This document shows, piece by piece, positions 1 through 56,441 of a stretch of DNA of 56,441 nt. Location: contig JAZDOO010000406.1 in assembly GCA_043798555.1 (NCBI GenBank), positions 1 to 56,441 on the forward strand, read 5' to 3'. The notes under the pieces were generated by a model. That model had not been told where the DNA came from and did not search any database. It saw nothing but the letters and a program-made list of their open reading frames with translations. The translations under genes were made by a program, and so were the position numbers. Positions within the stretch are counted from its first letter, which is position 1; every line of letters begins with the position of its first letter. The stretch comes from Pseudomonadota bacterium. GTDB taxonomy: Bacteria; Desulfobacterota; WTBG01; JAGOGO01.

Positions 1-255
1 CCTGGCAACTTCAGGTATTTCCCTTACGTAGGTCGAGAGGACATCCTGATGGGAAATAAGCATTAAAAGCGGCTGAGTAAAATCCCGCTTTTTAAGCGTA
101 TATATTTTTTTTATCGCCTCCCCGTTTAATGCATCAACTCCCAATCCGTAGAAGGTTTCAGTAGGATACGCCACTACCCCTCCGGCCTTGATGACTTGAA
201 CGGCTGGCGCTATTGATTCTCTCCAAGGTTTTTGGGGATCACTTCGAATGATCAC
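1..255 (-). CDS. tsaC: L-threonylcarbamoyladenylate synthase, YrdC/TsaC/Sua5 family (N-terminal part; continues beyond the left edge)
   Basis: Hand translation of the minus strand gives (V)IIRSDPQKPWRESIAPAVQVIKAGGVVAYPTETFYGLGVDALNGEAIKKIYTLKKRDFTQPLLMLISHQDVLSTYVREIPEVA. AYPTETxYGLG and K.R....PL are YrdC-domain hallmarks. It is absent from the ORF track because it has no stop in the window. The GTG start at 255 is a guess; it overlaps the GNAT 3' end by 17 nt. Confidence 0.6.
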   Translation of the reverse strand, partial: MIIRSDPQKPWRESIAPAVQVIKAGGVVAYPTETFYGLGVDALNGEAIKKIYTLKKRDFTQPLLMLISHQDVLSTYVREIPEVAR

Positions 256-805
256 TTGTTCCCAGCCCTTGCTTTCGGTCTGGCCTCCATTCGGTTTCCA
301 GAATACTCATCAAATAAGTGCTCCAGTATTCATTATCAACCCTAACTGCTTCCCGAAGCAGTCCTTCTTTGATAAACCCCATCTTTTCATAGCAACCAAT
401 GGCACTTTTGTTAAAATCAAATACATAGAGATCGATGCGATGTAATTTTAGCTGTTGAAAAGCTATTTGCAGCATTTTATATACCATCTTGCTCCCAATA
501 CCCCTTCCTCGTAATCCAGGATTACCAATGAGAATCGGGCCTAAATGGCCAGACCGGTGCTCAGAGTTAATAATGTGAAAACTGATTTGACCTACCATGC
601 TATTATCTTTTCGGCATACCGCTTTAAAAGCCAATCTTTTAGGCGGGTGTCCAGCACATCCCTGCAGATACCTCTCAAATTGCTCTCCATCCAAAGGATA
701 TCTAAAAATAGTCCCGCACCACTGGACGTGAAATTTTTTGGTAGGAATCCACATAGCCAGTTGGTTAAAATCTTCTTTTTCTAAAGGCTTTAATAGTATC
801 TCCAT
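239..805 (-). CDS. GNAT family N-acetyltransferase
   Basis: ORF 239..862. The acetyl-CoA-binding core LRGRGIGSKMVYKMLQIAF and NKSAIGCYEKMGFIKEG are typical of RimJ/RimL-like GNATs. The track start at 862 is TTG. The first ATG (MEILLKPLEKEDF, 805) matches the usual GNAT N-terminus. Confidence 0.8.
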   Translation of the reverse strand: MEILLKPLEKEDFNQLAMWIPTKKFHVQWCGTIFRYPLDGEQFERYLQGCAGHPPKRLAFKAVCRKDNSMVGQISFHIINSEHRSGHLGPILIGNPGLRGRGIGSKMVYKMLQIAFQQLKLHRIDLYVFDFNKSAIGCYEKMGFIKEGLLREAVRVDNEYWSTYLMSILETEWRPDRKQGLGTSDHSK

Positions 806-892
806 CCCATTCCCAAACTTTTGCTTACACAAGATGGTGTCTTCAAGAGGAGGATGAGGCAATCACTCGTAAATATAAGGAGTTCTTAATGC

Positions 893-2110
893 CTATATTT
901 TCCTCACTGCAGCTTTTGCTCCGGTCTCCATCAAAAAGAGTGTGAGCACTACTATCCCGCCAAGGATCAACGCAGTAACCAGAAAGCCGGTACTATACGC
1001 AGCCGGTGTCCCGGCTGCCACCAAGGGAGAGGTAATGAGGAGGGGTATAAAAAATCCTCCGGCGTTCAATAGGGTAGCTACCAGTCCTGATGCACCACCC
1101 ATACATTCGGGACCAATCTCAGGAATCTCCACCAGAATGGTAAATAATACCGGCTGGATACTTCCAAAAACAATACCGCCAATAAATATGAGGGTCCAGG
1201 TAGCAGCACCTGGTGCGAAATACCAGGCAAAGAAGAAGCATACTGCCGAGACCACTGCCCCGATATGGACAAAAGGCTTTCTCCATCCTATCCGGTCAGA
1301 CAACATGGGAAGGAAAAAGTTCCCGATCACCAGCCCCCAGGTAAGCAGTGATGAGATAGCCCCTGCAGTTTTTGGACTTACCTGATGGACATTTTGTAAC
1401 GCTGTCGGAAAGTTGCCTGAGAAACCAACGAATGCCCCCAAATAGAGGCATTGTCCCATAGCTATCAGCCAGACATTCTTACTCCTTATTCCTCTCGTGA
1501 TGCCAGTAACAAGATGTGGCATATGTATTTCCACACCTATGGGAGTATTTTTTGCAAAGAGTGTCCATAAAATAGCTGCCCCCAACATAATGATGCCGCT
1601 AGTAATGAAAGCAGGTTTCCATTCTCCGAAGAGAGGCCCCGTGAGTAATCCGAGGGCAGCTCCGATGTTCAAACCGGTCATATAAATACCGGAGGCGAGA
1701 CCGGCCTGTTTAGGGGGGAACCAGATTCCCACTAACTTGGGGAGGTTAGGCATGACAATCCCATAGGCAATCCCGAACAGGCACATAAGAAAAAACATCC
1801 CCTGGAAGCTCGGGGTAAAAACCCTGGTAATGCCAGTCAACCCTGCCAGAAAGGCAGCTACTGCAACTATTAACCGAATGCCGAAACGGTCACCTAAAGC
1901 TCCGCCGATAATAGGAGTCAAAACACCTATTAAAAATGGCGCGGTTAAAATGAGGGTGAACTGTGCATGGGTAAGCTTGAGCTCGGGAAAGAGACGATAA
2001 GCCAGCGAGGGGATCAAAAACCAGGACCAGACCAGACATACAAGTACGAGCCACGCCAATCCTAGAATCATCCAGCGATATTCCGGATATCTTTCCTTTT
2101 CATTGATCAT
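893..2110 (-). CDS. MFS transporter
   Basis: 405 aa and hydrophobic throughout, with about 12 helices by eye. The loop 2-3 signature GGALGDRFGIR is present. Confidence 0.8.
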   Translation of the reverse strand: MINEKERYPEYRWMILGLAWLVLVCLVWSWFLIPSLAYRLFPELKLTHAQFTLILTAPFLIGVLTPIIGGALGDRFGIRLIVAVAAFLAGLTGITRVFTPSFQGMFFLMCLFGIAYGIVMPNLPKLVGIWFPPKQAGLASGIYMTGLNIGAALGLLTGPLFGEWKPAFITSGIIMLGAAILWTLFAKNTPIGVEIHMPHLVTGITRGIRSKNVWLIAMGQCLYLGAFVGFSGNFPTALQNVHQVSPKTAGAISSLLTWGLVIGNFFLPMLSDRIGWRKPFVHIGAVVSAVCFFFAWYFAPGAATWTLIFIGGIVFGSIQPVLFTILVEIPEIGPECMGGASGLVATLLNAGGFFIPLLITSPLVAAGTPAAYSTGFLVTALILGGIVVLTLFLMETGAKAAVRKI

Positions 2111-2256
2111 TTCACACCTCCTCCTTTTAAATCTTGTTAAACGTAAGCAAAGCAGATTCCTCTGCTAAGTATATTTAACGTCTTGCTTCATTATTTTTCG
2201 TTGCGTTTAATCATTAATCACCCAGTGGGCTCACCCTGGAGGGAACCATGCTCTGA

Positions 2257-5085
2257 CTAAATCTGACGTGTCTCCAATCTTGCGAAGTCTCTTTTGAATT
2301 GGTCCGGTGTGAGCGGGAGCCTCGATGCTCTCACTCCACACGCGTTGGCGACTGCATTTACGATTGCCGCTGCCGGACCAACTGCAGGTACCTCTCCAAT
2401 CCCTTTAGCGCCGAATGGACCATCCGGATATTGGTCCTCAATGATGAGATTAACGATCTCTGGAAGGTCAGTTGTTCTCGGTAGTTTGTAGTGTGACCAT
2501 TTATGGGTAACCCCTGGTTTAAATTCTTCTTTTAGGGCAAAGCCTAATGCCATTATCAACCCTCCTTCTATCTGTCCTTCTAAGGTAAGAGGATTGATAG
2601 CCCTCCCTACATCGTGCGCCGCAACTAACTTTACGATCTTCACCAAGCCTGAGTCCATGTCAACTTCCACCTGAGCAAGATGTGAGGCGAACGCATACAC
2701 GAGATGTGGTTTACCTTTGCCAGTCTTGTCGATTGGCTGGATGTCCGGTTTAAAGGAGCCAAAATATTCTACCGGAATTCCTTTTCGCATGCATAAATCA
2801 TAAAAATAGCAAAGATACTCTCTCCATGATGACTTCTGATTCTCACCTCTGAACGCAAGCGATTCCAAAGCCTTCTTGAGAGAATTTGCTGCTTCCTGGG
2901 TAGCGCGCCCGGAAAATAGTGTCTGTCTACTTGCCTCAGTAGGTCCAGCATTGGGAGTGAGATGCGTATCGGGAGTAAGGACCCGAAAAAATTCGATGGG
3001 AATTTCGAGTGTTTCAGCCGCAATTTGTGTGAGAGTGGAATAAACACCCTGCCCCATATCCGCTGCCCCGCTTAAAAGCTCAATCCAGCCATCAGGAGTG
3101 AGTCGGATACCAATCCGGGATGGATTTTTCCAGCCCGCTTCTCCAATCCCGAAAAATATCGTTGCTAATCCCACTCCACGTTTACTATATGACGAAATTA
3201 GTCGATTTTCTGAGTCACCTGCCCAAGAAACTGCCTGGCGATAATAGGGCTCAATCGCCCTTAACGTTTCCTCTGCCCCCACACTTGCTTCAAGCTTCTG
3301 GCCGGTAGCGGTAAGTGAACCCTTACGAAATATATTGATCCGACGGAGATCAAAGGGATCAATCCTGAGCTTGTTTGCCAGCATATCCATTTGAGATTCC
3401 ACAGCAAAGGAGACCTGGGGCGCACCGAAACCGCGCATGGCTCCGGCAGGAGCCGTATTGGTATAGACACAGCTTCCTCTAACAAGTACATGGGGAATCT
3501 CATAGGGACCAGTGGCATGAATATGAGCCCGTTCGAGAACAGCTTTTCCGTAGGAAGCATACGCCCCGGTATTGGCTATAAGTTCCGCCTCCAGGGCAGT
3601 AAGTTTCCCATTTTTGGTTGCGCCCGTTTTGAACGTGAGTTTAAATGGATGACGCTTTTCCGTGGAAATAAGGGACTCGGAAGCCCTATAAACGAGCTTA
3701 GCCGGTCTCCCGAGTTTAAGAACCGCTAAGGCAAGAATTGCCGCCACATGGTGATTCATTTTCCCTCCAAAGCTTCCCCCCGTAGGCGCCTGAATAACCC
3801 TCACCTTCTCCGGCTCAAGACCCAGGGCGGCGGCAACCTGAGCCTGATTTTCGTGGGGGTTTTGGGTAGAAAGCCGGATGACTATACGACCTTCGTTATC
3901 CCTCCAGGCAACGCCAGCTTCAGGTTCCAGATAACCGTGGGCATTGAACGGTGTTTCATAGGAATATTCTACCATGACATCCGCTTGAGCAAATCCTTCC
4001 TGAATATTACCTTTTTGTATCTGCATGCCGGAAAGCAGGTTGGTATTTCCGTGAAGTTTAGGGCTTTGTGGCTGCAGCGCCTCCACCGGGTCAAACACGG
4101 AGTTGAGCTCTTGATAGTTAAGCGCAACCTTCAAGGCGGCCTTCTCTGCTGTTTCCAGAGTTTCGGCTGCTACCACTGCAACTGCCTCGCCAAAATACCT
4201 GACCTTTTCGTCAGCAAGTACCGGCTGATCTCGCAGGATCGGTCCAATGCGATTTGAACCCTCAATATCCTTGGCGGTAAACACTGCCAGCACGCCAGGA
4301 AAAAAAAGCGCCTCCTTTGGGTCAATGTCTAAGATCAACGCATGACTTTTATCACTCCTCACCACCTTAAGGTGCACACATTTTGCAGGGGTTATATCGG
4401 CCGCGAATTTGGTTAACCCCAGGGCTTTTTCCCAGGCCCCTAAAGGCATCACCCTGGTACCAATCTGACTCCCGCTTGGGGGCTTCGTTTCCGCGCGGTC
4501 TACAGTCAAAAAAGAGACATAGTGCATTTCCTGGGCATAATCCCCACCAGCGGGTTTCACTGACGTGGTATGATGGCTGGGCATGGGAGCGGGCGAATGC
4601 TGGCGAATTTTTTCAGCCGCAGCCAGGACTGCCTCGGTGATTTTTTTGTACCCGGTGCACCGGCAAAGATTAGGGGCGAGGGTCTGGATTACTTCGGTAT
4701 GCGAAGGGTTTGCATGCTCATCTAAAAATGCCTTGGCCCTCATTATCATGCCCGGGGTACAGAAGCCACATTGAATAGCGCCAGCCTCAACAAATGCTTG
4801 CTGCAGGGGATGAGGAACATCTATGGAACCAACTCCTTCAATCGTAGTTACTTCCCGGCCCTCCACTTTGGATAGGGGAGTCGCACAGGACTTAATTGGT
4901 TTTCCCTCAAGGAGAACCGTGCAGGTGCCGCAAACCCCTTCACTGCATCCCTCTTTCGTGCCAGTAAGTTCGAGGTCATTACGGAGAGCATCGATAAGTC
5001 GTTTTTGCGGATCACAGACAACGGTCACCGGTGTCCGGTTAACCGAAAAGGATAGAGCGCCTGGGGCCTGAGCATCCTTGGCCAT
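2257..5085 (-). CDS. Xanthine-dehydrogenase-family molybdoenzyme with fused N-terminal double [2Fe-2S] domain (aldehyde oxidoreductase / Mop-like architecture)
   Basis: 942 aa. The N-terminus carries CSEGVCGTCTV, CGFCTPGM and CRCTGY (two [2Fe-2S] motifs). The rest is an aldehyde oxidase/xanthine dehydrogenase MoCo domain (APTGGSFGGK, GEVPAVGPAAAIVNAV). No FAD subunit gene lies adjacent. Confidence 0.85.
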   Translation of the reverse strand: MAKDAQAPGALSFSVNRTPVTVVCDPQKRLIDALRNDLELTGTKEGCSEGVCGTCTVLLEGKPIKSCATPLSKVEGREVTTIEGVGSIDVPHPLQQAFVEAGAIQCGFCTPGMIMRAKAFLDEHANPSHTEVIQTLAPNLCRCTGYKKITEAVLAAAEKIRQHSPAPMPSHHTTSVKPAGGDYAQEMHYVSFLTVDRAETKPPSGSQIGTRVMPLGAWEKALGLTKFAADITPAKCVHLKVVRSDKSHALILDIDPKEALFFPGVLAVFTAKDIEGSNRIGPILRDQPVLADEKVRYFGEAVAVVAAETLETAEKAALKVALNYQELNSVFDPVEALQPQSPKLHGNTNLLSGMQIQKGNIQEGFAQADVMVEYSYETPFNAHGYLEPEAGVAWRDNEGRIVIRLSTQNPHENQAQVAAALGLEPEKVRVIQAPTGGSFGGKMNHHVAAILALAVLKLGRPAKLVYRASESLISTEKRHPFKLTFKTGATKNGKLTALEAELIANTGAYASYGKAVLERAHIHATGPYEIPHVLVRGSCVYTNTAPAGAMRGFGAPQVSFAVESQMDMLANKLRIDPFDLRRINIFRKGSLTATGQKLEASVGAEETLRAIEPYYRQAVSWAGDSENRLISSYSKRGVGLATIFFGIGEAGWKNPSRIGIRLTPDGWIELLSGAADMGQGVYSTLTQIAAETLEIPIEFFRVLTPDTHLTPNAGPTEASRQTLFSGRATQEAANSLKKALESLAFRGENQKSSWREYLCYFYDLCMRKGIPVEYFGSFKPDIQPIDKTGKGKPHLVYAFASHLAQVEVDMDSGLVKIVKLVAAHDVGRAINPLTLEGQIEGGLIMALGFALKEEFKPGVTHKWSHYKLPRTTDLPEIVNLIIEDQYPDGPFGAKGIGEVPAVGPAAAIVNAVANACGVRASRLPLTPDQFKRDFARLETRQI

Positions 5086-5112
5086 GAGATTACCTCCTCA
5101 TTATTGGTTACA

Positions 5113-5565
5113 TTATTGAGGCATCTGGATCAACTCCAGAGGGTGGCCTTCAGGATCCTGGAAGTAAAGCACCTTTGTGCCGGCGAAAATGGGGTGGTCT
5201 TTGGGCACCGTCTGAGGCCCGCCTTTAGAGATAATTCTTACCCCTTTTGCTTTGAGCCTGGCATAGTCTCGTTCCATGTCATCGGTTTGAAAAGCCAGAT
5301 GAACACCAAAAAGGTCATTACTTTTATAATCATCCGGGTAGCCTCTTCCCATCGGGCGATATTCGAGTAATTCGATTTGCATCCCCCCCCGTTCCATGAC
5401 CACGATTCTTTCGTTTTCCACGGGAAAATTGACAATATTATTCGTTTCCGTCCCGCTCACCGTGGTATCCAGAACTACCTGGAAGCCAAAGGTATCCCCG
5501 TAAAAAGCAATCATTTTTTCCATATCGTTTACCACTATGCCCGTGTGGCCTAAACTGGTAATCAT
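5113..5565 (-). CDS. VOC (glyoxalase/bleomycin-resistance/dioxygenase) family protein
   Basis: Motifs LGHTGIVVNDMEKMIAFY and GVHLAFQTDDMERDY, with a C-terminal FQDPEGHPLELIQ. I moved the start to the ATG at 5565 because AAGGAGG lies 7 nt upstream. The longer track ORF would overlap the RidA gene. Confidence 0.8.
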   Translation of the reverse strand: MITSLGHTGIVVNDMEKMIAFYGDTFGFQVVLDTTVSGTETNNIVNFPVENERIVVMERGGMQIELLEYRPMGRGYPDDYKSNDLFGVHLAFQTDDMERDYARLKAKGVRIISKGGPQTVPKDHPIFAGTKVLYFQDPEGHPLELIQMPQ

Positions 5566-5593
5566 TTTTAACCCCTCCTTTGCTATTGTTGTT

Positions 5594-5983
5594 TTATACC
5601 ACCGCAATCGCCTCCACTTCAATCATCATTCCCGGGAGTGCTAAGGAACTTACCTGTACCGCGGTCTGAGCCGGCATCCTGCCTTTAAAGAATTCCGCCT
5701 GCACGGCGCCATAATCCAGGAGGTTTCCCATGTCCACAAGATACACTCCCAGCTTCACAATATTTTCAAGGGAAGCACCCGCTTGCTCAAGTACGGTTTT
5801 GAGGTTCTCAAAGGTGAGCCGGGCTTGCGCCTGAAAATCTCCCGCATGCATGACCTCGCCTTCCGCCGAAATGCCCGCCTGCCCGGAAATGAAAATAATT
5901 GACTGAGCGCCATCGACTTTCCAGGCTTGAGAAAATCCGAAATTATCTTGCCAAAGCCAGGGATTAATTTGGGTCTTATTCAT
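5594..5983 (-). CDS. RidA/YjgF/endoribonuclease L-PSP family protein
   Basis: 129 aa. FISGQAG, ARLTFENLKTVLEQAGASLENIVKLGVYL and the C-terminal IEVEAIAVV are typical of the RidA fold family. Confidence 0.8.
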   Translation of the reverse strand: MNKTQINPWLWQDNFGFSQAWKVDGAQSIIFISGQAGISAEGEVMHAGDFQAQARLTFENLKTVLEQAGASLENIVKLGVYLVDMGNLLDYGAVQAEFFKGRMPAQTAVQVSSLALPGMMIEVEAIAVV

Positions 5984-6203
5984 AGCGTCCTCCTCCTATG
6001 GTCTAATTGCGAAAAGATAGAAAGATGTAACAATTTCCTGGATTTACCCCAATGATATGATAAATTTATCTAATAGTCAATCAATTAAGAACCATTTCTT
6101 TTTACCTTATTTGCCTCTTGCATTGCCCATTTTTTTAGGCTAAAGTTGTTAAGGACCAGAAATAAATTACCGGAGAAAACAAAAACAAGGAGGAGGACGG
6201 ATT

Positions 6204-7781
6204 ATGGAAAAAGATGCAGATGTAATCATCATTGGAGCAGGGCATAATAGCCTCACCGCCGCCTTATATCTTCAAAAGGCTGGGCATAAAGTGCTCATTA
6301 TTGAGCTATCGCAGGTCCCTGGGGGAGCAGCCAAGACCGGAGAAATTCTTGAACCGGGATTTAAACACGACATTTATGCCACCAACATTGGCCAGTTTTT
6401 GGGTTCCCGCGTGTATGCTGATTTCAAGGATAAGTTTCACCAAAACGGTTTTGACATCATAGCGGTCAATCAGCCTTTCTCCAACGTTTTTCCCGATAAA
6501 AAATGTATCCGGGTATATACTGACCCTGCTAAGACATATCAGGAATTCAAGCGGTTTTCTTCCCGCGATGCGGAAGCCTGGAATGAAATGGTTGCCTATT
6601 TCAAGAAAGTTGCCCCTTACATGTTTCCGATACTGCAGTTGCCGATCCCTTCGATGCAGATGCTCCGTCACTTCTGGAAAATATACCGGGGACTAGGTGT
6701 GCACGAGATGCTCGATTTAGTCCGGATCCTATTGATGCCCACGCGGTATTTTCTTAATGAACGGTTTGAAAGTGAGGAGCCAAAAGCGCTCATTGCGCCA
6801 TGGGCATTTCACCTGGGGTTAAGCCCTGACCTTGCTGGCGGAGCAACTTTTTCTTTCCTTGAATCAGCGGCTGACCACCTTAATGGCCTTGCCTTATCAA
6901 AAGGCGGTACCGGAAAGCTCATCGAGGCCATGGTGAAAGTAATCAAGGAAGGGGGTGGCGAGCTCTTATTAGGACAAGCGGTAACTGAAATCGTGGTTAA
7001 AAACGGTATGGCGGTTGGGGTGAAGACTGCCAACGGACAAACCTATCAGGCAAAAAAGGCAGTGTTAGCCAATGTTACGCCCCATCAGTTCATCACCCTG
7101 GTAAAGGAAAAGGAGCTTCCGGGAAATTTCGTCACCCGGTGCAGAAACTTCCAGTTTGGGCCAGGGACACTCATGATCCATCTCACCCTGGATAAGCCTT
7201 TGGTTTGGGAAGCTGCCGAAGATCTCACCGATTCAGCGTATGTCCACGTTGCCCCTTACATGTCAGATATCGCTGCCACCTACAACCAGATTGTGGAGGG
7301 GCTGCTTCCCGGGAGTCCTATGCTCTGTATAGCCCAGCAGTCTCGTCACGACCCGGAAAGGGCTCCGGAAGGAAAACACGTGTTATGGGTCCAGGTGCGG
7401 GCTTTTCCGAGACGTCCGAGAGGCGACGCCTTAGGTCAGATAAAAACCGGGAACTGGGAGGAAATGAAAGAGCCGATTTGTGATCGAATCATCAACAAAA
7501 TCACGCACTATGCACCCAGCATCAGGAGCATTATCAGGAAGGCAGTTGTTCACACGCCCCAGGACCTTGAAGATGACGACCCTAATCTCTATGGTGGTGA
7601 TATGGTGGGTGGCCACCACCAGATGCACCAGTTTTTCTTCTTTCGACCAGTGCCCGGGTGGTCAAGGTATAAGACTCCCATAAAACGTCTGTATTTGACT
7701 GGCCAATCAACCTGGCCAGGCTGCGGCATGAATGCTGCCTCGGGCCATCTGGCAGCCATGCAAATGCTGAAAGATTTATAA
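6204..7781 (+). CDS. FAD/NAD(P)-dependent oxidoreductase, phytoene-desaturase (CrtI/CrtD)-like
   Basis: The N-terminal Rossmann motif is DVIIIGAGHNSLTAALYLQKAGHKVLIIE. Length is 525 aa, and the C-terminal LYLTGQSTWPGCGMNAASG is typical of the CrtI-like amine-oxidase fold. RBS AAGGAGGAGG precedes the ATG. Confidence 0.75.
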   Translation: MEKDADVIIIGAGHNSLTAALYLQKAGHKVLIIELSQVPGGAAKTGEILEPGFKHDIYATNIGQFLGSRVYADFKDKFHQNGFDIIAVNQPFSNVFPDKKCIRVYTDPAKTYQEFKRFSSRDAEAWNEMVAYFKKVAPYMFPILQLPIPSMQMLRHFWKIYRGLGVHEMLDLVRILLMPTRYFLNERFESEEPKALIAPWAFHLGLSPDLAGGATFSFLESAADHLNGLALSKGGTGKLIEAMVKVIKEGGGELLLGQAVTEIVVKNGMAVGVKTANGQTYQAKKAVLANVTPHQFITLVKEKELPGNFVTRCRNFQFGPGTLMIHLTLDKPLVWEAAEDLTDSAYVHVAPYMSDIAATYNQIVEGLLPGSPMLCIAQQSRHDPERAPEGKHVLWVQVRAFPRRPRGDALGQIKTGNWEEMKEPICDRIINKITHYAPSIRSIIRKAVVHTPQDLEDDDPNLYGGDMVGGHHQMHQFFFFRPVPGWSRYKTPIKRLYLTGQSTWPGCGMNAASGHLAAMQMLKDL

Positions 7782-7800
7782 ACCAGATCTGGAGAGCTAT

Positions 7801-8075
7801 TTAATCTATAGAAGTGGCATTGCGAATCGCGGTGCGGTGAAGGGTATCGAAATCCTTGAAGGGGATACTTTCGTCTTTCTCCTTCAGCTTTGCAGCGTCC
7901 GTCGGAGAATGGCGGAAAGCCGGGGGGGGGCAAAACGCCACTTCCGCCTCTTTTGGGGTAATGGTCTTCTTCAAAACCTCTAAAAACTCATCACTCTGGG
8001 GATACCCCAGATTTCTACCTTTCCTAAGTGCTTCATGAGCTTTAGATAAACTTCAGTTTCCGCTTATCTCTCCAT
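7801..8075 (-). pseudogene. Decayed, internally deleted paralogue of the Cys-rich ferredoxin-domain gene at 8126..9238
   Basis: Hand translation gives MER*AETEVYLKLMKHLGKVEIWGIP, then, after a 1-nt shift in the G4 run at 7998..8001, QSDEFLEVLKKTITPKEAEVAFCPPPAFRHSPTDAAKLKEKDESIPFKDFDTLHRTAIRNATSID*. The first part aligns to residues about 6-45 of the neighbour (YHNLMKHLGNVGIGYPQMGKDDFIKVLRKKITPEEAEIA). The last part aligns to its C-terminus (HCPTGAAKVKEKDESVPFPDFTTLHHTAL). The junction sits at a G9 run (7922..7930). Confidence 0.7.
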
Positions 8076-8125
8076 GTATTTGGCAAGGATAACGATAGAA
8101 AGCTGTCTACTTATTTAAAGGTAGT

Positions 8126-9238
8126 TCAGCCTTCTTTTCCTTTACCCACATCCTGAAGAGCAGTATGGTGCAACGTAGTAAAATCGGGGAAAGGAACACT
8201 TTCATCTTTTTCCTTCACCTTAGCCGCGCCAGTCGGGCAATGAAGAAGGCACACTCCACATCCTATGCAAATACTCTCATCTACGACTGGTTTATCATCT
8301 TTAATGGTGATGATTTCGAGCGGACAATCATCAGCACATTGCCCGCAGCCAGTGCATGCTTCCTCATCAGTTGTCCTAAGGTAATATGTGGCCATCATGG
8401 AATCCCGAGGAACTAAGCGATTTTTGATAGGCATGGTAAAACAACAACAGCAAGAGCAACAATTGCAGTTGTGCTGAATTTCACCTTGACAATTATCCAC
8501 AAAATGGATTAACCCTTCTTCCTCTGCTTTTCTTGTGATCTCGAGAGCCTCCTCTCTTGAAATCTCTCGGCCTAATCCATGCTCTAAGGCATAATCGGCC
8601 ATCTTGTTAAACTTGATACAATTTTCTAAGGAGTGTTTACATTTTGTATCAAAAAAAAGCTTTCCCGCCATTCGACAAGGACAATGACAAACAGCAATCC
8701 TTCTTGCCCTCTGTATTACCTCCTTCATCATGTCATAGCTATAGACCGCTGTCACAGATCGGTCTACAGCCAGATTAACGGGAACATAGCGAAACAAACG
8801 TACATTTTTCGTGTTTTGGGCATCCCACCCTCCTTCTTTGAGGTACTTGTACATGGGCCGGGCTATCTCTTCCTTGACGTGATCATCAGGTTCCCCCTTC
8901 CACATGAAAAGCTGGGGGATTCCAAACCCTATTTGGATAAAGGCGTAACCGGTTTTGCCTAAGGCTGTTTTTTGTTTGAAAAGAAACCCCTTCTTGGCCA
9001 GCCCCGCCAGAATTTCTTCAACTTTATCCGCTGGTTTTCCAATCCGGCGGGCAATTACCTCTACCTCCTCCACTTCAAAGGGTGGCAAACGGGTCGGAAG
9101 ACCAAGCGCTATTTCGGCTTCCTCTGGTGTGATCTTTTTCCTCAGAACTTTTATAAAATCATCTTTACCCATCTGAGGATATCCTATTCCTACGTTTCCT
9201 AAATGTTTCATGAGATTGTGATAAATATCCTGTCCCAT
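8126..9238 (-). CDS. Cys-rich iron-sulfur protein with C-terminal 2x[4Fe-4S] ferredoxin domain
   Basis: 370 aa. The C-terminus has CTGCGQCADDCP and CIGCGVCLLHCP (a dicluster ferredoxin). Upstream are CHCPCR...C...C and the run CNCCSCCCC (8441..8467). The N-terminal 90 aa looks like a small helical or winged-helix module (KKITPEEAEIAL...LAGLAKKGFLF). RBS GAGGAGG. Confidence 0.7.
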   Translation of the reverse strand: MGQDIYHNLMKHLGNVGIGYPQMGKDDFIKVLRKKITPEEAEIALGLPTRLPPFEVEEVEVIARRIGKPADKVEEILAGLAKKGFLFKQKTALGKTGYAFIQIGFGIPQLFMWKGEPDDHVKEEIARPMYKYLKEGGWDAQNTKNVRLFRYVPVNLAVDRSVTAVYSYDMMKEVIQRARRIAVCHCPCRMAGKLFFDTKCKHSLENCIKFNKMADYALEHGLGREISREEALEITRKAEEEGLIHFVDNCQGEIQHNCNCCSCCCCFTMPIKNRLVPRDSMMATYYLRTTDEEACTGCGQCADDCPLEIITIKDDKPVVDESICIGCGVCLLHCPTGAAKVKEKDESVPFPDFTTLHHTALQDVGKGKEG

Positions 9239-9359
9239 AAAATCCTCCTCTCAATAAGTAAAATGATAAGAGACGTAAACAAGCTCCTAAGTGTCTCTGC
9301 GAGACCCTCTTTGGCCGGTCAGCAGAATAAAACCCCGAGCATATTGATTTGATGCCCTA

Positions 9360-11541
9360 TCAAATCTTTTCTACCTGACAGAGAAGCGCTTTTAGAACCG
9401 GAAAGCCAGAGATGGGATCGCGATTCTGGTCATCTGTGAGCAGGTTCACGTTGCTTTCTCTCCACCCTTCAGCCTGGATGGGTGATCCGCCTCCCATATT
9501 CACATCCACCACCCCTTCAAAGATATCGTCAGTAACGCGCGCGGTAAATTCCGCCTCTCCTCGCATCGTTTTTACCCGAACTGTATCACCCGTGGAAATA
9601 TTTCGCGGATGAGCATCCGTGGGGTGGATAAGCACCTCGGCATGAGGTTGCAACTTCAGAAGTCCGGGGATATTGAGGTGTTGGCTCCTAAACGTGGATT
9701 GGATTCTTGTCCCTGTGGTCAGGGTCAAGGGATGATCGTTTACCAGGTTCAAATTCTGGGGTCCTTCCTTTACTTCCTCATAAGTGGGGAGGTGATCATA
9801 CCCGTACTCTTTTAGCACAGAAGAGCTGATCTCCCATTTTCCCGACGGGGTTGGAAACCCCAGCTTTCCATCGGGGCGGAGTTTTCCTGAGAGCCATTTC
9901 TTTTCCTCGTCTTCTTTGGCTGCGGGGGAGGAAGGTTTAGAGGGATCTTCCAGTAGAATGGGGCCTTTTTCAGACCGGTGTTTGAACTCTTCCAAACCAA
10001 AGGGGAGAGGGCAATCACGTATCGAACCATTTCTTCTTCGCTCTGGGGATATAGGTGCCCGTACTCAAGCCTCTCCGCCAACTTGGCGTAAATTAAGTAG
10101 TCATTCATTGCCTCCCCAAGGGGCTCAATTATTTTTTTTCGATACTGGAGTGCCAGTGGAGGAGCAAGCGCAGGATAACCACAAAAGGAGGCGATTTCGT
10201 AATAAGTAGTTGCGGGGAGAACGATGTCAGCGTAAAGCGAGTCGGCATTGAGAAATCTATCCACCGAAACTTGATAGTCCAGCGCTTTGAGCGCTTGAGT
10301 GAAAAGGGTGGGATTGGGAAAGCTGGTTAAAATGGAAGCTCCCCCGACGAGAAGAAAGCGGATTTTATAGGGGTCTTCGTTGAGGACGGAACGGGGAAAG
10401 TCCATGAATTGTCCGCTTTGAAATGTTTTGCAATAGTAGGGGTAGGTATCCATCCCAATAGGGGACACCTCAGTGGGAAACAGTACCTCTGGCTTCCGCA
10501 AGGGTACACGAGGAGGAAGCTGGAAACGCTGACCCCCCTTTCCACATCGAGATGACCAGTCAAAGCCCAGAGCGTCAAAAGGGCGCGTATAGACTGGACT
10601 CCAGAGTTGGAATACTCTAACCCGGTGTAAGAAAGAAAAGCAACTCGCTTTGATGAGGCTAATATGTCAGCTAATTCAACAATGGTTCTTGCCGGGACAC
10701 GGGTAACAGTCTCGATCCGTTCCAGTTGAAATTGTTGCACATATTCTTCCAGTTCTAAAAATCCCTCGCAGAATTTCTCCCCAAATTCGCGATCAACGGT
10801 GCCATTGTTAAAGCATTGGTACAAGATACCATTAATGAGTGCCCCATCGGTTCCCGGCTGGATGGGAACCCACAGATCCGCCATTTTAGCCGCGGGAGTA
10901 TGTAGCGGATCAACGGCAATGATCCTGGCGCCTCGCTTCTTAGCTGCCTGGAGGCGAACCATCCTGGTAATGGGAGAATCCGTGGCGGGATTAGTTCCCC
11001 AGACAAAAATGACCTCGGCATTTTCCAGGTCAGGCTGGAGTATGCTTATACCTGACCCAAAGGTTGTATAGGGAGCTAAGATACCATAAGAATGAAAACA
11101 GATACTTCCCACTGAAAAAGCATTAGGGGAGCCAAGGGGCATGAAGATTGAGTTCCCAATAGCATACCCCTCTTTCTTGGGAGAAAACATTTGCCAGAGC
11201 GATTGTTCAAAATTCCCCCGGCCAAAAAAAGAAGCGATGCACTCAGGGCCGTATTGACTCTTCAAAGTAAGAATTACTTTAGCAATCTCATCAAAGGCCT
11301 GATCCCACAAGATCTCTGTGAAGGCGAGAGTCCCCTTAGGCCCGCTTCGTTTTAGCGGCCTCCTAAGGCGATCGGCTGAATAAACAATTTCGGGTGCATG
11401 GCGGCCCCGGACACACGGGATTCCCTGAATGTGGCCTTTCCAAGGATGAACTGCCACAATACGATCATTTTCTAAACTGATTTCTACGCCACAGTTGGCA
11501 GGACAAATACCACAAATACCCTTCTCAATTCGTTTGGACAT
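9360..11541 (-). pseudogene. Molybdopterin (bis-PGD) oxidoreductase, cytoplasmic type, interrupted by two 1-nt frameshifts
   Basis: Three overlapping track ORFs (10327..11553, 9812..10501, 9360..9995) carry, in order, the N-terminal [4Fe-4S] motif CGICPANCGV....C, the middle PGD-binding region, and the C-terminal molybdopterin-dinucleotide beta-barrel (VLIHPTDA...GDTVRVKTMRGE). All three are colinear with the intact paralogues at 15820..17910 and 27378..29588. The frame changes are at the C6 run 10533..10538 and at the G runs 10002..10011. The likely start is the ATG at 11541 (MSKRIEKG). Confidence 0.8.
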
Positions 11542-11639
11542 TTTTGCAACCACCTTTTAGCTCGTAGCTTGATTCCAAATTAATCTTGCAGTATAAGGCA
11601 ACTTAACACGCAAGTAGGTTCTTGGAGCTTATCACTGTC

Positions 11640-11685
11640 AAAAAAAATTTCCCTTTTATTCCCCTTTAAGAAAGGGGGAAATTGA
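11640..11685 (-). terminator. Rho-independent terminator candidate downstream of the MBL gene
   Basis: The minus strand reads AATTTCCC-cctttcttaaaggggaataaaa-GGGAAATT followed by TTTTTT. An alternative inner hairpin is CCCCTTT-ctt-AAAGGGG. It lies 60 nt after the stop at 11744. Confidence 0.45.
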
Positions 11686-11743
11686 GCATTCCGTAGCGCA
11701 TCAACTTTATAAGCCTTGTTACAGAAGCTTGTCCCTCCAGCTT

Positions 11744-12631
11744 CTACATTTTTGTTGGTTTAAGAGACTTCTGGCCCTTAGCTCGATTTATTTCGGCAAT
11801 AGGATTTTTCCCTGCTACCCAATTTGTATGCTTGGCATAAATCTCGTAATCGTGCCCTGGTATAATTCTCCGTAAATCTCCGCCCACAGCTTCCTTCACT
11901 TTGTCGTAGAGAAAGAGTAGGTTAAACGAGTCCCCTTGACCATATCCAGGAGGCCACATATTTTCTATGTTGGCATACCAGTATATAGCGTCTCCAGTTA
12001 TAGCATAGGGTCCGTTCTGGGTTGAGACTTTCCACCAGCATGAGCCAAAGGTATGGCAACGGGTAGCCAGATTGGCAATTATTCCAGGAAATACTTCTAC
12101 ATCACCTTCTAGCAATGTGACTCGCCCCTCAACTTCTGCTTTAGCTATGGAGATAATATCGTTAGGCTCAAATGATGAATAAATCCACGGGATGTCGCCA
12201 GGCTTGAACTTTGACGGAAGGTTTACAGCCATAGACCACCCGTTAAACTCTTCTCGTTGGATATAAATCTGTGCCTTTGGAAAATCCTCGATCTGATTTA
12301 TGTGGTCAAAATGCATGTGGGTAACAAATATAGCCTCGATATCTTCTGGTTTTACACCTACTTTACCAAGAATAGTTGTTGGATCCTCCCAGTCGTAAAA
12401 AGGATATCTTTCAAACCATACGGGAGCCTTGAAGCCGCAGTCAACCAAGTACAAGTGATCTTCCCCAGGTAACCCTCCCCTGATTAACGTGTAATGCATG
12501 GCAATTGTCTGGTTACCTTGATTGCTCATGATGCCAGATCCACCAAAGAAATCCTTTGCCATATCCGCCTTGGCATAACAAAGACTCCATAGTGAATAGT
12601 CTGCCTTGGTTGTAAATATATTTACCATCAT
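11744..12631 (-). CDS. MBL-fold metallo-hydrolase (lactonase-like)
   Basis: 295 aa. The metal motif is FVTHMHFDHIN (HxHxDH), with a later PGHD. RBS AGAGGAAGGG. Confidence 0.75.
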   Translation of the reverse strand: MMVNIFTTKADYSLWSLCYAKADMAKDFFGGSGIMSNQGNQTIAMHYTLIRGGLPGEDHLYLVDCGFKAPVWFERYPFYDWEDPTTILGKVGVKPEDIEAIFVTHMHFDHINQIEDFPKAQIYIQREEFNGWSMAVNLPSKFKPGDIPWIYSSFEPNDIISIAKAEVEGRVTLLEGDVEVFPGIIANLATRCHTFGSCWWKVSTQNGPYAITGDAIYWYANIENMWPPGYGQGDSFNLLFLYDKVKEAVGGDLRRIIPGHDYEIYAKHTNWVAGKNPIAEINRAKGQKSLKPTKM

Positions 12632-12918
12632 CCCTTCCTCTTTATTGGTCGGCTATTTCAATGAGTAATTTAACCACAAGACGATTACTTCCACCTAAGC
12701 AACTGCTGATATTAACCGCGTTCACTTCTCCTTCACTTATAGATCATACTCTCATCATGCGAGCTATTTAATTTAACGTTTTAAGTATGAAAGAAAAAAT
12801 GCGTCTTGTCTTTTATGTAGCCTAATTGCTCGTCCGACAGAACGTTTCGACAATCTCAAAATAAAGTCGCGTACCTCTACACTTCATCATCTTACTCTTA
12901 AGATAAGCCTCGATTTTC

Positions 12919-13659
12919 CTAAGGGATTGTCGCCTTGTCTATGAGGTCAGCTTCGTGAATTGGCACTATCATATCTGCAAGTTTTTTCACCCTCTCCACA
13001 CTTTCGTATGCTTGCAGTGCATTCAAGTTGATACCAGGTGCGATCAAGGGCATTCGGTCTTTAATCGCTGGCGGAGGGTCAAAGTTCTCCCGAATACAAC
13101 AGAAGCCAGCAATGATGGCTGTGCCTTGATTGGTGTTTATAGCTACGGATTGAGTTCCCGCGCTATGTCCCGGGGTTAGCAGAAGCTCTACTCCGTCATC
13201 TACCCTCGTGTCTCCTTCAACCACCCTAAACTGCAACCCCACGAGCAATTCTCTGTAATCCGCTGGCCACATCTGGGCGATCATAGGGTGTGGGTTACGG
13301 GCAAACTGGATCTCCGCCTCTTGGACAATCACTTCGGCTCTGGGAAATTCATGAGCTAGATAAAAATGATCATGATGAAGATGGGTAGCAATAATGAGAT
13401 CTACATCACCAACGGTGAGCCCCACCCTGCTAAGCCCATCGGCTAAACTCTGTATGGGTTCTACCTTATAACCGCGTTTGATAAGCCTCTCTGGTGTTAT
13501 GCCGGCATCTACAATTATAGTCCTTTCCCCGCCTTCCAAAAACCAGACATAGATAACAATAGGAATCGTCTCCCCGAAATTCATCAAGTACGTCATCTTA
13601 GGTTTAGGGAATTCCACTTTCATCAGAGGGATAGGGTGGATAATATAATTTCGTGGCAC
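12919..13659 (-). CDS. MBL-fold metallo-hydrolase (N-acyl-homoserine-lactonase-like)
   Basis: 246 aa. Motifs are IIATHLHHDHF and TPGHSAG. GTG start with AAGGAG upstream. Confidence 0.75.
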   Translation of the reverse strand: MPRNYIIHPIPLMKVEFPKPKMTYLMNFGETIPIVIYVWFLEGGERTIIVDAGITPERLIKRGYKVEPIQSLADGLSRVGLTVGDVDLIIATHLHHDHFYLAHEFPRAEVIVQEAEIQFARNPHPMIAQMWPADYRELLVGLQFRVVEGDTRVDDGVELLLTPGHSAGTQSVAINTNQGTAIIAGFCCIRENFDPPPAIKDRMPLIAPGINLNALQAYESVERVKKLADMIVPIHEADLIDKATIP

Positions 13660-13974
13660 CTCTTTTCTCCTTTTGTTATCCTTTATCCAGTTGTTGAATT
13701 ACTCAATGGGGATACAAGCCTCCAAGGAATAAATGGGCTGAACTTTTAGACCTACCATATCTTTAAATTTTCAATGTGCACTACACCTCTATATTCTTAC
13801 AATTACACTACATCCTACCGAAAGTGTTCATCGTCTTTTCTATTTCTGCCCTTTTCTATGGATCTCCCTTAAATGGGCGCAGTTCTTACCCGCCGAATCA
13901 TTGGTTTCCAGCCTGATCTCATCAAACCAAAATTGCTACTTGTCTGCCATTACTCCTTGGTTTCAATTTTCCTG

Positions 13975-15624
13975 CTATAGAACGTAGACTACCATGTTAT
14001 CTCCATCAACCCTGATCCTTTGCCCGGTCTTGATCTTTTTCGTCCCCTCGAGTGTGCCAGTGACAACAGGGATGCCAAACTCCCGCCCCATAATAATAGC
14101 ATGTGACATACCCCCACCCATATCGGTAACTACGCCGCTGACTATATGAAAAACGGCGATCCAAGGAGCAGCTGTAAACGGAGCCACCAGGATTTCTCCT
14201 AGCTGTACCTTAGCGAGATCGCTTTCATTCATTACTACTCGAGCATTTCCCTCCACAATGCCAGGGGCTCCGCCGGCGCCACAGATGTGAGCCATAAAAT
14301 TTGGCCGAACTTTACGAGATGCTCCAACTACCCCAATTAGGGGGTCTTTCTTTACCAATTGATCAAGCTTCGCTATCTGACCAAGAAATGGCGGCGGCTC
14401 GACCTTGAGTGCTTTGTGCCACTCCTCTTTGCGCCATCGGGCAAGCCGACGGTAGTCAACCCTTTCCAAGGGGACGATCGCCTTTCTTATCTCCCACGGC
14501 ATTAGCATAAAGACATCAAACGGCTCATCAATTACTCCCGCACGGGCAAACCTCTTACCGACTTCCCAAATCACTTTACGCGTTACCGCATTTTGTGCTA
14601 ATTCACAATAAGGCGTATGGTCTTCGCTCCACGAGGCAGACATCTCTGCCGCCTTCAATAACTTGCCAAACCATTCTTTTTTCTGCATGGGCACCTTTGC
14701 CATGACCGTACTCTCTGCCTGCTCCCTTTCTTTAGCCAGACGCTCCCTTTCGACATCGGGGGCAAAAGCCTCTTTGGCTATCGTTCGCCTTATGTCCGGT
14801 AGCCCCAAACTTGGCTGCTCAATCCAAGACGGAGTCGCCCAATCCACCATGCGCTGACATCTCCAACCTCGAGACTTAAGGAATTCCAAGTATTCAGTGA
14901 GCCACTTTCTGCCAGAATCGCTTGACTTGAGTTGGGCCATTAGTTGCTCGTCATCGACAGTTGCCGTGAAAAGGCCAGCAAGCCCCATTTCATCCGCCTT
15001 CTTGCCAAGAAGCCACATTTCCTTACTTATTTGAAATAGCGTATTGTCGAAGCCACTTCTCAGTTTATTGTGTATCGGATCATCAGGCTTAATCCCTATG
15101 AACTCCTCACAGGCGCTGGTAAAGAGCTGATCAATGCTGTATAGCCCATACTGCCAGTAAAAGTGTATTTCGTGGACCTTGAGAAAGACGTCCCAGACCT
15201 CAAAAATCAACTCCCGGAGTTTGCAGGCACTCACCGTCTCAATATCCACCTCCTGGATGTTCCTGTAAAGGCTCCAGATTCGCCCTCGATCTCGATTCCA
15301 GTTACCTTCAGGGTCCTCTAGTAATGCTGACATTCGCTCCTGGAAATGCTTTCCCCGGGACAGAACCTCCTCAGGTTTGGGCTCTATGGCCGTGATATAG
15401 ACATAACCATTATGGATCTTCCACTCCCAACCTTTGGTCTCAGGGCATGACAACAGCTCTGCAGCGTGCTGCATGCCATAAGAAGTCAACTCGCAGAACA
15501 TGAACGCGTAAAGCGGAGTCCATGCCGGATACCCATGAACTACATCGCAGATCCACACTGTATAATTCTTAAGGTCCACTTCTTCGTCTAACACAACCCC
15601 GGTCAAACCGTAGTCAATAGGCAT
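13975..15624 (-). CDS. Phenylphosphate-synthase alpha-like protein (PEP-utilising enzyme, mobile phosphohistidine domain), second copy
   Basis: 549 aa. The C-terminus GAPGIVEGNARVV...ILVAPFTAAPW...TDMGGGMSHAIIMGREFGIPVV...DGDNMVVYVL is a PEP-utiliser swivel domain with the His motif. The N-terminal region is colinear with the 618-aa copy at 21166..23019. Confidence 0.7.
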   Translation of the reverse strand: MPIDYGLTGVVLDEEVDLKNYTVWICDVVHGYPAWTPLYAFMFCELTSYGMQHAAELLSCPETKGWEWKIHNGYVYITAIEPKPEEVLSRGKHFQERMSALLEDPEGNWNRDRGRIWSLYRNIQEVDIETVSACKLRELIFEVWDVFLKVHEIHFYWQYGLYSIDQLFTSACEEFIGIKPDDPIHNKLRSGFDNTLFQISKEMWLLGKKADEMGLAGLFTATVDDEQLMAQLKSSDSGRKWLTEYLEFLKSRGWRCQRMVDWATPSWIEQPSLGLPDIRRTIAKEAFAPDVERERLAKEREQAESTVMAKVPMQKKEWFGKLLKAAEMSASWSEDHTPYCELAQNAVTRKVIWEVGKRFARAGVIDEPFDVFMLMPWEIRKAIVPLERVDYRRLARWRKEEWHKALKVEPPPFLGQIAKLDQLVKKDPLIGVVGASRKVRPNFMAHICGAGGAPGIVEGNARVVMNESDLAKVQLGEILVAPFTAAPWIAVFHIVSGVVTDMGGGMSHAIIMGREFGIPVVTGTLEGTKKIKTGQRIRVDGDNMVVYVL

Positions 15625-15819
15625 ACTCCACCTCTTGAAGTGAAAACAAATTAATCCCCCGACGTCTTCTTTTCAACTCTTCCGTGTCATCCGTAAATGT
15701 AAAATGCTAAAAGGCCAATCTGAAGGACAGAAGGCTCAATTTAAAACTGACCCAAACAATGCGGTAAGAACAGCTATGCACATTAGAGGATAGTTCTCAT
15801 GGTCTCAAAGGAAGAGCGA

Positions 15820-17910
15820 TCAGTTCGCTTTATATACCTTGCAAACGATTCCTCTCAATATAGGCGAACCCATCTCTTTGTTAAACGGTGGTTCGTCATT
15901 CGTGAGGATATTGAGATTCGATTCTCTCCAGCCATACATATCTGAGTCTCTTCTTTCAGGAAACCACCAGCCAAAGTCCACACCCACTACTCGTGGATCA
16001 ATATCACCTGAAAAGAAAGCTTTTTGTTTAATCCTCCCGCGTTTAGTTTCTATGTAGACCCAATCACCATTGCTTATGTGAAGGCCCCTTGCGGTTTCCG
16101 GGTGGATGTGGACAACCGGTTCAGGATGTAACCCGCGTAGCGTTCTAATTTCCCTGCCTCCAGTATGGCGGTAGGAGTCTAATTTCCAGTTGGTAAAAAT
16201 CAGTGGATATTCTTTAGCCAGTTCAGCATCACTGTAAGGTGTCTCAGGGTTTTCATAATATATAGGCAACGGATCAAACCCCCATTCCTTAAGCCGACTG
16301 GAATATAATTCAACTTTACCCGACTCCGTTTTGAAACCTTCTTTCTCATACTGTCTATAAAGCTTAGACCCCGCTATTACTCCTATTTTCCTCGCTTCGT
16401 CAAAGGTAATACCCGCTGGTGCCACGATAACATCAAGAACTTGGGTAATATCTTCCCAGAAGTATTCTCCTAAACCCATCTTCTTTGCCAGATCTCTTAA
16501 AATGTCATAGTCTGATCGGCTTTCACCTACCTGTCCAACCCTTTGTTGAACCGATGCTATTTCATAGTATGGTAAGGGTAAAATTCCATCACATTCAAGG
16601 AAGCTCGCTACTGGTAGCACTACATCAGCCAAAGCTGCAGTGGGAGTCATAAACATGTCCGCTACTACCAAAAAGTCCAATTTGTTTAGCGCCTCATATA
16701 TTTTTTTTGAATTATTCAACGAAATCACTGGATTGCATCCCTGAACATAACCAACACGGATAGGGTAAGGATCATTGTTTAGGATGGCTTTGACTATATC
16801 TTGAGGTAAAGCATAGAAGGCTATTGGTAATAGATTCTCTTTGGCACTGACTCTTCGTTTACGCAGTTCTGGCGATATTCTGTCAACCATACTAATTTCC
16901 GGCGAATGCCGAGCCAATATTGGTAAGGGTGACCATTTCAGTTCCCCGCCAGGAACACCGAGATTACCTGTGATGGCCCTAAGAATACAGATAGCACGAG
17001 CACTCTGGAAACTATTTATTCCTTGGTCAATACCGTTACCCCACTGTATACAGGCAGGCCTGTTCATCGCATAAAGGCGAGCGGTAGCTCTTATTGTTTC
17101 CGCCGGCACCCAGGTTATTTCAGCTACCTTCTCTGGAGAGAAATTTCCAACATGGGACTTTAGCTCGTCAAAACCCACTGTCCACTTGCTAACAAAATTC
17201 TTGTCATAAAGCTCCCCGTTTACTATAAAATTTATCATACCCAGAGCTAAAGCTAAGTCTGAGCCTGGCCTGAGCTGAAGCCAAATCTCTGCCCCATCAA
17301 CCAGTCTATTTTTTCTAGGGTCAATCACTATCAGCTTCGTGCTTCTGCCTAATGCCTCATTAATTTTTCCAAAATCCCCAACACATGTATCAAATGGGCT
17401 TGTACCCCATAATATCAGACAGGATGGTGGATATTCATAATCTGGCCGCGCAAGGTAGCCATAAGTGAGCAATGAAGCATTCTTCCTAGGAACGAAGCAA
17501 AGGTGAGCCATCGAAGAAATATTCGGTGAGCCAAAAAGATTGGCGAACCTCGTCATATAATCTTCCTGCAAGCCCTTAGCTGCGCCACGGATGAATGCCA
17601 CTGATTCGACACCATACTGATCCTTGGCTTTTTTTAATTCCGCGGCTACGGTATCCAAGGCCTCGTCCCAACTGACTTTTTGCCATTTTCCTTCTCCCCT
17701 CTCTCCTACCCTCTTCACTGGGTGCTTGAGCCGATCAGGATGGTACAGGAGTTGTAGGCCAGCTTCACCTTTTACACATAATATACCCCTATTTATTGGG
17801 CTATCAGGATCACCTGTTATCCTGACGGGGTTACCATCCGCCAGATGTATTAAAATACCACAAGCCATGTGGCACATGCCACAAGTGCTGTTTACTAATT
17901 CTTTTGCCAT
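15820..17910 (-). CDS. Molybdopterin (bis-PGD) oxidoreductase family enzyme, no Tat signal
   Basis: 696 aa. The N-terminus is CGMCHMACGI...C (a [4Fe-4S] motif). The candidate metal ligand is Cys in SSMAHLCFVP. The C-terminal dinucleotide-binding barrel is VHIHPETARGLHISNGDWVYIETKRG. No twin-arginine leader. Confidence 0.85.
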   Translation of the reverse strand: MAKELVNSTCGMCHMACGILIHLADGNPVRITGDPDSPINRGILCVKGEAGLQLLYHPDRLKHPVKRVGERGEGKWQKVSWDEALDTVAAELKKAKDQYGVESVAFIRGAAKGLQEDYMTRFANLFGSPNISSMAHLCFVPRKNASLLTYGYLARPDYEYPPSCLILWGTSPFDTCVGDFGKINEALGRSTKLIVIDPRKNRLVDGAEIWLQLRPGSDLALALGMINFIVNGELYDKNFVSKWTVGFDELKSHVGNFSPEKVAEITWVPAETIRATARLYAMNRPACIQWGNGIDQGINSFQSARAICILRAITGNLGVPGGELKWSPLPILARHSPEISMVDRISPELRKRRVSAKENLLPIAFYALPQDIVKAILNNDPYPIRVGYVQGCNPVISLNNSKKIYEALNKLDFLVVADMFMTPTAALADVVLPVASFLECDGILPLPYYEIASVQQRVGQVGESRSDYDILRDLAKKMGLGEYFWEDITQVLDVIVAPAGITFDEARKIGVIAGSKLYRQYEKEGFKTESGKVELYSSRLKEWGFDPLPIYYENPETPYSDAELAKEYPLIFTNWKLDSYRHTGGREIRTLRGLHPEPVVHIHPETARGLHISNGDWVYIETKRGRIKQKAFFSGDIDPRVVGVDFGWWFPERRDSDMYGWRESNLNILTNDEPPFNKEMGSPILRGIVCKVYKAN

Positions 17911-18260
17911 TTCTTTCCTACCTCATAGTATAACATCTGCATTGATGTATCCCTTACTACCTTTTTTAGTTATGCTAATGAAAAGTCTCTCAGCTCTCGT
18001 CATACACGACGTGCTATTAGTAAATGACTTAAACGAAATCAAACCCTAAACTGGCCACCAAGGTCTAATGACAAAATACCAAATTAGAACGATGAGAGGA
18101 AGGTTGAGAACTTCACCGAATCCCGAAACAATTTTATGATTAATACCCCAACCTAAATATACCATCCAACGTTTTATTGTATAGATTATACCGTACTTGA
18201 AATTCACTGATATGTATTATCTAAGCTAATATAAGAAAATCCATACCCAGACCAACTCTC

Positions 18261-19661
18261 CTATTTTTCAACATATTTCACTCTTTCCAACCCCTTAATC
18301 CTCTCGTCTATCCAGCGTCTCACTTTATACTCAAAGCGAGGCAAACTTCCATGGGGAACCTCTTCGACTCTCATACTTACATAGGTCTTTTCTTTTATTT
18401 TATCAGCCAGTTTCTTAAGTATCTCAGCTTTTGTTTTTTCATCTAAAGGCATCTTCCTAAATTCCACAGTTACCATGGCGATTTCAAGGCCGTTCTCATC
18501 TATAAAGACTCTCCCATTATACTCTTCTATTTCTCGGAAAGAAAATACTGCTTCATCAACCGTTTGGGGCCATACATTGGTAGCCTTTATTTTGATCATA
18601 TCATCGTACCTTGAAATTGTACCTACCTCCCACAAAGCTGATTCCCTACCACAATCACAAAGCCTCGGTGGAAGTAACTTTACTCGATCATTTGACCTAA
18701 AGCGAATGAGTGGCATGGCTTCCCTGGAAAAAGTTGTTATGACAGGTTCTCCCCATTCGCCGTATTTGACGGGCTTATCCGTAGCCTTGTCCAATACTTC
18801 AACCAAGGCAAAATAGTCTGCCAGGTGATAGTATCCAAATTGCCCGTCAGGTACGACCCCATATTTACAGGTAATTGCATAGTTCAAGTTTAATTGAGTG
18901 GACCCATAAATGTCATGAATCACTGTACCCCATATTCCCTCCATACTCAGTGCCCAGGGAACTGAAAAAGGTTCTGTAGAAACAGTAATACCTTTTAATC
19001 GAGGGAATTCTTTCTTAGGGTCTAATCCTCCCTCCATGCAGATGGTTGTTATGCGGGTGAGATAAGCCGGTGTAGTGAGAATATGGTGGACCTTGAACCT
19101 CCTCATCATATCGATTCTTTGATTGGTATTGAAGACTGCCAGAGGTAATGGGGTGGCTCCGAAAATTCGAAGAGCTTCATAAGACAACATGCCACCGGTC
19201 ATGGTGCCCAGGGGGTATAAGACGGCTGATATATCTCCCTTCTTTAATCCAATTGCCGCAAAATGAGTTGCTGTTGAAGCATTGGCCGCCCAGATCGCTT
19301 TTTCATCATGGCAGTGCACCTCCTGCCCCATCCCTGACGTGCCACTGGTCACATTAATCCGACGGATCTTATGTAGTGGTACACAAACTCTCCTTCCGAA
19401 AGGGGGGGTTGATTCTTGATCTTCTACCAATATTTGTTTATCTATGAATGGAAATCTGGCTATATCTTCAAGCTTCTTAAAATTTTCCGGTTTTACTTTT
19501 GCCTTATCAAAGACTTCACGATAAAATTCACTTTTATGATAGGCCCTTTCTAAAGTTTCTTTAGTTTTTTGGAACTGTAGTGTCTTTACTTGATCTATAG
19601 ACATAGTTTCCAATTTTTTAATAAAATAATTATTTTGTCTTGGTATCCTTCTTCGATCCAT
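18261..19661 (-). CDS. Phenylacetate-CoA ligase (PaaK)-family adenylate-forming CoA ligase
   Basis: 466 aa. LETMSIDQVKTLQFQK...FYREVF is a PaaK-type N-terminus, with the nucleotide loop VTSGTSGMGQE. The length is typical of the short PaaK-type ligases. Confidence 0.75.
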   Translation of the reverse strand: MDRRRIPRQNNYFIKKLETMSIDQVKTLQFQKTKETLERAYHKSEFYREVFDKAKVKPENFKKLEDIARFPFIDKQILVEDQESTPPFGRRVCVPLHKIRRINVTSGTSGMGQEVHCHDEKAIWAANASTATHFAAIGLKKGDISAVLYPLGTMTGGMLSYEALRIFGATPLPLAVFNTNQRIDMMRRFKVHHILTTPAYLTRITTICMEGGLDPKKEFPRLKGITVSTEPFSVPWALSMEGIWGTVIHDIYGSTQLNLNYAITCKYGVVPDGQFGYYHLADYFALVEVLDKATDKPVKYGEWGEPVITTFSREAMPLIRFRSNDRVKLLPPRLCDCGRESALWEVGTISRYDDMIKIKATNVWPQTVDEAVFSFREIEEYNGRVFIDENGLEIAMVTVEFRKMPLDEKTKAEILKKLADKIKEKTYVSMRVEEVPHGSLPRFEYKVRRWIDERIKGLERVKYVEK

Positions 19662-20081
19662 TAACTTCTCCTTTTTTGGTCTTTTAATTTTAGCCTATAA
19701 CCTGAGAAGATGTTTTCTTGTTTGTGATTTAATGCCATATCTGGGAAAAACATTCGATTCGATGACATTTACTAACACTGAGCTTTATAGATTTTGCAAT
19801 GTAAATTCCGAAATGCCCATCCTCCACTAACATTGTTAAAAATATCATATCATCCATCAACATGTTACATCTTGATTTTAGCGCTGATGTTTGGTTGTTT
19901 CCGAAATTCCAGAAGTGATTGGAGCACAATATCTCCAGAGTCGTTAAGTGTAGCTGCGAGCTACAAGCATAAGGCGTGTTGCACGGGTGGTATTCATAAA
20001 TTTAAGGTTAGGAAACGACCCGTAAGGTTCCATTCCTATTTTTTCGGTTCACATTAGTAACTCAGCCTTTTGTAAAGGAAG

Positions 20082-21152
20082 TTATCTTTTTATGTGAGTA
20101 AGACGATGGACCATGGTTTTAATTGCTGAGCTTTGAGTTCCCAAGACCGGTTTTTTTTCAACCTTACTCCAAATGGTCTCCGGCCTCGTTTGTAACAAGA
20201 AGACGTTTCTCGGAAACTCCAAGTCTTGGTCAATAGCCCATTCTATATCCTGCGCACAACCGTAATGTTTTTCTATTTCTTTGCCCAGCCTGGCCAACTC
20301 GATAACTTCTTCACTGGTTAGGCAAAGTATATCTTGCATTTCCGGCGGGATATCCTCAAAAACAGCACTTTTGGTCTTCAAGTCATACACGCATTGCGTT
20401 AATTTCTTTTTGGTTATAACTTTAGTGATTTCAAGTCTTACCTTGTCCACCATCCAGTAATCTGGAACAACTCTGCCCGACACCACACTCTCACCTAAGC
20501 CCCAACTCCCTTCTATCGTAATTTTAGAATTATCTCCATTGGTGGTGTTTAAGGTAAACATAACACCAGCCACTCTGGCATTTGTCATTTTAAGCACACC
20601 AACGCCTATCGGGTCATACTCCAGCAATAACCCTCCACGGGCACGCGCCATTAAAGATCGAGTATTAAAGGTGCTTGCCCACACCTTGACTATTTTTTGA
20701 ATCACGTCTGACTCACCTCTAACGTGAAGAAAAGTCTCATACTGTCCCGGGTGGCTTTCTGGTCCTGCAGAGCGGGTGGCGACGGGGACAGCATCGATGC
20801 CAGTTCTTTGACACAACTCATCATAATATGCGACTATTTCATCTTGCATATCTGTAGGCATCGCTTTTGATTCCACTATACCACGAATTACTTTAGATGC
20901 TTCCTCATATTTTGGTATATCCCGAGGGTTATTAGGATCGGCAGTGAAGGTATCCAGATATCGGCGGATTTCTTCAATAGCACCAGTTCTGGTTAAGAAC
21001 CTCTTATAAGCTTCCAAAACTAGCGCAAACCCAGGAGGTACCCTAAATCCCCCCTTAGTTAGTTCTCCTAAATTAGCACATTTTTTCCCCACTAAACCGC
21101 TGTGTTCCTTGCCTAACTCATCAAACCAATATATCCATTTGGTCAAACTCAT
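20082..21152 (-). CDS. Phenylphosphate-synthase beta-like protein (PPDK/PEP-synthase N-terminal ATP-grasp domain)
   Basis: 356 aa. VGKKCANLGEL...GFRVPPGFAL and AVPVATRSAGPESHPGQYETFL are typical of the nucleotide-binding domain of PEP synthase/PPDK. It is encoded as a separate polypeptide directly after the alpha-like gene (13-nt gap). Confidence 0.75.
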   Translation of the reverse strand: MSLTKWIYWFDELGKEHSGLVGKKCANLGELTKGGFRVPPGFALVLEAYKRFLTRTGAIEEIRRYLDTFTADPNNPRDIPKYEEASKVIRGIVESKAMPTDMQDEIVAYYDELCQRTGIDAVPVATRSAGPESHPGQYETFLHVRGESDVIQKIVKVWASTFNTRSLMARARGGLLLEYDPIGVGVLKMTNARVAGVMFTLNTTNGDNSKITIEGSWGLGESVVSGRVVPDYWMVDKVRLEITKVITKKKLTQCVYDLKTKSAVFEDIPPEMQDILCLTSEEVIELARLGKEIEKHYGCAQDIEWAIDQDLEFPRNVFLLQTRPETIWSKVEKKPVLGTQSSAIKTMVHRLTHIKR

Positions 21153-21165
21153 TTACTCAGTTTCC

Positions 21166-23019
21166 TTATTGTGCTTTCTCTATTATATTAACGATCCCAT
21201 TATCTCCATCTACCCTAATCCTATCACCAGTCTTGATGGTTTTAGTGGCAATACCTGTTCCCACTACGGCTGGAATGTGGTATTCACGAGCAACGATGGC
21301 GGCATGACAGAATACTCCACCGAGATCGGTAACACATCCTTTAATACTCCCAAAGGCTGGTGACCACATAGGGGATGCAGTTGGGGCGACTAAAATATCA
21401 CCTACCTCAAGTTGGGGCAAGTCATCGGCTGACATGATAACTTTAGCCAGCCCTTCCGTAACACCAGTGGAACCAGGCATGCCTTTTAGCTTGACTACTT
21501 TAAAATAGTCAACTTCTTTTTGCTCCAACCAGCTATCCACCACCTCAGTGGTGATTCCCCAGAGAGCAATGGTCTCCGGTTCGGTAACTACTTCAGGTGC
21601 AAGACCTAAAGCCGGATCTGGACGGTTTTTCCTAAATATTTCGAGTATCTTTTTTCGTTTCTCGATTTTCTTTGGGACTAAATATTTGGCGACTGGTTTC
21701 ACGCCGGTAGCCCAAGCAGCGCAGACATCATATAACACTTGGTAGAGTTCAAACCGATTCAGATACCAAATGTCCTCTTTATCTTCTACGCATTTATGGT
21801 TGGCAAGTATCTCACCCAACTGCCTCATTTTTCTCCAGAAGAATACGTGGAACCGATTTTCCACATAGAAGATATGGTTTTCAGGATATGGAGCAACTAG
21901 CCGCGCCAACTGTAAAAGTTGATCAAACCCCTTCCTGTCTTCGTCGGTTGGAATAAGGCTTCGATACTCTGCCGTAATGCGGTCTCTTTCTGCAATGACT
22001 TGCTCCCTGGGTCTGTCGATAGTTCCACCAGCTTGTAGAGCTTCGATATATCGTTTTACGATGCTAAAGGGATAGTTCAGATCGTCGTTCCAAGCAATAT
22101 CCGTGTGATACCAGCCAGTACCAATAGACATTTCAAACCACGGATCACGAGCCCTCTCCCATGCATCAAGCCATTTTTGGCCATTCCCTAACTGCTTTAG
22201 ATTAGACTCTACCTTCTCCCAGGAATTAGTGGCTGTGAAAGCCTTTTCTAACCTGAGTACCATGGCCAGTTTGGCCAACTTCTGAAGTTCCTCGGCAGGG
22301 CGAAAGATCAGACCATCGAAGGCCTTAGAAGTTTCAGTGATTGCCTTATCGGTGATATCGGGTAGGAGTGCCTTAAAGCCATCGGTATAAGCAACATAGG
22401 CTCCATAAGTCAAATTGTCGAATTCCATGTGATACTGCCATGCCCTCTGTGCCAACTGGATAAGCTTGTCATAAGTTCTTAAAAATCCATCGGTTGAACC
22501 GTAGCCCCTTGCCTCAAAGACTATTGATTCTGGTTCGACATCAGGGAGGTCTTTCACCTCAACGGCCTTCAATTCATCTAGTAACTTTTCAAATTTCTTT
22601 TCCCAATTCTCATAAAGCTCATTCCAGTGATCATAATAATAAGTTGCTCTCTTCTCGAATAAAGGAATTCGCTCTTTTATCTCCTCCGGGTCCGTAACCT
22701 CGATAGCATTAAGGTAGATATAGCCGTTGTGGATTCTGTGGTCAATCCCCTTAGCTGTTGGTATCAAGAACAGCCGGGTATTGTTTTGTGATAATGTAAT
22801 ATGCCACATATCATCCCATAATAAATCGAATGGGTACATCGGCTCGGGGTAGTGCAAACCATCGTAAAACCAGAAACGGTTATCTTCATAAGCGTTTTTT
22901 TCTGGGTTATCACCACCGAATAAATAGTAATAGGGATACATCTCCCGCCAACCTTCTGCCCCAGGAATGTCCACGAGTTTTGACGGACTTTTAAATCTCT
23001 TTTCTTGTTTCGCCACCAT
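21166..23019 (-). CDS. Phenylphosphate-synthase alpha-like protein (PEP-utilising enzyme with phosphohistidine swivel domain)
   Basis: The C-terminus GMPGSTGVTEGLAKVI...ILVAPTASPMW...TDLGGVFCHAAIVAREYHIPAV...DGDNGIVNII carries the His motif. The start is set at the ATG at 23019 (MVAKQEKRF), preceded by GAGGAG. The track ORF extends to 23091. Confidence 0.75.
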   Translation of the reverse strand: MVAKQEKRFKSPSKLVDIPGAEGWREMYPYYYLFGGDNPEKNAYEDNRFWFYDGLHYPEPMYPFDLLWDDMWHITLSQNNTRLFLIPTAKGIDHRIHNGYIYLNAIEVTDPEEIKERIPLFEKRATYYYDHWNELYENWEKKFEKLLDELKAVEVKDLPDVEPESIVFEARGYGSTDGFLRTYDKLIQLAQRAWQYHMEFDNLTYGAYVAYTDGFKALLPDITDKAITETSKAFDGLIFRPAEELQKLAKLAMVLRLEKAFTATNSWEKVESNLKQLGNGQKWLDAWERARDPWFEMSIGTGWYHTDIAWNDDLNYPFSIVKRYIEALQAGGTIDRPREQVIAERDRITAEYRSLIPTDEDRKGFDQLLQLARLVAPYPENHIFYVENRFHVFFWRKMRQLGEILANHKCVEDKEDIWYLNRFELYQVLYDVCAAWATGVKPVAKYLVPKKIEKRKKILEIFRKNRPDPALGLAPEVVTEPETIALWGITTEVVDSWLEQKEVDYFKVVKLKGMPGSTGVTEGLAKVIMSADDLPQLEVGDILVAPTASPMWSPAFGSIKGCVTDLGGVFCHAAIVAREYHIPAVVGTGIATKTIKTGDRIRVDGDNGIVNIIEKAQ

Positions 23020-23132
23020 CTTTATTCTCTCCTCTTTCAATCTTTCAATATTAAACCCCAGTCTAGTACTACAGCGCCGGTTAGTTGACATTTAATATAT
23101 TTTATGAAGATAAAGTACTATTGAATGCGAGC

Positions 23133-23639
23133 TTATAACATTTTTTCTAATAGAAGTGTGATAAATCCAACAACCTCATCTTGCTTTTTACTTGCCACAA
23201 TATGTACAGCTTTCGCGATATTTTCAATTTCTTTAAATCGCTCCAAATGAGGCTTTGAGAGGACATCTCTCGCTGAAATGCCTTTCTTTGCAAGGGCTTC
23301 TTTAACATTATTGCTTAGTTCCTCGATAAAAGCTCCCGGGCTTTTTTGAAGTTCATAGTTATACTCTAACTTGTTACCTTCTCTGTAAGTTGATGATTGC
23401 TTCAAGCTTCGTTCATCATCTTCATCCATCAATACAATTTTTTCTACTTCCATTGGTGCTCGATCAATAACGATCAATCCGGGATAATCTCCTTTTGGCC
23501 GCTTAATAACCAGTCGCCCGAAATGTTCTATTCGTTCAATCACATAATATTTATCAAAACATATGGCATCTGCTTCAACAGCTACAACTTCCTGCCATCC
23601 ATCTTTCCATTTTATCAAAACATGCTTCTGATCAGACAT
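23133..23639 (-). CDS. Hypothetical protein (168 aa), operon-embedded
   Basis: A good RBS (AAGGGGG) precedes it, and spacing to both neighbours is tight (13 nt and 41 nt). I recognise no family. The N-terminal half looks beta-rich, the middle is acidic (LMDEDDERS), and the C-terminal half looks helical. Confidence 0.6.
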   Translation of the reverse strand: MSDQKHVLIKWKDGWQEVVAVEADAICFDKYYVIERIEHFGRLVIKRPKGDYPGLIVIDRAPMEVEKIVLMDEDDERSLKQSSTYREGNKLEYNYELQKSPGAFIEELSNNVKEALAKKGISARDVLSKPHLERFKEIENIAKAVHIVASKKQDEVVGFITLLLEKML

Positions 23640-23652
23640 TTAGCCCCCTTTG

Positions 23653-24396
23653 TTAAAACATCCTTTTCATTATTTCTTTCACCTCAAACCAGTCCTTTGC
23701 ATAGTAATCGCTCGACTCGCATGGACCCATATCAATATGACCAATATATTGTATAGTGATCCATCCTCGCTTCTTTGGTGGAATAATATCCGTACTCACT
23801 TTGTCACCGATCATAAGACAGTCTTGTGGCTTAATCTCCTCTAATGCAAGCTCTTCGATTAGGAGATCGTATAAGGTCCCCGACTCTTTTGATGTTCCTC
23901 GATAAGCCTCAAACCTCTCACCGGTACCAAGATCCATCTTGCCCTGAGGTGTTATGAAGTATTTAAAGTACTGAATTATCTTTTTGTTCATCAAAAACAT
24001 AGTAATCGCATCAGCTCCCACCGGACCAAGTGTTTTTTTTAGCTCAGAGATTATGCTTGGCCTAATTCCTTGCTCGCTCAACCACATTATGAACTCATAG
24101 GCTCCTGGCGCCAACGCAAGGAGCTCCTGTTCCTTTTGATTAAATATTTCGTATGCTTCGTGATCGCCATCCAAGACATATGATTCAATCTCATCTTTGT
24201 GGCCTTCCTTGATTCCGCTGTAACTCCCGTATTTTTCTTTTAGCCTTCGCATCCGATCAATCCACACCGGAATCATCTCATGCTTTCCGATCAGTTTGCC
24301 GATCTCGCTAAACATCCTGGGATTACGTAACGATGACGGGGTCATCAAACACTGTCCATAATCGATTCCGACCCATTTGATTTTCTTTGCTGTCAT
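23653..24396 (-). CDS. HAD-superfamily hydrolase-like protein
   Basis: 247 aa. Motif I is WVGIDYGQC, with the nucleophile Asp present but the second Asp replaced. Motif IV is LMIGDKVSTDI. Confidence 0.6.
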   Translation of the reverse strand: MTAKKIKWVGIDYGQCLMTPSSLRNPRMFSEIGKLIGKHEMIPVWIDRMRRLKEKYGSYSGIKEGHKDEIESYVLDGDHEAYEIFNQKEQELLALAPGAYEFIMWLSEQGIRPSIISELKKTLGPVGADAITMFLMNKKIIQYFKYFITPQGKMDLGTGERFEAYRGTSKESGTLYDLLIEELALEEIKPQDCLMIGDKVSTDIIPPKKRGWITIQYIGHIDMGPCESSDYYAKDWFEVKEIMKRMF

Positions 24397-24501
24397 GACT
24401 ATAACCCTTTCTTACCTATGCAAAGGTATTGGCCACAGTTTGATATTGGCATATAACGGGCTGGAAAGGTTATCGAGACAAGATTCTGCGCGGTATAGCC
24501 T

Positions 24502-25938
24502 TTACATAAATAACTCAGGAAACTTCTCCTTGATCGCTCGCGTTGATTGGTCAGACGCTCTCGCTGATTTTGGAAACTTATTTCTCCAATGCCATGGTTT
24601 ACATGCATCAATCAGCATCTTAGCCTGAGTGATCTCACCATTTGCCCTCTTCTTGGGGCTAAGAGACGGGTCCAGAGGGCTGTTCTGGAAGCCCCTCACG
24701 ATATCAACAGAATTTTCTATATCACATCGCATACAAACCACAGTTACTACTTGTTCGAGATTTGAAGGATCAACATCCTCATCAACCACAATAATGAACT
24801 TACCAACAGCGGCGCCACCGGTGAGTAATCCAGCAGCTACGGTAGCCACCTGTTTGGCATGTCCCTGGAATCTTTGCTCAATTGAAATCACACACACAGG
24901 CCGGTTGCCTGGTCCATGAATATAAACCCCTTTTATTCCTTGAAGCCCTGCTGCCAGAAGACTATTCCACAGAGTGGGTACAGTATGCACCGGTATCGGA
25001 TAAAATGTATGTGCAGGGGGTGGCACTGGTGCCTGACCTTGAAGGATAGGATCATTGCGATGATAGATCGCCTTAATTTTTGCCACTGGATATTCCTTAG
25101 GGACGCTGGCGTAGTAGCCAGTCCATTCTCCAAAAGGTCCCTCTACCATTTCCTCTCCCTGAGTCATCAGACATTCAACAGCAATCTCTGCCGTGGCCGG
25201 AATGGGTAACCCGGTTATTGGACCTTTAATAACTTCTACGGGTCGTCCTTTGAAAAAACCTGTAGCCTCAAACTCACCCATCCCCCAGGGGAGTGACATC
25301 ATGCTAAACCCTAGTAAAAGCGGATCTTGTCCAAAAGTTATCACCACTGGAAATTCCTTGCCGTTTGCCCAGTACTTACTTCTCATGATTGTAGCATGCT
25401 TACCTGGGCCTGAATATACATTAATAGTACTTTCGTTTTGAACCATACAACGATATGTTCCGCTATTGACAAAATCTCCATCTAATTCTTTAGTAATAAC
25501 ACAGTTCGCGGTTCCTATGTACCTTCCCCCGTCTTCTTCATGCCACTTCGGTACTGGAAATCTTAAGATATTGACATCATTACCAGTAATAACATTTTCC
25601 ATAACCGGACCCGTATTGACATATTTAGGGGGTACCGGCTTCTGCTTCGCAAACTTATCCGCCCAATCTTTGATAATTTCGGTAGCTGATACCTTTTCAT
25701 CCATACCAAAAGCAATCCTTTGTCCAATTTGGTTCTGAACAACATTCGTCAGTACTCGATATCCAGGATAACCAGGGATCTCATTAAAAAGGATCGCCTC
25801 TCCACTTCTCATCGCAATCATTTCGCTAATCGTCCCAATCTCAAGATCCCAATGCGCTCCGTCGACCTTCTTCAGGTTTCCCGCCTTCTCCAGAGTATCA
25901 ATCAAACTCCTCAACTCATCATAATAAACATCTTTCAT
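24502..25938 (-). CDS. UbiD-family (de)carboxylase
   Basis: 478 aa. The N-terminus is LKKVDGAHWDLEIGTISEM...GEAILFNEIPGYPGYRVLTNV. Length and architecture are typical of UbiD and the phenylphosphate-carboxylase alpha/beta subunits. Confidence 0.8.
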   Translation of the reverse strand: MKDVYYDELRSLIDTLEKAGNLKKVDGAHWDLEIGTISEMIAMRSGEAILFNEIPGYPGYRVLTNVVQNQIGQRIAFGMDEKVSATEIIKDWADKFAKQKPVPPKYVNTGPVMENVITGNDVNILRFPVPKWHEEDGGRYIGTANCVITKELDGDFVNSGTYRCMVQNESTINVYSGPGKHATIMRSKYWANGKEFPVVITFGQDPLLLGFSMMSLPWGMGEFEATGFFKGRPVEVIKGPITGLPIPATAEIAVECLMTQGEEMVEGPFGEWTGYYASVPKEYPVAKIKAIYHRNDPILQGQAPVPPPAHTFYPIPVHTVPTLWNSLLAAGLQGIKGVYIHGPGNRPVCVISIEQRFQGHAKQVATVAAGLLTGGAAVGKFIIVVDEDVDPSNLEQVVTVVCMRCDIENSVDIVRGFQNSPLDPSLSPKKRANGEITQAKMLIDACKPWHWRNKFPKSARASDQSTRAIKEKFPELFM

Positions 25939-26173
25939 TTTGACCCCCTCTTACTGTGGTTTCACTTTTTCTTAAGAATGACAGGGTTATAAAGCCTTGC
26001 GCCCATCTGAACGGTAGCCACAGGCTGTGCCAAAAAAATATTATCTCGTAAACTCTCCCCACGTTTTCTGTAATCACTGCCCCCCCTAAACTCACTCAGG
26101 AAAGAAGTAACCCCTAGCGTTGCGTACAAAATTATTGAACATCGAAGGGGGAAAAGTGTCAATTCATTTTTAT

Positions 26174-26210
26174 TTATGATATTAATAAGAAAAAGTTATG
26201 ATCTTTATAA
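26174..26210. promoter_or_regulatory. Two tandem TTATGAT-N4-ATAA (T-N11-A type) boxes, candidate LysR binding sites
   Basis: TTATGATATTAATAA (26174..26188) and TTATGATCTTTATAA (26196..26210). They lie 22 bp apart centre to centre, in the divergent UbiD/LysR intergenic region. Confidence 0.4.
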
Positions 26211-26268
26211 TAGTAAAGTAAAAAAGCCGTCATTGAAAACCCTTTTGGGGTCTTTAGGAGGGATACAA

Positions 26269-27246
26269 ATGCTTAATTTGAATCAGTTGCGGGTATTTCA
26301 CCAAGTAGCAAGATCGCTGAATTTCACCATTGCTGCGAAAAATCTATTCGTGAGCCAGCCTGCCGTAACTGCTCAAGTTAAATTATTTGAGAAACTTTGT
26401 AACCTCGAACTATTTAGAAAAAAGGGTCATCAGATAGTTCTTACTGATGAGGGACAAACAATCTTTCGGTACGCCTCAAAAATATTCGAACTGGAAAGGG
26501 AGATGGAGCAGGTCATTGAGGACCTGAGAAAGGTAAAACAAGGCTATCTCCATCTTGCTACCAGCAAAACCTATGCTCGGTATTTGATGCCTAGTCTTCT
26601 TGCAGCCTTTCATAAATCTTTTCCTGGTATAGCAATCGATTTGAATGAGGGAAGTTCTCTGGATATGACCCGGAGCCTGATAGATTTCAGGAATTCGGTT
26701 GCTATCGTGGCCAAAGTTGAGGATAATTCCAATATAAATTTTATCCCTTTTATTCGTGAAGAAGTATTGTTGATAGCTGCTTCGGATTATCACTTAACTA
26801 ATAGAGATGAGATAGGTTTTGAGGAATTGATTGGTGAACCTATCATAATGAAAGAAGTCGGTTCTGGAACTAGGAAATTAATAGAAGAATGTTTCAAAAA
26901 GAAAGTAGAGAGGCTAAATATAATAGCCGAAACCAGCAACGTAGAATTTATCAAGGAACTAGTAAAACAAGGTGTGGGGATCTCATTTCTGGTTAGGACG
27001 TCAGTCAAAAGGGAACTAAGTCAGGGAGAGCTTGTAACCATCCCCATAAAGGATAGTAGCATATTTTTAGATGTTTATCTTGCCTATTTACGTGACTGTC
27101 ATCTTCCTATGACTGCAAAGGCTTTTCTAGTAGATTTCCTACTGCCAATGATCCCGAAAGAGTGCCCTTATCTTGGGGTGGATAGCTTTGTGGCCGAGAT
27201 AACGGGAAAAAGGTGTAAAGAGGGGTTGAGAACCTTGCAGAATTAG
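26269..27246 (+). CDS. LysR-family transcriptional regulator
   Basis: MLNLNQLRVFHQVARSLNFTIAAKNLFVSQPAVTAQVK is the LysR HTH, followed by a substrate-binding domain. The start is set at 26269, behind AGGAGGG. It is divergent from the UbiD operon. Confidence 0.85.
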   Translation: MLNLNQLRVFHQVARSLNFTIAAKNLFVSQPAVTAQVKLFEKLCNLELFRKKGHQIVLTDEGQTIFRYASKIFELEREMEQVIEDLRKVKQGYLHLATSKTYARYLMPSLLAAFHKSFPGIAIDLNEGSSLDMTRSLIDFRNSVAIVAKVEDNSNINFIPFIREEVLLIAASDYHLTNRDEIGFEELIGEPIIMKEVGSGTRKLIEECFKKKVERLNIIAETSNVEFIKELVKQGVGISFLVRTSVKRELSQGELVTIPIKDSSIFLDVYLAYLRDCHLPMTAKAFLVDFLLPMIPKECPYLGVDSFVAEITGKRCKEGLRTLQN

Positions 27247-27377
27247 CTTATTCCAGATTCAAGGCAATTAGATTCGAGGAGAAAAGAATTTGTAAGGCAA
27301 TGAAGGTGGAAGCGTACACCTATCACCTTGCCGTGTAGAAGATCATCGCGAAGCGGTAGGATTCATCTATGAAACAT

Positions 27378-29588
27378 CTATTTTTCATGCTCCTCACATG
27401 GATAAACCTTGCAGAGCAATGCTCGTAGCGGCCACCCGCCGTTTATAGAGTTACAATTATCCGGATCATCATCAGTAAGGATATTAATGTTAGATTTCCA
27501 GACTCCGTAGAGCGATGGTTCTTCACCTGGATCTTCCGGAAACCACCAGCCATGCTGAGCATGGACAACTCGGGGGTCGATTCCATCAAAGTATTTCAAT
27601 ATATGCCTGCATCGCCCCCGGGGAGATTCGATCCAAACCCAGTCACCATCTCTAATTTCTAGCTTTTTCGCTGCCTCTGGATTCATTTCCATTATTGGCC
27701 AAGGGTAGTTTTTCCGGTGCTTTTCTATCTGGCGATGTTCGGAATTATAGTAGGGGAGAAACCTTCCGCCGGTAATGAGGATAAAAGGATATTCTTTCGC
27801 CAACTCCGGAGTATTCACCGGGCTTTCCGGAGGTTCCTTGAAAACCGGAAGCGGATCGTATCCGAGTCGTTCTAAGACCGTTGAGTAAAGTTCTATTTTA
27901 CCGGTTTGGGTACCAAATCCTGTCTTTTCATACCTTTTATATCCCCCTTTGCTGGCAGCGAATCCTCCCCTGGCCATGAACTCCTTAAAGGTCACCCCCG
28001 AACGTCTCAGTCGATAATCATATACCTCTTCTAAATCCTCCCACGGCCAATATTCTTTCTGTCCTAATCGGTCTCCTAATCCCTTCCAGAATTTATAATC
28101 AGACCACCGCTCATATTTTCCCGGTACGACCGGGGACATCGTCCTCTCGCTTCCCACAATCATCGCATAAGCCCAGATCCACGGTCTTTCTAAGTACGTG
28201 GTTCCAGGAAGAACATAATCGGCAAGTTGTGCACTCGGAGTCATGAAAAAATCTACCACTACATAAAGCTCGAGACGTTTCAAAGCCTCATAGACCAGTT
28301 TAGTGTTAGCCTGGGTTACCATGGGATTGCTGGAAAGAGTAATTATCCCTTTTATTGGATAGGGTTTACCGGTAATGGCGGCTCGGTAAAAAGTCGGTGC
28401 ATGGGCATACCGTTGAAACTGGCCTGAACGATTCAAGGCCAGCTTTCCCCAGGCCATTGGAATGAATTCCTGGATAGTATCGAACCCCTCACAGGAGAGG
28501 ATTCGAAATCGGTCCGCACCGAGCTGTTTTCTTCTTTGTTCTGGGGGAAGCATATGAAGGAGTTCCATATCCTGCTCAGGAATGATATCAGGATACGGAG
28601 TAGTGAAGATATCCCCCCCCTTTACATCAATATTCCCGGTTAATGCTCGCAATGTAAAAACGGCGTGGAGCGTTTCCATGGAATTTGCAGTGTGTTCAAT
28701 GCCAAGACCGTGGGTCAAGGCTGCCGGTTTGAGCGTAGCATACCATTCAACAGCCTGGCGAATCTTTTCTTCGGGAATCCAGGTAATCTCAGCTACCTTT
28801 TTCAAGGTAAATGGCTCCACTCTTTCTCGTAACTCATTAAATCCGAAACACCATTTTTCCACAAAGTCCTGGTCGTAAAAATTCGCTTCAATGACATAGC
28901 GAATCATTCCCAGAGCCAAAGCACAATCGGTGCCAGGTCTGACTTGAAGCCAGAGGTCAGCATGCCTGACCGTATCAATACCTCGAGGGTCGATAACGAT
29001 TACTTTTGTCCCTTCTTTATGGGCCTTGATAATGTTCCTCCAGAGGGCATTCCAGTAACGTGGACCGCCGCCACCCCAGACGATAATACACTGTGTCTCA
29101 GACTGCACGACCGGAAAAAGTTTCCATCCAAACATGGCGTACATTAAGGCCAAGTATTCTCCGTAGCAAATCTCACCCTGACCCACCATATTGGGACTTC
29201 CCATCAGGTTAAAAAACCGCCATCGAAACTCATCCGTAGTTCTCCCCGTGCCAGCGGTGGTACCTATGGTTTCCGGTCCATAGTGCTCAATCAATTGCTG
29301 CAACTTCCCTGCGATTTCATCTAAAGCCTGATCCCAGGATATTTGTTTCCACCTATTTTCTCCTCGCCCTCCGGCCCTTTTAAGGGGATAATTTAAACGG
29401 CTTGGATGATAAAAATAATCTACGATTGCATTTGCCCGAGGGCACCCTCTGACAATGGGTGCAAATAGCTCGGCCTTAGGAAAATCCATGTCAGGCTCCA
29501 CTCCAAGTAATCTTCCATCTTCGATGATTGCTGCTTGCCGACAGCCAGAATGACACTGAATACACACAACTTTCTTTCTTTCCTTCAT
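27378..29588 (-). CDS. Molybdopterin (bis-PGD) oxidoreductase family enzyme, no Tat signal (third paralogue)
   Basis: 736 aa. The N-terminus is CIQCHSGCRQ...C. The candidate ligand is Cys in GQGEICYGE. The C-terminal barrel is MEMNPEAAKKLEIRDGDWVWIESPRGR. RBS AAGGAGG. Confidence 0.85.
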   Translation of the reverse strand: MKERKKVVCIQCHSGCRQAAIIEDGRLLGVEPDMDFPKAELFAPIVRGCPRANAIVDYFYHPSRLNYPLKRAGGRGENRWKQISWDQALDEIAGKLQQLIEHYGPETIGTTAGTGRTTDEFRWRFFNLMGSPNMVGQGEICYGEYLALMYAMFGWKLFPVVQSETQCIIVWGGGGPRYWNALWRNIIKAHKEGTKVIVIDPRGIDTVRHADLWLQVRPGTDCALALGMIRYVIEANFYDQDFVEKWCFGFNELRERVEPFTLKKVAEITWIPEEKIRQAVEWYATLKPAALTHGLGIEHTANSMETLHAVFTLRALTGNIDVKGGDIFTTPYPDIIPEQDMELLHMLPPEQRRKQLGADRFRILSCEGFDTIQEFIPMAWGKLALNRSGQFQRYAHAPTFYRAAITGKPYPIKGIITLSSNPMVTQANTKLVYEALKRLELYVVVDFFMTPSAQLADYVLPGTTYLERPWIWAYAMIVGSERTMSPVVPGKYERWSDYKFWKGLGDRLGQKEYWPWEDLEEVYDYRLRRSGVTFKEFMARGGFAASKGGYKRYEKTGFGTQTGKIELYSTVLERLGYDPLPVFKEPPESPVNTPELAKEYPFILITGGRFLPYYNSEHRQIEKHRKNYPWPIMEMNPEAAKKLEIRDGDWVWIESPRGRCRHILKYFDGIDPRVVHAQHGWWFPEDPGEEPSLYGVWKSNINILTDDDPDNCNSINGGWPLRALLCKVYPCEEHEK

Positions 29589-29721
29589 GGGAACCCCTCC
29601 TTATCGTTTTATCGATTCTTTGAAAAGAGAGATAAAAAAGATAATGCTTACAATGCCGCCTCGTATGACGAAAATTTAGAAATTTTGATGATTTTTTCCA
29701 TTGAAAATCGCTTGCACTTTA

Positions 29722-29750
29722 TTTCTAAGGTCCTATTGCAGATAAGTCAA
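29722..29750 (-). promoter_or_regulatory. Sigma70-type promoter candidate for the 27378..29588 gene
   Basis: The minus strand reads TTGACT - 17 nt - TAGAAA, about 130 nt upstream of the ATG. The IS630 end lies 14 bp further upstream. Confidence 0.3.
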
Positions 29751-29762
29751 TAGAAAAGGTAT

Positions 29763-30872
29763 TAATACAAACGCAATAAATATTTTGACATATAAGATAT
29801 TGCCATGATATGCTCTAGGCATGAAGAATCCAACGTTGACTTTAATGCATCCCGAAGCAAACCGAGAGAGTCTTTTGTCCTTTGCCCGAAGAATCCCAGG
29901 GGCCTATATCGGGTTAAAGATAGCGGCCCTGTTGCTGATATTGGAGGGTCAGCGTCCGGGGTGGATAATCGAGGTATTGGGGCTGACGCGTCAGAGTTTG
30001 AATCAATGGATGCACAAAGTAAACCAAGAAGGGTTGGAAGCCTTAAAAACAAAACCCAGGCCTGGACGCCCTCCTCGATTGGATCCGAAAATCGCTGCCG
30101 AATTGGAGGATCACTTGGAGAGGTCTCCCCAGGATTTTGAGATAAATCGAATTCGGTGGGATGGCCCGACCCTGGTGGTTCACCTGAGTCGACACTTTGG
30201 CATAAAGATAAAGATGCGTCAGGCTCAGTACTGGCTTCATCAATTGGGCTACCGTTTAAAAAGGGCGAGTTACACCTATTTGCAGGCTCGGCAAGAAGAA
30301 GCCAGAAGGTTTCAGAGGGCGTTAAAAAAAAAAACTCCAAAATCTTAAGCCTCGGGAGACCATTGTTTTTGAAGATGAAACGGGGTTTACCCTGCATCCC
30401 CGGTTGGAGGAGAGGATGGGCCAAGCGTGGTGTGCGGTTGCGTATTCCCACCAATAGCCAGCATCGTAAGAGGCTCAATATTTTTGGATGGGTGGCTCCT
30501 CTTCTGGGGCGACTTGGTCTGATTAAATTGATGGTAACTGAGAAGGATTTCTGGATTGTCTCAGAGACCTTTACGGCAAGCTTAGGGCGTATACCATATG
30601 GCTGTATGTTGACCAGGCAAGATGGCATCTGGGGAAAGAGGTAGAGATTTTTATAAGGACGCATAAACGTTTGCATATAGAGTATTTACCCCGTTACCAA
30701 CCTGGATCGAACATGCAAGAAAGGATATGGCGCCGGATTCGATATGAGGCGACAACCAACGGTTGGTTTGAGGATTTGGATATCATATGGGAAACAGTTC
30801 AAGATACTGCTCATTCCTGGACCCGGGCCAAAATCAAGCGGTTATGTCAAATTACTTAATGCGTTCGTATTA
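29763..30872 (+). mobile_element. IS630-family insertion sequence (1106 bp) with flanking TA duplication
   Basis: The terminal inverted repeats are 29765..29792 (ATACAAACGCAATAAATATTTTGACATA) and 30843..30870 (reverse complement ATACGAACGCATTAAGTAATTTGACATA), with 24 of 28 positions identical by eye. TA lies at 29763-64 and at 30871-72. Size, TA target and transposase type all fit IS630/Tc1-mariner. Confidence 0.8.
29821..30859 (+). pseudogene. IS630-family DDE transposase, disrupted by at least three frame changes
   Basis: Frame 1 holds the HTH region (LGLTRQSLNQWMHKVNQEGLEAL...PGRPPRL). After the A11 run (30325..30335) the frame changes: KKKLQNLKPRETIVFEDETGFTLHPRL. It changes again near 30400: RGWAKRGVRLRIPTNSQHRKRLNIFGW. 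It changes a third time near 30530, with a TGA: EGFLDCLRDLYGKLRAYTIWLYVDQARWH...LPRYQPGSNMQERIWRRIR. Confidence 0.8.
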
Positions 30873-31023
30873 GTTTGGAATCGGTATGAATTCCGCCATT
30901 GTTTATAGATAAACTAATTCTTTCTTTTTTGTTTTTGAAGATTTGTACCATTCGGCTATATTGACTATTTAATAGTTACATCATCGCGGCACCGATTTTG
31001 CGCAGATTCTTCAAAGAAAGATC

Positions 31024-31440
31024 ATGGCTCTCAAGAAGTGGAAAGAAACCTCAGAAGGGATTGAGGCGGCAAAGTTCACCTTTCAGCATCACGACCAAAA
31101 GTGGAAGAACGAGCGGAGGTATGTGGTGGTGAGACAAATGATTAACCGGCGGCCTAAGGTGATTCATTCCCTCAACCGGAATATTCTGAATGCAAAAGGA
31201 CCTTTTGAACAGTTCACGACACTTCGGTCCAAATACTTTATCATACCGGCAGTGCTTGAAGGGGAGGGGGTTATCCAGTGCTTCGTCTTTCGGTTCGTTC
31301 TCCTTTCCTTCATTGAGTTCGCAGCTATGGTCACACAAAATCGAAGGCCCCAAGAAGTTGGGGCCTTCGATCAGCTTTTCAATTCCTCAGTTACTTTCCA
31401 AACTTCTGGAGATAACCAATGGAGAACCGTTCCGGGGTAA
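31024..31440 (+). pseudogene. Possible remnant of a second DDE transposase (IS1380/IS4-like)
   Basis: FQHHDQKWKNERRYVVVRQ resembles the conserved ...W...RRVVV.E patch of IS1380/IS4-type transposases, and TLRSKYFIIPAVL resembles their C-terminal helix. The rest is missing or scrambled. The 3' end overlaps the DUF1329-like gene. This call rests on weak recollection only. Confidence 0.3.
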
Positions 31441-32737
31441 AGCCCACATTGAACTTCCGGCCCGGGAGGTTGACCGGCCAGGGGCTGGAATGGTCAATCT
31501 GGTTGTCATAGCAGCCGTAACACATTTCATAGAAGATGTCTTCTGTCCCCTGCGGCTGTTCGGGATCCCCATAGCCATACCATGAGTTCCAGCATGACTT
31601 CATAAGTTTCCCCGAAATATCATAGGCTACTGAATAGAGGGTTCGCCAGGTTCGATGAACTGGTTCCATCGGCGCAGTGTTTCCGATTACCCCGGCAATG
31701 AAAACAACCTTCTTGCTGTAAATGGGGCAGTCCTTGGGGTCTTTAGGCATACACTCTACACCGTATACCTCCGGTACCACCTCCCACTTTACCCTCAGGA
31801 ATTTATATCCCTCGGTAAAGGGAGGCAATACTTTTTCCTCCATGGTTCCCTTGGTTTTGCTCCAAACTCCACCGTGTATCATCGCCAGCATCGGTTTCAT
31901 GCTCACGAGCTTATATTTCCAGGTAGCAGTGGGAACATCGAGCTGGCGGAAATCACCCAGCGTAGCATCACTCCCTACGAAAGCATCAAACCTCTGAGCA
32001 CTGGCAAGGCGGCGAACCCTTCTCATGGCCGGGATGTACGCGTAGCTGTCATCGCGCTGGGTAGAGTCGTTGTACCGGATGCCCAGGTTTCCAAAGCCCT
32101 TGAGATCAAAGGGTTCCTGGACATAAGCAAACTGTTTGAACATCAGCTCTTTATATTTCTCCGCGTACGTAGGCTTGGGATCTAACTTCTCGCGGGCGGT
32201 GAGATAGATTCGGTCCCAGCTCATCTTAATCGTTCTCTCCAGCTTGCCGTCACTGCCTACATAGAATGGGTTCGTTTCATCATGGGTGAAGTCATCACCC
32301 TCATAGGAGTGAAGGTCATTGTACATCACCTTGAGCCCGGCCTGGGGATCATCAAGCTTCACATCGGGGAAGGGCGCCCCTCCATCCCACCAGTTCCCCT
32401 CTTTGGTTCTCAAGTTATCCTTTTCATCAATCACTGCCCGCCCCATGTTCTTCTTCGTGACCTCCACAAAAAATCCCGGAGTATGCCAGGGCCCCGGATC
32501 AGCGATCACCAGTTCCATCCCCTTCCCCACCATATCTACGTAACCATCCGGGATAAGGTCTTTTACCAGAGCAACATTACTTTTGTTAATGACATCCCCT
32601 GGTTTTACCTTGCCACCAGTCAGTTCCTGGATGGTTTGCCGGTCTCCCGCATATCCCGGAATAAAACAAATCCCCACAATGAAGGCGATACTCAAGAACC
32701 CGATAAACAACTTCCTCATTGTCATTACTTTTCTCAT
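31391..32737 (-). CDS. DUF1329-like (LolA-like fold) periplasmic/outer-membrane-associated protein
   Basis: Signal peptide MRKLFIGFLSIAFIVGICFIPGYAG. About 450 aa, with the patch YIPAMRRVRRLASAQRFDAFVGSDATLGDF that I associate with DUF1329. The start is set at 32737, behind AGGAGG. Confidence 0.55.
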   Translation of the reverse strand: MRKVMTMRKLFIGFLSIAFIVGICFIPGYAGDRQTIQELTGGKVKPGDVINKSNVALVKDLIPDGYVDMVGKGMELVIADPGPWHTPGFFVEVTKKNMGRAVIDEKDNLRTKEGNWWDGGAPFPDVKLDDPQAGLKVMYNDLHSYEGDDFTHDETNPFYVGSDGKLERTIKMSWDRIYLTAREKLDPKPTYAEKYKELMFKQFAYVQEPFDLKGFGNLGIRYNDSTQRDDSYAYIPAMRRVRRLASAQRFDAFVGSDATLGDFRQLDVPTATWKYKLVSMKPMLAMIHGGVWSKTKGTMEEKVLPPFTEGYKFLRVKWEVVPEVYGVECMPKDPKDCPIYSKKVVFIAGVIGNTAPMEPVHRTWRTLYSVAYDISGKLMKSCWNSWYGYGDPEQPQGTEDIFYEMCYGCYDNQIDHSSPWPVNLPGRKFNVGFTPERFSIGYLQKFGK

Positions 32738-32817
32738 AATTACCTCCTTTGGATATATACTTTCAGGGCGGCCTTGATGATGGACCGCCCTCAATCGGTT
32801 CTTTTTACCCCATGTAA

Positions 32818-34362
32818 TTAGAACTGGTAGGTGACCCGGAACATGAGTTCATCCCACCAGTAGAGCCCTCCGAGACCATCGTTCGCGGCGTTGCGGTCCT
32901 CGCCGCCAACCCAGGTGCCCAAGAGATAAAATCGCCAGTGGTCGCCGTATTGAAATTCGCACTGGGGAGCCAGCCAGAAGCCGCCTCTCGGGTCCCAGGC
33001 AAAGAAAAGGATGGGGTGAATTCTGTCCTGCTTGTACTGAGTATCCAGGCTTAAGGTGAAGGTAGTGGTAAGGGTTTGCACCTTATGACCACCTGAAAGG
33101 GTAATAATGTTTTCATCTAACTTGTCTTTCCCTTCCACCACAAACCGCTGAAAAACCTGGAACCCAAAGCCGAACGTTCTCCTGGGATTCAGAGCTCGCA
33201 GCCAGAAGGGCCGGTCAATTCCCAGACAGTATTTCACTGTCCCCAGTTTCTCTATCATGGCATTGGTGAATGAGCCAATGCCGGGGATGGTAATCCCTCG
33301 CTCGTACGGTTTATCCGGCTCGTAGAGGAACTCAAACCTATAGACTCCCTTGGTGAAACTGCTCTCATCATAATTGAACGAGAAACCAATATGACTCATA
33401 AGGGGATGGTGGCCGTATGCATTGAGCCTCATCAGGTCTTCCCGGCCGATTCCTGCCGGAGGAATAATATCCCCTGCTAACGGCACACCCCAGGTACGGT
33501 CAAAAACCACGGTACCCGGCACCAGGTAAACACCGTAATCACTGTGAGCCCGGAAATAATTGAGGGTGATTTCCGCCCGTTTCCAGATCCCGGAAAGTTT
33601 TACTCCCACTTCCGGCCCGTCCGGTTGCTCTTCATGGACTTTAACAACTGTAGGGAGCACATTGTAGGGAGCGCCATCCGAAGCGAGCTGGTCACCTACA
33701 AACTTCCCCGGGAGGATCAGGAGCTCGAGCTGGGGATTATCAACAAACGTAATACAGGGGATGTTGTAATTGGCCCGGACCATCCAGAGGGACTCCCGGA
33801 CGTTATCGTGCCCCTCATACATGGCATCGAAGATCAACCGCCAGCTTAGATCCAGGGGGTTGATTACGTCGAGGAGCCGGAACCCGTCCGTTTGGCCCCA
33901 GGATACCTGTTGTTTCCCCAGCCGGAGCCAAAGAGGGCCCATGGTAAGATCAGCATAAAGCTCCTGGATCTGGGCCATATTATCATCGTCCTCCAGCTTG
34001 AGATCCCCGGGGTATTCCAGAGGAAAGGCTTCGTACTGCCGGAGATTAGAGTCGAGCCCTCCGGAGGATTCATTGATGTATTTTATTTTGGAGAAAAGGC
34101 TAAACGTATCCGAGGCAGCATAGTTAAGTTCCAGTTGCAGCATGTTCCGGAACATGTTGACTTTGTGGTTGCCCTCGCTCAAGGGACGAAACTGGTTATT
34201 ATTGGGATTTTGCCCTCCAATGTGTAATCTGAACTGCGATTGGAGAAACCCATTAACCGTGAACTTCCCATCCATATACTGAAGAGTACACCATCCCTCT
34301 TGCCCAACAAGCAATACCATGAAGGCAATGAGGATGATTAGAATTTTATGTTTCTTTTCCAT
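32818..34362 (-). CDS. DUF1302-like outer-membrane beta-barrel protein
   Basis: A signal peptide, an alternating beta-strand pattern, the C-terminal ...FRVTYQF (terminal Phe, an OMP signature), and QVSWGQTDGFRLLDVINPLD. Confidence 0.55.
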   Translation of the reverse strand: MEKKHKILIILIAFMVLLVGQEGWCTLQYMDGKFTVNGFLQSQFRLHIGGQNPNNNQFRPLSEGNHKVNMFRNMLQLELNYAASDTFSLFSKIKYINESSGGLDSNLRQYEAFPLEYPGDLKLEDDDNMAQIQELYADLTMGPLWLRLGKQQVSWGQTDGFRLLDVINPLDLSWRLIFDAMYEGHDNVRESLWMVRANYNIPCITFVDNPQLELLILPGKFVGDQLASDGAPYNVLPTVVKVHEEQPDGPEVGVKLSGIWKRAEITLNYFRAHSDYGVYLVPGTVVFDRTWGVPLAGDIIPPAGIGREDLMRLNAYGHHPLMSHIGFSFNYDESSFTKGVYRFEFLYEPDKPYERGITIPGIGSFTNAMIEKLGTVKYCLGIDRPFWLRALNPRRTFGFGFQVFQRFVVEGKDKLDENIITLSGGHKVQTLTTTFTLSLDTQYKQDRIHPILFFAWDPRGGFWLAPQCEFQYGDHWRFYLLGTWVGGEDRNAANDGLGGLYWWDELMFRVTYQF

Positions 34363-34518
34363 TGGACCTCCTCCTTAAAAAGGTTAACTTTTACCATTTA
34401 CCATTCACGATCTTCTTACCCGTAAAAAACCAGGTAATCAGGTTGCACCACCTCCTTCTTTGCTGAATTAGTTTTACTACCGCCAACGTCCAGTTACCTA
34501 TCTTCATCATGCCTTCTT

Positions 34519-36870
34519 TTATTCTTCCTCCCGCACAAACAGTGACGCCCAACCCACAAATTTAGGTTTGAATACATACACCAGGGCAGGTATGAGCAAC
34601 AGCGATAAAACCATGTTGATCAAGAGGAGCAGGGATAATAAGAGGCCCATCTCTGCCTGAAAGCGCATGGAAGAGAGAAAAAACCACAGGAAAATACCTC
34701 CCACTGCGGTAGTGGCGGTGAACACCACTGCCTTCCCTGTGGTTTTCAATGCCGTCTGGATGGCGGTTTTATAATCCCGGTAATGCATAAACTCCTCACA
34801 GATCCGGGAGAGTACATACACCGAATAGTCAACTCCCACTCCGATTCCGATTGACGCCACGGGAATGGTGTTAACATTCAAACTGATCTGATTCATTACC
34901 ATCACTACCATGGTGAGGAAGTTCGCCAGCAATAAGGGGCAGAGAAGTATGAGCGCTGCCACGATTGACCGGTAGGTGATCATAGTGATGAGCATGGTAA
35001 ACCCGAGGATTAACGCCATATTTTGCGCCTGGGCCGCAGTTACCGTCTCATTGACTGCTGCAAGAATGCCCAGGTATCCGCTGGCGAGTCTGAACTTGAT
35101 TTTCTCATACATTTTGTTCAGTTCAATCCACTCCCGGGCTCTTTTTATCACTTCCCGAATGGTATCGCCCTTGTGGTCCTTACACCAGATAACAATATTG
35201 GCATCCTTATGATCCCGGCTCATCATCCGGTCAAAGTCGCCGGTTGAGGCGCCGCTGATAATAATATTCATGATGCTCCCCATCATATAGGGGTCCAACG
35301 GTACAACTTCCCACAGGGGGTCGCCGGAATGAAGGAACTTGTTCACCACCGGGGCATAATCCGCAAACGACTGGGACCCTCCCACCGCCGGGCTCGCTTC
35401 CATGAACAACTGACACTCCCGCATCTTTTGCTGAATTTCCGGAAACCGGATCAGTCCAGGTTCGCTTCCTTCGACAATGAAAAAGAGTTCATCGGTCCCG
35501 GCAAAGTTCTGATTAATGTTTTGGACTCCAATATTGTAAATGGAATCAGGTTTGAGGAGGGGTGAACCAGGGTGCAAATCTCCGATCTCGAGACGGGAGG
35601 CGACAATCCCCGAACCCACGGCTACGATCGCCAATCCGATTACTACGGCGAGAGAACCCCGCTTTCCGGTGGTCAGGTTTCCGAGTCCAAAAAGGAAGCT
35701 GCGGAGTAGAATATTCTCCCTCTCTGGTCTTACAATTGCCGCAATATTGCGGGGAAGGGGAAAATAATAGAAAAAGATGGGGTTAAGAATCATGGCACTT
35801 AAAATAACACTCATAAGCCAGAAGGAGCAGAAAAATGCCATCTTTTGCAAAAGCGGAATCGGGGCTATGGAAATCAGGAAAATCCCGGCAATATCCGTGA
35901 TGAGACTGAGCATGCCGGGGGGAAGGATACTTTGGATGACATAGGTACAGGCTTTCTTTTTGTCGCCAAGCTCGTCACAGAGCTCAAAATACCGTTCGCA
36001 CATTTGTACTGAATGGGTCATGGTCATAGCGGTGACTAATAACGGAATAACTAAGATAACTGGATCCAGGCTATACCCTAAGGCGCCCGCAAAACCAAGT
36101 CCCCAGATGGCGCTAATGAATCCGGTGAGCATGGGAATCACCATGCCGGCGAGATTGCGGAAGTAAAGGAAAAGCAGAATAAACATCACCGCCACGGTGA
36201 ATAGGAGGATATTCACGCTCTCAATGCGGTAGTGAAAAATCCAGCCCGTGAGCATTGGTTCGCCCGCAGCGTACACCTCGGTATTCTCATCAGCCAATTC
36301 TTTTACCAGTTCATTGACCTTACTAAAAACATGGTCATAGTCGAACTGCCCCTCCAGGAAATTAGCGGTTATGAGCGCACACTTGTCATCAAACGAGACC
36401 AGGGGCCCAAAAACATTTTCGTTGGCATGGACAGTCTTTTTCAGAATTCCAATCTCCGCTTCATTTTTCGGCACGTCACGCATTACTGCCATTAAGATAA
36501 GTCCACTCCCGGCTCCCACCACCACCTGTTTTACTTTGGGTGAGGAAAGGGATAAAACCTGGTAATGATTTACTCCCGGCAATGAATCCAGAAAATACTG
36601 GGCCCGCTCGATCTTCTTGAGGGTTGGGATAGTGAAAATATCGCCCTCCTTCACCTTGAGCATCAACATCACCATGTGCGATCCGCCCAGCTTTTCTTTG
36701 TATTTTTCATGAATTGTCCGGAAGGGGTGATTCGTTGGAAGCTGATCATCATAATTTGTTTTAATTACAATTTTTAAAGCATGATAGACAAAAAAACCCG
36801 TTACCGCTATCATGATCACAAGCAAGAGTAAGCGAAAGCGGATGACGAATTGAGCGAATTTTCTAATCAT
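34519..36870 (-). CDS. RND-superfamily (MMPL/HpnN-like) transporter
   Basis: About 784 aa with two blocks of about 6 TM helices, each preceded by a large soluble loop (1+5 / 1+5 topology by eye). The start is set at 36870 (MIRKF), behind GGAGGAG. The track ORF begins at 36888. Confidence 0.75.
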   Translation of the reverse strand: MIRKFAQFVIRFRLLLLVIMIAVTGFFVYHALKIVIKTNYDDQLPTNHPFRTIHEKYKEKLGGSHMVMLMLKVKEGDIFTIPTLKKIERAQYFLDSLPGVNHYQVLSLSSPKVKQVVVGAGSGLILMAVMRDVPKNEAEIGILKKTVHANENVFGPLVSFDDKCALITANFLEGQFDYDHVFSKVNELVKELADENTEVYAAGEPMLTGWIFHYRIESVNILLFTVAVMFILLFLYFRNLAGMVIPMLTGFISAIWGLGFAGALGYSLDPVILVIPLLVTAMTMTHSVQMCERYFELCDELGDKKKACTYVIQSILPPGMLSLITDIAGIFLISIAPIPLLQKMAFFCSFWLMSVILSAMILNPIFFYYFPLPRNIAAIVRPERENILLRSFLFGLGNLTTGKRGSLAVVIGLAIVAVGSGIVASRLEIGDLHPGSPLLKPDSIYNIGVQNINQNFAGTDELFFIVEGSEPGLIRFPEIQQKMRECQLFMEASPAVGGSQSFADYAPVVNKFLHSGDPLWEVVPLDPYMMGSIMNIIISGASTGDFDRMMSRDHKDANIVIWCKDHKGDTIREVIKRAREWIELNKMYEKIKFRLASGYLGILAAVNETVTAAQAQNMALILGFTMLITMITYRSIVAALILLCPLLLANFLTMVVMVMNQISLNVNTIPVASIGIGVGVDYSVYVLSRICEEFMHYRDYKTAIQTALKTTGKAVVFTATTAVGGIFLWFFLSSMRFQAEMGLLLSLLLLINMVLSLLLIPALVYVFKPKFVGWASLFVREEE

Positions 36871-36891
36871 ACCTTCTCCTCCCATCAATGA

Positions 36892-37989
36892 CTAAGTGAT
36901 TTGTTTCCATTTTTCCCCTTCATTATCGCTCAGTAAAACCGTACCCAACGCCCCGATAACCACAAACTTACCATTGATTACTTTGATGTCCCTCAACCAG
37001 GAAAAGAGGCTAATCCCCTCCGGTTTAAAGAGCTCCCACGTCTTTCCGCCGTCGTTGGTTCTGATGATTGAAGCCGCATTTCCCACCGCATATCCCCGGG
37101 ACCCGGAAACGACGATGCGAAAAAGCGTCTGCTTGGTCGGGCACTCCTGTTGATTCCAGGTATTGCCGCCATCTTCGGTATGCAAAAGGATGCCATTCAG
37201 TCCCGTGATCCAGCCCTCCCGGGTATCCTTGAAGCAGATACCGAACAGGTCATCCTCTACCCCGCTCTCTTTTTTCTGCCACGTACCTCCCCCATCGCTG
37301 GTATGGAAGACATTACCTTCCTCCCCCACAATCCATCCATTTTGGGGGTCAATAAAATAAACATCATTCAAGAGCGGTTCCAGAACCGGCATCCCTTCCT
37401 CAGAAACACTCTCTTCCGCCACCTCTTCGGCGCCAGTATCAGTTTCCGTCTCTTGCAGGGCCTCTTGGTCAATAAAGAACTTCACCTCTTTTTCCGGTTC
37501 TTTTACTTTCTGGGAAATATCCTGCCAGGTTTGCCCCCCATCTTCCGTGGTAAGCAGGGAAGCAAATTTCCCCATGACAAATCCCTTTTGAGCATTGAGG
37601 AATTTCACCCTGGTCAAATGTTCCTTAATCCCGCTCTCCTGCTTTACCCAGGTTTTCCCACCGTCGGACGTATGGAGAATGATACCCTGATCCCCCACTG
37701 CCCAGCCATTGGAGGTGTCCACAAAACTGACTCCTCGCAAAGGAAGAATCGTATTCGTCGTTTGCGGAGCCCATGTCTCTCCCCCATCACTGGTCTTGAT
37801 GAGTAGGCCATAATCCCCTGAAATCCACCCGTTCTTACTGTCCGCAAAGTCAACCCCAAAGAGCTTGTGGCGGTAACCCGCTACTTGAAATGGCCTCGTT
37901 TTTGAAGGGCTTTTATCCGCACAGCCGTAAAAACCAATGCCGATAATGAAACACAGAATACCAAGAGAAAATAACTTTAATTTTTTCAT
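36892..37989 (-). CDS. BNR/Asp-box repeat (Ycf48-like beta-propeller) lipoprotein
   Basis: The lipobox is IGFYGC. S/TxDGGxTW repeats recur: TSDGGETW, TSDGGKTW, TEDGGQTW, TSDGGGTW, TEDGGNTW, TNDGGKTW. Confidence 0.8.
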   Translation of the reverse strand: MKKLKLFSLGILCFIIGIGFYGCADKSPSKTRPFQVAGYRHKLFGVDFADSKNGWISGDYGLLIKTSDGGETWAPQTTNTILPLRGVSFVDTSNGWAVGDQGIILHTSDGGKTWVKQESGIKEHLTRVKFLNAQKGFVMGKFASLLTTEDGGQTWQDISQKVKEPEKEVKFFIDQEALQETETDTGAEEVAEESVSEEGMPVLEPLLNDVYFIDPQNGWIVGEEGNVFHTSDGGGTWQKKESGVEDDLFGICFKDTREGWITGLNGILLHTEDGGNTWNQQECPTKQTLFRIVVSGSRGYAVGNAASIIRTNDGGKTWELFKPEGISLFSWLRDIKVINGKFVVIGALGTVLLSDNEGEKWKQIT

Positions 37990-38103
37990 CCCAAATTTCT
38001 CCTCTCAATGCCACTTTCGACCAAAACTTAATAAAGAATATACTTTATTTTTTTGATTTTCAATACATTTTTTATTAAATATATTTTTAGACAAGCAAGT
38101 AAA

Positions 38104-38115
38104 TATAGATAGTTA
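38104..38115 (+). promoter_or_regulatory. Motif copy TATAGATAGTTA (YATAGATARTYA)
   Basis: One of four related 12-mers in the two promoter regions flanking the two-component system. Confidence 0.3.
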
Positions 38116-38144
38116 GAAGAAAAAAGTGAACTATCCTCCTCAGT

Positions 38145-38156
38145 GAGCATATGCTC
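38145..38156. promoter_or_regulatory. Perfect 12-bp palindrome GAGCATATGCTC
   Basis: Read directly. It lies in the AT-rich hub between the envelope operon and the kinase gene. Confidence 0.3.
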
Positions 38157-38352
38157 GGAAACGATTTTTATCAAAGTTTTTTCTATTTGTCAAATATTTT
38201 CTATACGTAATGTTATTGCAGCATGATTATGTTACCTTCCTTTGATTAACATGCAACCGGTTGAAAACAATATGGTGAATTTACGATAGCCTAAAAACAT
38301 AAACAAAACAACTGGATAACGTTATGAATAAAAATTTATAATTTACGCACGA

Positions 38353-38364
38353 CATAGATAATTA
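38353..38364 (+). promoter_or_regulatory. Motif copy CATAGATAATTA
   Basis: Same motif family and same orientation as the copy at 38104. Confidence 0.3.
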
Positions 38365-38502
38365 ATATACTTTTTAATAGAAAAATAGTGAATCCCTTGT
38401 TCCTATGGTATTTGAAAATTGATTAGATTTATAATTAATAAGTAATTGTATATTTTTTAAGCTTTATTGGGAAGTGAAGTCAGTTTTACAATTATAAACC
38501 TA

Positions 38503-38514
38503 CATAGATAGTTA
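38503..38514 (+). promoter_or_regulatory. Motif copy CATAGATAGTTA
   Basis: It ends 57 nt upstream of the kinase ATG. It matches the copy at 41026..41035 in 10 of 10 core positions. Confidence 0.35.
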
Positions 38515-38570
38515 AAATGAGAGCCTTACCTCTAATGGTATTACCCAATACCACAGGAATGACGTAGAAA

Positions 38571-40160
38571 ATGACGAAGATCATAAATACGCCTAAAAAA
38601 CATAGCCAGAGTAGTAATGTTCGATTGACCACCTCAACTAAGGGATTGCCTGGAGAAGCCAAACCTGGTCATGGAAGAAAGGATGATCCCTTAAAGGGCG
38701 AAGGACTCTACCGAAAACTGGTGGAAACGATGAATGACGGTCTGATTGTCGTAGACCAAAAGGGGGTAATCACTTACGTTAATAACAAATTTTGTGAAAT
38801 ATCAGGATATTCGCGAGGGGAACTTATCGATCATCCTGTAATAGATTTCTTCGAAGATTCTTCTGGAAAGATGCTCATAGAGCAAGGGCTAAGGCTTAGA
38901 AAAGGCGAGAATGTGTCTTACGAAATTACATGGTTGACAAAGGGAGGACACCGGGTTTTTTCTATCCAGTCTTCAGCACCCCTTATGGATGCAAATGGGG
39001 GCTTCAGGGGAAGTTTTGCAGTCGTTACGGATATTACGAAACAAAAAAAAGCGGAGGAAGCACTGAGGGAACGTGAGAAACATTTTCGTTCCCTCCTCCA
39101 AACAGCAGGAAGCGCAATCATTCTTCTCTCACCAGAACGTAAGATCCTCGAATTCAATAAAGAAGCAGAACGCATATACGGATATGAAAAGGAAGAGGTC
39201 TTGGGGAAAGACTATGTTGAATTGGTTTTTCCTGAAGAGGAACGAGAGGTCCAAGCAGAGATTATAGACCGAATCTTAAATGGAGAGGCCCTGAGGGGTT
39301 TTGAGAATGTAGTACGAGCGCGCGATGGAACCGAGCGGGAAATGCTCTGGAATGCTATTCCTTGGTTTGACGCTGAAGGAAGGACTATAGGTTGCATAGG
39401 AATCGGAATCGACATAACGAGGCAAAAGAAGATTGAGAAAGCACTGAGGGAATCGGAAAAGAAGCTTAGACACCTTTCATCTGAACTCCTTAATGCCCAG
39501 GAGAAAGAACGAAAGCGGATTTCTATAGAACTCCACGATGAGCTGGGACAATCTTTGACAACCCTGAAATTGCAGTTACGGGCGATTGAAACAAAATTGG
39601 GTAGGGCGCTCTACCCTTTGAAGAGAGACTGGACAGAAGCATTCCGAAGCCTTGATCAAGTCATCAAAAATACCCGTAACCTTTCTCGCGGTTTAAGTCC
39701 GATTATCCTGGAAGATCTTGGCCTCACGTCCACCCTGAAATGGCTGATAGATGACTTTAGCAGACGGTGTAATATTGAATGCTCAGTTAATCTGATAAAT
39801 CTCGATGATTTTTTTATGCCAGAAGCACAAATTGTCATTTACAGGATCTTTCAAGAATGTCTCGTAAATATTGCCAAGCATGCCAATGCCACTCAGGTAT
39901 CCATTGTAGTCAAAGATAATGGAGATAGCTTTTCTTTCTACATTAAAGACAATGGTAAGGGTTTTGAGATAGAAGAAGTTTCTCAGAGGAATACTAAGGC
40001 AACAGGAATGGGCTTTGTGGTAATGGAGGAGCGAGTAAACATGTTAAGAGGTTGCCTCGAATTAATAAGTCAGAAGGGGTTCGGCACCACGGTAAATATC
40101 AGCCTCCCCAAAATTAGAAAGGAGATTGATAATGCAACCTTATCTTTTGGTACTTGCTGA
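38571..40160 (+). CDS. Cytoplasmic dual-PAS sensor histidine kinase (HisKA_3 / NarX-DegS type)
   Basis: No TM segment. There are two PAS modules (LVETMNDGLIVVDQKGVITYVN... and LLQTAGSAIILLSPERKILEFN...), each ending in DIT.QKK.E. The H-box is ISIELHDELGQSL. The ATPase boxes are NIAKHANA, DNGKGF and GMGFVVMEER. Confidence 0.85.
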   Translation: MTKIINTPKKHSQSSNVRLTTSTKGLPGEAKPGHGRKDDPLKGEGLYRKLVETMNDGLIVVDQKGVITYVNNKFCEISGYSRGELIDHPVIDFFEDSSGKMLIEQGLRLRKGENVSYEITWLTKGGHRVFSIQSSAPLMDANGGFRGSFAVVTDITKQKKAEEALREREKHFRSLLQTAGSAIILLSPERKILEFNKEAERIYGYEKEEVLGKDYVELVFPEEEREVQAEIIDRILNGEALRGFENVVRARDGTEREMLWNAIPWFDAEGRTIGCIGIGIDITRQKKIEKALRESEKKLRHLSSELLNAQEKERKRISIELHDELGQSLTTLKLQLRAIETKLGRALYPLKRDWTEAFRSLDQVIKNTRNLSRGLSPIILEDLGLTSTLKWLIDDFSRRCNIECSVNLINLDDFFMPEAQIVIYRIFQECLVNIAKHANATQVSIVVKDNGDSFSFYIKDNGKGFEIEEVSQRNTKATGMGFVVMEERVNMLRGCLELISQKGFGTTVNISLPKIRKEIDNATLSFGTC

Positions 40161-40791
40161 CGATCACACCATGTTTCGCCAGGGAATCAAGAAAATTATC
40201 GAAACAAGGGATGACCTGAAAATAATTGGTGAAGCAAACGACGGCCTTGAACTTCTCGAACTTTTGAAAAAAGTGAAACCCAACCTGGTTATCCTTGACA
40301 TTTCTATGCCGAACCTTAGAGGCTTAGAAGCGACCCGTGAGATTAAGGTGCGCTATCCTGAAATTAAGATACTCGTACTAACCATGCATAAAAGCAGAGC
40401 GTACCTTCACCATGCGATTTTGGAGGGTGTTGAAGGGTATCTTTTAAAAGAAGATGCCGACACAGAATTTTTTGCCGCAATAAATGCCATTCGACAGGGG
40501 AAAACGTATATTTCACATCTCTTCTCATGTGAATTAATGTCCCTTTTGGCGACAGGGCCTTATGGAAGCGGAGACCAATCTTGCTCTGATCCCCTAACAG
40601 TCAGGGAAAGACAAGTAGTGAAGCTTATTGCAGAAGGAAAATCAAACAAGGAAATTGCCCAATTGCTTTTCGTCAGTGTACGAACGGTTGAACACCATCG
40701 AACCAACGCAATGAGAAAGTTAAATCTCAAGAAAACTGCTGATCTTGTGAAGTACGCCATCCAGGAGGGTTACATTGCCGTTACCACCTAA
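40132..40791 (+). CDS. NarL/FixJ (LuxR-type HTH) response regulator
   Basis: The receiver is LLVLADDH...LVILDISMP. The C-terminus is LTVRERQVVKLIAEGKSNKEIAQLLFVSVRTVEHHRTNAMRKL. The ATG at 40132 sits behind GGAG. It overlaps the kinase 3' end by 29 nt. Confidence 0.85.
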   Translation: MQPYLLVLADDHTMFRQGIKKIIETRDDLKIIGEANDGLELLELLKKVKPNLVILDISMPNLRGLEATREIKVRYPEIKILVLTMHKSRAYLHHAILEGVEGYLLKEDADTEFFAAINAIRQGKTYISHLFSCELMSLLATGPYGSGDQSCSDPLTVRERQVVKLIAEGKSNKEIAQLLFVSVRTVEHHRTNAMRKLNLKKTADLVKYAIQEGYIAVTT

Positions 40792-40824
40792 TCCTCAGGA
40801 TCCCTTTCTTTCACTTTTTCCGCC

Positions 40825-40867
40825 TTTAGGTAGTTTTTCCTATCCCATTTTAGGTAGTATATCCTAT
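40825..40867 (+). repeat. Tandem direct repeat TTTAGGTAGT(T/A)T(T/A)TCCTAT, period 24 bp
   Basis: Copies at 40825..40843 and 40849..40867, identical at 17 of 19 positions. It starts 34 nt after the response-regulator stop and lies upstream of the carboxylase operon. The reverse complement contains TACCTAA, close to the NarL heptamer TACYYMT. Confidence 0.45.
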
Positions 40868-40952
40868 TGCGTTCGACGCCAATTTGGAATTAAATCGCCT
40901 GGTATAAGATTAACAAGGTTTAGCTGTTTATGGATCAAAGCCTTTAAGCCTA

Positions 40953-40969
40953 TGGGAACCGCAATTGCA
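40953..40969 (+). promoter_or_regulatory. Weak sigma54-like -24/-12 element
   Basis: In TGGGAACCGCAATTGCA, reading GGGAAC-N5-TTGCA gives correct GG-N10-GC spacing, about 100 nt upstream of the ATG at 41070. No enhancer-binding protein gene is in the window. Confidence 0.2.
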
Positions 40970-41025
40970 TAATTTCTCAAGTGAAGCTTATCATTTTATG
41001 ACAATGAGCGTGCATCTTATCCATG

Positions 41026-41035
41026 ACTATCTATG
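41026..41035 (-). promoter_or_regulatory. Motif copy CATAGATAGT (inverted orientation)
   Basis: The plus strand reads ACTATCTATG, embedded in ATGACtatctATGAC, 35 nt upstream of the first carboxylase gene. Confidence 0.35.
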
Positions 41036-41069
41036 ACACTACATTTTTTAAAAGAGAGGGATTGGGAAA

Positions 41070-43058
41070 ATGGGGTATACGATAGATGTAGATACTGGCG
41101 GAACCTGCACCGACGGACTTTTTAGCGATGGGAAAAACTTAATTTGGATCAAAGTTGACACTACCCCTCACGATTTGACGATTGCTTTTAACGAGTGCCT
41201 GGAACAGGGGTCTAAAAAGCTCGGCTTTAGTAACCCATCAGAATTTCTCGATCACGTTAATATTATCCGCTGGTCAAGCACAATCGCAATCAATGCCATT
41301 GCCGAAAAGACTGGTCCGAAAGTGGGTCTGTTTGTCTCAAAGGGGTATGAGGAAACCCTTTATACTAGCACCACCTCACCAGCTATCGGTTATCTCGTTG
41401 ATCGGTCCAATATCGCCGGATTACCTCAACCAGTGAATGTTCCTGAATTTTTAAAAATGCTTAAGGAACTATTAGCAAAGGGAGTTCGAAGAATAGTCAT
41501 TTCTCTTAAAAACAGCTTTTACAATAACCGGAATGAGTTAGAAGCCAAAAGTATCATTTCCGAACAATATCCAGAACATTATTTGGGTAGTGTGCCAATT
41601 TTGACCGGAGAGGACATATGTAAGCATCCCGACGATATGACAAGAACCCATGCTGCACTCCTAAACACTTATGTGCATGGACCGATGGCTACCTCGTTAT
41701 TTAGGGAGGAAGACTATTTAAGAAAGAAGGGGTACACTCGGCCTCTCCTCATAGGTCACATTGACGGTGGAGTTGCCAGAGTATCAAAAACCAAGCCTAT
41801 AGACACGATTGAATCGGGACCTATTTTTGGCATCCACGGAAGTGTCTATTTTTCAAAACTCTACGGCTTGGATAGAGTAGTCACCTTGGACGTTGGTGGA
41901 ACCACAAGCAAAACTGGCTGGATTCTTGATGGCAGGCCTATTACTTCTACTGAAAACAGCATTTTTGGCATTCCTTTGAAAATTCCACTGGTTAGCCTGA
42001 GCAGCATTGCTTTAGGAGGAGGCACTGTTGCATTCCTAGAAAGCAAAAAGATAGTCCTTGGTCCCCGGAGTATGGGAGCATACCCCGGTCCTGCTTGCTA
42101 TAATCTGGGGGGCACAGAAGCGACGTTAACAGACGCTTTTGCCATTCTTGGGTACCTGAATCCGGACTACTTTGCTGGTGGAACTAAAAAGCTCGATTCG
42201 GGAAAGGCTGAGTCTGTGGTGCGGGAACGGATTGCCAACCCCCTCAATATAACGCTAGAAAAGTCCGCACAGTTGATTGCCAATGAGTCCTTCGACAAGG
42301 TAGCAAAACTTATCAAAACGAATACCACGCATAGTAGAGAATTACAAGACTACGTGTTATTTGCATTTGGTGGAAACGGTGGACTTTTTGCGTGCTTCGT
42401 GGCTGAAAAACTTGGAGTCGGTAAGGTGTATACCTTTTTTATTGGCCCCGTTTTTAGTGCCTTTGGATCGTCAGCCGCTGAAATTGCTCATAGTTATGAA
42501 TATGCACCATTTTTAGCATTAGCTGAATATAGCAGGTTACAGGAAATCATTGAAAATTTGAGAAACCGTGCTATACGGGATATGGAAGGCGAGGGGCTAA
42601 ACCTGGAAGATGTTAAACTTAGCCTCTCTTTTCTCATCAGTGACGGGATAAACTCCCCTCTTACGATAGAGTCTGAATATCTGAACTTTAACAGCAAGGA
42701 TGACGAGAAAAAAGTCAGAGAACTATTTAATAACAAAGCTCCTTCTAATTACAGCCGTGACAAACTGATCATAGAATTATTAAAAGTAACAGCCAAGCAT
42801 CCCTCCCCCACCCCTGAGCTAACAATTTTTCCTTTGGGAATTGCTGATTCAAAAGACGCCCTAAAAGAAAAGAGAGATGTTTATTGGAGTAACGGTTATT
42901 TTGCAACAAATGTTTATAACTGGGATTTGCTTCACGCTGGCAATGTAGTCAAAGGGCCGGCGATTATCGAAAGTGCTCATACAAATTATGTAATTCCACC
43001 ACTTTGGGAGTTGACGGTGGACGAGCACAAAAATGGAATCATGCAAAAATGGAGGTAG
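41070..43058 (+). CDS. Hydantoinase/oxoprolinase A (HyuA)-family subunit, divergent copy (acetophenone-carboxylase alpha-prime-like position)
   Basis: 662 aa. The N-terminus is TIDVDTGGTCTDGLF, a degenerate version of the DxGGTFTD phosphate-1 motif. The second ASKHA motif is LDVGGTTSK. Confidence 0.75.
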   Translation: MGYTIDVDTGGTCTDGLFSDGKNLIWIKVDTTPHDLTIAFNECLEQGSKKLGFSNPSEFLDHVNIIRWSSTIAINAIAEKTGPKVGLFVSKGYEETLYTSTTSPAIGYLVDRSNIAGLPQPVNVPEFLKMLKELLAKGVRRIVISLKNSFYNNRNELEAKSIISEQYPEHYLGSVPILTGEDICKHPDDMTRTHAALLNTYVHGPMATSLFREEDYLRKKGYTRPLLIGHIDGGVARVSKTKPIDTIESGPIFGIHGSVYFSKLYGLDRVVTLDVGGTTSKTGWILDGRPITSTENSIFGIPLKIPLVSLSSIALGGGTVAFLESKKIVLGPRSMGAYPGPACYNLGGTEATLTDAFAILGYLNPDYFAGGTKKLDSGKAESVVRERIANPLNITLEKSAQLIANESFDKVAKLIKTNTTHSRELQDYVLFAFGGNGGLFACFVAEKLGVGKVYTFFIGPVFSAFGSSAAEIAHSYEYAPFLALAEYSRLQEIIENLRNRAIRDMEGEGLNLEDVKLSLSFLISDGINSPLTIESEYLNFNSKDDEKKVRELFNNKAPSNYSRDKLIIELLKVTAKHPSPTPELTIFPLGIADSKDALKEKRDVYWSNGYFATNVYNWDLLHAGNVVKGPAIIESAHTNYVIPPLWELTVDEHKNGIMQKWR

Positions 43059-43064
43059 AGAGTC

Positions 43065-43439
43065 ATGGGGGAAAGAATACAAGTAACCGAATACTTGGGC
43101 TTGGACCTCGGGGAAGACTTCTGGTTTTGCAGACAATGTAATCATAAATTAATCTCCGCTCGGGAAAACTACAAGAAGGGCTGCCTTGTATATGATCGAG
43201 ACCCAATGGACATTCATCCCCCTCTCATTGATGAAGAGATCAATTTTGCACCAGATCCTGCCTGGATTCGGATCCTGGAATTTTATTGTCCGAAGTGCGG
43301 AACCCAGATAGAAACTGAATATCTCCCACCTGGACATCCGATAACTCATGACCTTGAAATTGATATAGACCGATTAAAAGAACGGTTAAGCAATGGCGAA
43401 TACGTTATTAAAGATAAGAGGATTGAGGTAAGCGAGTGA
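43065..43439 (+). CDS. Acetone/acetophenone-carboxylase small (gamma-type) Zn-ribbon subunit
   Basis: 124 aa with two Cys pairs, CRQCNHKL and CPKCGTQIE. Its position between two HyuA genes and its size of about 14.5 kDa fit the gamma-type subunit. Confidence 0.65.
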   Translation: MGERIQVTEYLGLDLGEDFWFCRQCNHKLISARENYKKGCLVYDRDPMDIHPPLIDEEINFAPDPAWIRILEFYCPKCGTQIETEYLPPGHPITHDLEIDIDRLKERLSNGEYVIKDKRIEVSE

Positions 43440-45559
43440 ATACTTTAGATATAGATGTGGGCGGAACGTTCACCGATGCCGTTTTAAACTTCGATGGAAA
43501 GGTTATGCTTAAAAAGGTTCCAACAACCCCGTATGACCTTTCCGTATGTTTTGTCAATGTCATTGAAGAAGGGGCTAAAGAAATTAACATCACGCTTGAA
43601 AAATTTCTGCCAAGATTAGATGTTATAAGGTATTCCACGACCATTGCTATGAATAGGCTTCTGGAAAGGAAAGGGCCCGCTTTGGGTCTCATTACTACCG
43701 AAGGGCATGAAGATGCGATCCTTATTGGGAAAGGGGCACAGTGGACAGATGGAAAGAGGGTTACGGAAAGGAGGAACCTCGCAGTCCAAGAAAAACCAGT
43801 CCCATTGATTCCCCGGGATATGATAGTAGGAGTCAAAGAAAGAGTAGATTCATTTGGGAAGGTGCTCCGTCCTCTGGATGAAAATGACGTTCGAAGGAAA
43901 GTCTACTATTTGATTGACAAAGGAACCCGAGGCTTTGTTGTTTCCCTCCTTTGGTCTCATATAAATCCCATCCATGAAAAAAGGGTAAAAAAAATCATTA
44001 GAGAAGAATACAAAGAATACTACTTAGGTTATTTGCCAATAGTGTTAGCTCATGAGGTCATAGGTCGATCGGGAGAATACCAAAGAACCATGACCGCTAT
44101 CCTCGATGCTTATCTCCACCGGGCGATGCAGATTGAGCTTTCAGCGATGTGGGATAAATTGCGAGAATATGGTTACGCCGGTCCTTTCATGATGGTTCAT
44201 AATTCTGGGGGAATGGCTGAAGTTTTTAAGACTGATGCTATTCGAACGTACAATGCAGGGCCGGTTTCTGGATTGATAGGATCTTATTACTTGGGCCAAG
44301 AATTAGGGTACCGGAATATAATTGGCACTGATGTGGGTGGAACCAGTTTTGATATCGGTTTGGTTGTCGAGCAGGACGTGAGGAATTATGAATTCAGGCC
44401 AATCATTGATACCTGGATGGTTGGAATAACGATGCTTCAAACTTTTTCAATAGGTGCAGGTGGTGGTTCTATCGCTCGGATTAACGAATCAGCGGGTAAT
44501 ATTTTGGAAGTGGGGCCCCAAAGTGCGGGCTCTTACCCTGGCCCAGTTTCCTATAATCTTGGAGGGTCAGAACCAACAGTAACAGACGCAGACCTGGTTC
44601 TTGGATATATCAATCCGGATTTCTATTACGGGGGAAGGATGCAATTGCATCCAGAGTTGGCTCTGGATGCAATTAAAGAAAAAATCGCTACCCCTTTAGG
44701 GATCGATGTAATCGAAGCCGCATACCTTATAAAAAAGGTAGTAGATAGCAATATGGCATCCGCAATTCGGAAAGAAATCAACTTGCGAGGTTATGACCCT
44801 AAAGAGTTCATCCTTTTCGCCTTTGGGGGTGGAGGGCCGACCCACGTTGCCGGCTATTTGCAAGATATTCCACTGGCTATTATTTTCCCCTTTTCGCCGG
44901 TATTTTCTGCTATAGGTTCTTCCTTTATGGATATCGTTCATATATACGAGTTCTCCCGTCGCTTTATGCTTATGGAACCCATCACAAGAAAATTCGTTGG
45001 AGATTACACGGAATTTAATAACGTAGTGAGAGCGTTAATAGATAGAGCAAAAAAAGAGGTCGAAGGAGAAGGACTCGCAGCAGCTCAGGTTATTTTTAAG
45101 GTTGAATTAGATATGCTTTATGGAGGCCAGGCGCAACGAAAAAGGTCGCTTTCTCCGGTAATATTTATTGAGACCGAGAAAGATGCGGAAGCGATTTATT
45201 ATGAATTTGAAAAGGAGTTTAGCGAAACATTCAGTCCCTTGGTCGTTCATCCTGAGGGCGGAGTGTACATAGAAAACATAGTCCTAAGAGCAACTATCCC
45301 TACAAAAAAAACAAAATTCTCAAAACATCCTGTAGAAAAAGAAGATCCTTCACTTGCCCTAAAAGGTACAAGAAGGGTTTACTGGGGAGACAGGGTCTTC
45401 ACTGAGACAAAAATCTTTGCTCAAGAACTGCTCCGCCCCGGAAACGTAGTGAACGGGCCAGCTATTATCGAGGCCGACTATACAACTATTTCGGTTCCAC
45501 CAGAATTTCTCTTTAGGATAGATGAGTTTAGTTTTGGAAGACTTAATCGAAAATCATAA
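43436..45559 (+). CDS. Hydantoinase/oxoprolinase A (HyuA)-family ATPase subunit
   Basis: 707 aa. Canonical LDIDVGGTFTDAVL and GTDVGGTSFD. The GTG start overlaps the preceding stop (GTGA, 43436..43439). Confidence 0.8.
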   Translation: MNTLDIDVGGTFTDAVLNFDGKVMLKKVPTTPYDLSVCFVNVIEEGAKEINITLEKFLPRLDVIRYSTTIAMNRLLERKGPALGLITTEGHEDAILIGKGAQWTDGKRVTERRNLAVQEKPVPLIPRDMIVGVKERVDSFGKVLRPLDENDVRRKVYYLIDKGTRGFVVSLLWSHINPIHEKRVKKIIREEYKEYYLGYLPIVLAHEVIGRSGEYQRTMTAILDAYLHRAMQIELSAMWDKLREYGYAGPFMMVHNSGGMAEVFKTDAIRTYNAGPVSGLIGSYYLGQELGYRNIIGTDVGGTSFDIGLVVEQDVRNYEFRPIIDTWMVGITMLQTFSIGAGGGSIARINESAGNILEVGPQSAGSYPGPVSYNLGGSEPTVTDADLVLGYINPDFYYGGRMQLHPELALDAIKEKIATPLGIDVIEAAYLIKKVVDSNMASAIRKEINLRGYDPKEFILFAFGGGGPTHVAGYLQDIPLAIIFPFSPVFSAIGSSFMDIVHIYEFSRRFMLMEPITRKFVGDYTEFNNVVRALIDRAKKEVEGEGLAAAQVIFKVELDMLYGGQAQRKRSLSPVIFIETEKDAEAIYYEFEKEFSETFSPLVVHPEGGVYIENIVLRATIPTKKTKFSKHPVEKEDPSLALKGTRRVYWGDRVFTETKIFAQELLRPGNVVNGPAIIEADYTTISVPPEFLFRIDEFSFGRLNRKS

Positions 45560-45571
45560 TGAGGAGCGAAG

Positions 45572-47635
45572 ATGTCCATACCAACCGCTGAGCAAAAACT
45601 CCAATGGTTGAAGCCAGCTCCCTTGGCAAAAAACGAGTCGGAGTGCGTAGATAAGCTTGCAACGGGAGAGTTTGAAGTTGGGTTTGAAAGAACCAATAAT
45701 ATCCTGGATGAGGCTATGGAAGTCTTTGAACGATCTGCTCGAACATCTATGGGAATTGCGGGCGATTCCATGGTAGCCCTTTTTACCGCAAGTGGAGATT
45801 TAGCCAATGCGAGTTGTGGCACTTATCTTCATGCAGTTATTCAACCTGTATTAATCAAGTTTATTCTTAACAACTATGCTGAGAATCCTGGAATCAACGA
45901 TGGAGATATTTGGTTCACTAATGACGCACTCTATGGAGGAATTCACAACCCCGATCAGGTATGTGTAATGCCCATCTTTTACAAAGACGAGCTTATCGGG
46001 TGGGCAGGAGCTGCTAATCACACAACCGAGACCGGAGCGATAGAGCCTGGTGGGATGCCAATTACCGCAACAAGCAGGTTTGCAGAGGGAATGAATTTCC
46101 CTCCTATTAAAATAGGAGAAAATTTTAGAATTAAGAACGATTTTTTAGAATTGCTATCAGCCTTTGCAATTCGAGCTCCTCAGATGGTGATCATAGATCT
46201 TAAAGCAAGAGCCTCTGCTGCAGATAGAGTCAGAAAAAGAATCGTGGAGATGGCAGAAGATAAGGGCGGTGATTATGTAAAAGGTTTGCTAAGGAAAATG
46301 TTGATGGCGGCGGAAAATGGGGCGAGGAAAAGAATTCGTTCATTTCCTGATGGGAAGTACAGGTGTGTGAATTTCGCTGACAGTGTTGGTTTTGAGTCGG
46401 GTTTACTGCGTACGGCCTACTTAACTTTGACGAAAGAAGATGACCAGATTACCCTGGATTTTTCAGGAACCTCCCCTGAAACTCCCTATTCATACAATGC
46501 CCATGTTCAGGCTGTCGTTGGGCATATTTCAAACTTTGTTTTTGAGTATGTTTTCCATGACCTGCCTATAAGTAATGCCACCTTTGCCTCTATTAATTTC
46601 ATTTTCCCTAAGGGAAGTTGTTTAAATCCAGACATAAGGGCAGCCACCAGTAATTCAGTAATGATCTCAACCGGCGTCATGAGTAGCTTGCATAACTGTT
46701 TTAGCAAAATGATGATGGTGACCAACGAGCATTGGAAGCAAGTATCTGCCTCACAAGGTAATGCAGGGAATGCGATGGTTCTTTCCGGGCTTTCTCAGTG
46801 GAAACTCCCCTTTGCTGACATGTTGGCCTATTCACTAAACAGCGAAGGCCAAGGCGCAAGGGCCACGAAGGATGGCGTCAATGCCTTTGGTTTTCCCTGG
46901 TGTGTATTTGGGAGGACACCAGATGTTGAGGAAATGGAAAATGAATTTCCCATAACCATTCCGCTCTCCAATCATTGGAAGGATTCCTGTGGGCACGGAA
47001 AATATCGGGGTGGTGTGGGGACCATACAAGTCTGGGTGGCACACCATACGCAACGGGTCTATTTTATGGCTATAGCTGACAATAGTAAAATCCAGACACC
47101 GCAACCCCTTTTTGGCGGGTATGCCCCCGGTACAGTTCCTGGAATTTCTGCAACTAACACAGATTTTTATGAGAAAATGTCTTCCGGATCTCCTGATTTA
47201 ACCTGGGATTTCCGAGAATTAATTAAAAATAAAACTATCAAAGGTCAATGGTCCTATGAATACTTTGCGAGAGCCACCAGACCATTCAGCGAGGGGGATA
47301 TTATAACCTTTGGATTTGCTACCGGTGGTTCTGGTTATGGCGACCCATTGGACAGGGATCCTGAACTGGTCATAAAGGATCTAAGGGATGAGGTCATTTC
47401 TCACTGGTCAGCCAAAAATATTTACAAAGTCGCCTACGATGAAAAGCGGCTTAAAGTCAATCAGGAAGAAACGAGGAAGCTTAGGGAAGAAGAAAAGAAG
47501 GCCCGGCTTAAAAGAGGAAAGCCTTACAGCGAATTTGGAAAGGAATGGGTGAAAAAGAAACCACCTGAAGCGATCCTAAAGTTTTATGGTTCATGGCCTG
47601 ATGCCAAGGTACTGACCCACATCTTTAGGCCTTGA
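45572..47635 (+). CDS. Hydantoinase B/oxoprolinase (HyuB)-family subunit
   Basis: 687 aa. DGDIWFTNDALYGGIHNPDQ and GGSGYGDPLDRDPELV are typical HyuB blocks. RBS GAGGAG. Confidence 0.8.
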   Translation: MSIPTAEQKLQWLKPAPLAKNESECVDKLATGEFEVGFERTNNILDEAMEVFERSARTSMGIAGDSMVALFTASGDLANASCGTYLHAVIQPVLIKFILNNYAENPGINDGDIWFTNDALYGGIHNPDQVCVMPIFYKDELIGWAGAANHTTETGAIEPGGMPITATSRFAEGMNFPPIKIGENFRIKNDFLELLSAFAIRAPQMVIIDLKARASAADRVRKRIVEMAEDKGGDYVKGLLRKMLMAAENGARKRIRSFPDGKYRCVNFADSVGFESGLLRTAYLTLTKEDDQITLDFSGTSPETPYSYNAHVQAVVGHISNFVFEYVFHDLPISNATFASINFIFPKGSCLNPDIRAATSNSVMISTGVMSSLHNCFSKMMMVTNEHWKQVSASQGNAGNAMVLSGLSQWKLPFADMLAYSLNSEGQGARATKDGVNAFGFPWCVFGRTPDVEEMENEFPITIPLSNHWKDSCGHGKYRGGVGTIQVWVAHHTQRVYFMAIADNSKIQTPQPLFGGYAPGTVPGISATNTDFYEKMSSGSPDLTWDFRELIKNKTIKGQWSYEYFARATRPFSEGDIITFGFATGGSGYGDPLDRDPELVIKDLRDEVISHWSAKNIYKVAYDEKRLKVNQEETRKLREEEKKARLKRGKPYSEFGKEWVKKKPPEAILKFYGSWPDAKVLTHIFRP

Positions 47636-47645
47636 GAGTACCTCA

Positions 47646-48599
47646 ATGTCTCGGGTTAAGAACGAGTGTCTCAGGAAAGGTAAGCTTTTTGTCCCGATAA
47701 TCTTTTCGTTCGGTGCGGGGCTAGAAAACTTACCTTTGAAGGAATTCTTGGAGGACCCAACAAAGATTTCCAATTCCCTCCGAACGATCCATAACTATTT
47801 TCGCGTTGATGGTGTGGTTTGCGCTGATAAGACAATCTTACCTGAGGCCCTCGGATGTCATGTTGACTGGAGCAAATCCCCCCCCTTAATCCAACCCTCG
47901 TCAGCGAAAATAGATGAATTGGGTACCTGTGCGACGAACCTTTTTGAAAAAGGACGGGTGAAGACCGCTGTAGAAGTGACGCGAAGGCTCAGCATTCTTT
48001 TACCCGAAGCTTTCTTGATGGGTTTAGTTACAGGGCCATTGACACTGGCTGGCCAACTCACAGGACTCTCAGAAGCTGAGATTTTTGGTCATCGAGATCT
48101 CTTATCAATAACCAGTAATGCAATACTTACCTATTCTAAAGGTCTTTGCGACGCAGGTATTGACCTCCTTCTTTTTTCAGAAAGAGAGCTTCCGGGTTTA
48201 GACGAACAATCCCTAAAACAGTTGCGCCGATGTTATTCCCCGATCTGGAATACGGTTAGGTTCTATGAGGCTTTCCCTCTCCTGATGGTCGAAAACTTCT
48301 CACCGGAAGATGTCAACCTCATTAGTAAGGTTGTGGACGACCTAATCTTACCTGGTGGCTACGTTCCCGATAACTTGCAAAAGTTTAAGAGACTTTCGTT
48401 CGCTTTACCCGTTTCATTGCTTGAAAATGAGCCCGAAGACATTGAATCTTTTCTCGTAAAAAGCAGCATTGTCGCTGCCTTGAATTCTTCGACTCTCTTT
48501 CTATTGACAACCGACTCTGAGGTCCCCGGAAGCATTCATAAAGAATTTTTGATCAGAGGAGTTCAATCGATCAGGGACTTCCTGAAAAAAGGACCATAG
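47646..48599 (+). CDS. Uroporphyrinogen-decarboxylase (URO-D/MtaA)-fold family protein
   Basis: 317 aa. FLEDPTKISNSLRTIHNYFRVDGVVCADKTILPEALGCHVDWSKSPPLI follows the URO-D family N-terminal pattern (accessory helix, D..., ..EA.G). It starts 10 nt after the HyuB stop. Confidence 0.5.
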   Translation: MSRVKNECLRKGKLFVPIIFSFGAGLENLPLKEFLEDPTKISNSLRTIHNYFRVDGVVCADKTILPEALGCHVDWSKSPPLIQPSSAKIDELGTCATNLFEKGRVKTAVEVTRRLSILLPEAFLMGLVTGPLTLAGQLTGLSEAEIFGHRDLLSITSNAILTYSKGLCDAGIDLLLFSERELPGLDEQSLKQLRRCYSPIWNTVRFYEAFPLLMVENFSPEDVNLISKVVDDLILPGGYVPDNLQKFKRLSFALPVSLLENEPEDIESFLVKSSIVAALNSSTLFLLTTDSEVPGSIHKEFLIRGVQSIRDFLKKGP

Positions 48600-48773
48600 G
48601 GCGGCGCCGATACGGCCCTTTCCCTCTGGCGCATATTCGTTAGAGGGAAATGAGATTCTCCTATGTAAAGGCTCCGTCGGTAACTGCTTGGGCAGTGAAT
48701 CACTGCTGCCAATAAGTTAACGTTTTCATAGTCAACACAAGATAACCAAACCCTGCATACAAGGAGGAACGCC

Positions 48774-50120
48774 ATGAATATTACTTTGGAGAAGGCTACG
48801 GAAACCTTTAAGAAAAAGTTCAAAAAATCAGGGGGACTATGTGAGAGGGGGAGCAAATGGATTCCTGGAGGGTACAGCAGACATAGTCTTACCTTTGGGC
48901 CGCACGCTATCTATGTGGATCATGGGGAAGGCCAGTTCATTTACACGGTGGACGGGCATCGATTGCTTGACTTTCACAATAATTTTAGTTGCAGTGTCCT
49001 TGGACATAACCACCCCAAAATTAGACAGGCCCTGCTGGAATTAGTTCCGAGGGGGTTTTCTTTCGGCAACCCGATGGAACATGAGCACCGCTTAGCAGAG
49101 ATAATTTGTGAGCGGATCGAGTCGGTGGAGAAGGTTATATTTTCGTGTTCTGCAAGTGAGTCATGTCTCAGCGCGATTCGAATAGCCAGGGGAAATACCG
49201 GGAAAGACAAGATTGCTAAATTCGAGGGAGGTTATCATGGTATGGGTGATGAGTTTATGTTGTCACTCCATCCTTACCCGTACTTTTTCAGGGGTCCGGC
49301 AACTCGACCGATAGGATGGCCAAATACTGCGGGGATTCCATCGCATATTCAGCAAAATGTAGTTATTTTACCCCAGAACGATCTCGAAAGTTGTGAGCGG
49401 ATCCTGAAGGATGATGCTAAAGACTTAGCCTGCGTTATAATCGAGCTCCAGACAAGTGCGGGTGGTGCAATGGTGATGGAAAAAGAATTCGTGCATGGGC
49501 TTCGAGCAATTACTCAAGAGTTAGGTATCCTCCTGATTATAGATGAGACTGTGACCTTACGTACCTTCTATCACGGCATGCAAGGCTTCTATGGAGTCAA
49601 GCCCGATTTAACGGTGATGGGGAAAGTAATAGGGGGCGGTTTACCAATAGGGGCGGTAGGGGGACAGGAGAAATATTTCCATATGCACGAAACCGGGAAA
49701 GTCTATCACTCAGGTACTCATCATGGCCATCCCCTTGCAACTGCCGCTGGTATTGCCTGTATGGAAGTACTGGATGAGGTGACGTGTAATCGTATCAATA
49801 AAATGGGAGACCGACTTGCGCATGAACTCAACACCTGGGCTACTGAGAATACTTATCCATTTTATGTAATCGGTCATGGAGGTCATTTAGGATACGAATT
49901 TACCGATAAGCCAGGAAGAGTCTACCGGTCATGCCGTGATATGTTGGAGTATTCTAATGAAGAGCGTATGGCGACGTTTGCCTTTGAAATGGCAAATCGT
50001 GATATCTTCCCAATGTATCGAGGACTGATTGCTCTGTCAGAGCCAATGAATGATAATGATATTGACCTTTTTATCAATACCAGCAAGGAGCTTGTAGAAG
50101 GTATTCTTGCCGCTTCGTGA
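48774..50120 (+). CDS. Class III PLP aminotransferase, glutamate-1-semialdehyde aminomutase-like
   Basis: 448 aa. Motifs are LLDFHNNFSCSVLGHNHP and LIIDETVTLR, with the Schiff-base Lys in MGKVIGGGLPIGAVGG. RBS AAGGAGG. Confidence 0.8.
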   Translation: MNITLEKATETFKKKFKKSGGLCERGSKWIPGGYSRHSLTFGPHAIYVDHGEGQFIYTVDGHRLLDFHNNFSCSVLGHNHPKIRQALLELVPRGFSFGNPMEHEHRLAEIICERIESVEKVIFSCSASESCLSAIRIARGNTGKDKIAKFEGGYHGMGDEFMLSLHPYPYFFRGPATRPIGWPNTAGIPSHIQQNVVILPQNDLESCERILKDDAKDLACVIIELQTSAGGAMVMEKEFVHGLRAITQELGILLIIDETVTLRTFYHGMQGFYGVKPDLTVMGKVIGGGLPIGAVGGQEKYFHMHETGKVYHSGTHHGHPLATAAGIACMEVLDEVTCNRINKMGDRLAHELNTWATENTYPFYVIGHGGHLGYEFTDKPGRVYRSCRDMLEYSNEERMATFAFEMANRDIFPMYRGLIALSEPMNDNDIDLFINTSKELVEGILAAS

Positions 50121-50273
50121 GTTACATGCCAAGGGCTGATGAAAATTAGTTAAAGAAGGTAGTAAACCAAGATTTGCCTTTTGGTCTGAAGAAGGCTATA
50201 ATTTTGAAAAAAGGAAGCCTAATCAAGGTGCCGAGCCGAGTGATTAAGCTTGGGCATAAAAGGGAGGAAGAGC

Positions 50274-51602
50274 ATGCAAGAATATGGAAAATACTGGAAC
50301 GAACGCCTGGAAAGGTTGTCGCTGGAAGAATTCCATGAGGTCCAAGAAAAGGCGCTCTTGAGACAGCTTAAGTACGTAGGGGAGAATTCTGCTTTTTATC
50401 AGAGGAAATTCCGTAAAGCTGGACTTAAATTAGGAGACGTGAGAAGACTTGAAGACTTATCCAAGCTTCCCTTCACCGAGAAAAGTGAACTTCGTGACAG
50501 TCAAATGGAGAGTCCTCCTTTGGGTACTCATATTAGCTGTCCTATGAGCAAGGTAAAGAGGATATATTCCACGAGTGGGACTACTGGCAGGCCAACTTTT
50601 ATAGGCCTCACCGAGCATGACATAGATATGTGGCGTGAGACCGCTTGCAGGTCATTTTGGACTTGTGGACTCCGTGCTGATAGCATTGTGCCGCTCGTCG
50701 TGGCCCCCTTTTTAATAGCCGCCTCATACGCAGACGCTCTGCAAAAAATCGGTATGGTCGTTCCTATAGGAGTGGGAGCGACTGAAAGACTTATTGGGAC
50801 CTTTCAGTATATTGGGGCCAACGCCCTTTTGTCTACTTCCTCTTTCCCCTTACATTTTGCTGACTCCCTTGAGAAAAGAGGCATCGAACCAAAAAGCCTG
50901 GGGATTAAAATAATAGTGGCTGGAGGTGAGCCTGGGGCAGCTATTCCATCGGTCCGTCAGAAAGTTGAAGATATCTTCGGCTGCATATTCCTCGAAACGA
51001 TGGGAAACGGGGACATGTGTGGCCAAATGTGGGCGGAATGCGAATATAAACAGGGAATGCACTTCATTGCCCAAGGAATTGTTCACCCAGAAATAGTCGA
51101 CCCTGATACGGGCGAGGTGTTAGATATAAGGGAGGGAACTAAGGGCGAGTTAGTCTACACTGCTCTTGAGCGAGAGTGTATTCCCTTGGTTCGCTTTAGG
51201 ACGCGGGATCATATCGAAGTCACGCAGACAACGTGTAAGTGTGGGCGAACAGGATTTGGCATACGTGTTTTCGGGAGAACGGATGACATGATTATTGTTC
51301 AAGGAGTTAATGTATATCCTGCGGCAGTTCGGGATATAGTAGCAAGTTTAGCTCCTCGAACAACTGGTATTATCGAGGTTCAGTTATACGCTCCTCCTCC
51401 AAAAGGATGGGAGCCACCGATTCACATAAAGGTAGAATACGGGGAAGAGTCAGGGGATTTGGGTTCTCTCAAGAAGGAGACTGAATCTTTGATAAGGGAA
51501 AATCTAATCTTTCGTGCTGATGTTGAGCTAGTACCGGCAGGGAGCCTGCCGAGATACGAATACAAAGCTAAGTTAGTAAGAAAGCTGTATGAGAAAAAAT
51601 AG
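50274..51602 (+). CDS. Phenylacetate-CoA ligase (PaaK)-family CoA ligase, second copy
   Basis: LERLSLEEFHEVQEKALLRQL...FYQRKF is the N-terminal pattern and STSGTTGRPTF the nucleotide loop. The start is set at the ATG at 50274, behind GGGAGGAAG. Confidence 0.75.
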   Translation: MQEYGKYWNERLERLSLEEFHEVQEKALLRQLKYVGENSAFYQRKFRKAGLKLGDVRRLEDLSKLPFTEKSELRDSQMESPPLGTHISCPMSKVKRIYSTSGTTGRPTFIGLTEHDIDMWRETACRSFWTCGLRADSIVPLVVAPFLIAASYADALQKIGMVVPIGVGATERLIGTFQYIGANALLSTSSFPLHFADSLEKRGIEPKSLGIKIIVAGGEPGAAIPSVRQKVEDIFGCIFLETMGNGDMCGQMWAECEYKQGMHFIAQGIVHPEIVDPDTGEVLDIREGTKGELVYTALERECIPLVRFRTRDHIEVTQTTCKCGRTGFGIRVFGRTDDMIIVQGVNVYPAAVRDIVASLAPRTTGIIEVQLYAPPPKGWEPPIHIKVEYGEESGDLGSLKKETESLIRENLIFRADVELVPAGSLPRYEYKAKLVRKLYEKK

Positions 51603-51727
51603 AAATCAGTCAATCTGAGAAGACTTAGGAGAACGGGTTCATTCAATGCTCCCGAAAATCGAATGAATTTTAAGAGTAAGCATTGAGATAATAAGAAAAT
51701 AATGCCAAAAGGTAAGGAGATAAATAA

Positions 51728-53815
51728 ATGGGCAATAAAGGATATGCGGTTGGAGTAGATATCGGAGGGACATTCACAGATTTAGTCGCGATAGACGAAG
51801 AAGGAAATAGAACGGTCATTAAGACACCCAGTACCCCAGAAGATCCTTCTCTCGGAATGGTTAACGCACTCAAATTGGCAGCCGAAAGTTTAGAGATAGA
51901 TTTCAGTGAATTCTTAGGGAAGGTTTCGAGGATCTGCCATGGAACAACGGTCACGACCAATGCGGTCATTACTCGTTCTGGAGCCAAAATGGGCATGCTT
52001 ACCACAAAAGGGGTGAGAGACACGATAGAAGTCCGCCGAGGAATGAGAGAGCTCGAATACTTATATGATTACACATACTCCCAGCCTGAGCCATTATGTC
52101 CAAGAAATTTGAGAATCCCCATCGAAGAGAGGGTACAAGCTGATGGTTCAGTATATATTCCATTGAACGAGGATCAGGTTCGTAATGGAATAAAAAAATT
52201 TAGAAAAGAAGGGGTAGAGGCAATAGCAATCTGTTTTCTGTGGTCCTTTAGAAATCCAAGACATGAGCTGCGGGCAGCGGAGATATGTCGAGAGGAATTT
52301 CCAGAAGCTTACCTAAGTCTTTCCCATGAAGTTGCTCCAATCTTAGGAGAGTATCTCCGATTTCAGTCCACAACGATAAATGGGTACGTAGGTCCTATCA
52401 TCAAAAGATATATGACCTCTATGCGAAAAACACTGAATGATGCCGGGTATAAGGGGGCACTCCTCATTGTAACTTCCAGTGGAGGGGTGATGAGTCCTGA
52501 GGCAATTATGGAAAAAGCTGGCGTTACCCTGACGTCAGGTCCGGCAACTGGTCCGGTCGCTGGCATCTGGTATGGAGATCTTTACGGCATTGGCAGTTTA
52601 ATAACCATGGACATGGGCGGTACTAGCTTTGATACTTCTCTGGTCAAGAATCGGGAGATCTCAATTAGAGCTGGTCAAGTAGTGGCAGGAGTTTACCATA
52701 TTGGCTTACCCACAGTAGATGTTCATGCTATCGGTGCTGGCGGAGGAACTGTCGCCTGGTTGGATGAGGCAGGGGGAATCCATGTGGGGCCTCAAAGTGC
52801 CGGAGCTGATCCGGGGCCGGCTTGCTATATGAAAGGGGGTACAGAACCTACCGTCACCGATGCCAATTTAGTGCTGGGACGGTTAAACCCCGATTATTTT
52901 GTAGGTGGAAAGATCAAACTAAACAAAGACGCTTCAATAAAGGCCATTAAAAAAATTGCCGAGCCTAAAGGCATGACAGTGGAAGAAATTGCGAGGGCAA
53001 TTATCACTATTGCTGTTGTGAATATGACTGATGCTACCGAGGTCATAACAATTCGGCGAGGTGAAAATCCAAAAGATTACGGATTGCTTGTTGGTGGAGG
53101 AGCAGGCCCAGGCCATGCAGCTCAACTTGCTAAGACATTAGAGATTAAAAAGGTCATCATCCCTAGAGAATCTTCCATTTTCTGTGCCATGGGAGGAATT
53201 ATCTCGGATATTAGACATGATTATATTACCAGTTTAGAAACGCCCACTGAGGAGTTAGACTGGCGAAAAATAAATAACATAGTGAAAAGCATGAAAGCTG
53301 ACGCAAATAAAATGTTGACTGAAGAGAATGTCCCCATAGAAGAACGGTCGTATAGATTCTCTGCGGATATGAAATATATCGGGCAGTATCACGAAATCGA
53401 TGTCCAATGGCCTGATAAACAGAACTTCGCATATTCAGAAAAGGACATACCTGAAATTGTCGACCGGTTTCATGAAAGGCATGAGACCCTCTATGCCCAC
53501 CGCGATGAGGAAGGAAAAACATTTACTTCAAATCTTAAGTTAGCTGCTTTCGGTCACGTATCAAAAATAACGGCCAGGTTGATGCCTATTGGTGATAAAG
53601 ATACCAGTAAATACCAAAAAGGTACCCGCGATGTTTGGTTTGAAGAAACAGGCTTTACCCCCACACCAATCTATGATGGTGATGCCATGTTGCCAGGAGT
53701 GAAAGTTAAAGGACCTTGTGTCATTGAGCAAAGGACAACTACTATCGTTGTTCCACCTGAACACAGTGTTGAGGTTAGTGAATATGGAGATTTTATGATG
53801 AACGTACCAGTTTAG
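51728..53815 (+). CDS. Hydantoinase/oxoprolinase A (HyuA)-family ATPase subunit (second module)
   Basis: 695 aa. Motifs are VGVDIGGTFTDLVA and TMDMGGTSFD. Confidence 0.8.
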   Translation: MGNKGYAVGVDIGGTFTDLVAIDEEGNRTVIKTPSTPEDPSLGMVNALKLAAESLEIDFSEFLGKVSRICHGTTVTTNAVITRSGAKMGMLTTKGVRDTIEVRRGMRELEYLYDYTYSQPEPLCPRNLRIPIEERVQADGSVYIPLNEDQVRNGIKKFRKEGVEAIAICFLWSFRNPRHELRAAEICREEFPEAYLSLSHEVAPILGEYLRFQSTTINGYVGPIIKRYMTSMRKTLNDAGYKGALLIVTSSGGVMSPEAIMEKAGVTLTSGPATGPVAGIWYGDLYGIGSLITMDMGGTSFDTSLVKNREISIRAGQVVAGVYHIGLPTVDVHAIGAGGGTVAWLDEAGGIHVGPQSAGADPGPACYMKGGTEPTVTDANLVLGRLNPDYFVGGKIKLNKDASIKAIKKIAEPKGMTVEEIARAIITIAVVNMTDATEVITIRRGENPKDYGLLVGGGAGPGHAAQLAKTLEIKKVIIPRESSIFCAMGGIISDIRHDYITSLETPTEELDWRKINNIVKSMKADANKMLTEENVPIEERSYRFSADMKYIGQYHEIDVQWPDKQNFAYSEKDIPEIVDRFHERHETLYAHRDEEGKTFTSNLKLAAFGHVSKITARLMPIGDKDTSKYQKGTRDVWFEETGFTPTPIYDGDAMLPGVKVKGPCVIEQRTTTIVVPPEHSVEVSEYGDFMMNVPV

Positions 53816-53844
53816 AAAAATTTAAGGGAGGAGGTAATATAATT

Positions 53845-55626
53845 ATGAAAGTAAAAGATATGATACAAACAAGGATAGATCCTTTAGATTTTGAGGTAAT
53901 TAGCTGTGGGTTGAGGTCTGTTACTGAACAAATGACAGCAACAATGGAGCGAACAGCCCGTTCCCCTGAACATTTTGCAGGGCGAGACTATTCTATAGGA
54001 ATATTCGATAATAAGGGAAATACGGCTGCGATCTTTGAAGGCAACCCTATCCATGTTTATGCAATCCCTTTTTCGGCCAGGTCAGTGATAAAATTCTTCG
54101 GGGATGATTTAAGACCTGGGGATCAAATCTGGACAAATGATCCCTACTTCATTACTGGTAGCTGTGGCAGTCACTTACAAGATTGTACTATGTTATGCCC
54201 GGTCTTCTATAAAGATGAACTAATATTTTGGGCGGCTAATAGAGCCCATCAGGCAGATGTGGGTGGGTCGGTTGCAGGCGGTTACAATCCATCGGCAACC
54301 GACATTTATACTGAGGGAGTCCGGTATTCGCCGGTTAAAATTATGGAAAATTACAAAATCAGAAAAGATGTCTTCCATCTTCTCCTCTCAAACATGAGGT
54401 TTGCATATAAACAGAGGGGAGATTTACTTGCCATGATGGGATCAAACAGAAAGGGAGAAGAGGGCATGCTCAAAGTTATTGAACGGTATGGCCCAGAAAC
54501 GATTAGGACGTACCTCGAAGATTTATATGATTATAGTGAAAAGTTATTGCGAATTGAAATAGAGAAGTTACCTGATGGAACGTATTATGGTGAAGCGAAA
54601 GGTGAAGGCGGCCCTCGCTGCCCGCTGTTTACTGTGCGTGCTAAAGTCACTATTAAGGGGAGTGATATAACCATTGATTTCAGTGAGTCAGACCCCCAGG
54701 CACCAAGCTACATTAACAGTCCCTACTGTAATACGGTGAGCGCCAGCTGGATTGCATTGCTCACCACAGTGGGGAAGAAAATCCGTTATCTATCACAAGG
54801 GATAGAACGACCGGTGAAGATTATCACCAAACGAGGTACAGTGGTTGACCCAGTGGCCCCTGCACCAGTGAGTGCATGTACAAATTTTGCTGCCAAGCAA
54901 GTACTCAGTTCTATTTGGGTTGCCCTCGCTCAGATCGCTCCAGAAATTACTCCGGGTGGGTGGGGGACGATACCTTTTGAAATAATTACTGGTACCGACC
55001 CGAAGAAAGACAATGCCCCTTACGGTTCAATCGACTTCTTGACGTGCGGAAGTGGAACCGGAGCGATATGGGGAGTAGATGGTTGGGCTACCGGTACCCC
55101 GGAGATATGTAGTGGGACCCTCCATTATCCTGATATAGAATATTATGAAGACTTTATGCCCAATCGCTGGGATGTCTGGGAGATAGAACAAGACTCAGGT
55201 GCACCTGGGAAGTGGCGGGGGGGATTAGCTATGAGGACAGTCATTACTAATATTGGTGGTGAGGGATGGATTCACTCCGGTGGTCAGGGCTTTAAAGAAG
55301 AAACGAAGCCGGTTCCGGTTATTGCCAAAGGGAAACAACCCGAGCCGGTTAAAAGGTGGATTAAAGAGCCTGACGGATCAATAACTGATGCAAATGACTG
55401 TATTAGTTATCCATGGCATCCTGGCGCGGAGATGACCGTTATTTGCCAAGGAGGGTGCGGAGTAGGAGACCCTTTTGAGAGAGATGTCAAAAAAGTAAGA
55501 AAAGATGTAATTGAAGAAAAAGTATCGATAGGAGCGGCGAAAAGAGATTATGGGGTGGTGATTGACCCGGACACCTCGGAAATAAATTATGAAGAAACTG
55601 AAAAGACCCGTTCTTCGAGAAGATAA
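53845..55626 (+). CDS. Hydantoinase B/oxoprolinase (HyuB)-family subunit (second module)
   Basis: 593 aa. Motifs are GDQIWTNDPYFITGSCGSHLQD and CQGGCGVGDPFERD. RBS GGGAGGAGG. Confidence 0.8.
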   Translation: MKVKDMIQTRIDPLDFEVISCGLRSVTEQMTATMERTARSPEHFAGRDYSIGIFDNKGNTAAIFEGNPIHVYAIPFSARSVIKFFGDDLRPGDQIWTNDPYFITGSCGSHLQDCTMLCPVFYKDELIFWAANRAHQADVGGSVAGGYNPSATDIYTEGVRYSPVKIMENYKIRKDVFHLLLSNMRFAYKQRGDLLAMMGSNRKGEEGMLKVIERYGPETIRTYLEDLYDYSEKLLRIEIEKLPDGTYYGEAKGEGGPRCPLFTVRAKVTIKGSDITIDFSESDPQAPSYINSPYCNTVSASWIALLTTVGKKIRYLSQGIERPVKIITKRGTVVDPVAPAPVSACTNFAAKQVLSSIWVALAQIAPEITPGGWGTIPFEIITGTDPKKDNAPYGSIDFLTCGSGTGAIWGVDGWATGTPEICSGTLHYPDIEYYEDFMPNRWDVWEIEQDSGAPGKWRGGLAMRTVITNIGGEGWIHSGGQGFKEETKPVPVIAKGKQPEPVKRWIKEPDGSITDANDCISYPWHPGAEMTVICQGGCGVGDPFERDVKKVRKDVIEEKVSIGAAKRDYGVVIDPDTSEINYEETEKTRSSRR

Positions 55627-55751
55627 AGGAATTTACTCATAAAATTTGTGTTCGTAGGTTAGTTAACTTATACCTCATATTATTCACATTATACACATTG
55701 AAGGAGTTATTTCCTTCTGTCAATCAATCGTTGAACGAGGGGAATTGTGCC

Positions 55752-56441
55752 ATGGCAACTAAAAGTAAGTATAAAAAACTATTCGAGCCAGGCTTAATAG
55801 GAAATTTAGAGGTTGCTAATCGTATTGTTAAATCTCCCTTGACTACCGGAATGGGCAATATCGATGGGACCTTAAATGAGCGAGTAATAAGACACTATAG
55901 GGAGATGGCCCGAGGAGGAGCTGGCCTGGTGGTAGTGGAGTCTTCCTGGGTCGATTTTCTCGGCAGCAAGCCGGGATGCCAAGGTATGCTTGGAGTTGCG
56001 GACAATCAACATATCCCTGGGTTAATGTGGCTAGCCCGGACGATCAAAGATAACGGGGCGAAAGCCGCCCTCCAGTTAGAACACGCCGGGAGGCAAAAAA
56101 TGTTGGGAAACCCACCTATAAAAGCACCATCCCGGGTGCCGTGGGAGGAAGCAAAGATGATGGGGTTTCCTGTTCCGGAAGAACTCACTTTCGAAGAGAT
56201 TGAAGGGGTCATAGAGGCATTCGGAGATGCGGCCCTTCGCACTCAAATGGCTGGCTTTGATCTGGTCGAGCTTCAGGGCGCCCACGGATATTTAATCACT
56301 AACTTTCTTTCTTCCCGGACGAACAAACGTACCGACTGGTACGGAGGTAGCTTAGAAAACCGGATGCGTTTTTTACTCGAAGTCATAGCCAATATTCGGA
56401 AAAAGGTCGGGTCGAATTACCCTTTAAGCGTAAGGTTAAGC
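55752..56441 (+). CDS. Old Yellow Enzyme / 2,4-dienoyl-CoA-reductase-type FMN oxidoreductase (5' part; runs off the right edge)
   Basis: Hand translation from the ATG at 55752 gives MATKSKYKKLFEPGLIGNLEVANRIVKSPLTTG...ALQLEHAGRQ...GFDLVELQGAHGYLITNFLSSRTNKRTDWYGGSLENRMRFLLEV. It stays in frame to the last base. It is absent from the ORF track because it has no stop. Confidence 0.8.
   Translation, partial: MATKSKYKKLFEPGLIGNLEVANRIVKSPLTTGMGNIDGTLNERVIRHYREMARGGAGLVVVESSWVDFLGSKPGCQGMLGVADNQHIPGLMWLARTIKDNGAKAALQLEHAGRQKMLGNPPIKAPSRVPWEEAKMMGFPVPEELTFEEIEGVIEAFGDAALRTQMAGFDLVELQGAHGYLITNFLSSRTNKRTDWYGGSLENRMRFLLEVIANIRKKVGSNYPLSVRLS

Follow-up and report, generated by a model that had tools for sequence, protein, structure and literature searches.

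Gene content of the locus

The region under study is a window of 56,441 nt, which is a whole NCBI contig from a metagenome-assembled genome (MAG); the contig ends within the right-hand module. Gene sets for aromatic degradation of the anaerobic type are packed within ~48 kb of it, and the host looks like an uncultured anaerobe of a sulfate-reducer or Desulfobacterota kind. Genes were identified by Pfam, NCBIfam and PDB searches, and these agree with the inventory of the original prediction, every item of which was found where it had been placed: aryl-phosphate-type activation with a UbiD carboxylase, an acetophenone carboxylase (Apc)-type enzyme with a second HyuAB module, one PaaK-type CoA ligase per half, three Mo/W enzymes with an Fe-S partner, a four-gene envelope module, and LysR and PAS-kinase/NarL control. 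Because promoter and terminator scans of the window returned matches at chance level only, transcription units were deduced solely from gene spacing.

A predicted UbiD/Pps operon with a single PhdA-like UbiD

The aryl-phosphate-type module is a minus-strand run that begins with a PhdA-like UbiD-family (de)carboxylase (24502-25938; Pfam UbiD_N/UbiD/UbiD_C) and continues with a divergent HAD-fold protein (23653-24396; weak Pfam HAD matches), a 168-aa orphan protein (23133-23639), a PpsA-type phospho-histidine/substrate subunit of an aryl kinase (PpsA641; 21166-23091) and a PpsB-type ATP-binding subunit (20082-21152; Pfam PPDK_N, 281 bits). Intergenic gaps inside this run are at most 105 nt, that between ppsA and ppsB being 13 nt; outside it, left-half genes are separated by 120-420 nt. 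A LysR-type regulator (26176-27246, plus strand; Pfam HTH_1 and LysR_substrate) is divergent from the operon, and a PaaK-type aryl-acid CoA ligase (PaaK466; 18261-19661, minus strand; AMP-binding and AMP-binding_C_2), which scores 194 bits against TIGR02155, under the cut-off of 646, lies beyond ppsB.

Inspection of the UbiD protein shows that it keeps the GTYR and EGPFGE motifs; its top PDB match is PhdA (7PDA, 365 bits), and it falls under the NCBIfam cut-offs for both the alpha (157 against 565) and beta (244 against 469) subunits of phenylphosphate carboxylase. We propose that it is the carboxylase subunit of the system. PpsA carries a PEP-utilizers domain with the His motif CHAAIVARE and scores 737 bits against NCBIfam PRK08296.1-5, over the cut-off of 578. 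The HAD-like protein retains nucleophile Asp12 and a GDKxSTD motif, has Gly at the Asp+2 position, and is found directly downstream of UbiD, 72-79% conserved, in every one of the three close relatives of the block (L008, L009 and L010, at 74-79% identity); we propose it as the phosphatase partner of UbiD, analogous to PpcD or AcvF. The 168-aa protein has no match in Pfam or NCBIfam and just 71 relatives among 1.84 billion representatives, and is syntenic at 54-60% identity in the same three loci, making it the third member of a conserved UbiD-HAD-168 triad.

A step order can be suggested from these domains. With ATP, PpsB would phosphorylate the swivel His of PpsA, and PpsA would in turn phosphorylate an aryl-OH or aryl-NH2 group. 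Dephosphorylation by the HAD-like protein would take place next to the prFMN-type UbiD, which would add CO2 to the ring; PaaK466 would form the CoA thioester. The set resembles the phenylphosphate-type combination of kinase, phosphatase and carboxylase, differing in its one single PhdA-like UbiD.

Acetylene-hydratase-like enzymes and left-end genes

Three genes for acetylene-hydratase-like W/Mo bis-MGD enzymes lie on the minus strand, and none of their products has a TAT signal, consistent with the cytoplasmic location that had been predicted. Two are intact: Mo696 (15820-17910; 696 aa) and Mo736 (27378-29588; 736 aa) are 37% identical to each other and match PDB 2E7Z with 398 bits (the top PDB match of Mo696) and with 460 bits over the full length, respectively. 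Both retain the Cys ligand and have His in place of Asp13; because this His replaces the catalytic Asp, a function as acetylene hydratases is ruled out. Relatives of Mo696 at 60-75% identity are abundant. The third gene (9360-11553) consists of three overlapping ORFs spanning the Fe4S4, Molybdopterin and Molydop_binding domains, is broken by two frameshifts (frame changes near 10530 and 10000), encodes a CxxCP motif that likewise has the Cys ligand but Pro in place of Asp13, and is probably a pseudogene. Next to it lies the gene for a Cys-rich protein of 370 aa whose C-terminal domain is of the 2x[4Fe-4S] kind (8126-9238, minus strand; Pfam Fer4 families, residues 291-338). This protein may be the private Fe-S partner that the original prediction saw in it, although it adjoins the broken copy only and is a singleton cluster with no homologue in 57 related loci.

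The same stretch holds a distant PpsA paralogue of 549 aa (Pps549; 13975-15624, minus strand; PEP-utilizers domain) that is 26% identical to PpsA641 and has an intact swivel-His domain with the motif SHAIIMGRE; next to the closest relative of Mo696, in L001-3, there is a homologue at 30% identity. Two minus-strand genes for metallo-beta-lactamase-fold proteins of 295 and 246 aa (11744-13659; Pfam Lactamase_B, the 246-aa copy matching part of the domain only) are 24% identical to one another, and neither was found in any related locus. Further left, the window contains a RidA gene (5594-5983) and an FAD amine-oxidase-like gene (6204-7781). Acetylene-hydratase-like enzymes adjoin CoA ligases in the window as well as in L001, L008 and L055. 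The three Mo genes, Pps549, the metallo-beta-lactamase genes and the Fe-S protein gene may be treated as one unit, whose enzymes most likely act on an aryl acid or aryl-CoA, where they would, for instance, take off or introduce a substituent on the ring or at the alpha position.

An envelope cassette of deviant composition

Between the two halves lies a minus-strand, AmeABCD-type tetrapartite HAE3-RND envelope cassette (31391-37989) of BNR/Ycf48-like, MMPL-RND, DUF1302 and DUF1329 genes, identified by Pfam and of the same four families as Castellaniella AmeABCD. The cassette may confer tolerance to a hydrophobic substrate or handle its traffic. Its GC3 of 0.56-0.62 stands apart from ~0.40-0.46 in the neighbouring genes and 0.38-0.48 in most other genes, a heterogeneity that supports a mosaic origin of the island. 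At its border sits a degraded IS630-type transposase (29821-30859, plus strand), in which the HTH part (HTH_32/HTH_29/HTH_33 on 29821-30348) and the DDE_3 tail (30671-30859) are out of frame.

The original prediction had described seams marked by mobile-element scars and decaying duplicates. The IS630 remnant and the twice-frameshifted Mo gene bear out part of this description; the window holds no further mobile-element trace and no tRNA or Rfam match. The paralogues, however, were misread: pairs within the window share 24-37% amino-acid identity, and inverted repeats and direct repeats >48 nt are absent, indicating that they are old paralogues rather than recent duplicates decaying from one another.

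A predicted Apc-type carboxylase operon and a HyuAB pair

The right half is encoded on the plus strand and opens with a PAS-PAS-HisKA_3 histidine kinase and a NarL-type response regulator (38571-40791; Pfam) upstream of genes for an acetophenone-carboxylase-type ATP-dependent ketone carboxylase (41070-48599; NCBIfam and PDB). Here apcABCD-like genes (41070-47635) are followed by an Apc-epsilon-like gene, with gaps of at most 12 nt from apcA to apcE and a gene order that agrees with the family description. ApcD matches PDB 5L9W_A with 977 bits; the NCBIfam ApcA/B/C/D models are the top matches of their respective genes, yet the scores lie under the equivalog cut-offs. Next come a GSAM-like class-III aminotransferase (48774-50120; Pfam Aminotran_3) and a second PaaK-type CoA ligase (50250-51602; top PDB matches the PaaK structures 4R1L and 2Y27) that is 26% identical to PaaK466. 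The aminotransferase fails the hemL equivalog (287 against 527), and its PDB neighbours are GSAM, 6K8H, beta-phenylalanine and beta-transaminases, and D-phenylglycine aminotransferase. Relatives lack it at the position between apcE and the ligase, where this aminomutase-like gene is inserted in the window. A ligase 46-60% identical to that of the window follows apcE in L025, L037-39, L041 and L042, and we propose the window's ligase as the functional counterpart of benzoylacetate-CoA ligase. The unit would use ATP to convert an aryl methyl ketone by carboxylation into a beta-keto acid, which would then be CoA-activated; the inserted transaminase might connect these keto intermediates with an amine or a beta-amino acid.

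Beyond the ligase lie a HyuA/HyuB pair of the ATP-dependent lactamase type (51728-55626, plus strand; caprolactamase/2-oxoindoleacetyl-CoA lactamase branch) and an old-yellow-enzyme (OYE) family flavin reductase (55752-56441, plus strand; Pfam Oxidored_FMN, 190 bits) truncated by the contig end. The pair scores 660 bits against NCBIfam CapA and 370 bits against CapB, both under the cut-off of 1000, and 301 bits against the caprolactamase-like PDB entry 6YRA_B. HyuA and HyuB are paired in all relatives at 62-89% identity, in varying contexts: L053 has, ~2.3 kb downstream of the pair and after a 3HCDH/ECH gene, an OYE-family member that is 35% identical and contains a Pyr_redox_2 domain, and in L052 the relative (69-72% identity) is clustered with a B12 mutase, a ligase and thiolases, resembling the indoleacetate pathway. 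Together, HyuAB and the OYE-family enzyme could open a lactam ring ATP-dependently and carry out an ene-reduction.

The units are conserved separately in related loci

To compare related loci, 57 in all, we considered flanks of 10 kb. The UbiD-HAD-168 triad is present in 3/3 close relatives, LysR in two (50-51% identical, adjoining the triad in L009 and L010), PpsB in two (adjoining it in L008 at 53% and L010 at 40%) and PpsA in one; Apc, HyuAB and envelope genes occur in none of the three within 10 kb. Conversely, Pps, UbiD, HAD, envelope and acetylene-hydratase-like Mo genes are absent, within flanks of at most 10 kb, from all 27 Apc loci, the closest of which (60-82% identity) sit on 4-5 kb contigs. 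Among these metagenomic loci apcABCD recur, 15 conserve the epsilon-like gene, eight have a PaaK-type ligase, and a homologous regulator (seven loci) and kinase (six loci) lie directly upstream of apcA. Recurrence across modules was seen once each for three combinations: L054 has HyuAB together with Apc-like genes, L052 has it with Ame-like DUF1329/BNR/MMPL genes, and in L008 an acetylene-hydratase-like Mo enzyme accompanies the UbiD triad.

As far as 10-kb flanks reach, these patterns speak against a single supra-operonic unit for a substrate that needs both ring and side-chain carboxylation, as had been predicted: the UbiD and Apc blocks do not travel together but are each conserved on their own, and the two halves are each adjoined by a regulator of their own, retained in relatives. 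The separate conservation makes a mosaic island of independently regulated peripheral pathways the most likely reading. The data support a gene cluster of mosaic composition, with contents typical of aromatic catabolism in anaerobes, and we estimate a probability of roughly 0.6 that it comprises at least five units that are separately inherited, probably separately regulated, and co-located by accretion rather than by the needs of one substrate. The units would have become neighbours as catabolic genes accreted in islands, with no single substrate requiring them all.

Competing explanations

It is distinctly unlikely that the whole island instead encodes one pathway that degrades either an acyl- or alkyl-phenol or else an aromatic amine (examples would be 4-hydroxy- or 4-aminoacetophenone), in which Pps would phosphorylate the ring heteroatom, the Apc-type enzyme would carboxylate the acetyl group, the HAD protein would dephosphorylate, and the ligases and Mo enzymes would lead to benzoyl-CoA. 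The clustering of all blocks within 48 kb and the PaaK-type ligase in either half fit such a route, and since an XDH-type 4-hydroxybenzoyl-CoA reductase is absent, this step might fall to the Mo enzymes. Functional coupling of the halves also has a precedent in AcvABCDEF of Sphingobium, where a PpsAB-like kinase and a HAD phosphatase act together with a side-chain carboxylase on acetovanillone. In the window, however, PpsAB and HAD form a tight operon with UbiD and their conservation follows UbiD, in no case Apc (0/3 and 0/27 loci), the separate regulators are each conserved with their own block, and the IS remnant and deviant-GC3 cassette separate the halves. Moreover, an acyl-phenol carboxylated on its side chain has no chemical need of ring carboxylation, which would leave UbiD without a role.

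Nitrogen chemistry offers another, though still doubtful, common denominator, with the modules as successive or alternative steps on anilines, N-heterocycles or lactams (aniline-, oxindole- or quinolinone-type) rather than on phenols or ketones. The nearest characterised UbiD, PhdA, acts on N-heteroaromatic acids, and in D. anilini Pps-like and UbiD-like enzymes carry out aniline activation and a phenylacetate-CoA ligase is over-abundant on aniline. A RidA gene precedes UbiD in L010, as one also occurs in the window; relatives are flanked by amidohydrolase, creatininase and isochorismatase genes; and the indoleacetate-like cluster of L052, the inserted transaminase and the FAD amine-oxidase-like gene point the same way. 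Yet every one of these links is a family resemblance, UbiD fails models of both the phenylphosphate and phenylphosphoamidate carboxylase type, the nearest counterpart of the Apc block is a ketone carboxylase without nitrogen chemistry, and the theme needs no functional coupling of the blocks.

That the contig joins segments of different genomes at the IS remnant or GC3 shifts, through misassembly or misbinning, is highly improbable. Its MAG origin, the sharp composition changes at 31.4 kb and 38.0 kb and the IS fragment at 29.8-30.9 kb would suit such an artefact, but the IS copy, being degraded and not repeated in the window, is a poor substrate for misassembly, and strand organisation and gene density are continuous. 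Independent Logan assemblies, moreover, hold UbiD, the 168-aa protein and Mo736 in copies that are identical or no less than 90% identical (longest contig 6714 nt each, so that the three may share one contig); a copy of ApcD lies on a 9625-nt contig.

Relation to known systems

In agreement with the original prediction, we found no published pathway with this exact gene set in the literature. Each unit of the favoured mosaic island is nonetheless a variant of a known system: the analogues are the Ppc/Pps and aniline systems for the UbiD block, Apc plus the Bal operon for the ketone carboxylase block, and, for the envelope cassette, AmeABCD, which likewise lies inside a catabolic island.

Left- and right-half genes occupy separate loci among relatives

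The window is a complete 56,441-nt contig of a metagenome-assembled genome. Its proteins correspond to about MFH0814395 to MFH0814425, which carry generic names in the NCBI annotation, and ORF listing together with Pfam and NCBIfam scans bore out every item in the gene inventory of the original prediction. That prediction had also read these genes as one supra-operonic unit that may serve a substituted aromatic needing both ring and side-chain carboxylation, a claim that found no support when all window proteins were compared by tblastn with 57 related loci. Genes of a left-half set (Pps, UbiD, HAD, the 168-aa gene and the acetylene-hydratase-like Mo enzymes) and of a right-half set (Apc, epsilon, the transaminase and the close HyuAB clade) shared a locus in 0 of 57 cases, as seen within 10-kb flanks and among few close relatives; the nearest Apc relatives lie on short contigs, so that the view of their neighborhoods is limited. 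Each half also has its own regulator, kept alongside its own block, and between the halves lie an IS remnant and a cassette whose composition is foreign. The separation at the level of loci and of regulators makes it improbable that a single pathway uses the whole island, although the precedent of AcvABCDEF, the acetovanillone system of Sphingobium sp. SYK-6, leaves a functional link between the halves possible. Recurrences across modules were seen singly: Apc-like and Ame-like genes each accompany HyuAB once, and an acetylene-hydratase-like Mo enzyme once accompanies the UbiD triad.

The seams of the region had been attributed to mobile-element scars and decaying duplicates. This part of the prediction is weaker. 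The window has one mobile-element trace (an IS630-type transposase remnant at 29821-30859, the only one present), one clearly decayed Mo gene and a mixed composition, the last in the form of a GC3 of 0.56-0.62 in the envelope cassette versus 0.38-0.48 in most other genes; this heterogeneity supports a mosaic origin. The duplicates, by comparison, are not decaying from one another. The two intact Mo enzymes, Mo696 and Mo736 (named, like other proteins here, by length in residues), are 37% identical, the broken Mo copy is 27-39% identical to either of them, and the values for PpsA641 and Pps549, the two PaaK-type ligases and the two metallo-beta-lactamase-fold (MBL) genes are 26%, 26% and 24%. 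Identities of 24-39% with no duplication at the DNA level rule out recent duplication; the pairs are old, and therefore not decaying copies of each other. We favor, at a probability of about 0.6, the reading that the region is a mosaic of independent modules. That the modules are united instead by a looser theme of nitrogenous aromatics is doubtful, and that their juxtaposition is an assembly artefact is very improbable.

In a repeat search of the window, neither inverted repeats nor IS terminal repeats appeared, and no direct repeat exceeded 48 nt; one 42-nt direct repeat of 76% identity (39030-39071 and 39411-39452) lies within the histidine-kinase gene, where it mirrors the tandem PAS domains. 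An Rfam gathering scan and a tRNA scan of the window gave no match, and thus no riboswitch and no integration-site tRNA. Scans of both halves for sigma-70 promoters and intrinsic terminators yielded counts equal to those in shuffled controls, and are therefore uninformative on operon boundaries.

The left flank (239-7781) is likewise catabolic, with genes for a GNAT protein, an MFS transporter, a Mop-type aldehyde oxidoreductase, a glyoxalase-fold protein, RidA and an FAD amine-oxidase-like protein, and the island may therefore begin to the left of 7801. The oxidoreductase, a 942-aa xanthine-oxidase-family protein (2257-5085), was considered as a 4-hydroxybenzoyl-CoA reductase and rejected, since it scores 485 bits to 1DGJ versus 290 to 1RM6; by sequence it is a Desulfovibrio Mop-type aldehyde oxidoreductase. 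Together with the closest named relative of one block, a genome labeled 'uncultured delta proteobacterium', this enzyme makes the host most likely a Desulfobacterota-type anaerobe.

A UbiD triad encoded with a phenylphosphate-synthase-type kinase

The core of the left half is a run of minus-strand genes for a full-length UbiD (UbiD478; 24502-25938), a 247-aa HAD-like protein (23653-24396), a 168-aa protein with no family assigned (23133-23639), PpsA (PpsA641; 21166-23091) and PpsB (20082-21152), with internal gaps of at most 105 nt. A PaaK-type ligase gene lies beyond it on the same strand (18261-19661), and a divergent LysR gene occupies the plus strand (26176-27246). PpsA641 scores 737 bits against NCBIfam PRK08296.1-5, above the cut-off of 578, and PpsB matches the PPDK_N ATP-binding domain at 281 bits; the two genes stand side by side, 13 nt apart, as a predicted pair of the phenylphosphate synthase type. 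The phospho-accepting swivel-His motif is kept in PpsA641 and in its distant paralogue Pps549; Thauera proteins 1 and 2 are described as working by such His phosphotransfer.

In an alignment of UbiD, the Arg and the glutamates of EGPFGE are conserved; from the Fdc1 motif, we take these to be the signature of a prFMN-dependent decarboxylase. Its best characterized relative is the phenazine-1-carboxylate decarboxylase PhdA (PDB 7PDA, 365 bits), and it falls below the phenylphosphate carboxylase models (alpha, 157 bits versus a cut-off of 565; beta, 244 versus 469). The window holds this single UbiD gene rather than an alpha and beta pair. No Pfam or NCBIfam model matched the 168-aa protein, which may be a gamma-subunit analogue but not a homologue. 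Its family is very small (71 of 1.84 billion cluster representatives at E<=1e-3), many members extend about 45-50 residues further at the N-terminus, and its single-sequence AlphaFold2 model, with a mean pLDDT of 48.8, was unusable. HAD phosphatases carry D-x-D in motif I; in the HAD-like protein, the nucleophile Asp and motif IV (GDKxSTD) are retained, and the Asp+2 position is invariably Gly (D-x-G). Only a weak match to TIGR02253 was found for it in NCBIfam, and a sequence search of the PDB gave no usable match, no solved structure being detectably related. [quoted passage not shown]

The triad is conserved as a unit in the closest relatives with context, the loci L008, L009 and L010, in which UbiD (74%, 79% and 78% identical, respectively) is directly followed by the HAD-like gene (73-79%) and the small gene (54-60%). 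A divergent LysR gene is present in L009 and L010, PpsB in L008, and both PpsA and PpsB in L010, where a RidA gene also lies directly upstream of the triad. By analogy, the logic of this block would match that of two known systems, Pps/Ppc for phenol and aniline (phosphorylate, dephosphorylate, carboxylate, thioesterify) and AcvAB with AcvF and AcvCDE, in a new architecture; a UbiD-HAD-168 triad coupled to PpsAB is undescribed in the searchable literature.

Three loci from alphaproteobacterial genomes (L014, 3231-11431; L016, 4936-11434; L020, 936-7989) encode a PhdA-like UbiD, 37-40% identical to that of the window, 3-5 kb from a HyuAB-like pair, L014 with an SDR, an Amdase-like gene and a TctC receptor in addition. 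An association of UbiD with hydantoinase-family proteins that recurs in these loci is possible.

Acetylene-hydratase-like enzymes without the catalytic aspartate

On either side of the ubiD-ppsB operon, all on the minus strand, are genes for a Cys-rich 370-aa protein with a C-terminal 2x[4Fe-4S] domain (8126-9238), a bis-MGD enzyme split into three overlapping ORFs (9360-11553), two MBL proteins (11744-12631 and 12919-13659), Pps549 (13975-15624), Mo696 (15820-17910) and Mo736 (27378-29588). The split gene changes reading frame twice, near 10530 and 10000, and is the only one in the window that is clearly decayed; as about 35 other genes are intact, it is probably a pseudogene rather than a product of random sequencing error. 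The second MBL ORF, of 246 aa (12919-13659), matches positions 5-148 of the 196-position Lactamase_B profile, has flanking gaps of 290-315 nt and is possibly truncated. Neither the 370-aa Fe-S protein nor the MBL genes have a counterpart in any of the 57 related loci.

Mo696 and Mo736 align end to end with the acetylene hydratase of Pelobacter acetylenicus (2E7Z; 398 and 460 bits, 36-37% identity), keep the cluster cysteines, the N-terminal [4Fe-4S] motif and the metal-ligand Cys (Cys141 of 2E7Z), and have no export signal. The catalytic Asp13, beside the second cluster Cys (CxxCD), is replaced by His in both (CxxCH) and by Pro in the broken copy (CxxCP). The proteins are therefore members of the acetylene hydratase clade, and the loss of Asp13 rules out that they are acetylene hydratases themselves. 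Such Asp13-less enzymes are undescribed in the searchable literature, and in literature searches acetylene-hydratase-like enzymes turned up together with aromatic, UbiD or phenylphosphate systems only through coincidences in reference lists.

The family is large, with thousands of matches, the best 120 at 57% identity or higher. CoA ligases lie near its members in L001, L008 and L055, as in the window, and a second paralogue stands in tandem in L001 and L056. Next to the closest relative of Mo696 (73%, in L001) is a PpsA-like protein 30% identical to Pps549, and the pairing of Mo696 with Pps549 may therefore be meaningful. These enzymes are predicted to use aryl acids or aryl-CoA esters as substrates. 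They may, in particular, remove a para substituent once the ligase has acted, an appealing idea that is favored because no 4-hydroxybenzoyl-CoA reductase is present and because there is a precedent in pyrogallol transhydroxylase, a bis-MGD enzyme by which hydroxyl groups of phenols are transferred.

Neighborhoods differ among relatives. The L001 cluster (7139-22091) comprises the PpsA-like protein, a creatininase, an MFS transporter, a 168-aa-family protein (34%), an AMP ligase, an OYE-FeS-flavin fusion, the second acetylene-hydratase-like enzyme, UbiX and an LpdD-type chaperone, with no UbiD in the 22 kb seen. L056 (306-10968) pairs two tandem enzymes, 67% and 37% identical to Mo696, with enoyl-CoA hydratase, 3-hydroxyacyl-CoA dehydrogenase and an AOR-type tungsten enzyme with Fe-S and FAD partners. 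In L004 (1-22094; also L005-L007), a Mo696 relative (60%) sits among genes for URO-D-type methyltransferases, corrinoid Fe-S proteins, a TRAP transporter, FAD_binding_4/CCG proteins and a PAS-HisKA_3 kinase and NarL pair (regulator 38% identical to that of the window), in what looks like an O-demethylation context.

Envelope, Apc-type and HyuAB blocks

The envelope cassette (31391-37989, minus strand) is a contiguous set of DUF1329, DUF1302, MMPL/HAE3-RND and COG4447/BNR genes, the family content of AmeABCD, and is predicted to function in export. AmeABCD is a tetrapartite HAE3-RND system in the monoterpene island of Castellaniella that gives substrate tolerance; the same families are reported to be needed for fatty-acid and alcohol catabolism in Pseudomonas putida.

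Downstream, a PAS-PAS-HisKA_3 kinase and a NarL regulator (38571-40791, plus strand) precede apcABCD-like genes (41070-47635), an Apc-epsilon-like gene of URO-D fold (47646-48599), a class-III aminotransferase (48774-50120) and the second PaaK-type ligase (50250-51602). ApcD matches the solved delta chain of acetophenone carboxylase (5L9W_A) at 977 bits. The best NCBIfam matches of the four core subunits are Apc models, all below equivalog level, the scores for the Apc subunits being 609, 194, 1059, 1068 and 61 against cut-offs of 1250, 250, 1500, 1500 and 450. Gene order and sizes fit alpha-prime, gamma, alpha and beta subunits, and the activity of Apc, carboxylation of acetophenone with hydrolysis of 2 ATP, is a candidate one here; in this family the characteristic order is apcABCD(E) and then a CoA ligase. 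Among 27 related metagenomic Apc loci, the epsilon-like gene follows apcD in 15, a ligase like that of this block (PaaK450; 46-60%) occurs in L025, L037-39, L041 and L042 and, with a fragmentary match in L049, in 8 of the 27, and a NarL regulator precedes apcA in 7, with a related kinase in 6. Several marine and freshwater metagenomic loci hold a second, gamma-less Apc-like set (ApcA 32-33%, ApcC 50%, ApcD 45%; L028, 1766-8200; L034, 2-5800; L042, 348-6600). In L028 and L042 a complete apcABCDE operon follows this set in tandem; in L034 the downstream operon is represented on the contig by apcA only.

An aminotransferase at the corresponding position is absent from all 27 loci, and that of the window is therefore a lineage-specific insertion. 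It is not a housekeeping HemL (TIGR00713, 287 bits versus a cut-off of 527), and belongs to an aminomutase-like subgroup that includes beta-phenylalanine and beta-transaminases and D-phenylglycine aminotransferase. We hypothesize that transamination of beta-phenylalanine yields benzoylacetate, the Apc product.

The last block consists of HyuA and HyuB (51728-55626) and an old-yellow-enzyme (OYE) gene from 55752, cut by the contig end. Best matches in NCBIfam and the PDB place HyuAB closest to caprolactamase, below equivalog level (CapA 660 and CapB 370 versus cut-offs of 1000). HyuA and HyuB are always paired across a clade of 62-89% relatives, in settings that vary: an OYE-family reductase gene lies about 2.3 kb downstream, past a 3HCDH/ECH gene, in L053; Apc-like genes are near in L054; aerobic oxygenase genes occur in L050 and L051; and L052 has a B12-mutase, ligase and thiolase cluster, by gene content resembling an indoleacetate pathway, followed by DUF1329/BNR/MMPL genes.

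Implications and comparison with known systems

Each module has a close conceptual precedent and nothing here is categorically new; at the level of sequence models, no catalytic module reaches equivalog level with a characterized counterpart. That the island encodes a single new pathway is probably not what matters here, and the component-level leads, UbiD-HAD-168 with PpsAB and the Asp13-less enzymes, merit more weight than the island reading. Very few cultured strains are known to activate phenols, anilines and aryl ketones anaerobically, and the contig indicates that uncultured anaerobes combine diverged versions of such systems. The triad with its kinase would constitute a third kinase/phosphatase/carboxylase architecture, after Ppc and Acv; the very large acetylene-hydratase-like W/Mo family, whose members here are no acetylene hydratases, stands repeatedly beside CoA ligases in aromatic-catabolic contexts; and the Apc-type operon with its inserted transaminase hints at beta-amino acid or amine metabolism linked to ketone carboxylation.

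The left half might encode an undescribed anaerobic route, which we consider unlikely. The PpsAB kinase would supply an aryl phosphate or aryl phosphoamidate, made from an aromatic amine or N-heteroaromatic compound, to a new three-part carboxylase of a single PhdA-like prFMN UbiD, the atypical HAD protein and the 168-aa orphan subunit. The W/Mo enzymes (Asp13 to His) would then act on the resulting aroyl-CoA, for example removing a para -OH or -NH2, in place of a xanthine-oxidase-type 4-hydroxybenzoyl-CoA reductase. If true, this would be the first function for a large uncharacterized enzyme family with thousands of metagenomic members.

Set beside PpsAB[C]/PpcABCD of Thauera aromatica and Pas-alpha/beta and Ppc-beta/beta2 of Desulfatiglans anilini, the left-half operon is alike in that its aryl kinase, of a two-subunit His-phosphotransfer type, is accompanied by genes for a UbiD-family enzyme, a HAD-fold protein and a CoA ligase. 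Unlike them, it has one UbiD, closer to PhdA, instead of alpha and beta, a HAD protein unrelated to the Ppc delta model, a conserved orphan protein in the place of the gamma subunit, and neither PpsC nor UbiX within the window. Acv likewise encodes a PpsAB-like kinase and a HAD phosphatase with a carboxylase and acts on a phenolic substrate, but its carboxylase is biotin-dependent and works on the acetyl side chain, whereas the operon partner here is UbiD and the Apc-type side-chain carboxylase lies 15 kb off under a separate regulator. The Mo enzymes resemble acetylene hydratase in full-length alignment, [4Fe-4S] motif, Cys ligand, cytoplasmic location and single-subunit form, and differ at Asp13 (His, His or Pro), at Ile142 (Tyr, Phe or Phe) and in a genomic context of aromatic or CoA-ester metabolism.

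The apcA-B-C-D-(E) order with a CoA ligase after it is that of the ApcABCDE and benzoylacetate-CoA ligase operon of Aromatoleum aromaticum, for which a two-component system upstream is also reported; unlike in Aromatoleum, alpha-prime and epsilon are strongly diverged, the ligase is PaaK-type and a GSAM-like transaminase is inserted ahead of it. HyuAB is a two-subunit pair like caprolactamase CapAB and the predicted 2-oxoindoleacetyl-CoA gamma-lactamase, and unlike CapAB is followed by an OYE reductase. By family content, the envelope cassette is likened to AmeABCD of Castellaniella defragrans (a DUF1302 outer-membrane protein, a LolA-like DUF1329 protein, a Ycf48/BNR-like protein and an HAE3 RND protein of about 790 aa), with which it shares a seat in a catabolic island, in the gene order C-D-A-B instead of A-B-C-D and in an anaerobic host of a different phylum.

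Follow-up and report, generated by a model that had tools for sequence, protein, structure and literature searches.

The question raised by this locus is whether a single UbiD-family gene, standing next to genes for a HAD-like protein, an orphan protein and a split dikinase, forms part of an ATP-driven route of aryl carboxylation. The initial annotation had read the cluster as a variant aryl-phosphate synthase/carboxylase. The reading is partly supported. The kinase half falls in the PpsA family, and the carboxylase half is non-canonical: the UbiD protein lies near PhdA, and the HAD-like and 168-aa proteins are unlike PpcD and PpcG. Judging from the predicted proteins, we give a probability of about 0.5 to the reading that the operon encodes a phenylphosphate-type aryl carboxylation system driven by ATP and built from non-canonical parts, in which the HAD-like and 168-aa proteins would couple dephosphorylation to carboxylation.

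The genes of the putative operon follow one another on the minus strand, from 25938 down to 20082, in the order UbiD, HAD-like, 168-aa, alpha-like and beta-like. These five genes and the divergent LysR gene were found at the positions first assigned to them, and their domain assignments hold in Pfam. The intergenic gaps measure 13 nt (HAD/168-aa), 41–113 nt (168-aa/alpha) and 13 nt (alpha/beta). The alpha-like gene was confirmed, although not at its original length of 618 aa: the ORF from the first ATG encodes 641 aa, and a start at the ATG at 23019 gives 617 aa. A GAGGAG ribosome-binding site stands before this second ATG, and the alignment to Azoarcus PpsA fits the shorter form. The LysR-type regulator probably controls the operon, and its true start is probably internal to the ORF, since the predicted HTH domain begins at ORF residue 35. 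In a related locus (L002), a LysR gene with 50% identity stands between the genes for the kinase and those of the UbiD-HAD-168aa set.

Table 1. Features of the operon and of neighboring genes in the 56-kb window (the whole stretch of DNA that was analyzed).
Feature	Position	Strand	Length	Domains and remarks
UbiD-family (de)carboxylase	24502..25938	-	478 aa	Pfam UbiD_N/UbiD/UbiD_C
C1-capped HAD-superfamily protein	23653..24396	-	247 aa	weak Pfam HAD matches
Orphan protein	23133..23639	-	168 aa	no Pfam match; HAD gene neighbor
Phenylphosphate synthase alpha-like	21166..23019	-	617 aa	PEP-utilizers; PRK08296; ORF reaches 23091
Phenylphosphate synthase beta-like	20082..21152	-	356 aa	PPDK_N / ATP-grasp
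LysR-type regulator	26176..27246	+		divergent; HTH_1 + LysR_substrate
PaaK-type aryl-carboxylate-CoA ligase	18261..19661	-	466 aa	AMP-binding + AMP-binding_C_2
Acetylene-hydratase-like Mo/W-bis-PGD enzyme	15820..17910	-	696 aa	cytoplasmic
Second PpsA-like alpha	13975..15624	-	549 aa	PEP-utilizers domain

A tblastn search with canonical Azoarcus proteins recovered one UbiD across the window, as originally claimed, and no homologs of PpsC (CBS), PpcD, PpcG or UbiX within the 56 kb. The best match of Azoarcus PpsC reached E 0.3, in agreement with the reported lack of a CBS-type gamma subunit. The proposed search for ubiX and a second UbiD gene was confined to the window and found neither there; the related locus L024 carries UbiX directly after UbiD.

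The kinase subunits were compared with those of Azoarcus sp. KH32C, whose PpsA is encoded inside an annotated pps-ppc cluster. The alpha-like protein, which comprises a substrate-binding region and a phospho-His swivel domain (C-terminal PEP-utiliser), is 49.5% identical to this PpsA over 598 aa. It passes the equivalog cut-off of NCBIfam PRK08296.1-4 (735.6 bits, cut-off 723) and scores 736.7 bits against PRK08296.1-5 (cut-off 578). Models of PEP synthase and rifampicin phosphotransferase score ~100–120 bits, far under their cut-offs, so that alpha goes with PpsA and not with genuine PEP synthases or rifampicin phosphotransferases, the grouping that had been named as refuting the reading. The annotated motif CHAAIVARE is present and aligns to SHAAIVCRE of Azoarcus PpsA, with the catalytic His kept. 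The beta-like protein matches PF01326 at E 1.2e-83 and shares 40.7% identity with Azoarcus PpsB. By homology, the alpha/beta pair is a member of the phenylphosphate synthase family, and because alpha is so close to PpsA, this suggests phenol or a small substituted phenol as the substrate. The gamma subunit PpsC is stimulatory, not essential, for phenylphosphate synthase.

The single UbiD protein matches all three domains of its family (PF20695, PF01977 and PF20696) and scores 248 bits against TIGR00148 (cut-off 244.85). Its best PDB match is PhdA of Mycolicibacterium fortuitum (7PDA; E 3.4e-108, 39.6% identity over 462 residues), the closest structurally characterized relative. Identity to Azoarcus PpcB is 31.5% and to PpcA about 26–28%, and the protein falls below the equivalog cut-offs of both subunits (TIGR02724, 244.5 with a cut-off of 469; TIGR02723, 157 with a cut-off of 565). 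A neighbor-joining tree placed it beside PhdA and an uncharacterized UbiD from an Aromatoleum plasmid, away from PpcA and PpcB; on sequence, it is a member of a PhdA-like environmental clade and not of the PpcA/PpcB clade. The segments VNSGTYR, GKHAT, GEFE and VEGPFGEWTGYY have aligned counterparts in PhdA, with which the active-site motifs are shared, and in VdcC. All positions of the prFMN, metal and Glu-Arg-Glu residues are retained (Asn, His and Glu as ligands, the Arg, and E-x4-E), in conserved columns that we take to correspond to the Fdc1 residues. The set of prFMN and metal ligands is complete, whereas PpcA and PpcB lack the His position, and the protein is probably prFMN-dependent.

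The initial annotation held that a grouping with non-phenolic decarboxylases would refute its reading, and the position beside PhdA counts partly against it. PhdA decarboxylates phenazine-1-carboxylate, a tricyclic acid that is not phenolic, and its partners are PhdB (UbiX) and PhdC, with no kinase or HAD protein among them. With an identity of 40%, its substrate specificity is not transferable to the window enzyme.

Family alignment confirmed that motif I of the HAD-like protein reads DYGQC, with the second Asp missing, and showed D12, G14, Q15, C16, K170, D198 and D203 to be invariant among the aligned members. Across all 29 homologs examined, the motif takes the form W-x-G-x-D-[FYM]-G-[QE]-[CT], Asp+2 being always replaced by Gly. 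The nucleophile Asp12 is followed by intact motifs III and IV (Lys170, G-D198-K-x-x-T-D203). An AlphaFold model (pLDDT 86.5) matched PH1655, NANP and L-2-haloacid dehalogenases in Foldseek with a probability of 1.0 and a TM of about 0.6, and the predicted fold is that of a C1-capped HAD-IA protein with a Rossmannoid core. The protein is larger than the canonical subunit, as the initial annotation had it (247 aa, 169 aa in Azoarcus PpcD). Homology to PpcD beyond the superfamily was looked for and not detected: the two belong to different HAD subfamilies (C1-capped versus KdsC-type, DYGQC versus DVDGV), BLAST and hhalign comparisons with Azoarcus PpcD were not significant, likeness was limited to the superfamily core around motifs III and IV, and no PpcD-type NCBIfam model matched. 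Several members of the HAD family are annotated as "FMN phosphatase YigB" by JGI. We propose the protein as a phosphoryl-accepting or dephosphorylating partner of the carboxylase.

The 168-aa protein, first described as unrecognizable, is indeed an orphan: it has no Pfam, NCBIfam or PDB sequence match, and its model (pLDDT 90), in which a helical domain comes after a beta domain of eight strands, found no significant fold match in Foldseek. An N-terminal motif, KWKDGWQE, is conserved. The family comprises about 50 clusters at 90% identity and, among 1.84 billion proteins, about 101 representatives. An identification with the small subunit (PpcC/PpcG) was rejected, as hhalign against Azoarcus PpcG gave a probability of 1.8%.

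The HAD/168-aa pair was found in 27 loci from several phyla, adjacent wherever the sequence allows. Since the order (carboxylase/UbiD)-HAD-168aa recurs in these loci, the arrangement in the window is not a chance juxtaposition. A (de)carboxylase gene, usually adjoining, lies in the examined flanks of 22 of the 27 loci (UbiD in 12, a LigW/ACMSD-type amidohydrolase in 10), and a PpsA/B-like kinase subunit is encoded near the pair in 20 of them. Kinase, pair and carboxylase are kept together in Desulfobacterota, Acidobacteriota, Chloroflexota and Actinomycetota, in varying gene order and with components that are not orthologous. Group A has a PhdA-like UbiD as its carboxylase, group B an amidohydrolase_2 enzyme and the actinobacterial group C a PpcB-like UbiD; with pair and kinase retained, the neighboring carboxylase thus comes from one or the other of two unrelated superfamilies. 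Operons of group B have the order PpsB, amidohydrolase_2, HAD, 230-aa protein, PpsA. Their amidohydrolases match no NCBIfam model, and their best PDB relatives are LigW (E 4.5e-29), ACMSD and the gamma-resorcylate, salicylate and 2,3-dihydroxybenzoate decarboxylases. In most loci of groups B and C, the HAD stop codon overlaps the start of the 168-aa homolog by 4 nt; this overlap and the tight spacing suggest translational coupling and a complex. The pair looks like a conserved yet undescribed unit that replaces the usual helper subunits.

The enzyme classes adjoining the pair are known from VdcCD/LpdBCD (UbiD type) and from LigW and the gamma-resorcylate and 2,3-dihydroxybenzoate decarboxylases (amidohydrolase_2). 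UbiD-type enzymes carboxylate phenols para to the hydroxyl and amidohydrolase-type enzymes ortho to it, against an unfavorable equilibrium. We know of no characterized VdcCD/LpdBCD- or LigW-type member that is coupled to a kinase or to aryl-phosphate cleavage.

Further genes of the window could belong to the same system. The PaaK-type ligase scores under the cut-offs of the PaaK models and shares 28% identity with the AMP-binding protein encoded in the Azoarcus ppc cluster; AMP-forming ligases occur in 14 of the 27 pair loci. It is likely to perform the next step, thioesterification of the carboxylated product, and may be on a separate transcript because it lies 420 nt downstream of the operon. 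The acetylene-hydratase-like enzyme (best PDB match 2E7Z, acetylene hydratase, E 9.3e-118) has homologs with 33–44% identity in 10 of the 27 loci, and we tentatively count it as part of the system on this recurrent association. The second alpha-like protein is also tentatively included: it is 26.8% identical to Azoarcus PpsA, carries the His motif SHAIIMGRE, scores 213.7 bits against PRK08296.1-5 (under the cut-off) and, having no beta gene of its own, may share the operon's beta subunit. The window as a whole contains paralogous catabolic genes (three acetylene-hydratase-like enzymes, two hydantoinase/carboxylase sets and two PaaK-like ligases), and an aminotransferase gene and an amine-oxidase-like gene are found elsewhere in it.

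The nearest described system is that of Thauera aromatica and Azoarcus sp. KH32C (annotated cluster on plasmid pAZKH, L022), in which a dikinase split into an ATP-grasp beta and a His-domain alpha also accompanies a UbiD-family carboxylase. The carboxylase gene has beside it genes for a HAD-superfamily protein and for a further small protein, a PaaK-like ligase is encoded nearby, and the overall logic is to phosphorylate, carboxylate and thioesterify. The differences lie in the CBS-type PpsC, absent from the window; in the PpcA/PpcB UbiD pair, in place of which the window has one UbiD of another clade; in PpcD (169 aa, KdsC-type, motif DVDGV), compared with a 247-aa C1-capped HAD with D-x-G; and in the 85-aa PpcG, to which the 168-aa protein is unrelated. 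UbiX, NUDIX and DUF120 genes are likewise not found next to the operon in the window. In sequence terms, the carboxylase half is an analog of PpcABCD and not a homolog. In Thauera, the HAD-type delta subunit converts phenylphosphate to phenolate, which is then carboxylated by the UbiD-like core (summarized in PMC7500099). Desulfatiglans anilini, a strict anaerobe from broadly the same lineage (PMC7500099), resembles the window, compared by description, in having a split PpsAB-like synthase without gamma, a carboxylase without PpcC and PpcD, and components possibly recruited from different loci (PMC7500099). Its lower aniline turnover was ascribed to the missing gamma subunit (PMC7500099).

Under the proposed mechanism, the split dikinase (ATP-grasp beta, phospho-His alpha) would phosphorylate a phenolic hydroxyl to give an aryl phosphate, as its family membership suggests. 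The HAD-like and 168-aa proteins would partner the single prFMN-type UbiD, Asp12 taking or removing the phosphoryl group, a role to which the conserved gene neighborhood points. An activated phenolate would be produced at, or channeled to, the UbiD active site and carboxylated with CO2, which would make the pair functional analogs of PpcD and possibly of PpcC. More speculatively, the absent Asp+2 general acid might favor release of an unprotonated phenolate. The PaaK-type ligase would then form the aryl-carboxyl-CoA thioester for reductive degradation. The recurrence of pair, kinase and carboxylase in comparative genomics strengthens the phosphorylate-then-carboxylate logic. An extension that we regard as doubtful is that the pair forms a portable coupling module, in which cleavage of an aryl phosphate, the product of a PpsAB-type kinase, drives reversible aromatic decarboxylases toward carboxylation, by itself the unfavorable direction, and which would have been combined independently with two unrelated superfamilies, the prFMN-dependent UbiD enzymes and the metal-dependent LigW/ACMSD-type amidohydrolases.

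Several findings count against the main reading. PhdA acts on a non-phenolic acid, no ubiX was found in the 56-kb window, and the HAD-like protein departs from the phosphatase motif I D-x-D-x-[TV] by lacking the Asp+2 general acid/base. Inside the PpsA family, the kinases found with the pair are polyphyletic (24–30% identity between groups). Four close group A loci (L001, L029, L030 and L031) have UbiD-HAD-168aa with no kinase within the examined flanks, and in L003 the pair has neither kinase nor carboxylase in the examined flanks.

The kinase-less trios would fit an account in which the HAD-like and 168-aa proteins are cofactor-supply or maturation factors for UbiD and not catalytic partners, the HAD making dimethylallyl monophosphate or handling FMN, for instance, and the 168-aa protein acting as an LpdD/PhdC-like prFMN-binding chaperone or maturase. 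One of these loci, L029, also contains a CTP-dependent riboflavin kinase and a flavin reductase, the YigB label of several HAD family members points in the same direction, and accessory proteins of UbiD enzymes are diverse (PMC10865409). Among the weak Foldseek matches of the 168-aa model are PhdC, a prFMN maturase, and split-barrel proteins that bind flavin, but the PhdC matches are not significant (E 0.07–0.2, TM 0.23, rmsd above 10 Å), and no 168-aa family member matches a flavin-related Pfam. Moreover, in 10 loci the pair stands, flanked by kinase genes, beside a LigW/ACMSD-type amidohydrolase, a type that does not use prFMN, with no UbiD within 10 kb, and the complete operon at the Gaiellales MAG locus L024 (AMP-ligase, NUDIX, HAD, 170-aa, PpsA-like, PpsB-like, UbiD, UbiX, LpdD, HD) has UbiX, LpdD and NUDIX on top of the pair. 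We consider this account unlikely.

The density of paralogous catabolic genes in the window could also mean that the genes merely share a catabolic island: UbiD would be an ordinary reversible aromatic-acid decarboxylase, the kinase would serve another step or substrate, and the pair would serve some unrelated housekeeping or regulatory function or be a kinase accessory replacing PpsC. Some loci do lack the kinase, and in L026 a 54%-identical UbiD lies among O-demethylase genes with neither pair nor kinase. Yet kinase, pair and carboxylase occur together in four phyla despite varied order and non-orthologous parts, which is hard to explain without functional coupling, and a role as kinase accessory only leaves the kinase-less trios unexplained; we find the uncoupled arrangement improbable. 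As for the substrate, an aromatic amine could be converted to an aryl phosphoamidate and carboxylated, as in D. anilini, which also lacks gamma and delta and whose split PpsAB-like synthase has relaxed aniline/phenol specificity (PMC7500099). The second alpha of the window diverges from PpsA about as much as Pas-alpha is reported to (26.8% and 28% identity), and the window holds the aminotransferase and amine-oxidase-like genes. The operon's alpha, however, with 49.5% identity, stands far nearer to the phenol enzyme than Pas-alpha, for which 28% is reported (PMC7500099), and the D. anilini carboxylase, compared by description, requires two PpcB-type UbiD subunits and has no HAD/168-aa partner (PMC7500099), whereas the window UbiD is not PpcB-like. 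An amine in place of phenol therefore seems very improbable.

Anaerobic phenol activation is known in detail only for the Thauera-type PpsABC/PpcABCD system, and the carboxylase of strict anaerobes differs in composition (PMC7500099). Together with its relatives, the operon points to a second and widespread solution, so far seen only in uncultured bacteria. If the pair couples phosphate-ester cleavage to carboxylation, it would offer a testable route to ATP-driven phenol carboxylation, with either a prFMN enzyme of one subunit or an enzyme of the amidohydrolase type as the carboxylase. Such a route would be relevant to biocatalysis, in which reversible decarboxylases are limited mainly by their equilibrium, and the annotation of aromatic-degrading MAGs would improve. 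Were the pair a portable module, the group-B operons would represent the first ATP-driven ortho-carboxylation of phenols, a biological Kolbe–Schmitt reaction with energy input.

ORF calling reproduced exactly the gene order and strand initially described for the five operon genes and the divergent LysR gene, and Pfam and NCBIfam profiles upheld the accompanying domain assignments. The description of the 168-aa protein as unrecognisable also held, with zero Pfam or NCBIfam matches. Locus tags V2A69_16445/16450 fall on the window, a 56,441-nt contig of an NCBI MAG labelled 'Pseudomonadota bacterium'; the MAGs closest to it carry the label delta proteobacteria. For the alpha-like gene, an ATG at 23019, preceded by a GAGGAG ribosome-binding site and giving a protein of 617 aa, is most likely the true start. 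Intergenic gaps measure 105 nt (UbiD to HAD), 13 nt (HAD to 168-aa gene), 41–113 nt according to the alpha start chosen (168-aa gene to alpha) and 13 nt (alpha to beta). Past gaps of 420 and 350 nt, the operon is followed downstream by a PaaK-type CoA ligase and a Mo/W-bis-PGD enzyme, after which comes a second alpha-like kinase subunit. Scans for promoters and terminators at 17800–26400 performed no better than on shuffled sequence, and no Rfam family was found in the window.

Genes of the operon and its divergent regulator
Gene	Coordinates	Strand	Length	Called as
UbiD	25938..24502	minus	478 aa	ORF
HAD-like protein	24396..23653	minus	247 aa	ORF
Unknown protein	23639..23133	minus	168 aa	ORF
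PEP-utiliser alpha-like	23091..21166	minus		ORF
PPDK_N/ATP-grasp beta-like	21152..20082	minus	356 aa	ORF
LysR gene	26176..27246	divergent from operon		ORF

As a reference we used the annotated pps-ppc cluster of Azoarcus sp. KH32C plasmid pAZKH, found by a UbiD tblastn search against plasmids and arranged as PpsA, PpsB, PpsC, PpcB, PpcD, PpcA, PpcG, UbiD, UbiX, DUF120, NUDIX and AMP-ligase. The window beta is 40.7% identical to PpsB of this cluster and the window alpha 49.5% identical to its PpsA over 598 residues, against just 28% reported between Pas-alpha, the alpha subunit of the Desulfatiglans anilini aniline enzyme, and Thauera PpsA (PMC7500099). The alpha passes the NCBIfam equivalog PRK08296.1-4 (735.6 bits, cut-off 723), while PEP-synthase and rifampicin-phosphotransferase models score about 100–120 bits against cut-offs of 600–1000, and the catalytic His aligns in every alpha-like protein examined. 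These low scores, taken with the closeness to PpsA, therefore set the kinase apart from PEP synthase and rifampicin phosphotransferase, a grouping that the initial annotation had named as fatal to its proposal. By these comparisons, the window kinase truly belongs to the phenylphosphate synthase family.

A second, divergent PpsA-like alpha (13975–15624, minus strand; 549 aa, 26.8% identical to PpsA) keeps the catalytic His and has no beta gene of its own; two metallo-beta-lactamase-fold genes come next. This subunit may share the operon beta and add a second substrate specificity, as Pas-alpha might.

The carboxylase half gave a different picture. As claimed, the window holds a single UbiD and no homologue of the CBS-type gamma subunit PpsC, and tblastn with the canonical Azoarcus proteins detected no PpcD, PpcG or UbiX homologue in the 56-kb window. 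The UbiD reaches the general family cut-off alone (TIGR00148, 248 bits vs 244.85) and fails the PpcB (244.5 vs a cut-off of 469) and PpcA (157 vs a cut-off of 565) equivalogs. It is 31.5% identical to Azoarcus PpcB and about 26–28% to PpcA, compared with 39.7% to an uncharacterised UbiD on plasmid 2 of Aromatoleum aromaticum EbN1 and 39.6% to PhdA, the phenazine-1-carboxylate decarboxylase (PDB 7PDA), which is by far its top PDB match (E 3.4e-108 vs 9e-46 for VdcC). In a neighbour-joining tree, it falls in a tight clade of sequences 70–80% identical to it, nested in a large environmental clade (48–59% identical) with the Aromatoleum UbiD and PhdA as its sister group; PpcA and PpcB branch outside this assemblage. 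By the initial annotation's own criterion, a position beside PhdA, a non-phenolic decarboxylase, and apart from PpcA/B counts in part against its proposal. Aligned with PhdA and VdcC, the protein retains the Asn, His and Glu ligand positions, the Arg and the E-x4-E motif, so that it looks like a conventional prFMN enzyme, whereas PpcA and PpcB lack the His ligand position.

The Aromatoleum protein (EBN1_RS22170, 9920–11434 of locus L023) is the closest homologue of the window UbiD found in a cultured organism. On one side it has an ABC transporter and on the other two UbiX/UbiD pairs accompanied by CoA-transferase genes, presumably phthaloyl-CoA decarboxylase sets. In L026 (2114–14113), another UbiD, 54% identical to that of the window and lacking the HAD/168-aa pair, adjoins a corrinoid O-demethylase set (a B12-binding protein, two URO-D/MtaA-like genes, RACo and MtrH) together with a reductive-dehalogenase-like protein, a tautomerase and a UPF0261 gene. 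This context suggests that methoxylated or halogenated aromatic acids are the substrates of the wider UbiD clade.

The HAD protein is larger than PpcD, as had been noted (247 aa vs 169 aa), and the loss of the second Asp of motif I proved general: in 29 of 29 homologues examined, Asp+2 is replaced by Gly within the motif W-x-G-x-D-[FYM]-G-[QE]-[CT], while Azoarcus PpcD carries a standard DVDGV motif. The Asp12 nucleophile, Lys170 and G-D198-K-x-x-T-D203 are invariant in the family alignment. A good AlphaFold model (pLDDT 86.5) resembles C1-capped HAD-IA structures at a TM of about 0.6, including PH1655, N-acetylneuraminate phosphatase and L-2-haloacid dehalogenases. BLAST and profile comparison (hhalign) with Azoarcus PpcD yielded nothing past the generic HAD motif III/IV region, and a sequence search of the HAD protein against PDB chains returned nothing useful. 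Apparent HAD fusions of 441–492 aa in actinobacterial loci were rejected as artefacts of ORF calls over-extended upstream in high-GC DNA.

The 168-aa protein is modelled confidently (pLDDT 90) as an eight-strand beta domain followed by a helical domain. Foldseek found no significant PDB fold match (best E 0.035, TM ≤0.27), and a likeness to the PhdC prFMN maturase and to flavin split-barrel proteins was too weak to retain (E ≥0.035, TM ≤0.27). Pfam searches of all 17 alignment members at E up to 10 gave scattered noise only, and sequence searches of the family against PDB chains nothing useful. The hhalign comparison with Azoarcus PpcG was likewise negative, its sole overlap being an 8-residue 'VIER' patch: YVIERIEH (residues 32–39; window 23133–23639) resembles the C-terminal RVIERVER of PpcG (residues 72–79; 15451–15708 of the Azoarcus locus L022) at 5/8 identical positions, with a probability of 1.8%. 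This likeness, the only one found between the two small proteins, is probably due to chance. The family is small, with about 50 clusters at 90% identity and about 101 representatives in 1.84 billion proteins, comes in short (161–175 aa) and long (205–250 aa) forms, and carries no annotation anywhere. An apparent 168aa-UbiD fusion at L017 was set aside, as it coincides with a frameshifted UbiD.

Of the variant aryl-phosphate synthase/carboxylase proposed for 20082–25938, the kinase half stands as a member of the PpsA family. The carboxylase half is not a PpcABCD: its UbiD belongs to another clade than PpcA and PpcB, its HAD protein to another HAD subfamily than PpcD, and its 168-aa protein shows no relation to PpcG.

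We then followed the pair formed by the HAD and 168-aa proteins across genomes. A scan with the 168-aa family motif covered one genome per species (185,579 species); with four metagenomic family members, one UbiD homologue whose contig has the pair, and the window included, this gave 27 loci, all from uncultured organisms. The hosts are Desulfatiglandales, Syntrophaceae, Syntrophorhabdales, Desulfobacteraceae, Acidobacteriota, Dehalococcoidales, Gaiellales and other Actinomycetota. The HAD gene lies directly upstream of the 168-aa gene in 25/27 loci, the remaining two being cut by contig ends. Within the available flanks, an aromatic (de)carboxylase gene, usually adjoining the pair, occurs in 22/27 loci (UbiD in 12, amidohydrolase_2 in 10), a PpsA- or PpsB-like kinase subunit in 20/27, an AMP-forming ligase in 14/27 (the window's own PaaK-type ligases counted apart) and an acetylene-hydratase-like Mo/W enzyme in 10/27. 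The carboxylases thus come from two unrelated superfamilies, and the kinases, 24–30% identical between groups, are of more than one orthologous lineage. The pair is a conserved module and the constant element, around which kinases and carboxylases vary.

Three arrangements were distinguished. Group A, to which the window belongs, combines a UbiD of the PhdA-like clade with the HAD and 168-aa proteins; in the window, L002, L024 and L028, PpsA and PpsB lie next to this set or at a distance of a few kb. The Gaiellales locus L024 is the most complete example, running AMP-ligase, NUDIX, HAD, 170-aa protein, PpsA-like, PpsB-like, UbiD, UbiX, LpdD-type chaperone and HD. In group B (eight loci: L004 at 6921–12290, L005, L007, L008, L010, L012, L014 and L018), the order is PpsB-like, amidohydrolase_2, HAD, 230-aa protein and PpsA-like, often with a Liv-type ABC transporter ahead and an AOR-type enzyme, ferredoxin, OYE enzyme, AMP-ligase and Mo/W enzyme 3' of it; L013 and L020 have these genes in a different order, and L015 is a short fragment. 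The best PDB relative of the group B amidohydrolase is 5-carboxyvanillate decarboxylase LigW (E 4.5e-29), others being ACMSD and the gamma-resorcylate, salicylate and 2,3-dihydroxybenzoate decarboxylases, and the operon is possibly an ATP-driven ortho-carboxylation system, of which no published description was found. Group C (Actinomycetota) consists of a Mo/W enzyme, HAD, 230-aa protein and a UbiD that groups with PpcB, with a divergent kinase and a second HAD paralogue close by. A 4-nt overlap between the stop codon of HAD and the start of the following gene, present in most loci of groups B and C, suggests translational coupling of the two genes.

At two kinase-less loci (L030, 2986–12847; L001, 7934–8593), a DUF3047 gene follows UbiD-HAD-168aa, and the opposite strand of L030 encodes an arylsulfotransferase, two sulfatases, ATP sulfurylase and PAPS reductase. 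These neighbours are a hint that aryl sulfate esters may be involved.

Starting from the observed kinase family membership, intact UbiD motifs, HAD fold with its nucleophile and conserved neighbourhood, a putative route can be proposed. The kinase would make an aryl phosphate; the HAD protein, probably complexed with the 168-aa protein and the carboxylase, would remove or accept the phosphoryl group; the phenolate so formed would be carboxylated; and the CoA ligase would then activate the product. This mirrors the established logic in Thauera, where a HAD-type delta subunit yields phenolate and a UbiD-like core carboxylates it (PMC7500099). Placing the pair between kinase and carboxylase would explain why it tracks both. 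Unlike PpcD, the window HAD family lacks the Asp+2 general acid and, speculatively, may suit a leaving group that stays deprotonated. Because the alpha is close to PpsA, phenol or a small substituted phenol is the suggested substrate; hydroxylated polycyclic or heterocyclic compounds are possible, since the nearest characterised relative of the UbiD uses a heteropolycyclic acid and Mo/W enzymes, which might introduce hydroxyl groups, are abundant nearby.

The strongest rival to such a placement is a role for the pair in UbiD cofactor supply or maturation. UbiD accessory proteins are of known diversity, and L001, L029, L030 and L031 have UbiD-HAD-168aa and are kinase-free in the available flanks, L029 also carrying a riboflavin kinase and flavin reductase. 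However, no UbiD lies within 10 kb at the ten amidohydrolase loci, and L024 encodes its own UbiX, LpdD and NUDIX; we consider a cofactor role rather improbable. An aniline-type system acting on an aromatic amine, the other option raised initially, is very unlikely given an alpha highly similar to the phenol enzyme and a UbiD that is not PpcB. Mere co-location in a catabolic island would fit L003, where the pair lies amid housekeeping genes, and L026, whose UbiD stands in its O-demethylase context with the pair absent, but is unlikely because the association is conserved across phyla despite shuffled gene orders and non-orthologous parts.

Elsewhere on the contig, three paralogous cytoplasmic acetylene-hydratase-like Mo/W-bis-PGD enzymes are encoded (15820–17910, 27378–29588 and 9360–11553; best PDB match 2E7Z, E 9e-118), with homologues in 10/27 related loci. 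In the first, a His follows the second cluster cysteine (C-G-M-C-H), at the position of the catalytic Asp13 in acetylene hydratase. The gene at 9360–11553 (minus strand) falls into three ORFs that overlap and differ in frame (408, 229 and 211 aa), spanning the Fe4S4/Molybdopterin, Molybdopterin C-part and Molydop_binding regions; either frameshifts have made it a pseudogene or the assembly is wrong here. On the plus strand at 41070–55626, two hydantoinase A/B sets of the acetone/acetophenone-carboxylase type (41070–47635 and 51728–55626) have a URO-D-like gene, a class-III aminotransferase and a second PaaK-like ligase interspersed among them, and ahead of them, at 38571–40791, lie genes for a PAS histidine kinase and a response regulator of the LuxR type; the sets suggest a second ATP-dependent carboxylation pathway. 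Between both catabolic blocks sits a minus-strand four-gene cluster of DUF1329, DUF1302, MMPL/RND-type transporter and BNR/Ycf48-like genes (31391–37989), which may handle hydrophobic-substrate transport. ORFs overlapping on both strands at 29762–30676, with a helix-turn-helix transposase-like fragment (HTH_32, HTH_29, HTH_33), are probably what is left of an insertion sequence bordering the catabolic block.

Full-text literature searches found no description of this gene combination. The phosphorylate-then-carboxylate principle is already known, and what is new here is a conserved, uncharacterised two-protein module. That the pair is a portable module also driving amidohydrolase-type ortho-carboxylation is a tentative reading, to which we assign a probability of roughly 0.3; if true, it would be of real interest to enzymologists.

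Follow-up and report, generated by a model that had tools for sequence, protein, structure and literature searches.

The four co-directional minus-strand genes at positions 31391–37989 of the window (the whole stretch of DNA analyzed, 56,441 nucleotides) very probably form an AmeABCD-type tetrapartite HAE3-RND cassette, as in Castellaniella defragrans (PMC6394551). The same set was described by Price et al. as a co-fit DUF1302/DUF1329/BNR/RND module (10.1101/072470). The original prediction was right in saying that no function has been settled for the module, yet this type of cassette has already been described, named and partly studied, and the locus brings no new kind of system. It is likely that the cassette is a catabolic accessory that handles pathway compounds. 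We gave about even odds to the fuller reading, in which the four components span the envelope as an RND system that serves an anaerobic aromatic-catabolic island, with outward transport favored.

All four ORFs were present, in the order BNR-RND-DUF1302-DUF1329, and all four domain assignments of the original prediction held in profile matches and predicted folds. The RND ORF extended over 34519–36888, and its start was almost certainly ATG 36870, which was preceded by GGGAGGAGAAGG and at which the orthologue alignments began. The DUF1329 ORF extended over 31391–32794, and the actual start was ATG 32737 behind AAGGAGG, giving a protein of 448 aa. With these two starts, the gaps between adjacent genes were 21 nt (BNR/RND), 156 nt (RND/DUF1302), and 80 nt (DUF1302/DUF1329). 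The second and third gaps agreed with those predicted; the predicted first gap of 3 nt was obtained only with a TTG start.

The BNR gene (36892–37989, minus strand) encoded a Ycf48-like BNR/Asp-box propeller of 365 aa, the counterpart of AmeC. It matched PF14870 (PSII_BNR) at 1.8e-48 and 165.8 bits, and its best PDB match was Ycf48 (8am5_S, 7e-28). The six canonical [ST]xDGGxTW motifs on which a six-fold propeller had been proposed were found, and a degenerate seventh, SDNEGEKW, was also present, so that seven blades are likely rather than six. The N-terminus, MKKLKLFSLGILCFIIGIGFYGC, contained a lipobox-like FYGC, and judged by this motif the protein is probably a lipoprotein; some homologues carried an uncleaved TM anchor in place of the lipobox. 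An acidic insert occupied residues ~163–205. An exact look-up of the protein in public assemblies returned no record. Identity with the photosystem II assembly factor Ycf48/HCF136 was rejected, since NF010237 scored 161 bits against a cut-off of 326 and the genomic context is anaerobic catabolism.

The next gene (34519–36870, minus strand) encoded a HAE3/MMPL-type RND inner-membrane transporter of 783 aa, the counterpart of AmeD. PF03176 (MMPL) matched at 7.9e-30 and 104 bits, and the best NCBIfam match was TIGR00921 (HAE3; 3.1e-45), whose 154.5 bits lay below the curated cut-off of 351.9. The hydropathy scan was consistent with 12 TM segments and a pair of periplasmic loops, each of ~190 aa. 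The nearest solved structures were MmpL3 and HpnN, with whose equivalogs the protein could not be identified (HpnN 64 and 29 bits against cut-offs of 752 and 1100; MmpL3 38 bits against 1400). His292 in TM4 and Asp687-Tyr in TM10 were kept in all 23 of the 23 clade members, and these positions aligned with the Asp-Tyr relay motifs of MmpL3.

The spacer between the RND and DUF1302 genes (34363–34518, 156 nt) had a similar length (150–159 nt) in two orthologous loci, where its sequence was kept only at the Shine-Dalgarno; the fold scan of this spacer found no stable or conserved RNA fold (z = -0.30), and no Rfam family matched anywhere in the window. The DUF1302 gene (32818–34362, minus strand) encoded an outer-membrane beta-barrel of 514 aa, the counterpart of AmeA, with a signal peptide and the C-terminus ...VTYQF; 14 of the 16 family members ended in Phe. 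PF06980 matched at 50.2 bits (cut-off 23.2), and the AlphaFold model was a large barrel (pLDDT 80, pTM 0.78) whose best fold matches were the 16- to 18-strand porins MOMP, AlgE, OccAB, and chitoporin. A FadL/TodX channel, with its 14-strand barrel and N-terminal hatch, was rejected: there was no FadL-family Pfam match and no FadL among the top 50 fold matches of the model. The DUF1329 gene (31391–32737, minus strand) encoded the counterpart of AmeB, a LolA-like periplasmic protein that has a Sec signal peptide and an additional domain at its N-terminus. It matched PF07044 (1.8e-35, 123 bits, cut-off 23.1) and PF17131 (LolA_like), and its model (pLDDT 84.8) resembled LolA3 (9tp6, TM 0.83 on target), 3bk5, and the DUF1329 structure 4z48. 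All structure predictions were of single chains.

The cassette did not resemble a HAE1 tripartite pump of the AcrAB-TolC type. ACR_tran covered just 147 residues of the RND protein at 28.1 bits, the length was ~783 aa vs. ~1050 aa, and the Pfam profile search matched no membrane-fusion adaptor (HlyD family) and no TolC-type OEP family among the four proteins.

Seven or more such cassettes were present in the genome, an 89.7%-complete MAG; these paralogues have diverged, and most of them adjoin catabolic genes. The neighbors included UbiD, 4-hydroxybenzoyl-CoA-reductase-like, CoA ligase, OYE, and Mo-oxidoreductase genes. Relatives of the same class had far more cassettes, with up to 36 DUF1329, 29 RND, and 18 DUF1302 matches per genome, which are counts of family matches and not of genes. 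Among 151 genomes of the phylum, DUF1329 was present in 44 of the 46 with DUF1302 (Fisher p = 1.5e-21, inflated by kinship), and the copy numbers were correlated (rho = 0.86). DUF1302 was adjacent to DUF1329 in 4/4 cases in a complete one-contig genome (G005) and in 12/13 in the genome G027. The co-conservation that had been predicted was therefore borne out, and the full order BNR-RND-DUF1302-DUF1329 was seen in loci of several phyla. The named homologues belonged to Syntrophales, Syntrophaceae, and ‘Deltaproteobacteria’ MAGs.

Scanning the genome contigs with the RND protein gave only relatives at 37–41% identity, and true orthologues surfaced solely via a protein search of metagenomes; the samples DRR438503–DRR438509 and SRR13007708 contain orthologues. 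Orthologous cassettes (RND ~70% identical) were found in two other organisms and catabolic contexts, the loci L054 and L060. In L060, the cassette followed TetR, ligase, HyuAB, OYE, and ACAD genes; in L054, its neighbors were orthologues of window genes located 24–30 kb from the cassette here. TetR-type regulators adjoined the cassette in L060 and the paralogue on contig C61, and they were counted for the outward direction. Catabolic neighbors at paralogues and orthologues alike confirmed that the cassettes lie within catabolic islands. The proposed link to the carboxylase operon at 41070 was weakened. Hydantoinase/Apc-type modules adjoined cassettes of two separate RND lineages, and in three genomes (G016, G022, and G020) an Apc-like operon and a cassette formed one co-directional gene string. 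However, the orthologous cassettes stood beside different catabolic genes, which indicated that the specific, gene-for-gene tie to the 41070 operon is not conserved, and with three neighborhoods for one cassette the cargo is not simply readable from that operon. The orthologous cassettes have moved between catabolic islands. Together with the many diverged cassettes, most of them in a different catabolic cluster, this speaks for a role tied to the substrate and against any single housekeeping function, and the pattern suggests that neighboring genes may be used for guessing cargo classes.

Upstream of the cassette, a PAS-PAS-HisKA_3 histidine kinase and a NarL/LuxR-type response regulator (38571–40791, plus strand) were transcribed divergently; profile matches found both of them, and the neighboring carboxylase genes, as described in the original prediction. 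The kinase and regulator are candidates for the control of the cassette, the carboxylase operon, or both. A LuxR-type regulator stood beside the cassette in 2/3 orthologous contexts, including a LuxR-type HTH preceding the cassette in L054, and such a regulator accompanies DUF1302/DUF1329 in Pseudomonas (PMC13499233; 10.1101/2020.07.04.188060). The cassette and the kinase gene shared an intergenic hub (37990–38570, 581 bp, 73% A+T), which contained minus-strand promoter-like sites for the cassette and, on the plus strand, three exact copies of the YATAGATARTTA box. Three copies were far above chance: none of 20,000 Markov simulations gave three, and 0.3% gave even one. A one-mismatch copy was located 35 nt before the carboxylase start codon. 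Each hub copy lay 16–17 nt after a plus-strand TTTAnA, and from this spacing the copies resemble three promoter-like modules that point toward the kinase gene and not toward the cassette. YATAGATARTTA was rejected as a shared operator because of this orientation and was not counted for co-regulation of the cassette; the orientation was counted against our best explanation. Directly downstream of the cassette, degenerate mobile-element remains (29763–31390) marked the module boundary; they included an ORF (29821–30348) with matches to the IS630-type domains HTH_32, HTH_29, and HTH_33. A long minus-strand ORF at 29762–30676 matched no family, looked spurious and was rejected as a gene.

In the mechanism that we favored, the RND protein would be located in the inner membrane and would be proton-driven, with its conserved TM4 His and TM10 Asp-Tyr. 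The BNR propeller, whose gene is separated from the RND start by 21 nt, would be tethered to a membrane beside the RND protein. The LolA-like DUF1329 protein would ferry hydrophobic cargo through the periplasm, and the DUF1302 porin-like barrel would pass it over the outer membrane. Most likely, the cargo would be the hydrophobic aromatic substrate of the neighboring pathways or one of their toxic intermediates, and the system might act as a substrate-induced outward valve that keeps the membranes free of the compound under degradation. For the direction taken by itself, outward transport is a tentative choice that falls a little short of even, and inward transport is unlikely. All solved RND relatives (MmpL3, MmpL4, and HpnN) are exporters, which was counted for the outward direction. 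The original prediction of an uptake machine and not an efflux pump was not supported. Deletion of ameABCD, the only targeted deletion study in the family, resulted in less monoterpene tolerance and more Nile Red accumulation and was read as efflux (PMC6394551), and the counterpart in strain EbN1, which is co-induced with the p-ethylphenol genes and was likewise counted for the outward direction, was interpreted as a putative system for solvent efflux (PMC4630880).

Against outward transport, genes of this family were needed for growth of P. putida on Tween 20 and butyl stearate, with specific defects that were absent on free fatty acids (10.1101/2020.07.04.188060), and a Delftia DUF1329 mutant was impaired on phenanthrene (as cited in 10.1101/2024.12.15.628547). 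A need on such poorly soluble, non-toxic substrates fits uptake better than detoxification. For uptake, DUF1302 would admit the hydrophobic substrate, DUF1329 would carry it through the periplasm, and the RND protein with the propeller would insert it into the inner membrane; each paralogous cassette would serve one substrate class, like a polysaccharide-utilization locus. We considered this machine less likely than not, although several observations favored it. Co-folding in the Foldy paper led to the proposal of a substrate transport system, and for P. putida DUF1329 was proposed to link the barrel to the pair of RND protein and propeller (PMC10866462). The cassettes of the MAG, at least seven, diverged, each with its own barrel and carrier and mostly beside different catabolic genes, look more like uptake loci for particular substrates than like general efflux pumps, and the up to 36 DUF1329 matches in relatives point the same way. 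Among the paralogues in the MAG, the barrel and carrier were more diverged (22–29% identity) than the RND protein (33–43%), but this argument is weak because polytopic membrane proteins, as a rule, evolve more slowly than soluble or outer-membrane proteins. On the other side, we know of no importing bacterial RND transporter, small aromatic ketones and phenols need no transporter to cross a membrane, and the deletion phenotype was one of tolerance. In eukaryotes, the soluble carrier NPC2 hands off to NPC1 of the RND superfamily, which provides a parallel for uptake. That the paralogous cassettes are substrate-specific acquisition systems for hydrophobic aromatic or alicyclic compounds, with the RND protein working inward from the LolA-like carrier as in NPC1/NPC2, is somewhat more doubtful still; if true, it would be the first bacterial RND importer and the hydrophobe counterpart of polysaccharide-utilization loci.

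A second alternative, to which we gave little credence, is that the cassette exports an envelope lipid or another outer-membrane component, so that the cargo would be a cell constituent and induction would follow membrane stress by solvents. Pleiotropic co-fitness in Shewanella, Kangiella, and Pseudomonas led Price et al. to propose that a cell-wall component is exported (10.1101/072470). Of the characterized RND proteins, the nearest, HpnN and MmpL3, export lipids; the LolA fold binds acyl chains; and DUF1302 and DUF1329 proteins form part of the outer-membrane vesicle structures of Delftia called nanopods (PMC3110197, as cited in 10.1101/072470). However, a single housekeeping cargo leaves 7 to 30 diverged cassettes per genome unexplained, as well as their steady placement inside different catabolic clusters, and there were no lipid-biosynthesis genes near the cassette. 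Finally, the IS remains immediately downstream, the different neighbors of the orthologous cassette in L054 and L060, and the orthology of the L054 neighbors to genes that are 24–30 kb away in the window might suggest that the cassette was placed by rearrangement and acts independently of its catabolic neighbors, but this is very improbable given catabolic neighbors in every context examined, the recurrence of hydantoinase/Apc-type modules beside two separate RND lineages, and the published finding that such cassettes are induced along with catabolic genes in EbN1, C. defragrans, and Thauera (PMC4630880, PMC6394551, 10.1101/072470).

Among known systems, HpnN and MmpL3 (PDB 5khn; 6ajf and others) share with the RND protein here the RND architecture and an Asp-Tyr motif in the transmembrane core. 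However, they work without a barrel, LolA-like partner or propeller of their own, and TM4 of the RND protein here has His in place of Asp-Tyr. The co-fit genes of Shewanella, Kangiella, and Pseudomonas represent the same four families acting together (10.1101/072470). In P. putida (PP_0765/0766 and PP_2018/2019), a LuxR-type regulator likewise adjoins the barrel/carrier pair (10.1101/2020.07.04.188060; PMC10866462), but the Pseudomonas set is split over two loci, with one or few per genome, whereas the cassette here is one among many. In gene content, the ‘nanopod’ cluster of ORM2a, an anaerobic benzene degrader of the Desulfobacterota, likewise combines an RND protein with a relative of DUF1329 and a porin-like protein; its products were among the most abundant proteins, and the transport direction was left open (10.1101/2024.12.15.628547). 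That cluster differs in including a universal stress protein and in listing no BNR protein.

The genes ebA326, ebA327, ebA332, and ebA335 of Aromatoleum aromaticum EbN1 presumably belong to the same four families, and we take the p-ethylphenol/p-hydroxyacetophenone pathway of this strain to include an acetophenone-carboxylase-like enzyme. The cluster ebA326-ebA335 lies beside the genes of that pathway and is co-induced with them (PMC4630880). As in the window, an envelope cluster adjoins an anaerobic aromatic pathway with a regulator gene in between; the regulator in EbN1 is the sigma54-dependent EtpR, whereas a PAS kinase and a NarL-type response regulator were found here.

By family and layout, the cassette corresponds to AmeABCD of C. 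defragrans 65Phen, which comprises a DUF1302 protein, a LolA-like DUF1329 protein, a COG4447 Ycf48-like propeller, and a COG1033 HAE3 RND protein of ~785 aa and 12 TM, encoded by adjacent, co-directional genes inside a catabolic island for hydrophobic compounds (PMC6394551). The ame genes are ordered DUF1302-DUF1329-BNR-RND, in contrast to BNR-RND-DUF1302-DUF1329 here, and the ame barrel has 605 aa vs. 514 aa. Moreover, the cassette here belongs to an anaerobe that is uncultured and has at least seven paralogous sets, and the neighboring genes are of the aromatic carboxylase type, not monoterpene genes. This type of cassette is widespread and linked to the degradation of hydrocarbons, terpenes, phenolics, and lipids, and AmeABCD-type envelope transporter components is the preferred name in annotation, rather than hypothetical proteins or Ycf48.

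Four open reading frames on the minus strand spanned 31391–37989. The first gene (36892–37989) encoded a BNR propeller (PSII_BNR/Ycf48, 1.8e-48; solved Ycf48 structures, 7e-28) with a lipobox-like FYGC behind its signal sequence. The original prediction of a six-fold propeller held for the six canonical [ST]xDGGxTW motifs; a degenerate seventh motif was also found, which fits the seven-bladed Ycf48 propeller. The second gene (34519–36870) encoded an RND protein of the MMPL/HAE3 type (PF03176, 7.9e-30; TIGR00921, 3.1e-45, which falls short of the model's curated cut-off), and the hydropathy scan gave the RND pattern of TM1, a ~190-residue loop, TM2–7, a second ~190-residue loop and TM8–12. Its real start is almost certainly the ATG at 36870, which is preceded by GGGAGGAGAAGG and where the alignments of orthologues also begin. 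The DUF1302 protein (32818–34362; 50.2 bits against a cut-off of 23.2) had a signal peptide and a C-terminal YQF, and the DUF1329 gene (31391–32737; 1.8e-35 plus a LolA_like match) started at ATG 32737 after AAGGAGG. The intergenic gaps were 21, 156 and 80 nt; the last two were as predicted, and the first, given earlier as 3 nt, is 21 nt from ATG 36870. Profile matches agreed with the predicted four domains and with the divergent PAS-PAS kinase, NarL-type regulator and Apc-like carboxylase genes.

The RND-DUF1302 spacer was 150–159 nt in three orthologous loci (window 34363–34518; L054:8656–8814 and L060:17650–17799 from the metagenome protein search). No conserved sequence or structure was found among these three spacers, and an internal promoter or processing site might be located there.

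Co-conservation of the four genes, named as a check on the original prediction, was observed. Among 151 genomes sampled across the phylum, DUF1302 and DUF1329 occurred together in 44 of the 46 genomes with DUF1302, DUF1329 occurred without DUF1302 in 17 (mostly weak LolA-like matches), and 88 had neither family (Fisher p = 1.5e-21, which is overstated as relatives are not independent). Among the 41 nearest genomes, every one had both the RND and the DUF1329 family and 40 had DUF1302, and the match counts of DUF1302 and DUF1329 were correlated (rho = 0.86). All four DUF1302 genes of a one-contig relative (G005) adjoined DUF1329, three of these pairs being <4 kb from an RND gene, and DUF1329 lay beside 12 of 13 DUF1302 genes in G027. 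The order BNR-RND-DUF1302-DUF1329 was repeated in loci of Nitrospirota, Binatota, Myxococcota and Thermodesulfobacteriota MAGs.

The DUF1302 model, built with 37 homologues, was a large beta-barrel (pLDDT 80, pTM 0.78), and its best solved matches were 16–18-strand channels (Campylobacter MOMP, AlgE, OccAB and chitoporin). This fold agrees with the published 18-strand model of a Pseudomonas member (PMC13499233). The DUF1329 model (pLDDT 84.8) comprised a C-terminal LolA-like domain and an additional N-terminal domain, and it matched P. gingivalis LolA3, 3bk5 and 4z48, the last being a solved short DUF1329 protein. The signal of DUF1329 was of the Sec type in the window's clade and of the twin-arginine type (RRDFLK) in the Binatia-type group. 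Accordingly, DUF1329 is a soluble protein of the periplasm. The propeller was a lipoprotein in some homologues and had an uncleaved N-terminal TM helix in the Binatia-type group. These anchors, and the tight coupling to the RND gene, suggest a membrane-tethered partner of the pump. The twin-arginine DUF1329 of Binatia/Nitrospirota-type cassettes was located at L009:6064–7422, L010:13996–15354, L015:13826–15178 and L016:11382–12812, and the BNR partners in these four loci had the uncleaved helix and no lipobox.

The alignment of the RND protein with MmpL3, MmpL4 and HpnN was confined to the transmembrane core, where GVDYSVY of TM10 aligned with the MmpL3 Asp-Tyr motifs. The TM10 Asp and the TM4 His were invariant across 23 members of the window's RND clade, so that, by homology, the proton-coupling site is probably intact. 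Within residues 283–300, most clade members had an Arg four residues ahead of this His (ARALSH); the window protein and its paralogues on contigs C121 and C225 had Met (AMTMTH).

The window's genome, a MAG of 3.26 Mb (412 contigs, 89.7% complete), contained seven or more additional cassettes or parts of cassettes, all deeply diverged. Their full-length matches to the window proteins were 26–43% identical for RND and 22–29% for DUF1302/DUF1329, and their neighbours were largely catabolic. On C61, UbiD, DUF1329, DUF1302 and TetR were followed by divergent BNR, RND, CoA ligase and 4-hydroxybenzoyl-CoA-reductase-like genes. OYE-type reductases followed the cassettes on C225 and C368; BNR adjoined ferredoxin, Mo-oxidoreductase, enoyl-CoA hydratase and UbiD on C390; a fumarate-reductase-like flavoprotein and a PrpD protein preceded BNR-RND on C121. 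The exception was C67, with RecJ and an aminopeptidase as immediate neighbours. Relatives of the same class had up to 36 DUF1329, 18 DUF1302 and 29 RND matches per genome, which are matches and not genes. The carrier family DUF1329 has expanded on its own in one of them, G011, with at least 36 matches, several in tandem pairs (e.g., C535:1732–5695, C130:236–2703, C102:367–2923), against only six for DUF1302 and five for RND.

No RND protein >44% identical to that of the window was found in the species-representative genomes searched; true orthologues came from the metagenome protein search. The L054 cassette was 61% (BNR), 70% (RND), 74% (DUF1302) and 72% (DUF1329) identical to that of the window, and the L060 cassette 55, 69, 56 and 74%, respectively. 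In L054, the gene before the cassette encoded a one-component regulator that combines four PAS domains with a LuxR-type HTH, and genes for a FAD amine-oxidase-like oxidoreductase, an MFS transporter and a glyoxalase came directly after it (13364–16708). Their products were 74–75% identical to those of window genes 6204–7781, 893–2110 and 5113–5622, which lie 24–30 kb from the window's cassette; this points to rearrangement within the island. In L060, TetR, AMP ligase, HyuA, HyuB, OYE and ACAD genes were upstream on the same strand, and a TPP enzyme was downstream. The closest copies of its Hyu genes in the window's genome were on contig C310 and not in the window. There (1010–13193), TetR, ligase, HyuA and HyuB were 60–81% and OYE ~50% identical to the genes preceding the L060 cassette; no cassette was found on C310. 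One cassette lineage therefore occurs in three different catabolic settings.

IS630-type remains flanked the cassette in the window. The ORF 29821–30348 had IS630-type HTH_32, HTH_29 and HTH_33 domains, and an intact transposase was absent. The remains (29763–31390) separated the cassette from a Mo-oxidoreductase/LysR/UbiD block. The long minus-strand ORF 29762–30676 had no family match and looked spurious.

Genomes of genus g6, from another family (G016, G022 and G020), had one co-directional string of a five-gene Apc-like operon, CoA ligase, Zn-dehydrogenase, a DUF35 protein and thiolase. In G016 it continued with a complete cassette and then an SDR. For G022 the confirmed cassette genes were BNR-RND-DUF1302, and the G020 contig ended just past the CoA ligase, leaving the carboxylase part alone visible. 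The g6 RND protein belonged to a different well-supported clade from that of the window; elsewhere in the window's clade, UbiD and MFS genes came after the cassettes. The linkage of cassettes to carboxylase-type aromatic modules thus recurs and has more than one origin. The predicted tie to the window's carboxylase operon (41070–48599) is weakened, as the orthologues in L054 and L060 had other settings; the linkage is a theme and not a fixed partnership.

The hub (37990–38570) contained three exact, non-random YATAGATARTTA boxes. On the plus strand, TTTAnA preceded each box with the spacing of a promoter, so the boxes point towards the kinase gene. A one-mismatch inverted copy was found 35 nt upstream of the carboxylase start codon, and the hub also had minus-strand promoter-like sites for the cassette. 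These motifs are not counted as evidence for co-regulation of cassette and carboxylase. A LuxR-type HTH regulator was found with the cassette in the window (NarL-type response regulator) and in L054, and accompanies the cassette genes in Pseudomonas too (PMC13499233); because of this recurrence, the window's two-component system may act on the cassette no less than on the carboxylase operon. Upstream of the latter (40940–40970), a GG-N10-GC element, TGGGAACCGCAATTGCA, resembled a sigma54 −24/−12 promoter; no sigma54 activator gene was adjacent to it.

Puentes-Cala and Harder named the four-family set AmeABCD in Castellaniella defragrans, where it was induced on monoterpenes and its deletion lowered monoterpene tolerance and raised Nile Red accumulation (PMC6394551). 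For P. putida, co-folding suggested two complexes, barrel-carrier and carrier-propeller-RND (PMC10866462). In the window, the four proteins are co-conserved, have the folds and targeting signals expected of them and cover four envelope compartments; they would build a single conduit from the inner membrane through the carrier to the barrel. We argue for a substrate-linked cargo, and not one housekeeping lipid, because of the many cassettes per genome and their catabolic neighbourhoods. Export is tentatively favoured as the direction, because of the Ame phenotype, the exporter function of all characterised relatives and the TetR regulators beside two cassettes. Import is considered less likely; in its favour, the family is needed for growth on insoluble, non-toxic substrates and the one-cassette-per-pathway pattern looks like uptake loci; PP_0765/0766 and PP_2018/2019 were specifically required on Tween 20 and butyl stearate (Thompson et al., 10.1101/2020.07.04.188060). 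Export of an envelope lipid is improbable, as the multiplicity and catabolic neighbourhoods speak against it. The original prediction was thus right in its structural description, and its conclusion of uptake and not efflux exceeded the evidence.

In Shewanella, Kangiella and Pseudomonas, co-fitness linked the four genes to one another, and Price et al. suggested that a cell-wall component is exported (10.1101/072470). In the benzene degrader ORM2a, products of a related cluster were among the most abundant proteins, the transport direction being left open (10.1101/2024.12.15.628547). The p-ethylphenol/p-hydroxyacetophenone genes of Aromatoleum aromaticum EbN1 adjoin an 'efflux' cluster, which is co-induced under EtpR (PMC4630880). 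The cassette is real and well formed, and it belongs to this known, partly characterised kind.

Follow-up and report, generated by a model that had tools for sequence, protein, structure and literature searches.

A predicted Apc-type ketone carboxylase with a transaminase gene inserted after apcE in an aromatic-catabolism island

Within the window, the whole 56,441-nt stretch of DNA that was analysed, five consecutive genes likely encode a complete ATP-dependent, biotin-independent ketone carboxylase of the acetophenone carboxylase (Apc) type, with an acyl-CoA ligase, a regulator and a transaminase as putative partners. All five lie on the + strand, with coordinates and lengths exactly reproduced by the ORF list: an ApcA-type subunit (alpha-prime; 41,070–43,058; 662 aa, ATG start, 72.8 kDa), an ApcB-type zinc-ribbon small subunit (gamma; 43,065–43,439; 124 aa, ATG, 14.6 kDa), an ApcC-type subunit (alpha; 43,436–45,559; 707 aa, GTG start overlapping the apcB stop, 79.2 kDa), an ApcD-type subunit with a HyuB-type core (beta; 45,572–47,635; 687 aa, ATG, 76.4 kDa) and a highly diverged ApcE-type subunit, a URO-D-like TIM barrel (epsilon; 47,646–48,599; 317 aa, ATG, 35.1 kDa). 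The intergenic gaps measure 6, -4, 12 and 10 nt: the apcA-like gene ends in TAG at 43,056–43,058, followed by agagtc and the apcB-like ATG at 43,065; the apcB-like stop and the apcC-like start overlap as GTGA at 43,436–43,439; and Shine-Dalgarno-like GGAGG/GAGGT runs precede both the apcB-like and the apcC-like starts. Pfam recovered Hydantoinase_A, Hydant_A_N and Hydant_A_C (E values of 1e-62 to 1e-20), Acetone_carb_G (4e-37), Hydantoinase_B (1.5e-86) and URO-D (2e-9) in the module, and the match of ORFs, gaps, motifs and Pfam families is far beyond chance. The earlier note had described five tightly packed genes of these lengths with a GTGA overlap, correctly in every detail, and the motifs that it quoted (DTGGTCTDG in the first protein, DVGGTFTDA in the third, DIGGTFTDL in the copy at 51,728) are all present; the subunit masses that it gave (about 70/15/87/75/34 kDa) are approximate, the published values being 70/15/80/75/32 kDa (PMC5214803) and those of the present proteins being listed above.

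Subunit composition and assignment to the Apc family

The features that define the Apc type were taken from Weidenweber et al. (2017; PMC5214803). The top NCBIfam models for the five proteins are ApcA, ApcB, ApcC, ApcD and ApcE, in this order, and the identities to the subunits of Aromatoleum aromaticum, also in the structural matches below, are 47, 64, 60, 59 and 24%; the top PDB matches are chains of 5L9W and, for ApcE, 9FOU, with acetone carboxylase (Acx), hydantoinase and caprolactamase three- to five-fold lower in bits. The ApcA-type protein (NCBIfam ApcA, 608.6 bits; 5l9w_b, 538.8 bits) carries the ATP motifs DTGGTCTD, DVGGTT and GAYPGP and keeps Glu, Asp and Lys matching E248, D274 and K281, all three residues of the proposed bicarbonate site. 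The ApcC-type protein (NCBIfam ApcC, 1058.8 bits; 5l9w_B, 989.6 bits) has the fingerprint KERVDSFG at residue 134; KERxDxxG is absent from the ApcA-type protein, and the restriction of this fingerprint to alpha is a defining Apc feature. The PHOSPHATE 1, PHOSPHATE 2 and ADENOSINE motifs occur in both alpha and alpha-prime. What the earlier note took for a degenerate phosphate-1 motif in the first protein is the normal ApcA form (DTGGTMTDA in A. aromaticum), and its division of the two HyuA-type subunits into a catalytic and a non-catalytic one has to be given up: both keep the ATP motifs, and the structure paper proposes otherwise, treating ApcA as an ATP/ADP-binding kinase module and not as non-catalytic (PMC5214803).

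The ApcB-type protein matches Acetone_carb_G (E = 3.8e-37), NCBIfam ApcB (193.8 bits) and 5l9w_C (175 bits), and all four cysteines of the gamma zinc site (Cys22, Cys25, Cys75 and Cys78) are kept at identical positions. In the ApcD-type protein (NCBIfam ApcD, 1067.7 bits; 5l9w_A, 976.8 bits) the metal ligands D65, H125, D128 and H150 are conserved, and across the eight glycine-rich polyproline-II segments 30 of 35 residues are identical to Aromatoleum ApcD. The ApcE-type protein is matched by NCBIfam ApcE (61 bits, E = 1e-16) and by 9fou_A (53.8 bits, E = 1.7e-13, the 24% identity extending over 205 aa); its AF2 model (pLDDT 91.5) finds 9fou ApcE as the best Foldseek match in the PDB (E = 7e-15, TM 0.69–0.77), and on this predicted structure the ApcE fold of the fifth protein is confirmed. 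Its gene position after apcD is kept in relatives, and high divergence of the epsilon subunit is general (Weidenweber et al., 2017; PMC5214803).

The gene order alpha-prime, gamma, alpha, beta, epsilon is that of the Apc type and of most related loci. Apc-type chains measure about 685 aa (beta), 730 aa (alpha) and 128 aa (gamma), those of Acx being longer and those of hydantoinases shorter (PMC5214803); the lengths here (687, 707 and 124 aa, and 662 vs. 658 aa for alpha-prime) are Apc lengths. In the PDB and NCBIfam comparisons, scores to Apc exceed those to Acx, CapAB, oxoprolinase and hydantoinase three- to eight-fold, and a neighbor-joining tree, built without Acx or hydantoinase outgroups, places the enzyme inside the Apc family and outside the Aromatoleum clade. 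The strict test for acetophenone carboxylase itself, the NCBIfam equivalogs NF042960 and NF042974–NF042977 with their per-subunit cut-offs, was passed by none of the five proteins (608.6/1250, 193.8/250, 1058.8/1500, 1067.7/1500 and 61/450 bits). The earlier proposal of an Apc-type ketone carboxylase with undefined substrate specificity thus holds, since all best NCBIfam and PDB matches are Apc; the points offered there for checking came out in its favor, in that the 124-aa protein matches the gamma-subunit family, the apc gene order had been given correctly, and none of the subunits falls in with oxoprolinase or hydantoinase.

A hydrolase driven by ATP, of the hydantoinase, oxoprolinase or lactamase kind, in place of a carboxylase, as the generic Pfam families Hydantoinase_A and Hydantoinase_B and the NCBI label "hydantoinase B/oxoprolinase family" might suggest, is very improbable: hydantoinases consist of two subunits, without the gamma, alpha-prime and epsilon subunits (PMC5214803) that are all found here, the scores to caprolactamase, oxoprolinase and N-methylhydantoinase lie three- to eight-fold under those to Apc, and the subunit lengths agree with Apc. 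Acetone carboxylase, to whose Pfam gamma family the small subunit belongs, is less credible still and was rejected on its defining features, since Acx has three subunits with longer chains (approximately 776/717/168 aa in 5svb and 5m45), its gamma gene follows two large genes whereas gamma is the second of five genes here, the gene order together with alpha-prime and epsilon is Apc-specific, and the scores to Acx (187, 351 and 42 bits) are low against 977, 990 and 175 bits to Apc.

Substrate pocket and lineage

The pocket proposed for Aromatoleum (L81, F281, N282, P285, I333, Q344 and T345) corresponds in the ApcC-type protein to M72, Y272, N273, P276, I324, Q335 and T336; five of the seven residues are identical, and the full acetophenone pocket is not retained, owing to the changes Leu81Met and Phe281Tyr. 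These two positions covary across the family, so that the substrate may differ; the Met/Tyr signature is that of all lineages outside the Aromatoleum clade, the one that has been characterised. In the neighbor-joining tree the lineage of this enzyme is far from the only characterised Apc, and its membership in the uncharacterised Met/Tyr-pocket lineages makes acetophenone itself no more than a candidate substrate. Most likely the substrate is a methyl or methylene ketone of the aryl (acetophenone-like) kind. Of the "ketone or phenolic" specificity considered earlier, the ketone half agrees with the ketone-carboxylating chemistry of the family; the phenolic half is without support.

Gene neighborhood and possible pathways

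Relatives of ApcD occur in at least 475 species genomes, of which 80 genome loci were sampled for synteny; the arrangement apcABCD(E)-ligase is kept in most of the 80, and a PaaK-like ligase is retained downstream in most related loci. Apc-type clusters are therefore widespread, and this locus, which lies within an anaerobic aromatic-catabolism island, belongs to a known kind. The earlier impression of a very different genomic context is not borne out; the locus follows the same logic as adiRS-apcABCDE-bal, with a two-component system upstream and a PaaK-like ligase downstream. One related locus contains two SDR genes inside the operon, of the enzyme type that makes acetophenone from 1-phenylethanol.

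Upstream, a sensor histidine kinase (38,571–40,160, + strand; two PAS domains, HisKA_3 and HATPase_c in Pfam and NCBIfam) is a candidate operon sensor by analogy with AdiS, its sole link to the operon being its adjacent upstream position on the same strand. It is followed by a NarL/LuxR-family response regulator with receiver and GerE helix-turn-helix domains in Pfam (40,126–40,791, + strand; TTG start uncertain), whose best NCBIfam matches are MctR and NarL-type regulators and which is a candidate activator of the apc-like operon; NarL-type regulators are also found near apcA in several related loci. In the 279-nt intergenic region between regulator and apcA, a 19-nt direct repeat, TTTAGGTAGTnTnTCCTAT, occurs twice (40,825–40,867), 24 nt apart from start to start, and might be a regulator binding site.

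The unusual part of the locus is the transaminase inserted after apcE, with a caprolactamase-like pair further on. The class-III aminotransferase (48,774–50,120, + strand; Aminotran_3) is of the beta/gamma-amino-acid omega-transaminase type. Its alignment with 6k8h (StoTA; 242.9 bits) runs gap-free through the N-terminal motif region, where both proteins have the Arg36 and Asn70 motifs; these motifs are missing from genuine GSAMs (PMC10589169), and an identity as HemL, whose models stayed under their cut-offs, was rejected. No terminator-like site was found between apcE and the transaminase gene, which is probably co-transcribed with apcA–E; the interval from the transaminase gene to the ligase gene holds one promoter-like and one terminator-like site, such sites being no commoner than in shuffled sequence. 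The transaminase is present in only one of the 80 ApcD-bearing genome loci; of the eight contexts of its close relatives, six have ketone-carboxylase-type genes alongside.

The next gene (50,250–51,602, + strand) encodes a PaaK-family acyl-CoA ligase by NCBIfam and PDB matches (PaaK models at 230–242 bits, under their cut-offs; PDB PaaK 4r1l at 204 bits), corresponding in position to benzoylacetate-CoA ligase (Bal). Orthologues with 56–62% identity lie 3' of apcE, mostly directly, in seven related loci, and such orthologues follow apcD or apcE in four others; the downstream ligases of Aromatoleum-type loci are 33–37% identical to it. The pair of lactamase/hydantoinase-like genes that follows (51,728–55,626, + strand; CapA-like at 51,728–53,815, CapB-like at 53,845–55,626) fits the two-subunit, ATP-dependent HydAB architecture, scoring 659.8 bits with the NCBIfam CapA model and 369.6 bits with CapB, against cut-offs of 1000 each. 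The block of transaminase, ligase, CapA and CapB is kept in two other loci (L093 and L084; 87/83/75/77% identity), where another carboxylase-like module, of HydA/HydB/gamma composition, precedes it.

By homology with the Aromatoleum enzyme, the ApcC-type subunit would phosphorylate the enol form of the ketone and the ApcA-type subunit bicarbonate, with two ATP converted to two ADP overall; ApcD and ApcB would form the structural core, and ApcE, the fifth subunit, would be bound loosely and be required for turnover. A beta-keto acid would be formed, which the PaaK-type ligase would turn into a CoA thioester open to thiolysis, on the model of apcABCDE-bal, and the PAS kinase/NarL-type pair probably induces the operon. 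Speaking against this scheme, genes for a thiolase, ethylbenzene dehydrogenase (ebd) and 1-phenylethanol dehydrogenase (ped) are all absent from the contig. The transaminase most likely contributes to the metabolite pool of Apc: it could deaminate a beta-amino acid to a beta-keto acid whose spontaneous decarboxylation yields a ketone that is recaptured by Apc, or it could deaminate an amino compound straight to the ketone. For beta-phenylalanine, transamination to benzoylacetate and decarboxylation to acetophenone have been described (PMC6150868). The transaminase and the lactamase-like pair beside the apc genes hint at a new feeding route; the transaminase might also serve only the downstream pair.

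A plain orthologue with the Aromatoleum task, making benzoylacetate by carboxylation of acetophenone that stems from ethylbenzene or 1-phenylethanol, next to unrelated transaminase and lactamase-like genes, is a less likely alternative. The same subunit set, order and motifs, the Bal-like ligase and two-component system, the aromatic-catabolism island and the largely identical pocket agree with it; the scores under the equivalog cut-offs, the separate lineage with its covarying Met/Tyr pocket, and the absence of ebd and ped genes from the contig speak against it. A chance neighborhood is moreover hard to argue, because the linkage of this transaminase family to ketone-carboxylase-type genes recurs in independent arrangements.

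Rather doubtful is a single lactam or amino acid pathway of apcA–E, transaminase, ligase and CapAB-like genes, in which a lactam would be opened to an amino acid (CapAB-like, with ATP), deaminated to a keto acid or ketone, carboxylated alpha to the carbonyl by Apc and converted to a CoA ester by the ligase, for example from a gamma-lactam via a 4-amino acid and a 4-oxo acid to a 3-oxo-dicarboxylate. That the block recurs in L093 and L084 with another module in front suggests one pathway in which the carboxylase module can be exchanged; caprolactamase plus omega-aminotransferase is a known route (PMC6061476), and StoTA, an equally close match to the transaminase, takes 4-aminopentanoate in addition to beta-amino acids (PMC10589169). 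However, CapAB-like genes are unlinked to Apc clusters elsewhere among the 80 loci, a transcription boundary before the ligase is possible, and the route would spend many ATP. The preferred reading remains an Apc-type carboxylase whose ketone pool is shared with the transaminase.

Comparison with known systems

AcxABC of Xanthobacter autotrophicus and Aromatoleum aromaticum (5SVB, 5M45) belongs to the same hydantoinase/ketone-carboxylase superfamily, likewise carboxylates ketones in an ATP-dependent, biotin-independent reaction, and shares the zinc-ribbon gamma subunit and the HyuB-type metal-ligand motif with the present module; it differs in its three subunits without alpha-prime and epsilon, its longer chains, its gene order and its three- to five-fold lower scores. 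CapAB, 5-oxoprolinase and N-methylhydantoinase (6YRA, 7HK5) have the HyuA/HyuB fold and ATP-dependent carbonyl activation in common with the five-gene module; yet they are two-subunit hydrolases, and its scores to them are far below those to Apc. The pair at 51,728–55,626 is of this CapAB two-subunit type, yet remains far under the caprolactamase cut-offs (660 and 370 vs. 1000 bits).

The inserted transaminase falls into the same class-III, GSAM-like subgroup as the omega-transaminase StoTA of Sphaerobacter thermophilus (6K8H) and the beta-phenylalanine aminotransferases VpAT (4AO9) and MesAT (2YKU), and keeps the equivalents of StoTA Arg36 (PGGxxR), Asn70 (DFxNN), the catalytic Lys and Thr317. 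Benzoylacetate, into which beta-Phe is converted by transamination, is also what Apc produces and what Bal uses. The three characterised enzymes are only moderately similar to the inserted transaminase (243, 194 and 186 bits), and none of them is reported beside a ketone carboxylase.

The closest known system is ApcABCDE of Aromatoleum aromaticum EbN1 (5L9W core complex, 9FOU ApcE), whose five subunit types recur here in unchanged order and at similar sizes, together with shared motifs: the four gamma cysteines, the alpha and alpha-prime ATP motifs, KERxDxxG in alpha, and the glycine-rich segments and metal ligands of beta. Both loci have a PaaK-type ligase downstream (Bal in EbN1) and an adjacent two-component system (AdiRS in EbN1), and both lie in an anaerobic aromatic-catabolism island. 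In contrast to EbN1, the present locus has no ebd or ped genes in its vicinity; its core subunits are only 47–64% identical (ApcE 24%), its ligase shares only about 35% identity with the ligases of Aromatoleum-type loci, and its carboxylase represents a different lineage, with Met72/Tyr272 for Leu81/Phe281, followed by a transaminase between apcE and the ligase and then by the caprolactamase-like pair.

Identity of the module as an Apc-type carboxylase

Five closely packed genes on the forward strand encode proteins resembling the five subunits of the acetophenone carboxylase (Apc) of Aromatoleum aromaticum: an ApcA-like protein (41070-43058; 662 aa, 72.8 kDa), an ApcB-like protein (43065-43439; 124 aa, 14.6 kDa), an ApcC-like protein with a GTG start (43436-45559; 707 aa, 79.2 kDa), an ApcD-like protein (45572-47635; 687 aa, 76.4 kDa) and an ApcE-like protein (47646-48599; 317 aa, 35.1 kDa), all masses being calculated values. 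The ORF scan and the raw sequence reproduced exactly the five reading frames, the intergenic gaps from apcA to apcE (6, -4, 12 and 10 nt) and the GTGA overlap of apcB and apcC that an earlier note had described; the apcA/apcB junction reads TAG/agagtc/ATG, and a Shine-Dalgarno-like run stands before this junction and before the overlap. The families in which that note had proposed to search (Hydant_A_N, Hydantoinase_A, Hydantoinase_B and Acetone_carb_G) were all matched in Pfam: Hydant_A_N, Hydantoinase_A and Hydant_A_C in proteins 1 and 3, Acetone_carb_G in protein 2 (E=3.8e-37), Hydantoinase_B in protein 4 (1.5e-86), and additionally URO-D in protein 5 (2.4e-9).

The top NCBIfam models were, in gene order, ApcA, ApcB, ApcC, ApcD and ApcE, with all five proteins under the curated equivalog cut-off (608.6/1250, 193.8/250, 1058.8/1500, 1067.7/1500 and 61/450 bits). 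The best PDB matches were 5l9w_b for the ApcA-like protein (539 bits; 47 % identity to Aromatoleum), 5l9w_C for the ApcB-like protein (175 bits, acetone carboxylase 42; 64 %), 5l9w_B for the ApcC-like protein (990 bits, acetone carboxylase 351; 60 %), 5l9w_A for the ApcD-like protein (977 bits, followed by acetone carboxylase at 187 and hydantoinases at about 115 bits; 59 %), and 9fou_A for the ApcE-like protein (54 bits; 24 %). Family models and PDB matches bear out the earlier reading of an Apc-type carboxylase.

The Apc structure paper sets explicit criteria separating Apc, acetone carboxylase (Acx) and the hydantoinase class (Hyd) (PMC5214803). The gene order is apcABCDE, the proteins group with Apc, as judged by score, and the lengths of 687, 707 and 124 aa compare with about 685, 730 and 128. 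The gamma subunit (ApcB-like) keeps Cys22, Cys25, Cys75 and Cys78; the ATP motifs PHOSPHATE 1, PHOSPHATE 2 and ADENOSINE occur in the ApcC-like (alpha) and ApcA-like (alpha-prime) proteins alike, and only the ApcC-like protein carries the alpha fingerprint R/KERiDsxG, in the form KERVDSFG. In the beta subunit (ApcD-like), the glycine-rich polyproline-II segments share 30 of 35 residues with Aromatoleum ApcD, whose metal ligands Asp65, His123, Asp126 and His148 correspond to D65, H125, D128 and H150 and are invariant in an 18-sequence family alignment. The phosphate motifs that the earlier note had listed were found (DTGGTCTDG, DVGGTFTDA and, in the copy at 51728, DIGGTFTDL); the first of these, there called degenerate, is the normal ApcA form, the Aromatoleum counterpart being DTGGTMTDA. 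Likewise, the alpha-prime subunit should not be termed non-catalytic, as it is regarded as an ATP/ADP-binding kinase module that tentatively activates bicarbonate (PMC5214803); Glu248, Asp274 and Lys281, the proposed bicarbonate-site residues of ApcA, are kept in the window protein.

The ApcE-like protein is very diverged in sequence, and among the subunits of the Apc family ApcE varies by far the most (PMC5214803). Its AlphaFold2 model, built from 35 homologues (pLDDT 91.5), had ApcE 9fou as top PDB structural match (E=7e-15, TM 0.69-0.77); MtaA-type methyltransferases and uroporphyrinogen decarboxylases ranked behind it. In an alignment of 35 sequences the ApcE-like family shows no invariant Cys or His and hence no MtaA-type zinc site; the invariant polar residues in the URO-D-like barrel are E27, T39, K40, D55, R114, N202 and Y207. 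It is intriguing that a carboxylase should depend on a subunit with a decarboxylase fold.

Assignment to the Apc class is nearly certain, and by its sequences the module can safely be called an Apc-type ketone carboxylase. The label acetophenone carboxylase is not safe, since the Apc branch has a single characterised member (PMC5214803) and literature searches found no later characterisation of Apc outside Aromatoleum.

Distribution and pocket signatures

ApcD-type proteins were abundant at 57-81 % identity in the homologue search, and at least 475 GTDB species-representative genomes have a gene for such a protein, with carriers in Desulfobacterota, Marinimicrobia, Gammaproteobacteria, Actinomycetota, Chloroflexota, Bacillota and Dormibacterota. 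Across 80 genome loci compared by tblastn synteny (Aromatoleum is absent from this set; its Apc sequences were transcribed from PDB alignments), the order apcA-B-C-D, usually continued by apcE and a PaaK-like ligase, recurs nearly everywhere. Five loci from Desulfobacterota (L006, L009, L010, L020 and L024) have an extra ApcC/ApcD-like pair, at 43-50 % identity, a few kb upstream of apcA. In a neighbour-joining tree of ApcC and ApcD, the window groups with its closest relative, locus L001 (81 % ApcD identity), as sister to a clade of Desulfobacterota, Marinimicrobia and Arenicellales.

The acetophenone pocket proposed for Apc-alpha is lined by seven residues, and these were compared in 73 sequences; positions 81 and 281 covary and define two signatures. 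The Leu81/Phe281 type forms one derived clade in the same tree: LFNPIQT occurs exactly in 28 sequences including Aromatoleum, LFNPVQT and LFNPLQT occur once each, and the carriers, Aromatoleum aside, are proteobacterial genomes. Nearly all remaining lineages have Met/Tyr types (MYNPIQT, MYNPIQS and MYSPLQT, with rarer variants), the mixed exceptions being L029 (Leu/Tyr) and L076 (Met/Phe). The window protein has MYNPIQT, with Met and Tyr at its residues 72 and 272.

In metagenomic studies, the presence of apc homologues is routinely read as a sign that ethylbenzene or acetophenone is degraded anaerobically. The locus and the survey place most Apc-type clusters in lineages with the differing Met/Tyr signature, and their accessory genes vary, with a transaminase in the window and short-chain dehydrogenases elsewhere; the substrates of most Apc-type clusters may therefore differ. 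Acetophenone is made from 1-phenylethanol by an enzyme of the short-chain dehydrogenase type, and in locus L090 (8081-9758) two genes of this type stand between apcD and apcE; this suggests that apc operons take up genes whose products generate the substrate. In this locus a ligase and a LIV-type ABC transporter then follow; LIV-type transporters after the ligase were also seen in L089, L091 and L092.

The aminotransferase and its carboxylase neighbours

A class-III aminotransferase gene (48774-50120) lies between apcE and a PaaK-family ligase gene (50250-51602), which is followed by a gene pair for a two-subunit, caprolactamase-like enzyme (51728-55626; CapA 659.8 and CapB 369.6 bits, cut-offs 1000). 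The terminator scan gave no terminator-like site between apcE and the aminotransferase gene; as promoter and terminator counts were no higher than in shuffled sequence, the operon boundaries are tentative. The aminotransferase matches the omega-transaminase 6K8H of Sphaerobacter thermophilus (StoTA), which acts on beta- and gamma-amino acids (PMC10589169), at 243 bits, and genuine glutamate-1-semialdehyde aminomutases (GSAMs) at 246 bits. Its N-terminal motif region aligns to 6K8H without gaps and has the equivalents of Arg36 (PGGxxR, the proposed carboxylate binder) and Asn70 (DFxNN); at these places the GSAMs have PGGVNSPVRAF and SWGP, and a gap is needed to align them. A HemL/GSAM identity is rejected because the HemL model scores below its cut-off (287 bits vs 527, NCBIfam) and the active-site motifs are of StoTA rather than GSAM type.

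Eight distinct contexts contained close relatives of the aminotransferase, at 62-87 % identity; in six of these the gene directly adjoins genes of ketone-carboxylase type (HydA, HydB, Acetone_carb_G), and the gene order takes several forms. The aminotransferase gene comes after apcE in the window, before apcA in L042 and L094, before an apcD-type gene in L086, and after the gamma gene of a different, small HydA/HydB/gamma cluster in L093 and L084; in L095 aminotransferase genes flank such a small cluster, along with an ApcE-like gene and a ligase, and L085 and L096 have no carboxylase within reach. Only one of the 80 fetched genome loci with ApcD contains the aminotransferase, so that its coupling to Apc is specific to a minority of clusters. 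Searches of the accessible literature returned no report of a linkage between StoTA-like aminotransferase and ketone-carboxylase genes.

In L093 (1-3680) and L084 (67-3629) the small three-gene cluster takes the place of apcABCDE, and the ligase (83 %), CapA (75 %) and CapB (77 %) follow downstream of the aminotransferase; this occurrence of the whole block behind a different carboxylase-like enzyme suggests that ketone-carboxylase modules are interchangeable parts of a route. The small cluster encodes a HydA of about 698 aa, a HydB of 622-632 aa and an Acetone_carb_G protein of 92-99 aa, is 28-35 % identical to ApcC and ApcD, has chains much shorter than those of acetone carboxylase, and looks, from its sequences, like a ketone-carboxylase-like type that lacks a characterised member. 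It occurs also in L095 (5613-9900), there with an ApcE-like URO-D protein.

By analogy with the Aromatoleum enzyme, ApcC would phosphorylate the ketone in its enol form and ApcA would phosphorylate bicarbonate, ApcD and ApcB would form the core, ApcE would be needed for the coupled reaction, and the ligase would thioesterify the beta-keto acid product. The transaminase is well suited to this chemistry: on transamination, beta-phenylalanine yields benzoylacetate, which is both the product of Apc and the substrate of benzoylacetate-CoA ligase (Bal). By spontaneous decarboxylation benzoylacetate turns into acetophenone, and this builds up in cultures that have no means to use it (PMC6150868); an Apc-type enzyme would recapture this ketone.

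Functional coupling of the module to the transaminase appears to us evenly balanced between likely and unlikely, and a specific role in beta-amino-acid salvage is less likely than not. It is possible, if on the improbable side, that the carboxylase is not an ethylbenzene/acetophenone enzyme but a module of an undescribed amino-compound catabolic route. Along this route the StoTA-like beta/gamma-amino-acid transaminase would yield a labile beta-keto acid or ketone from an amino acid that may itself come from an ATP-dependent lactamase, the ATP-driven carboxylase would capture or recapture the ketone as a beta-keto acid, and the PaaK-type ligase would commit it to CoA-dependent thiolysis. As an alternative to the recapture of decarboxylated benzoylacetate, the aminotransferase could convert an amino acid freed by the lactamase-like pair into a keto compound, the combination of caprolactamase and omega-transaminase being already a known route (PMC6061476). 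If the coupling of transaminase and carboxylase is real, it would explain how bacteria escape carbon loss when the beta-keto acids formed by deamination of beta-amino acids decarboxylate spontaneously, and would provide a natural transaminase/carboxylase/ligase cascade that is of interest for biocatalysis between ketones, beta-keto acids and beta-amino acids.

Genomic setting and comparison with Aromatoleum

The window, which is an entire contig of an NCBI metagenome-assembled genome, is an anaerobic aromatic-catabolism island: its remaining genes include phenylphosphate-synthase-like genes, a UbiD carboxylase, a second PaaK-like ligase, molybdoenzymes and a DUF1302/DUF1329/MMPL/BNR cluster, and no ethylbenzene dehydrogenase, 1-phenylethanol dehydrogenase or thiolase was found on its 56,441 bp. 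A reverse-strand cluster (13975-25938) resembles anaerobic phenol- or aniline-type activation; it comprises genes for a second PEP-utiliser protein (13975-15624), a cytoplasmic Mo-bisPGD enzyme (15820-17910), a PaaK-like ligase (18261-19661), a PpsB-like (20082-21152) and a PpsA-like protein (21166-23091; passing NCBIfam PRK08296 models) and the UbiD-family carboxylase (24502-25938), and has a LysR regulator gene beside it (26176-27246). A link from the module to the hydroxyacetophenone/acetovanillone pathway through the upstream phenylphosphate-synthase-like kinase was dropped as unsupported, since the carboxylase of that pathway is biotin-dependent (PMC9618137) and the kinase genes lie more than 17 kb from the module on the opposite strand.

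Also within the island, two neighbouring genes of metallo-beta-lactamase fold (11744-13659, reverse strand) are lactonase-like, with weak matches to AiiA and 4-pyridoxolactonase. A molybdopterin oxidoreductase gene (9360-11553, reverse strand) is apparently split into overlapping ORFs of 408, 229 and 211 aa, of which the first covers the Molybdopterin domain no further than its N-terminal half; a frameshift, pseudogene formation or misassembly may be the cause. The DUF1329/DUF1302/MMPL-RND/BNR(Ycf48-like) cluster (31391-37989, reverse strand), just upstream of the regulator genes, may serve the uptake or export of the hydrophobic substrate; DUF1329, DUF1302-like and MMPL genes accompany the aminotransferase and carboxylase genes in L095 (13808-19830), and DUF1329 occurs in L042 (about 669).

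In Aromatoleum the apcABCDE-bal operon adjoins the two-component genes adiRS (PMC4729919). The context of the window, which the earlier note had considered very different, parallels this arrangement, with regulators upstream and a PaaK-family ligase downstream. Directly upstream of the operon lie genes for a PAS-PAS-HisKA_3 kinase (38571-40160) and a NarL-type regulator (40126-40791); the 279-nt gap between the latter and apcA contains two direct-repeat copies of the 19-nt sequence TTTAGGTAGTnTnTCCTAT, 24 nt apart (40825-40867), which may be an operator. Downstream of apcE, orthologues of the window ligase (56-62 %) occur in seven loci of the nearest clades, mostly directly, and in Aromatoleum-type loci counterparts at 33-37 % follow. 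The accessory-gene arrangement of the window is absent from the searchable literature, and the locus belongs to a lineage that has no characterised member; Apc-type clusters as such are known and widespread.
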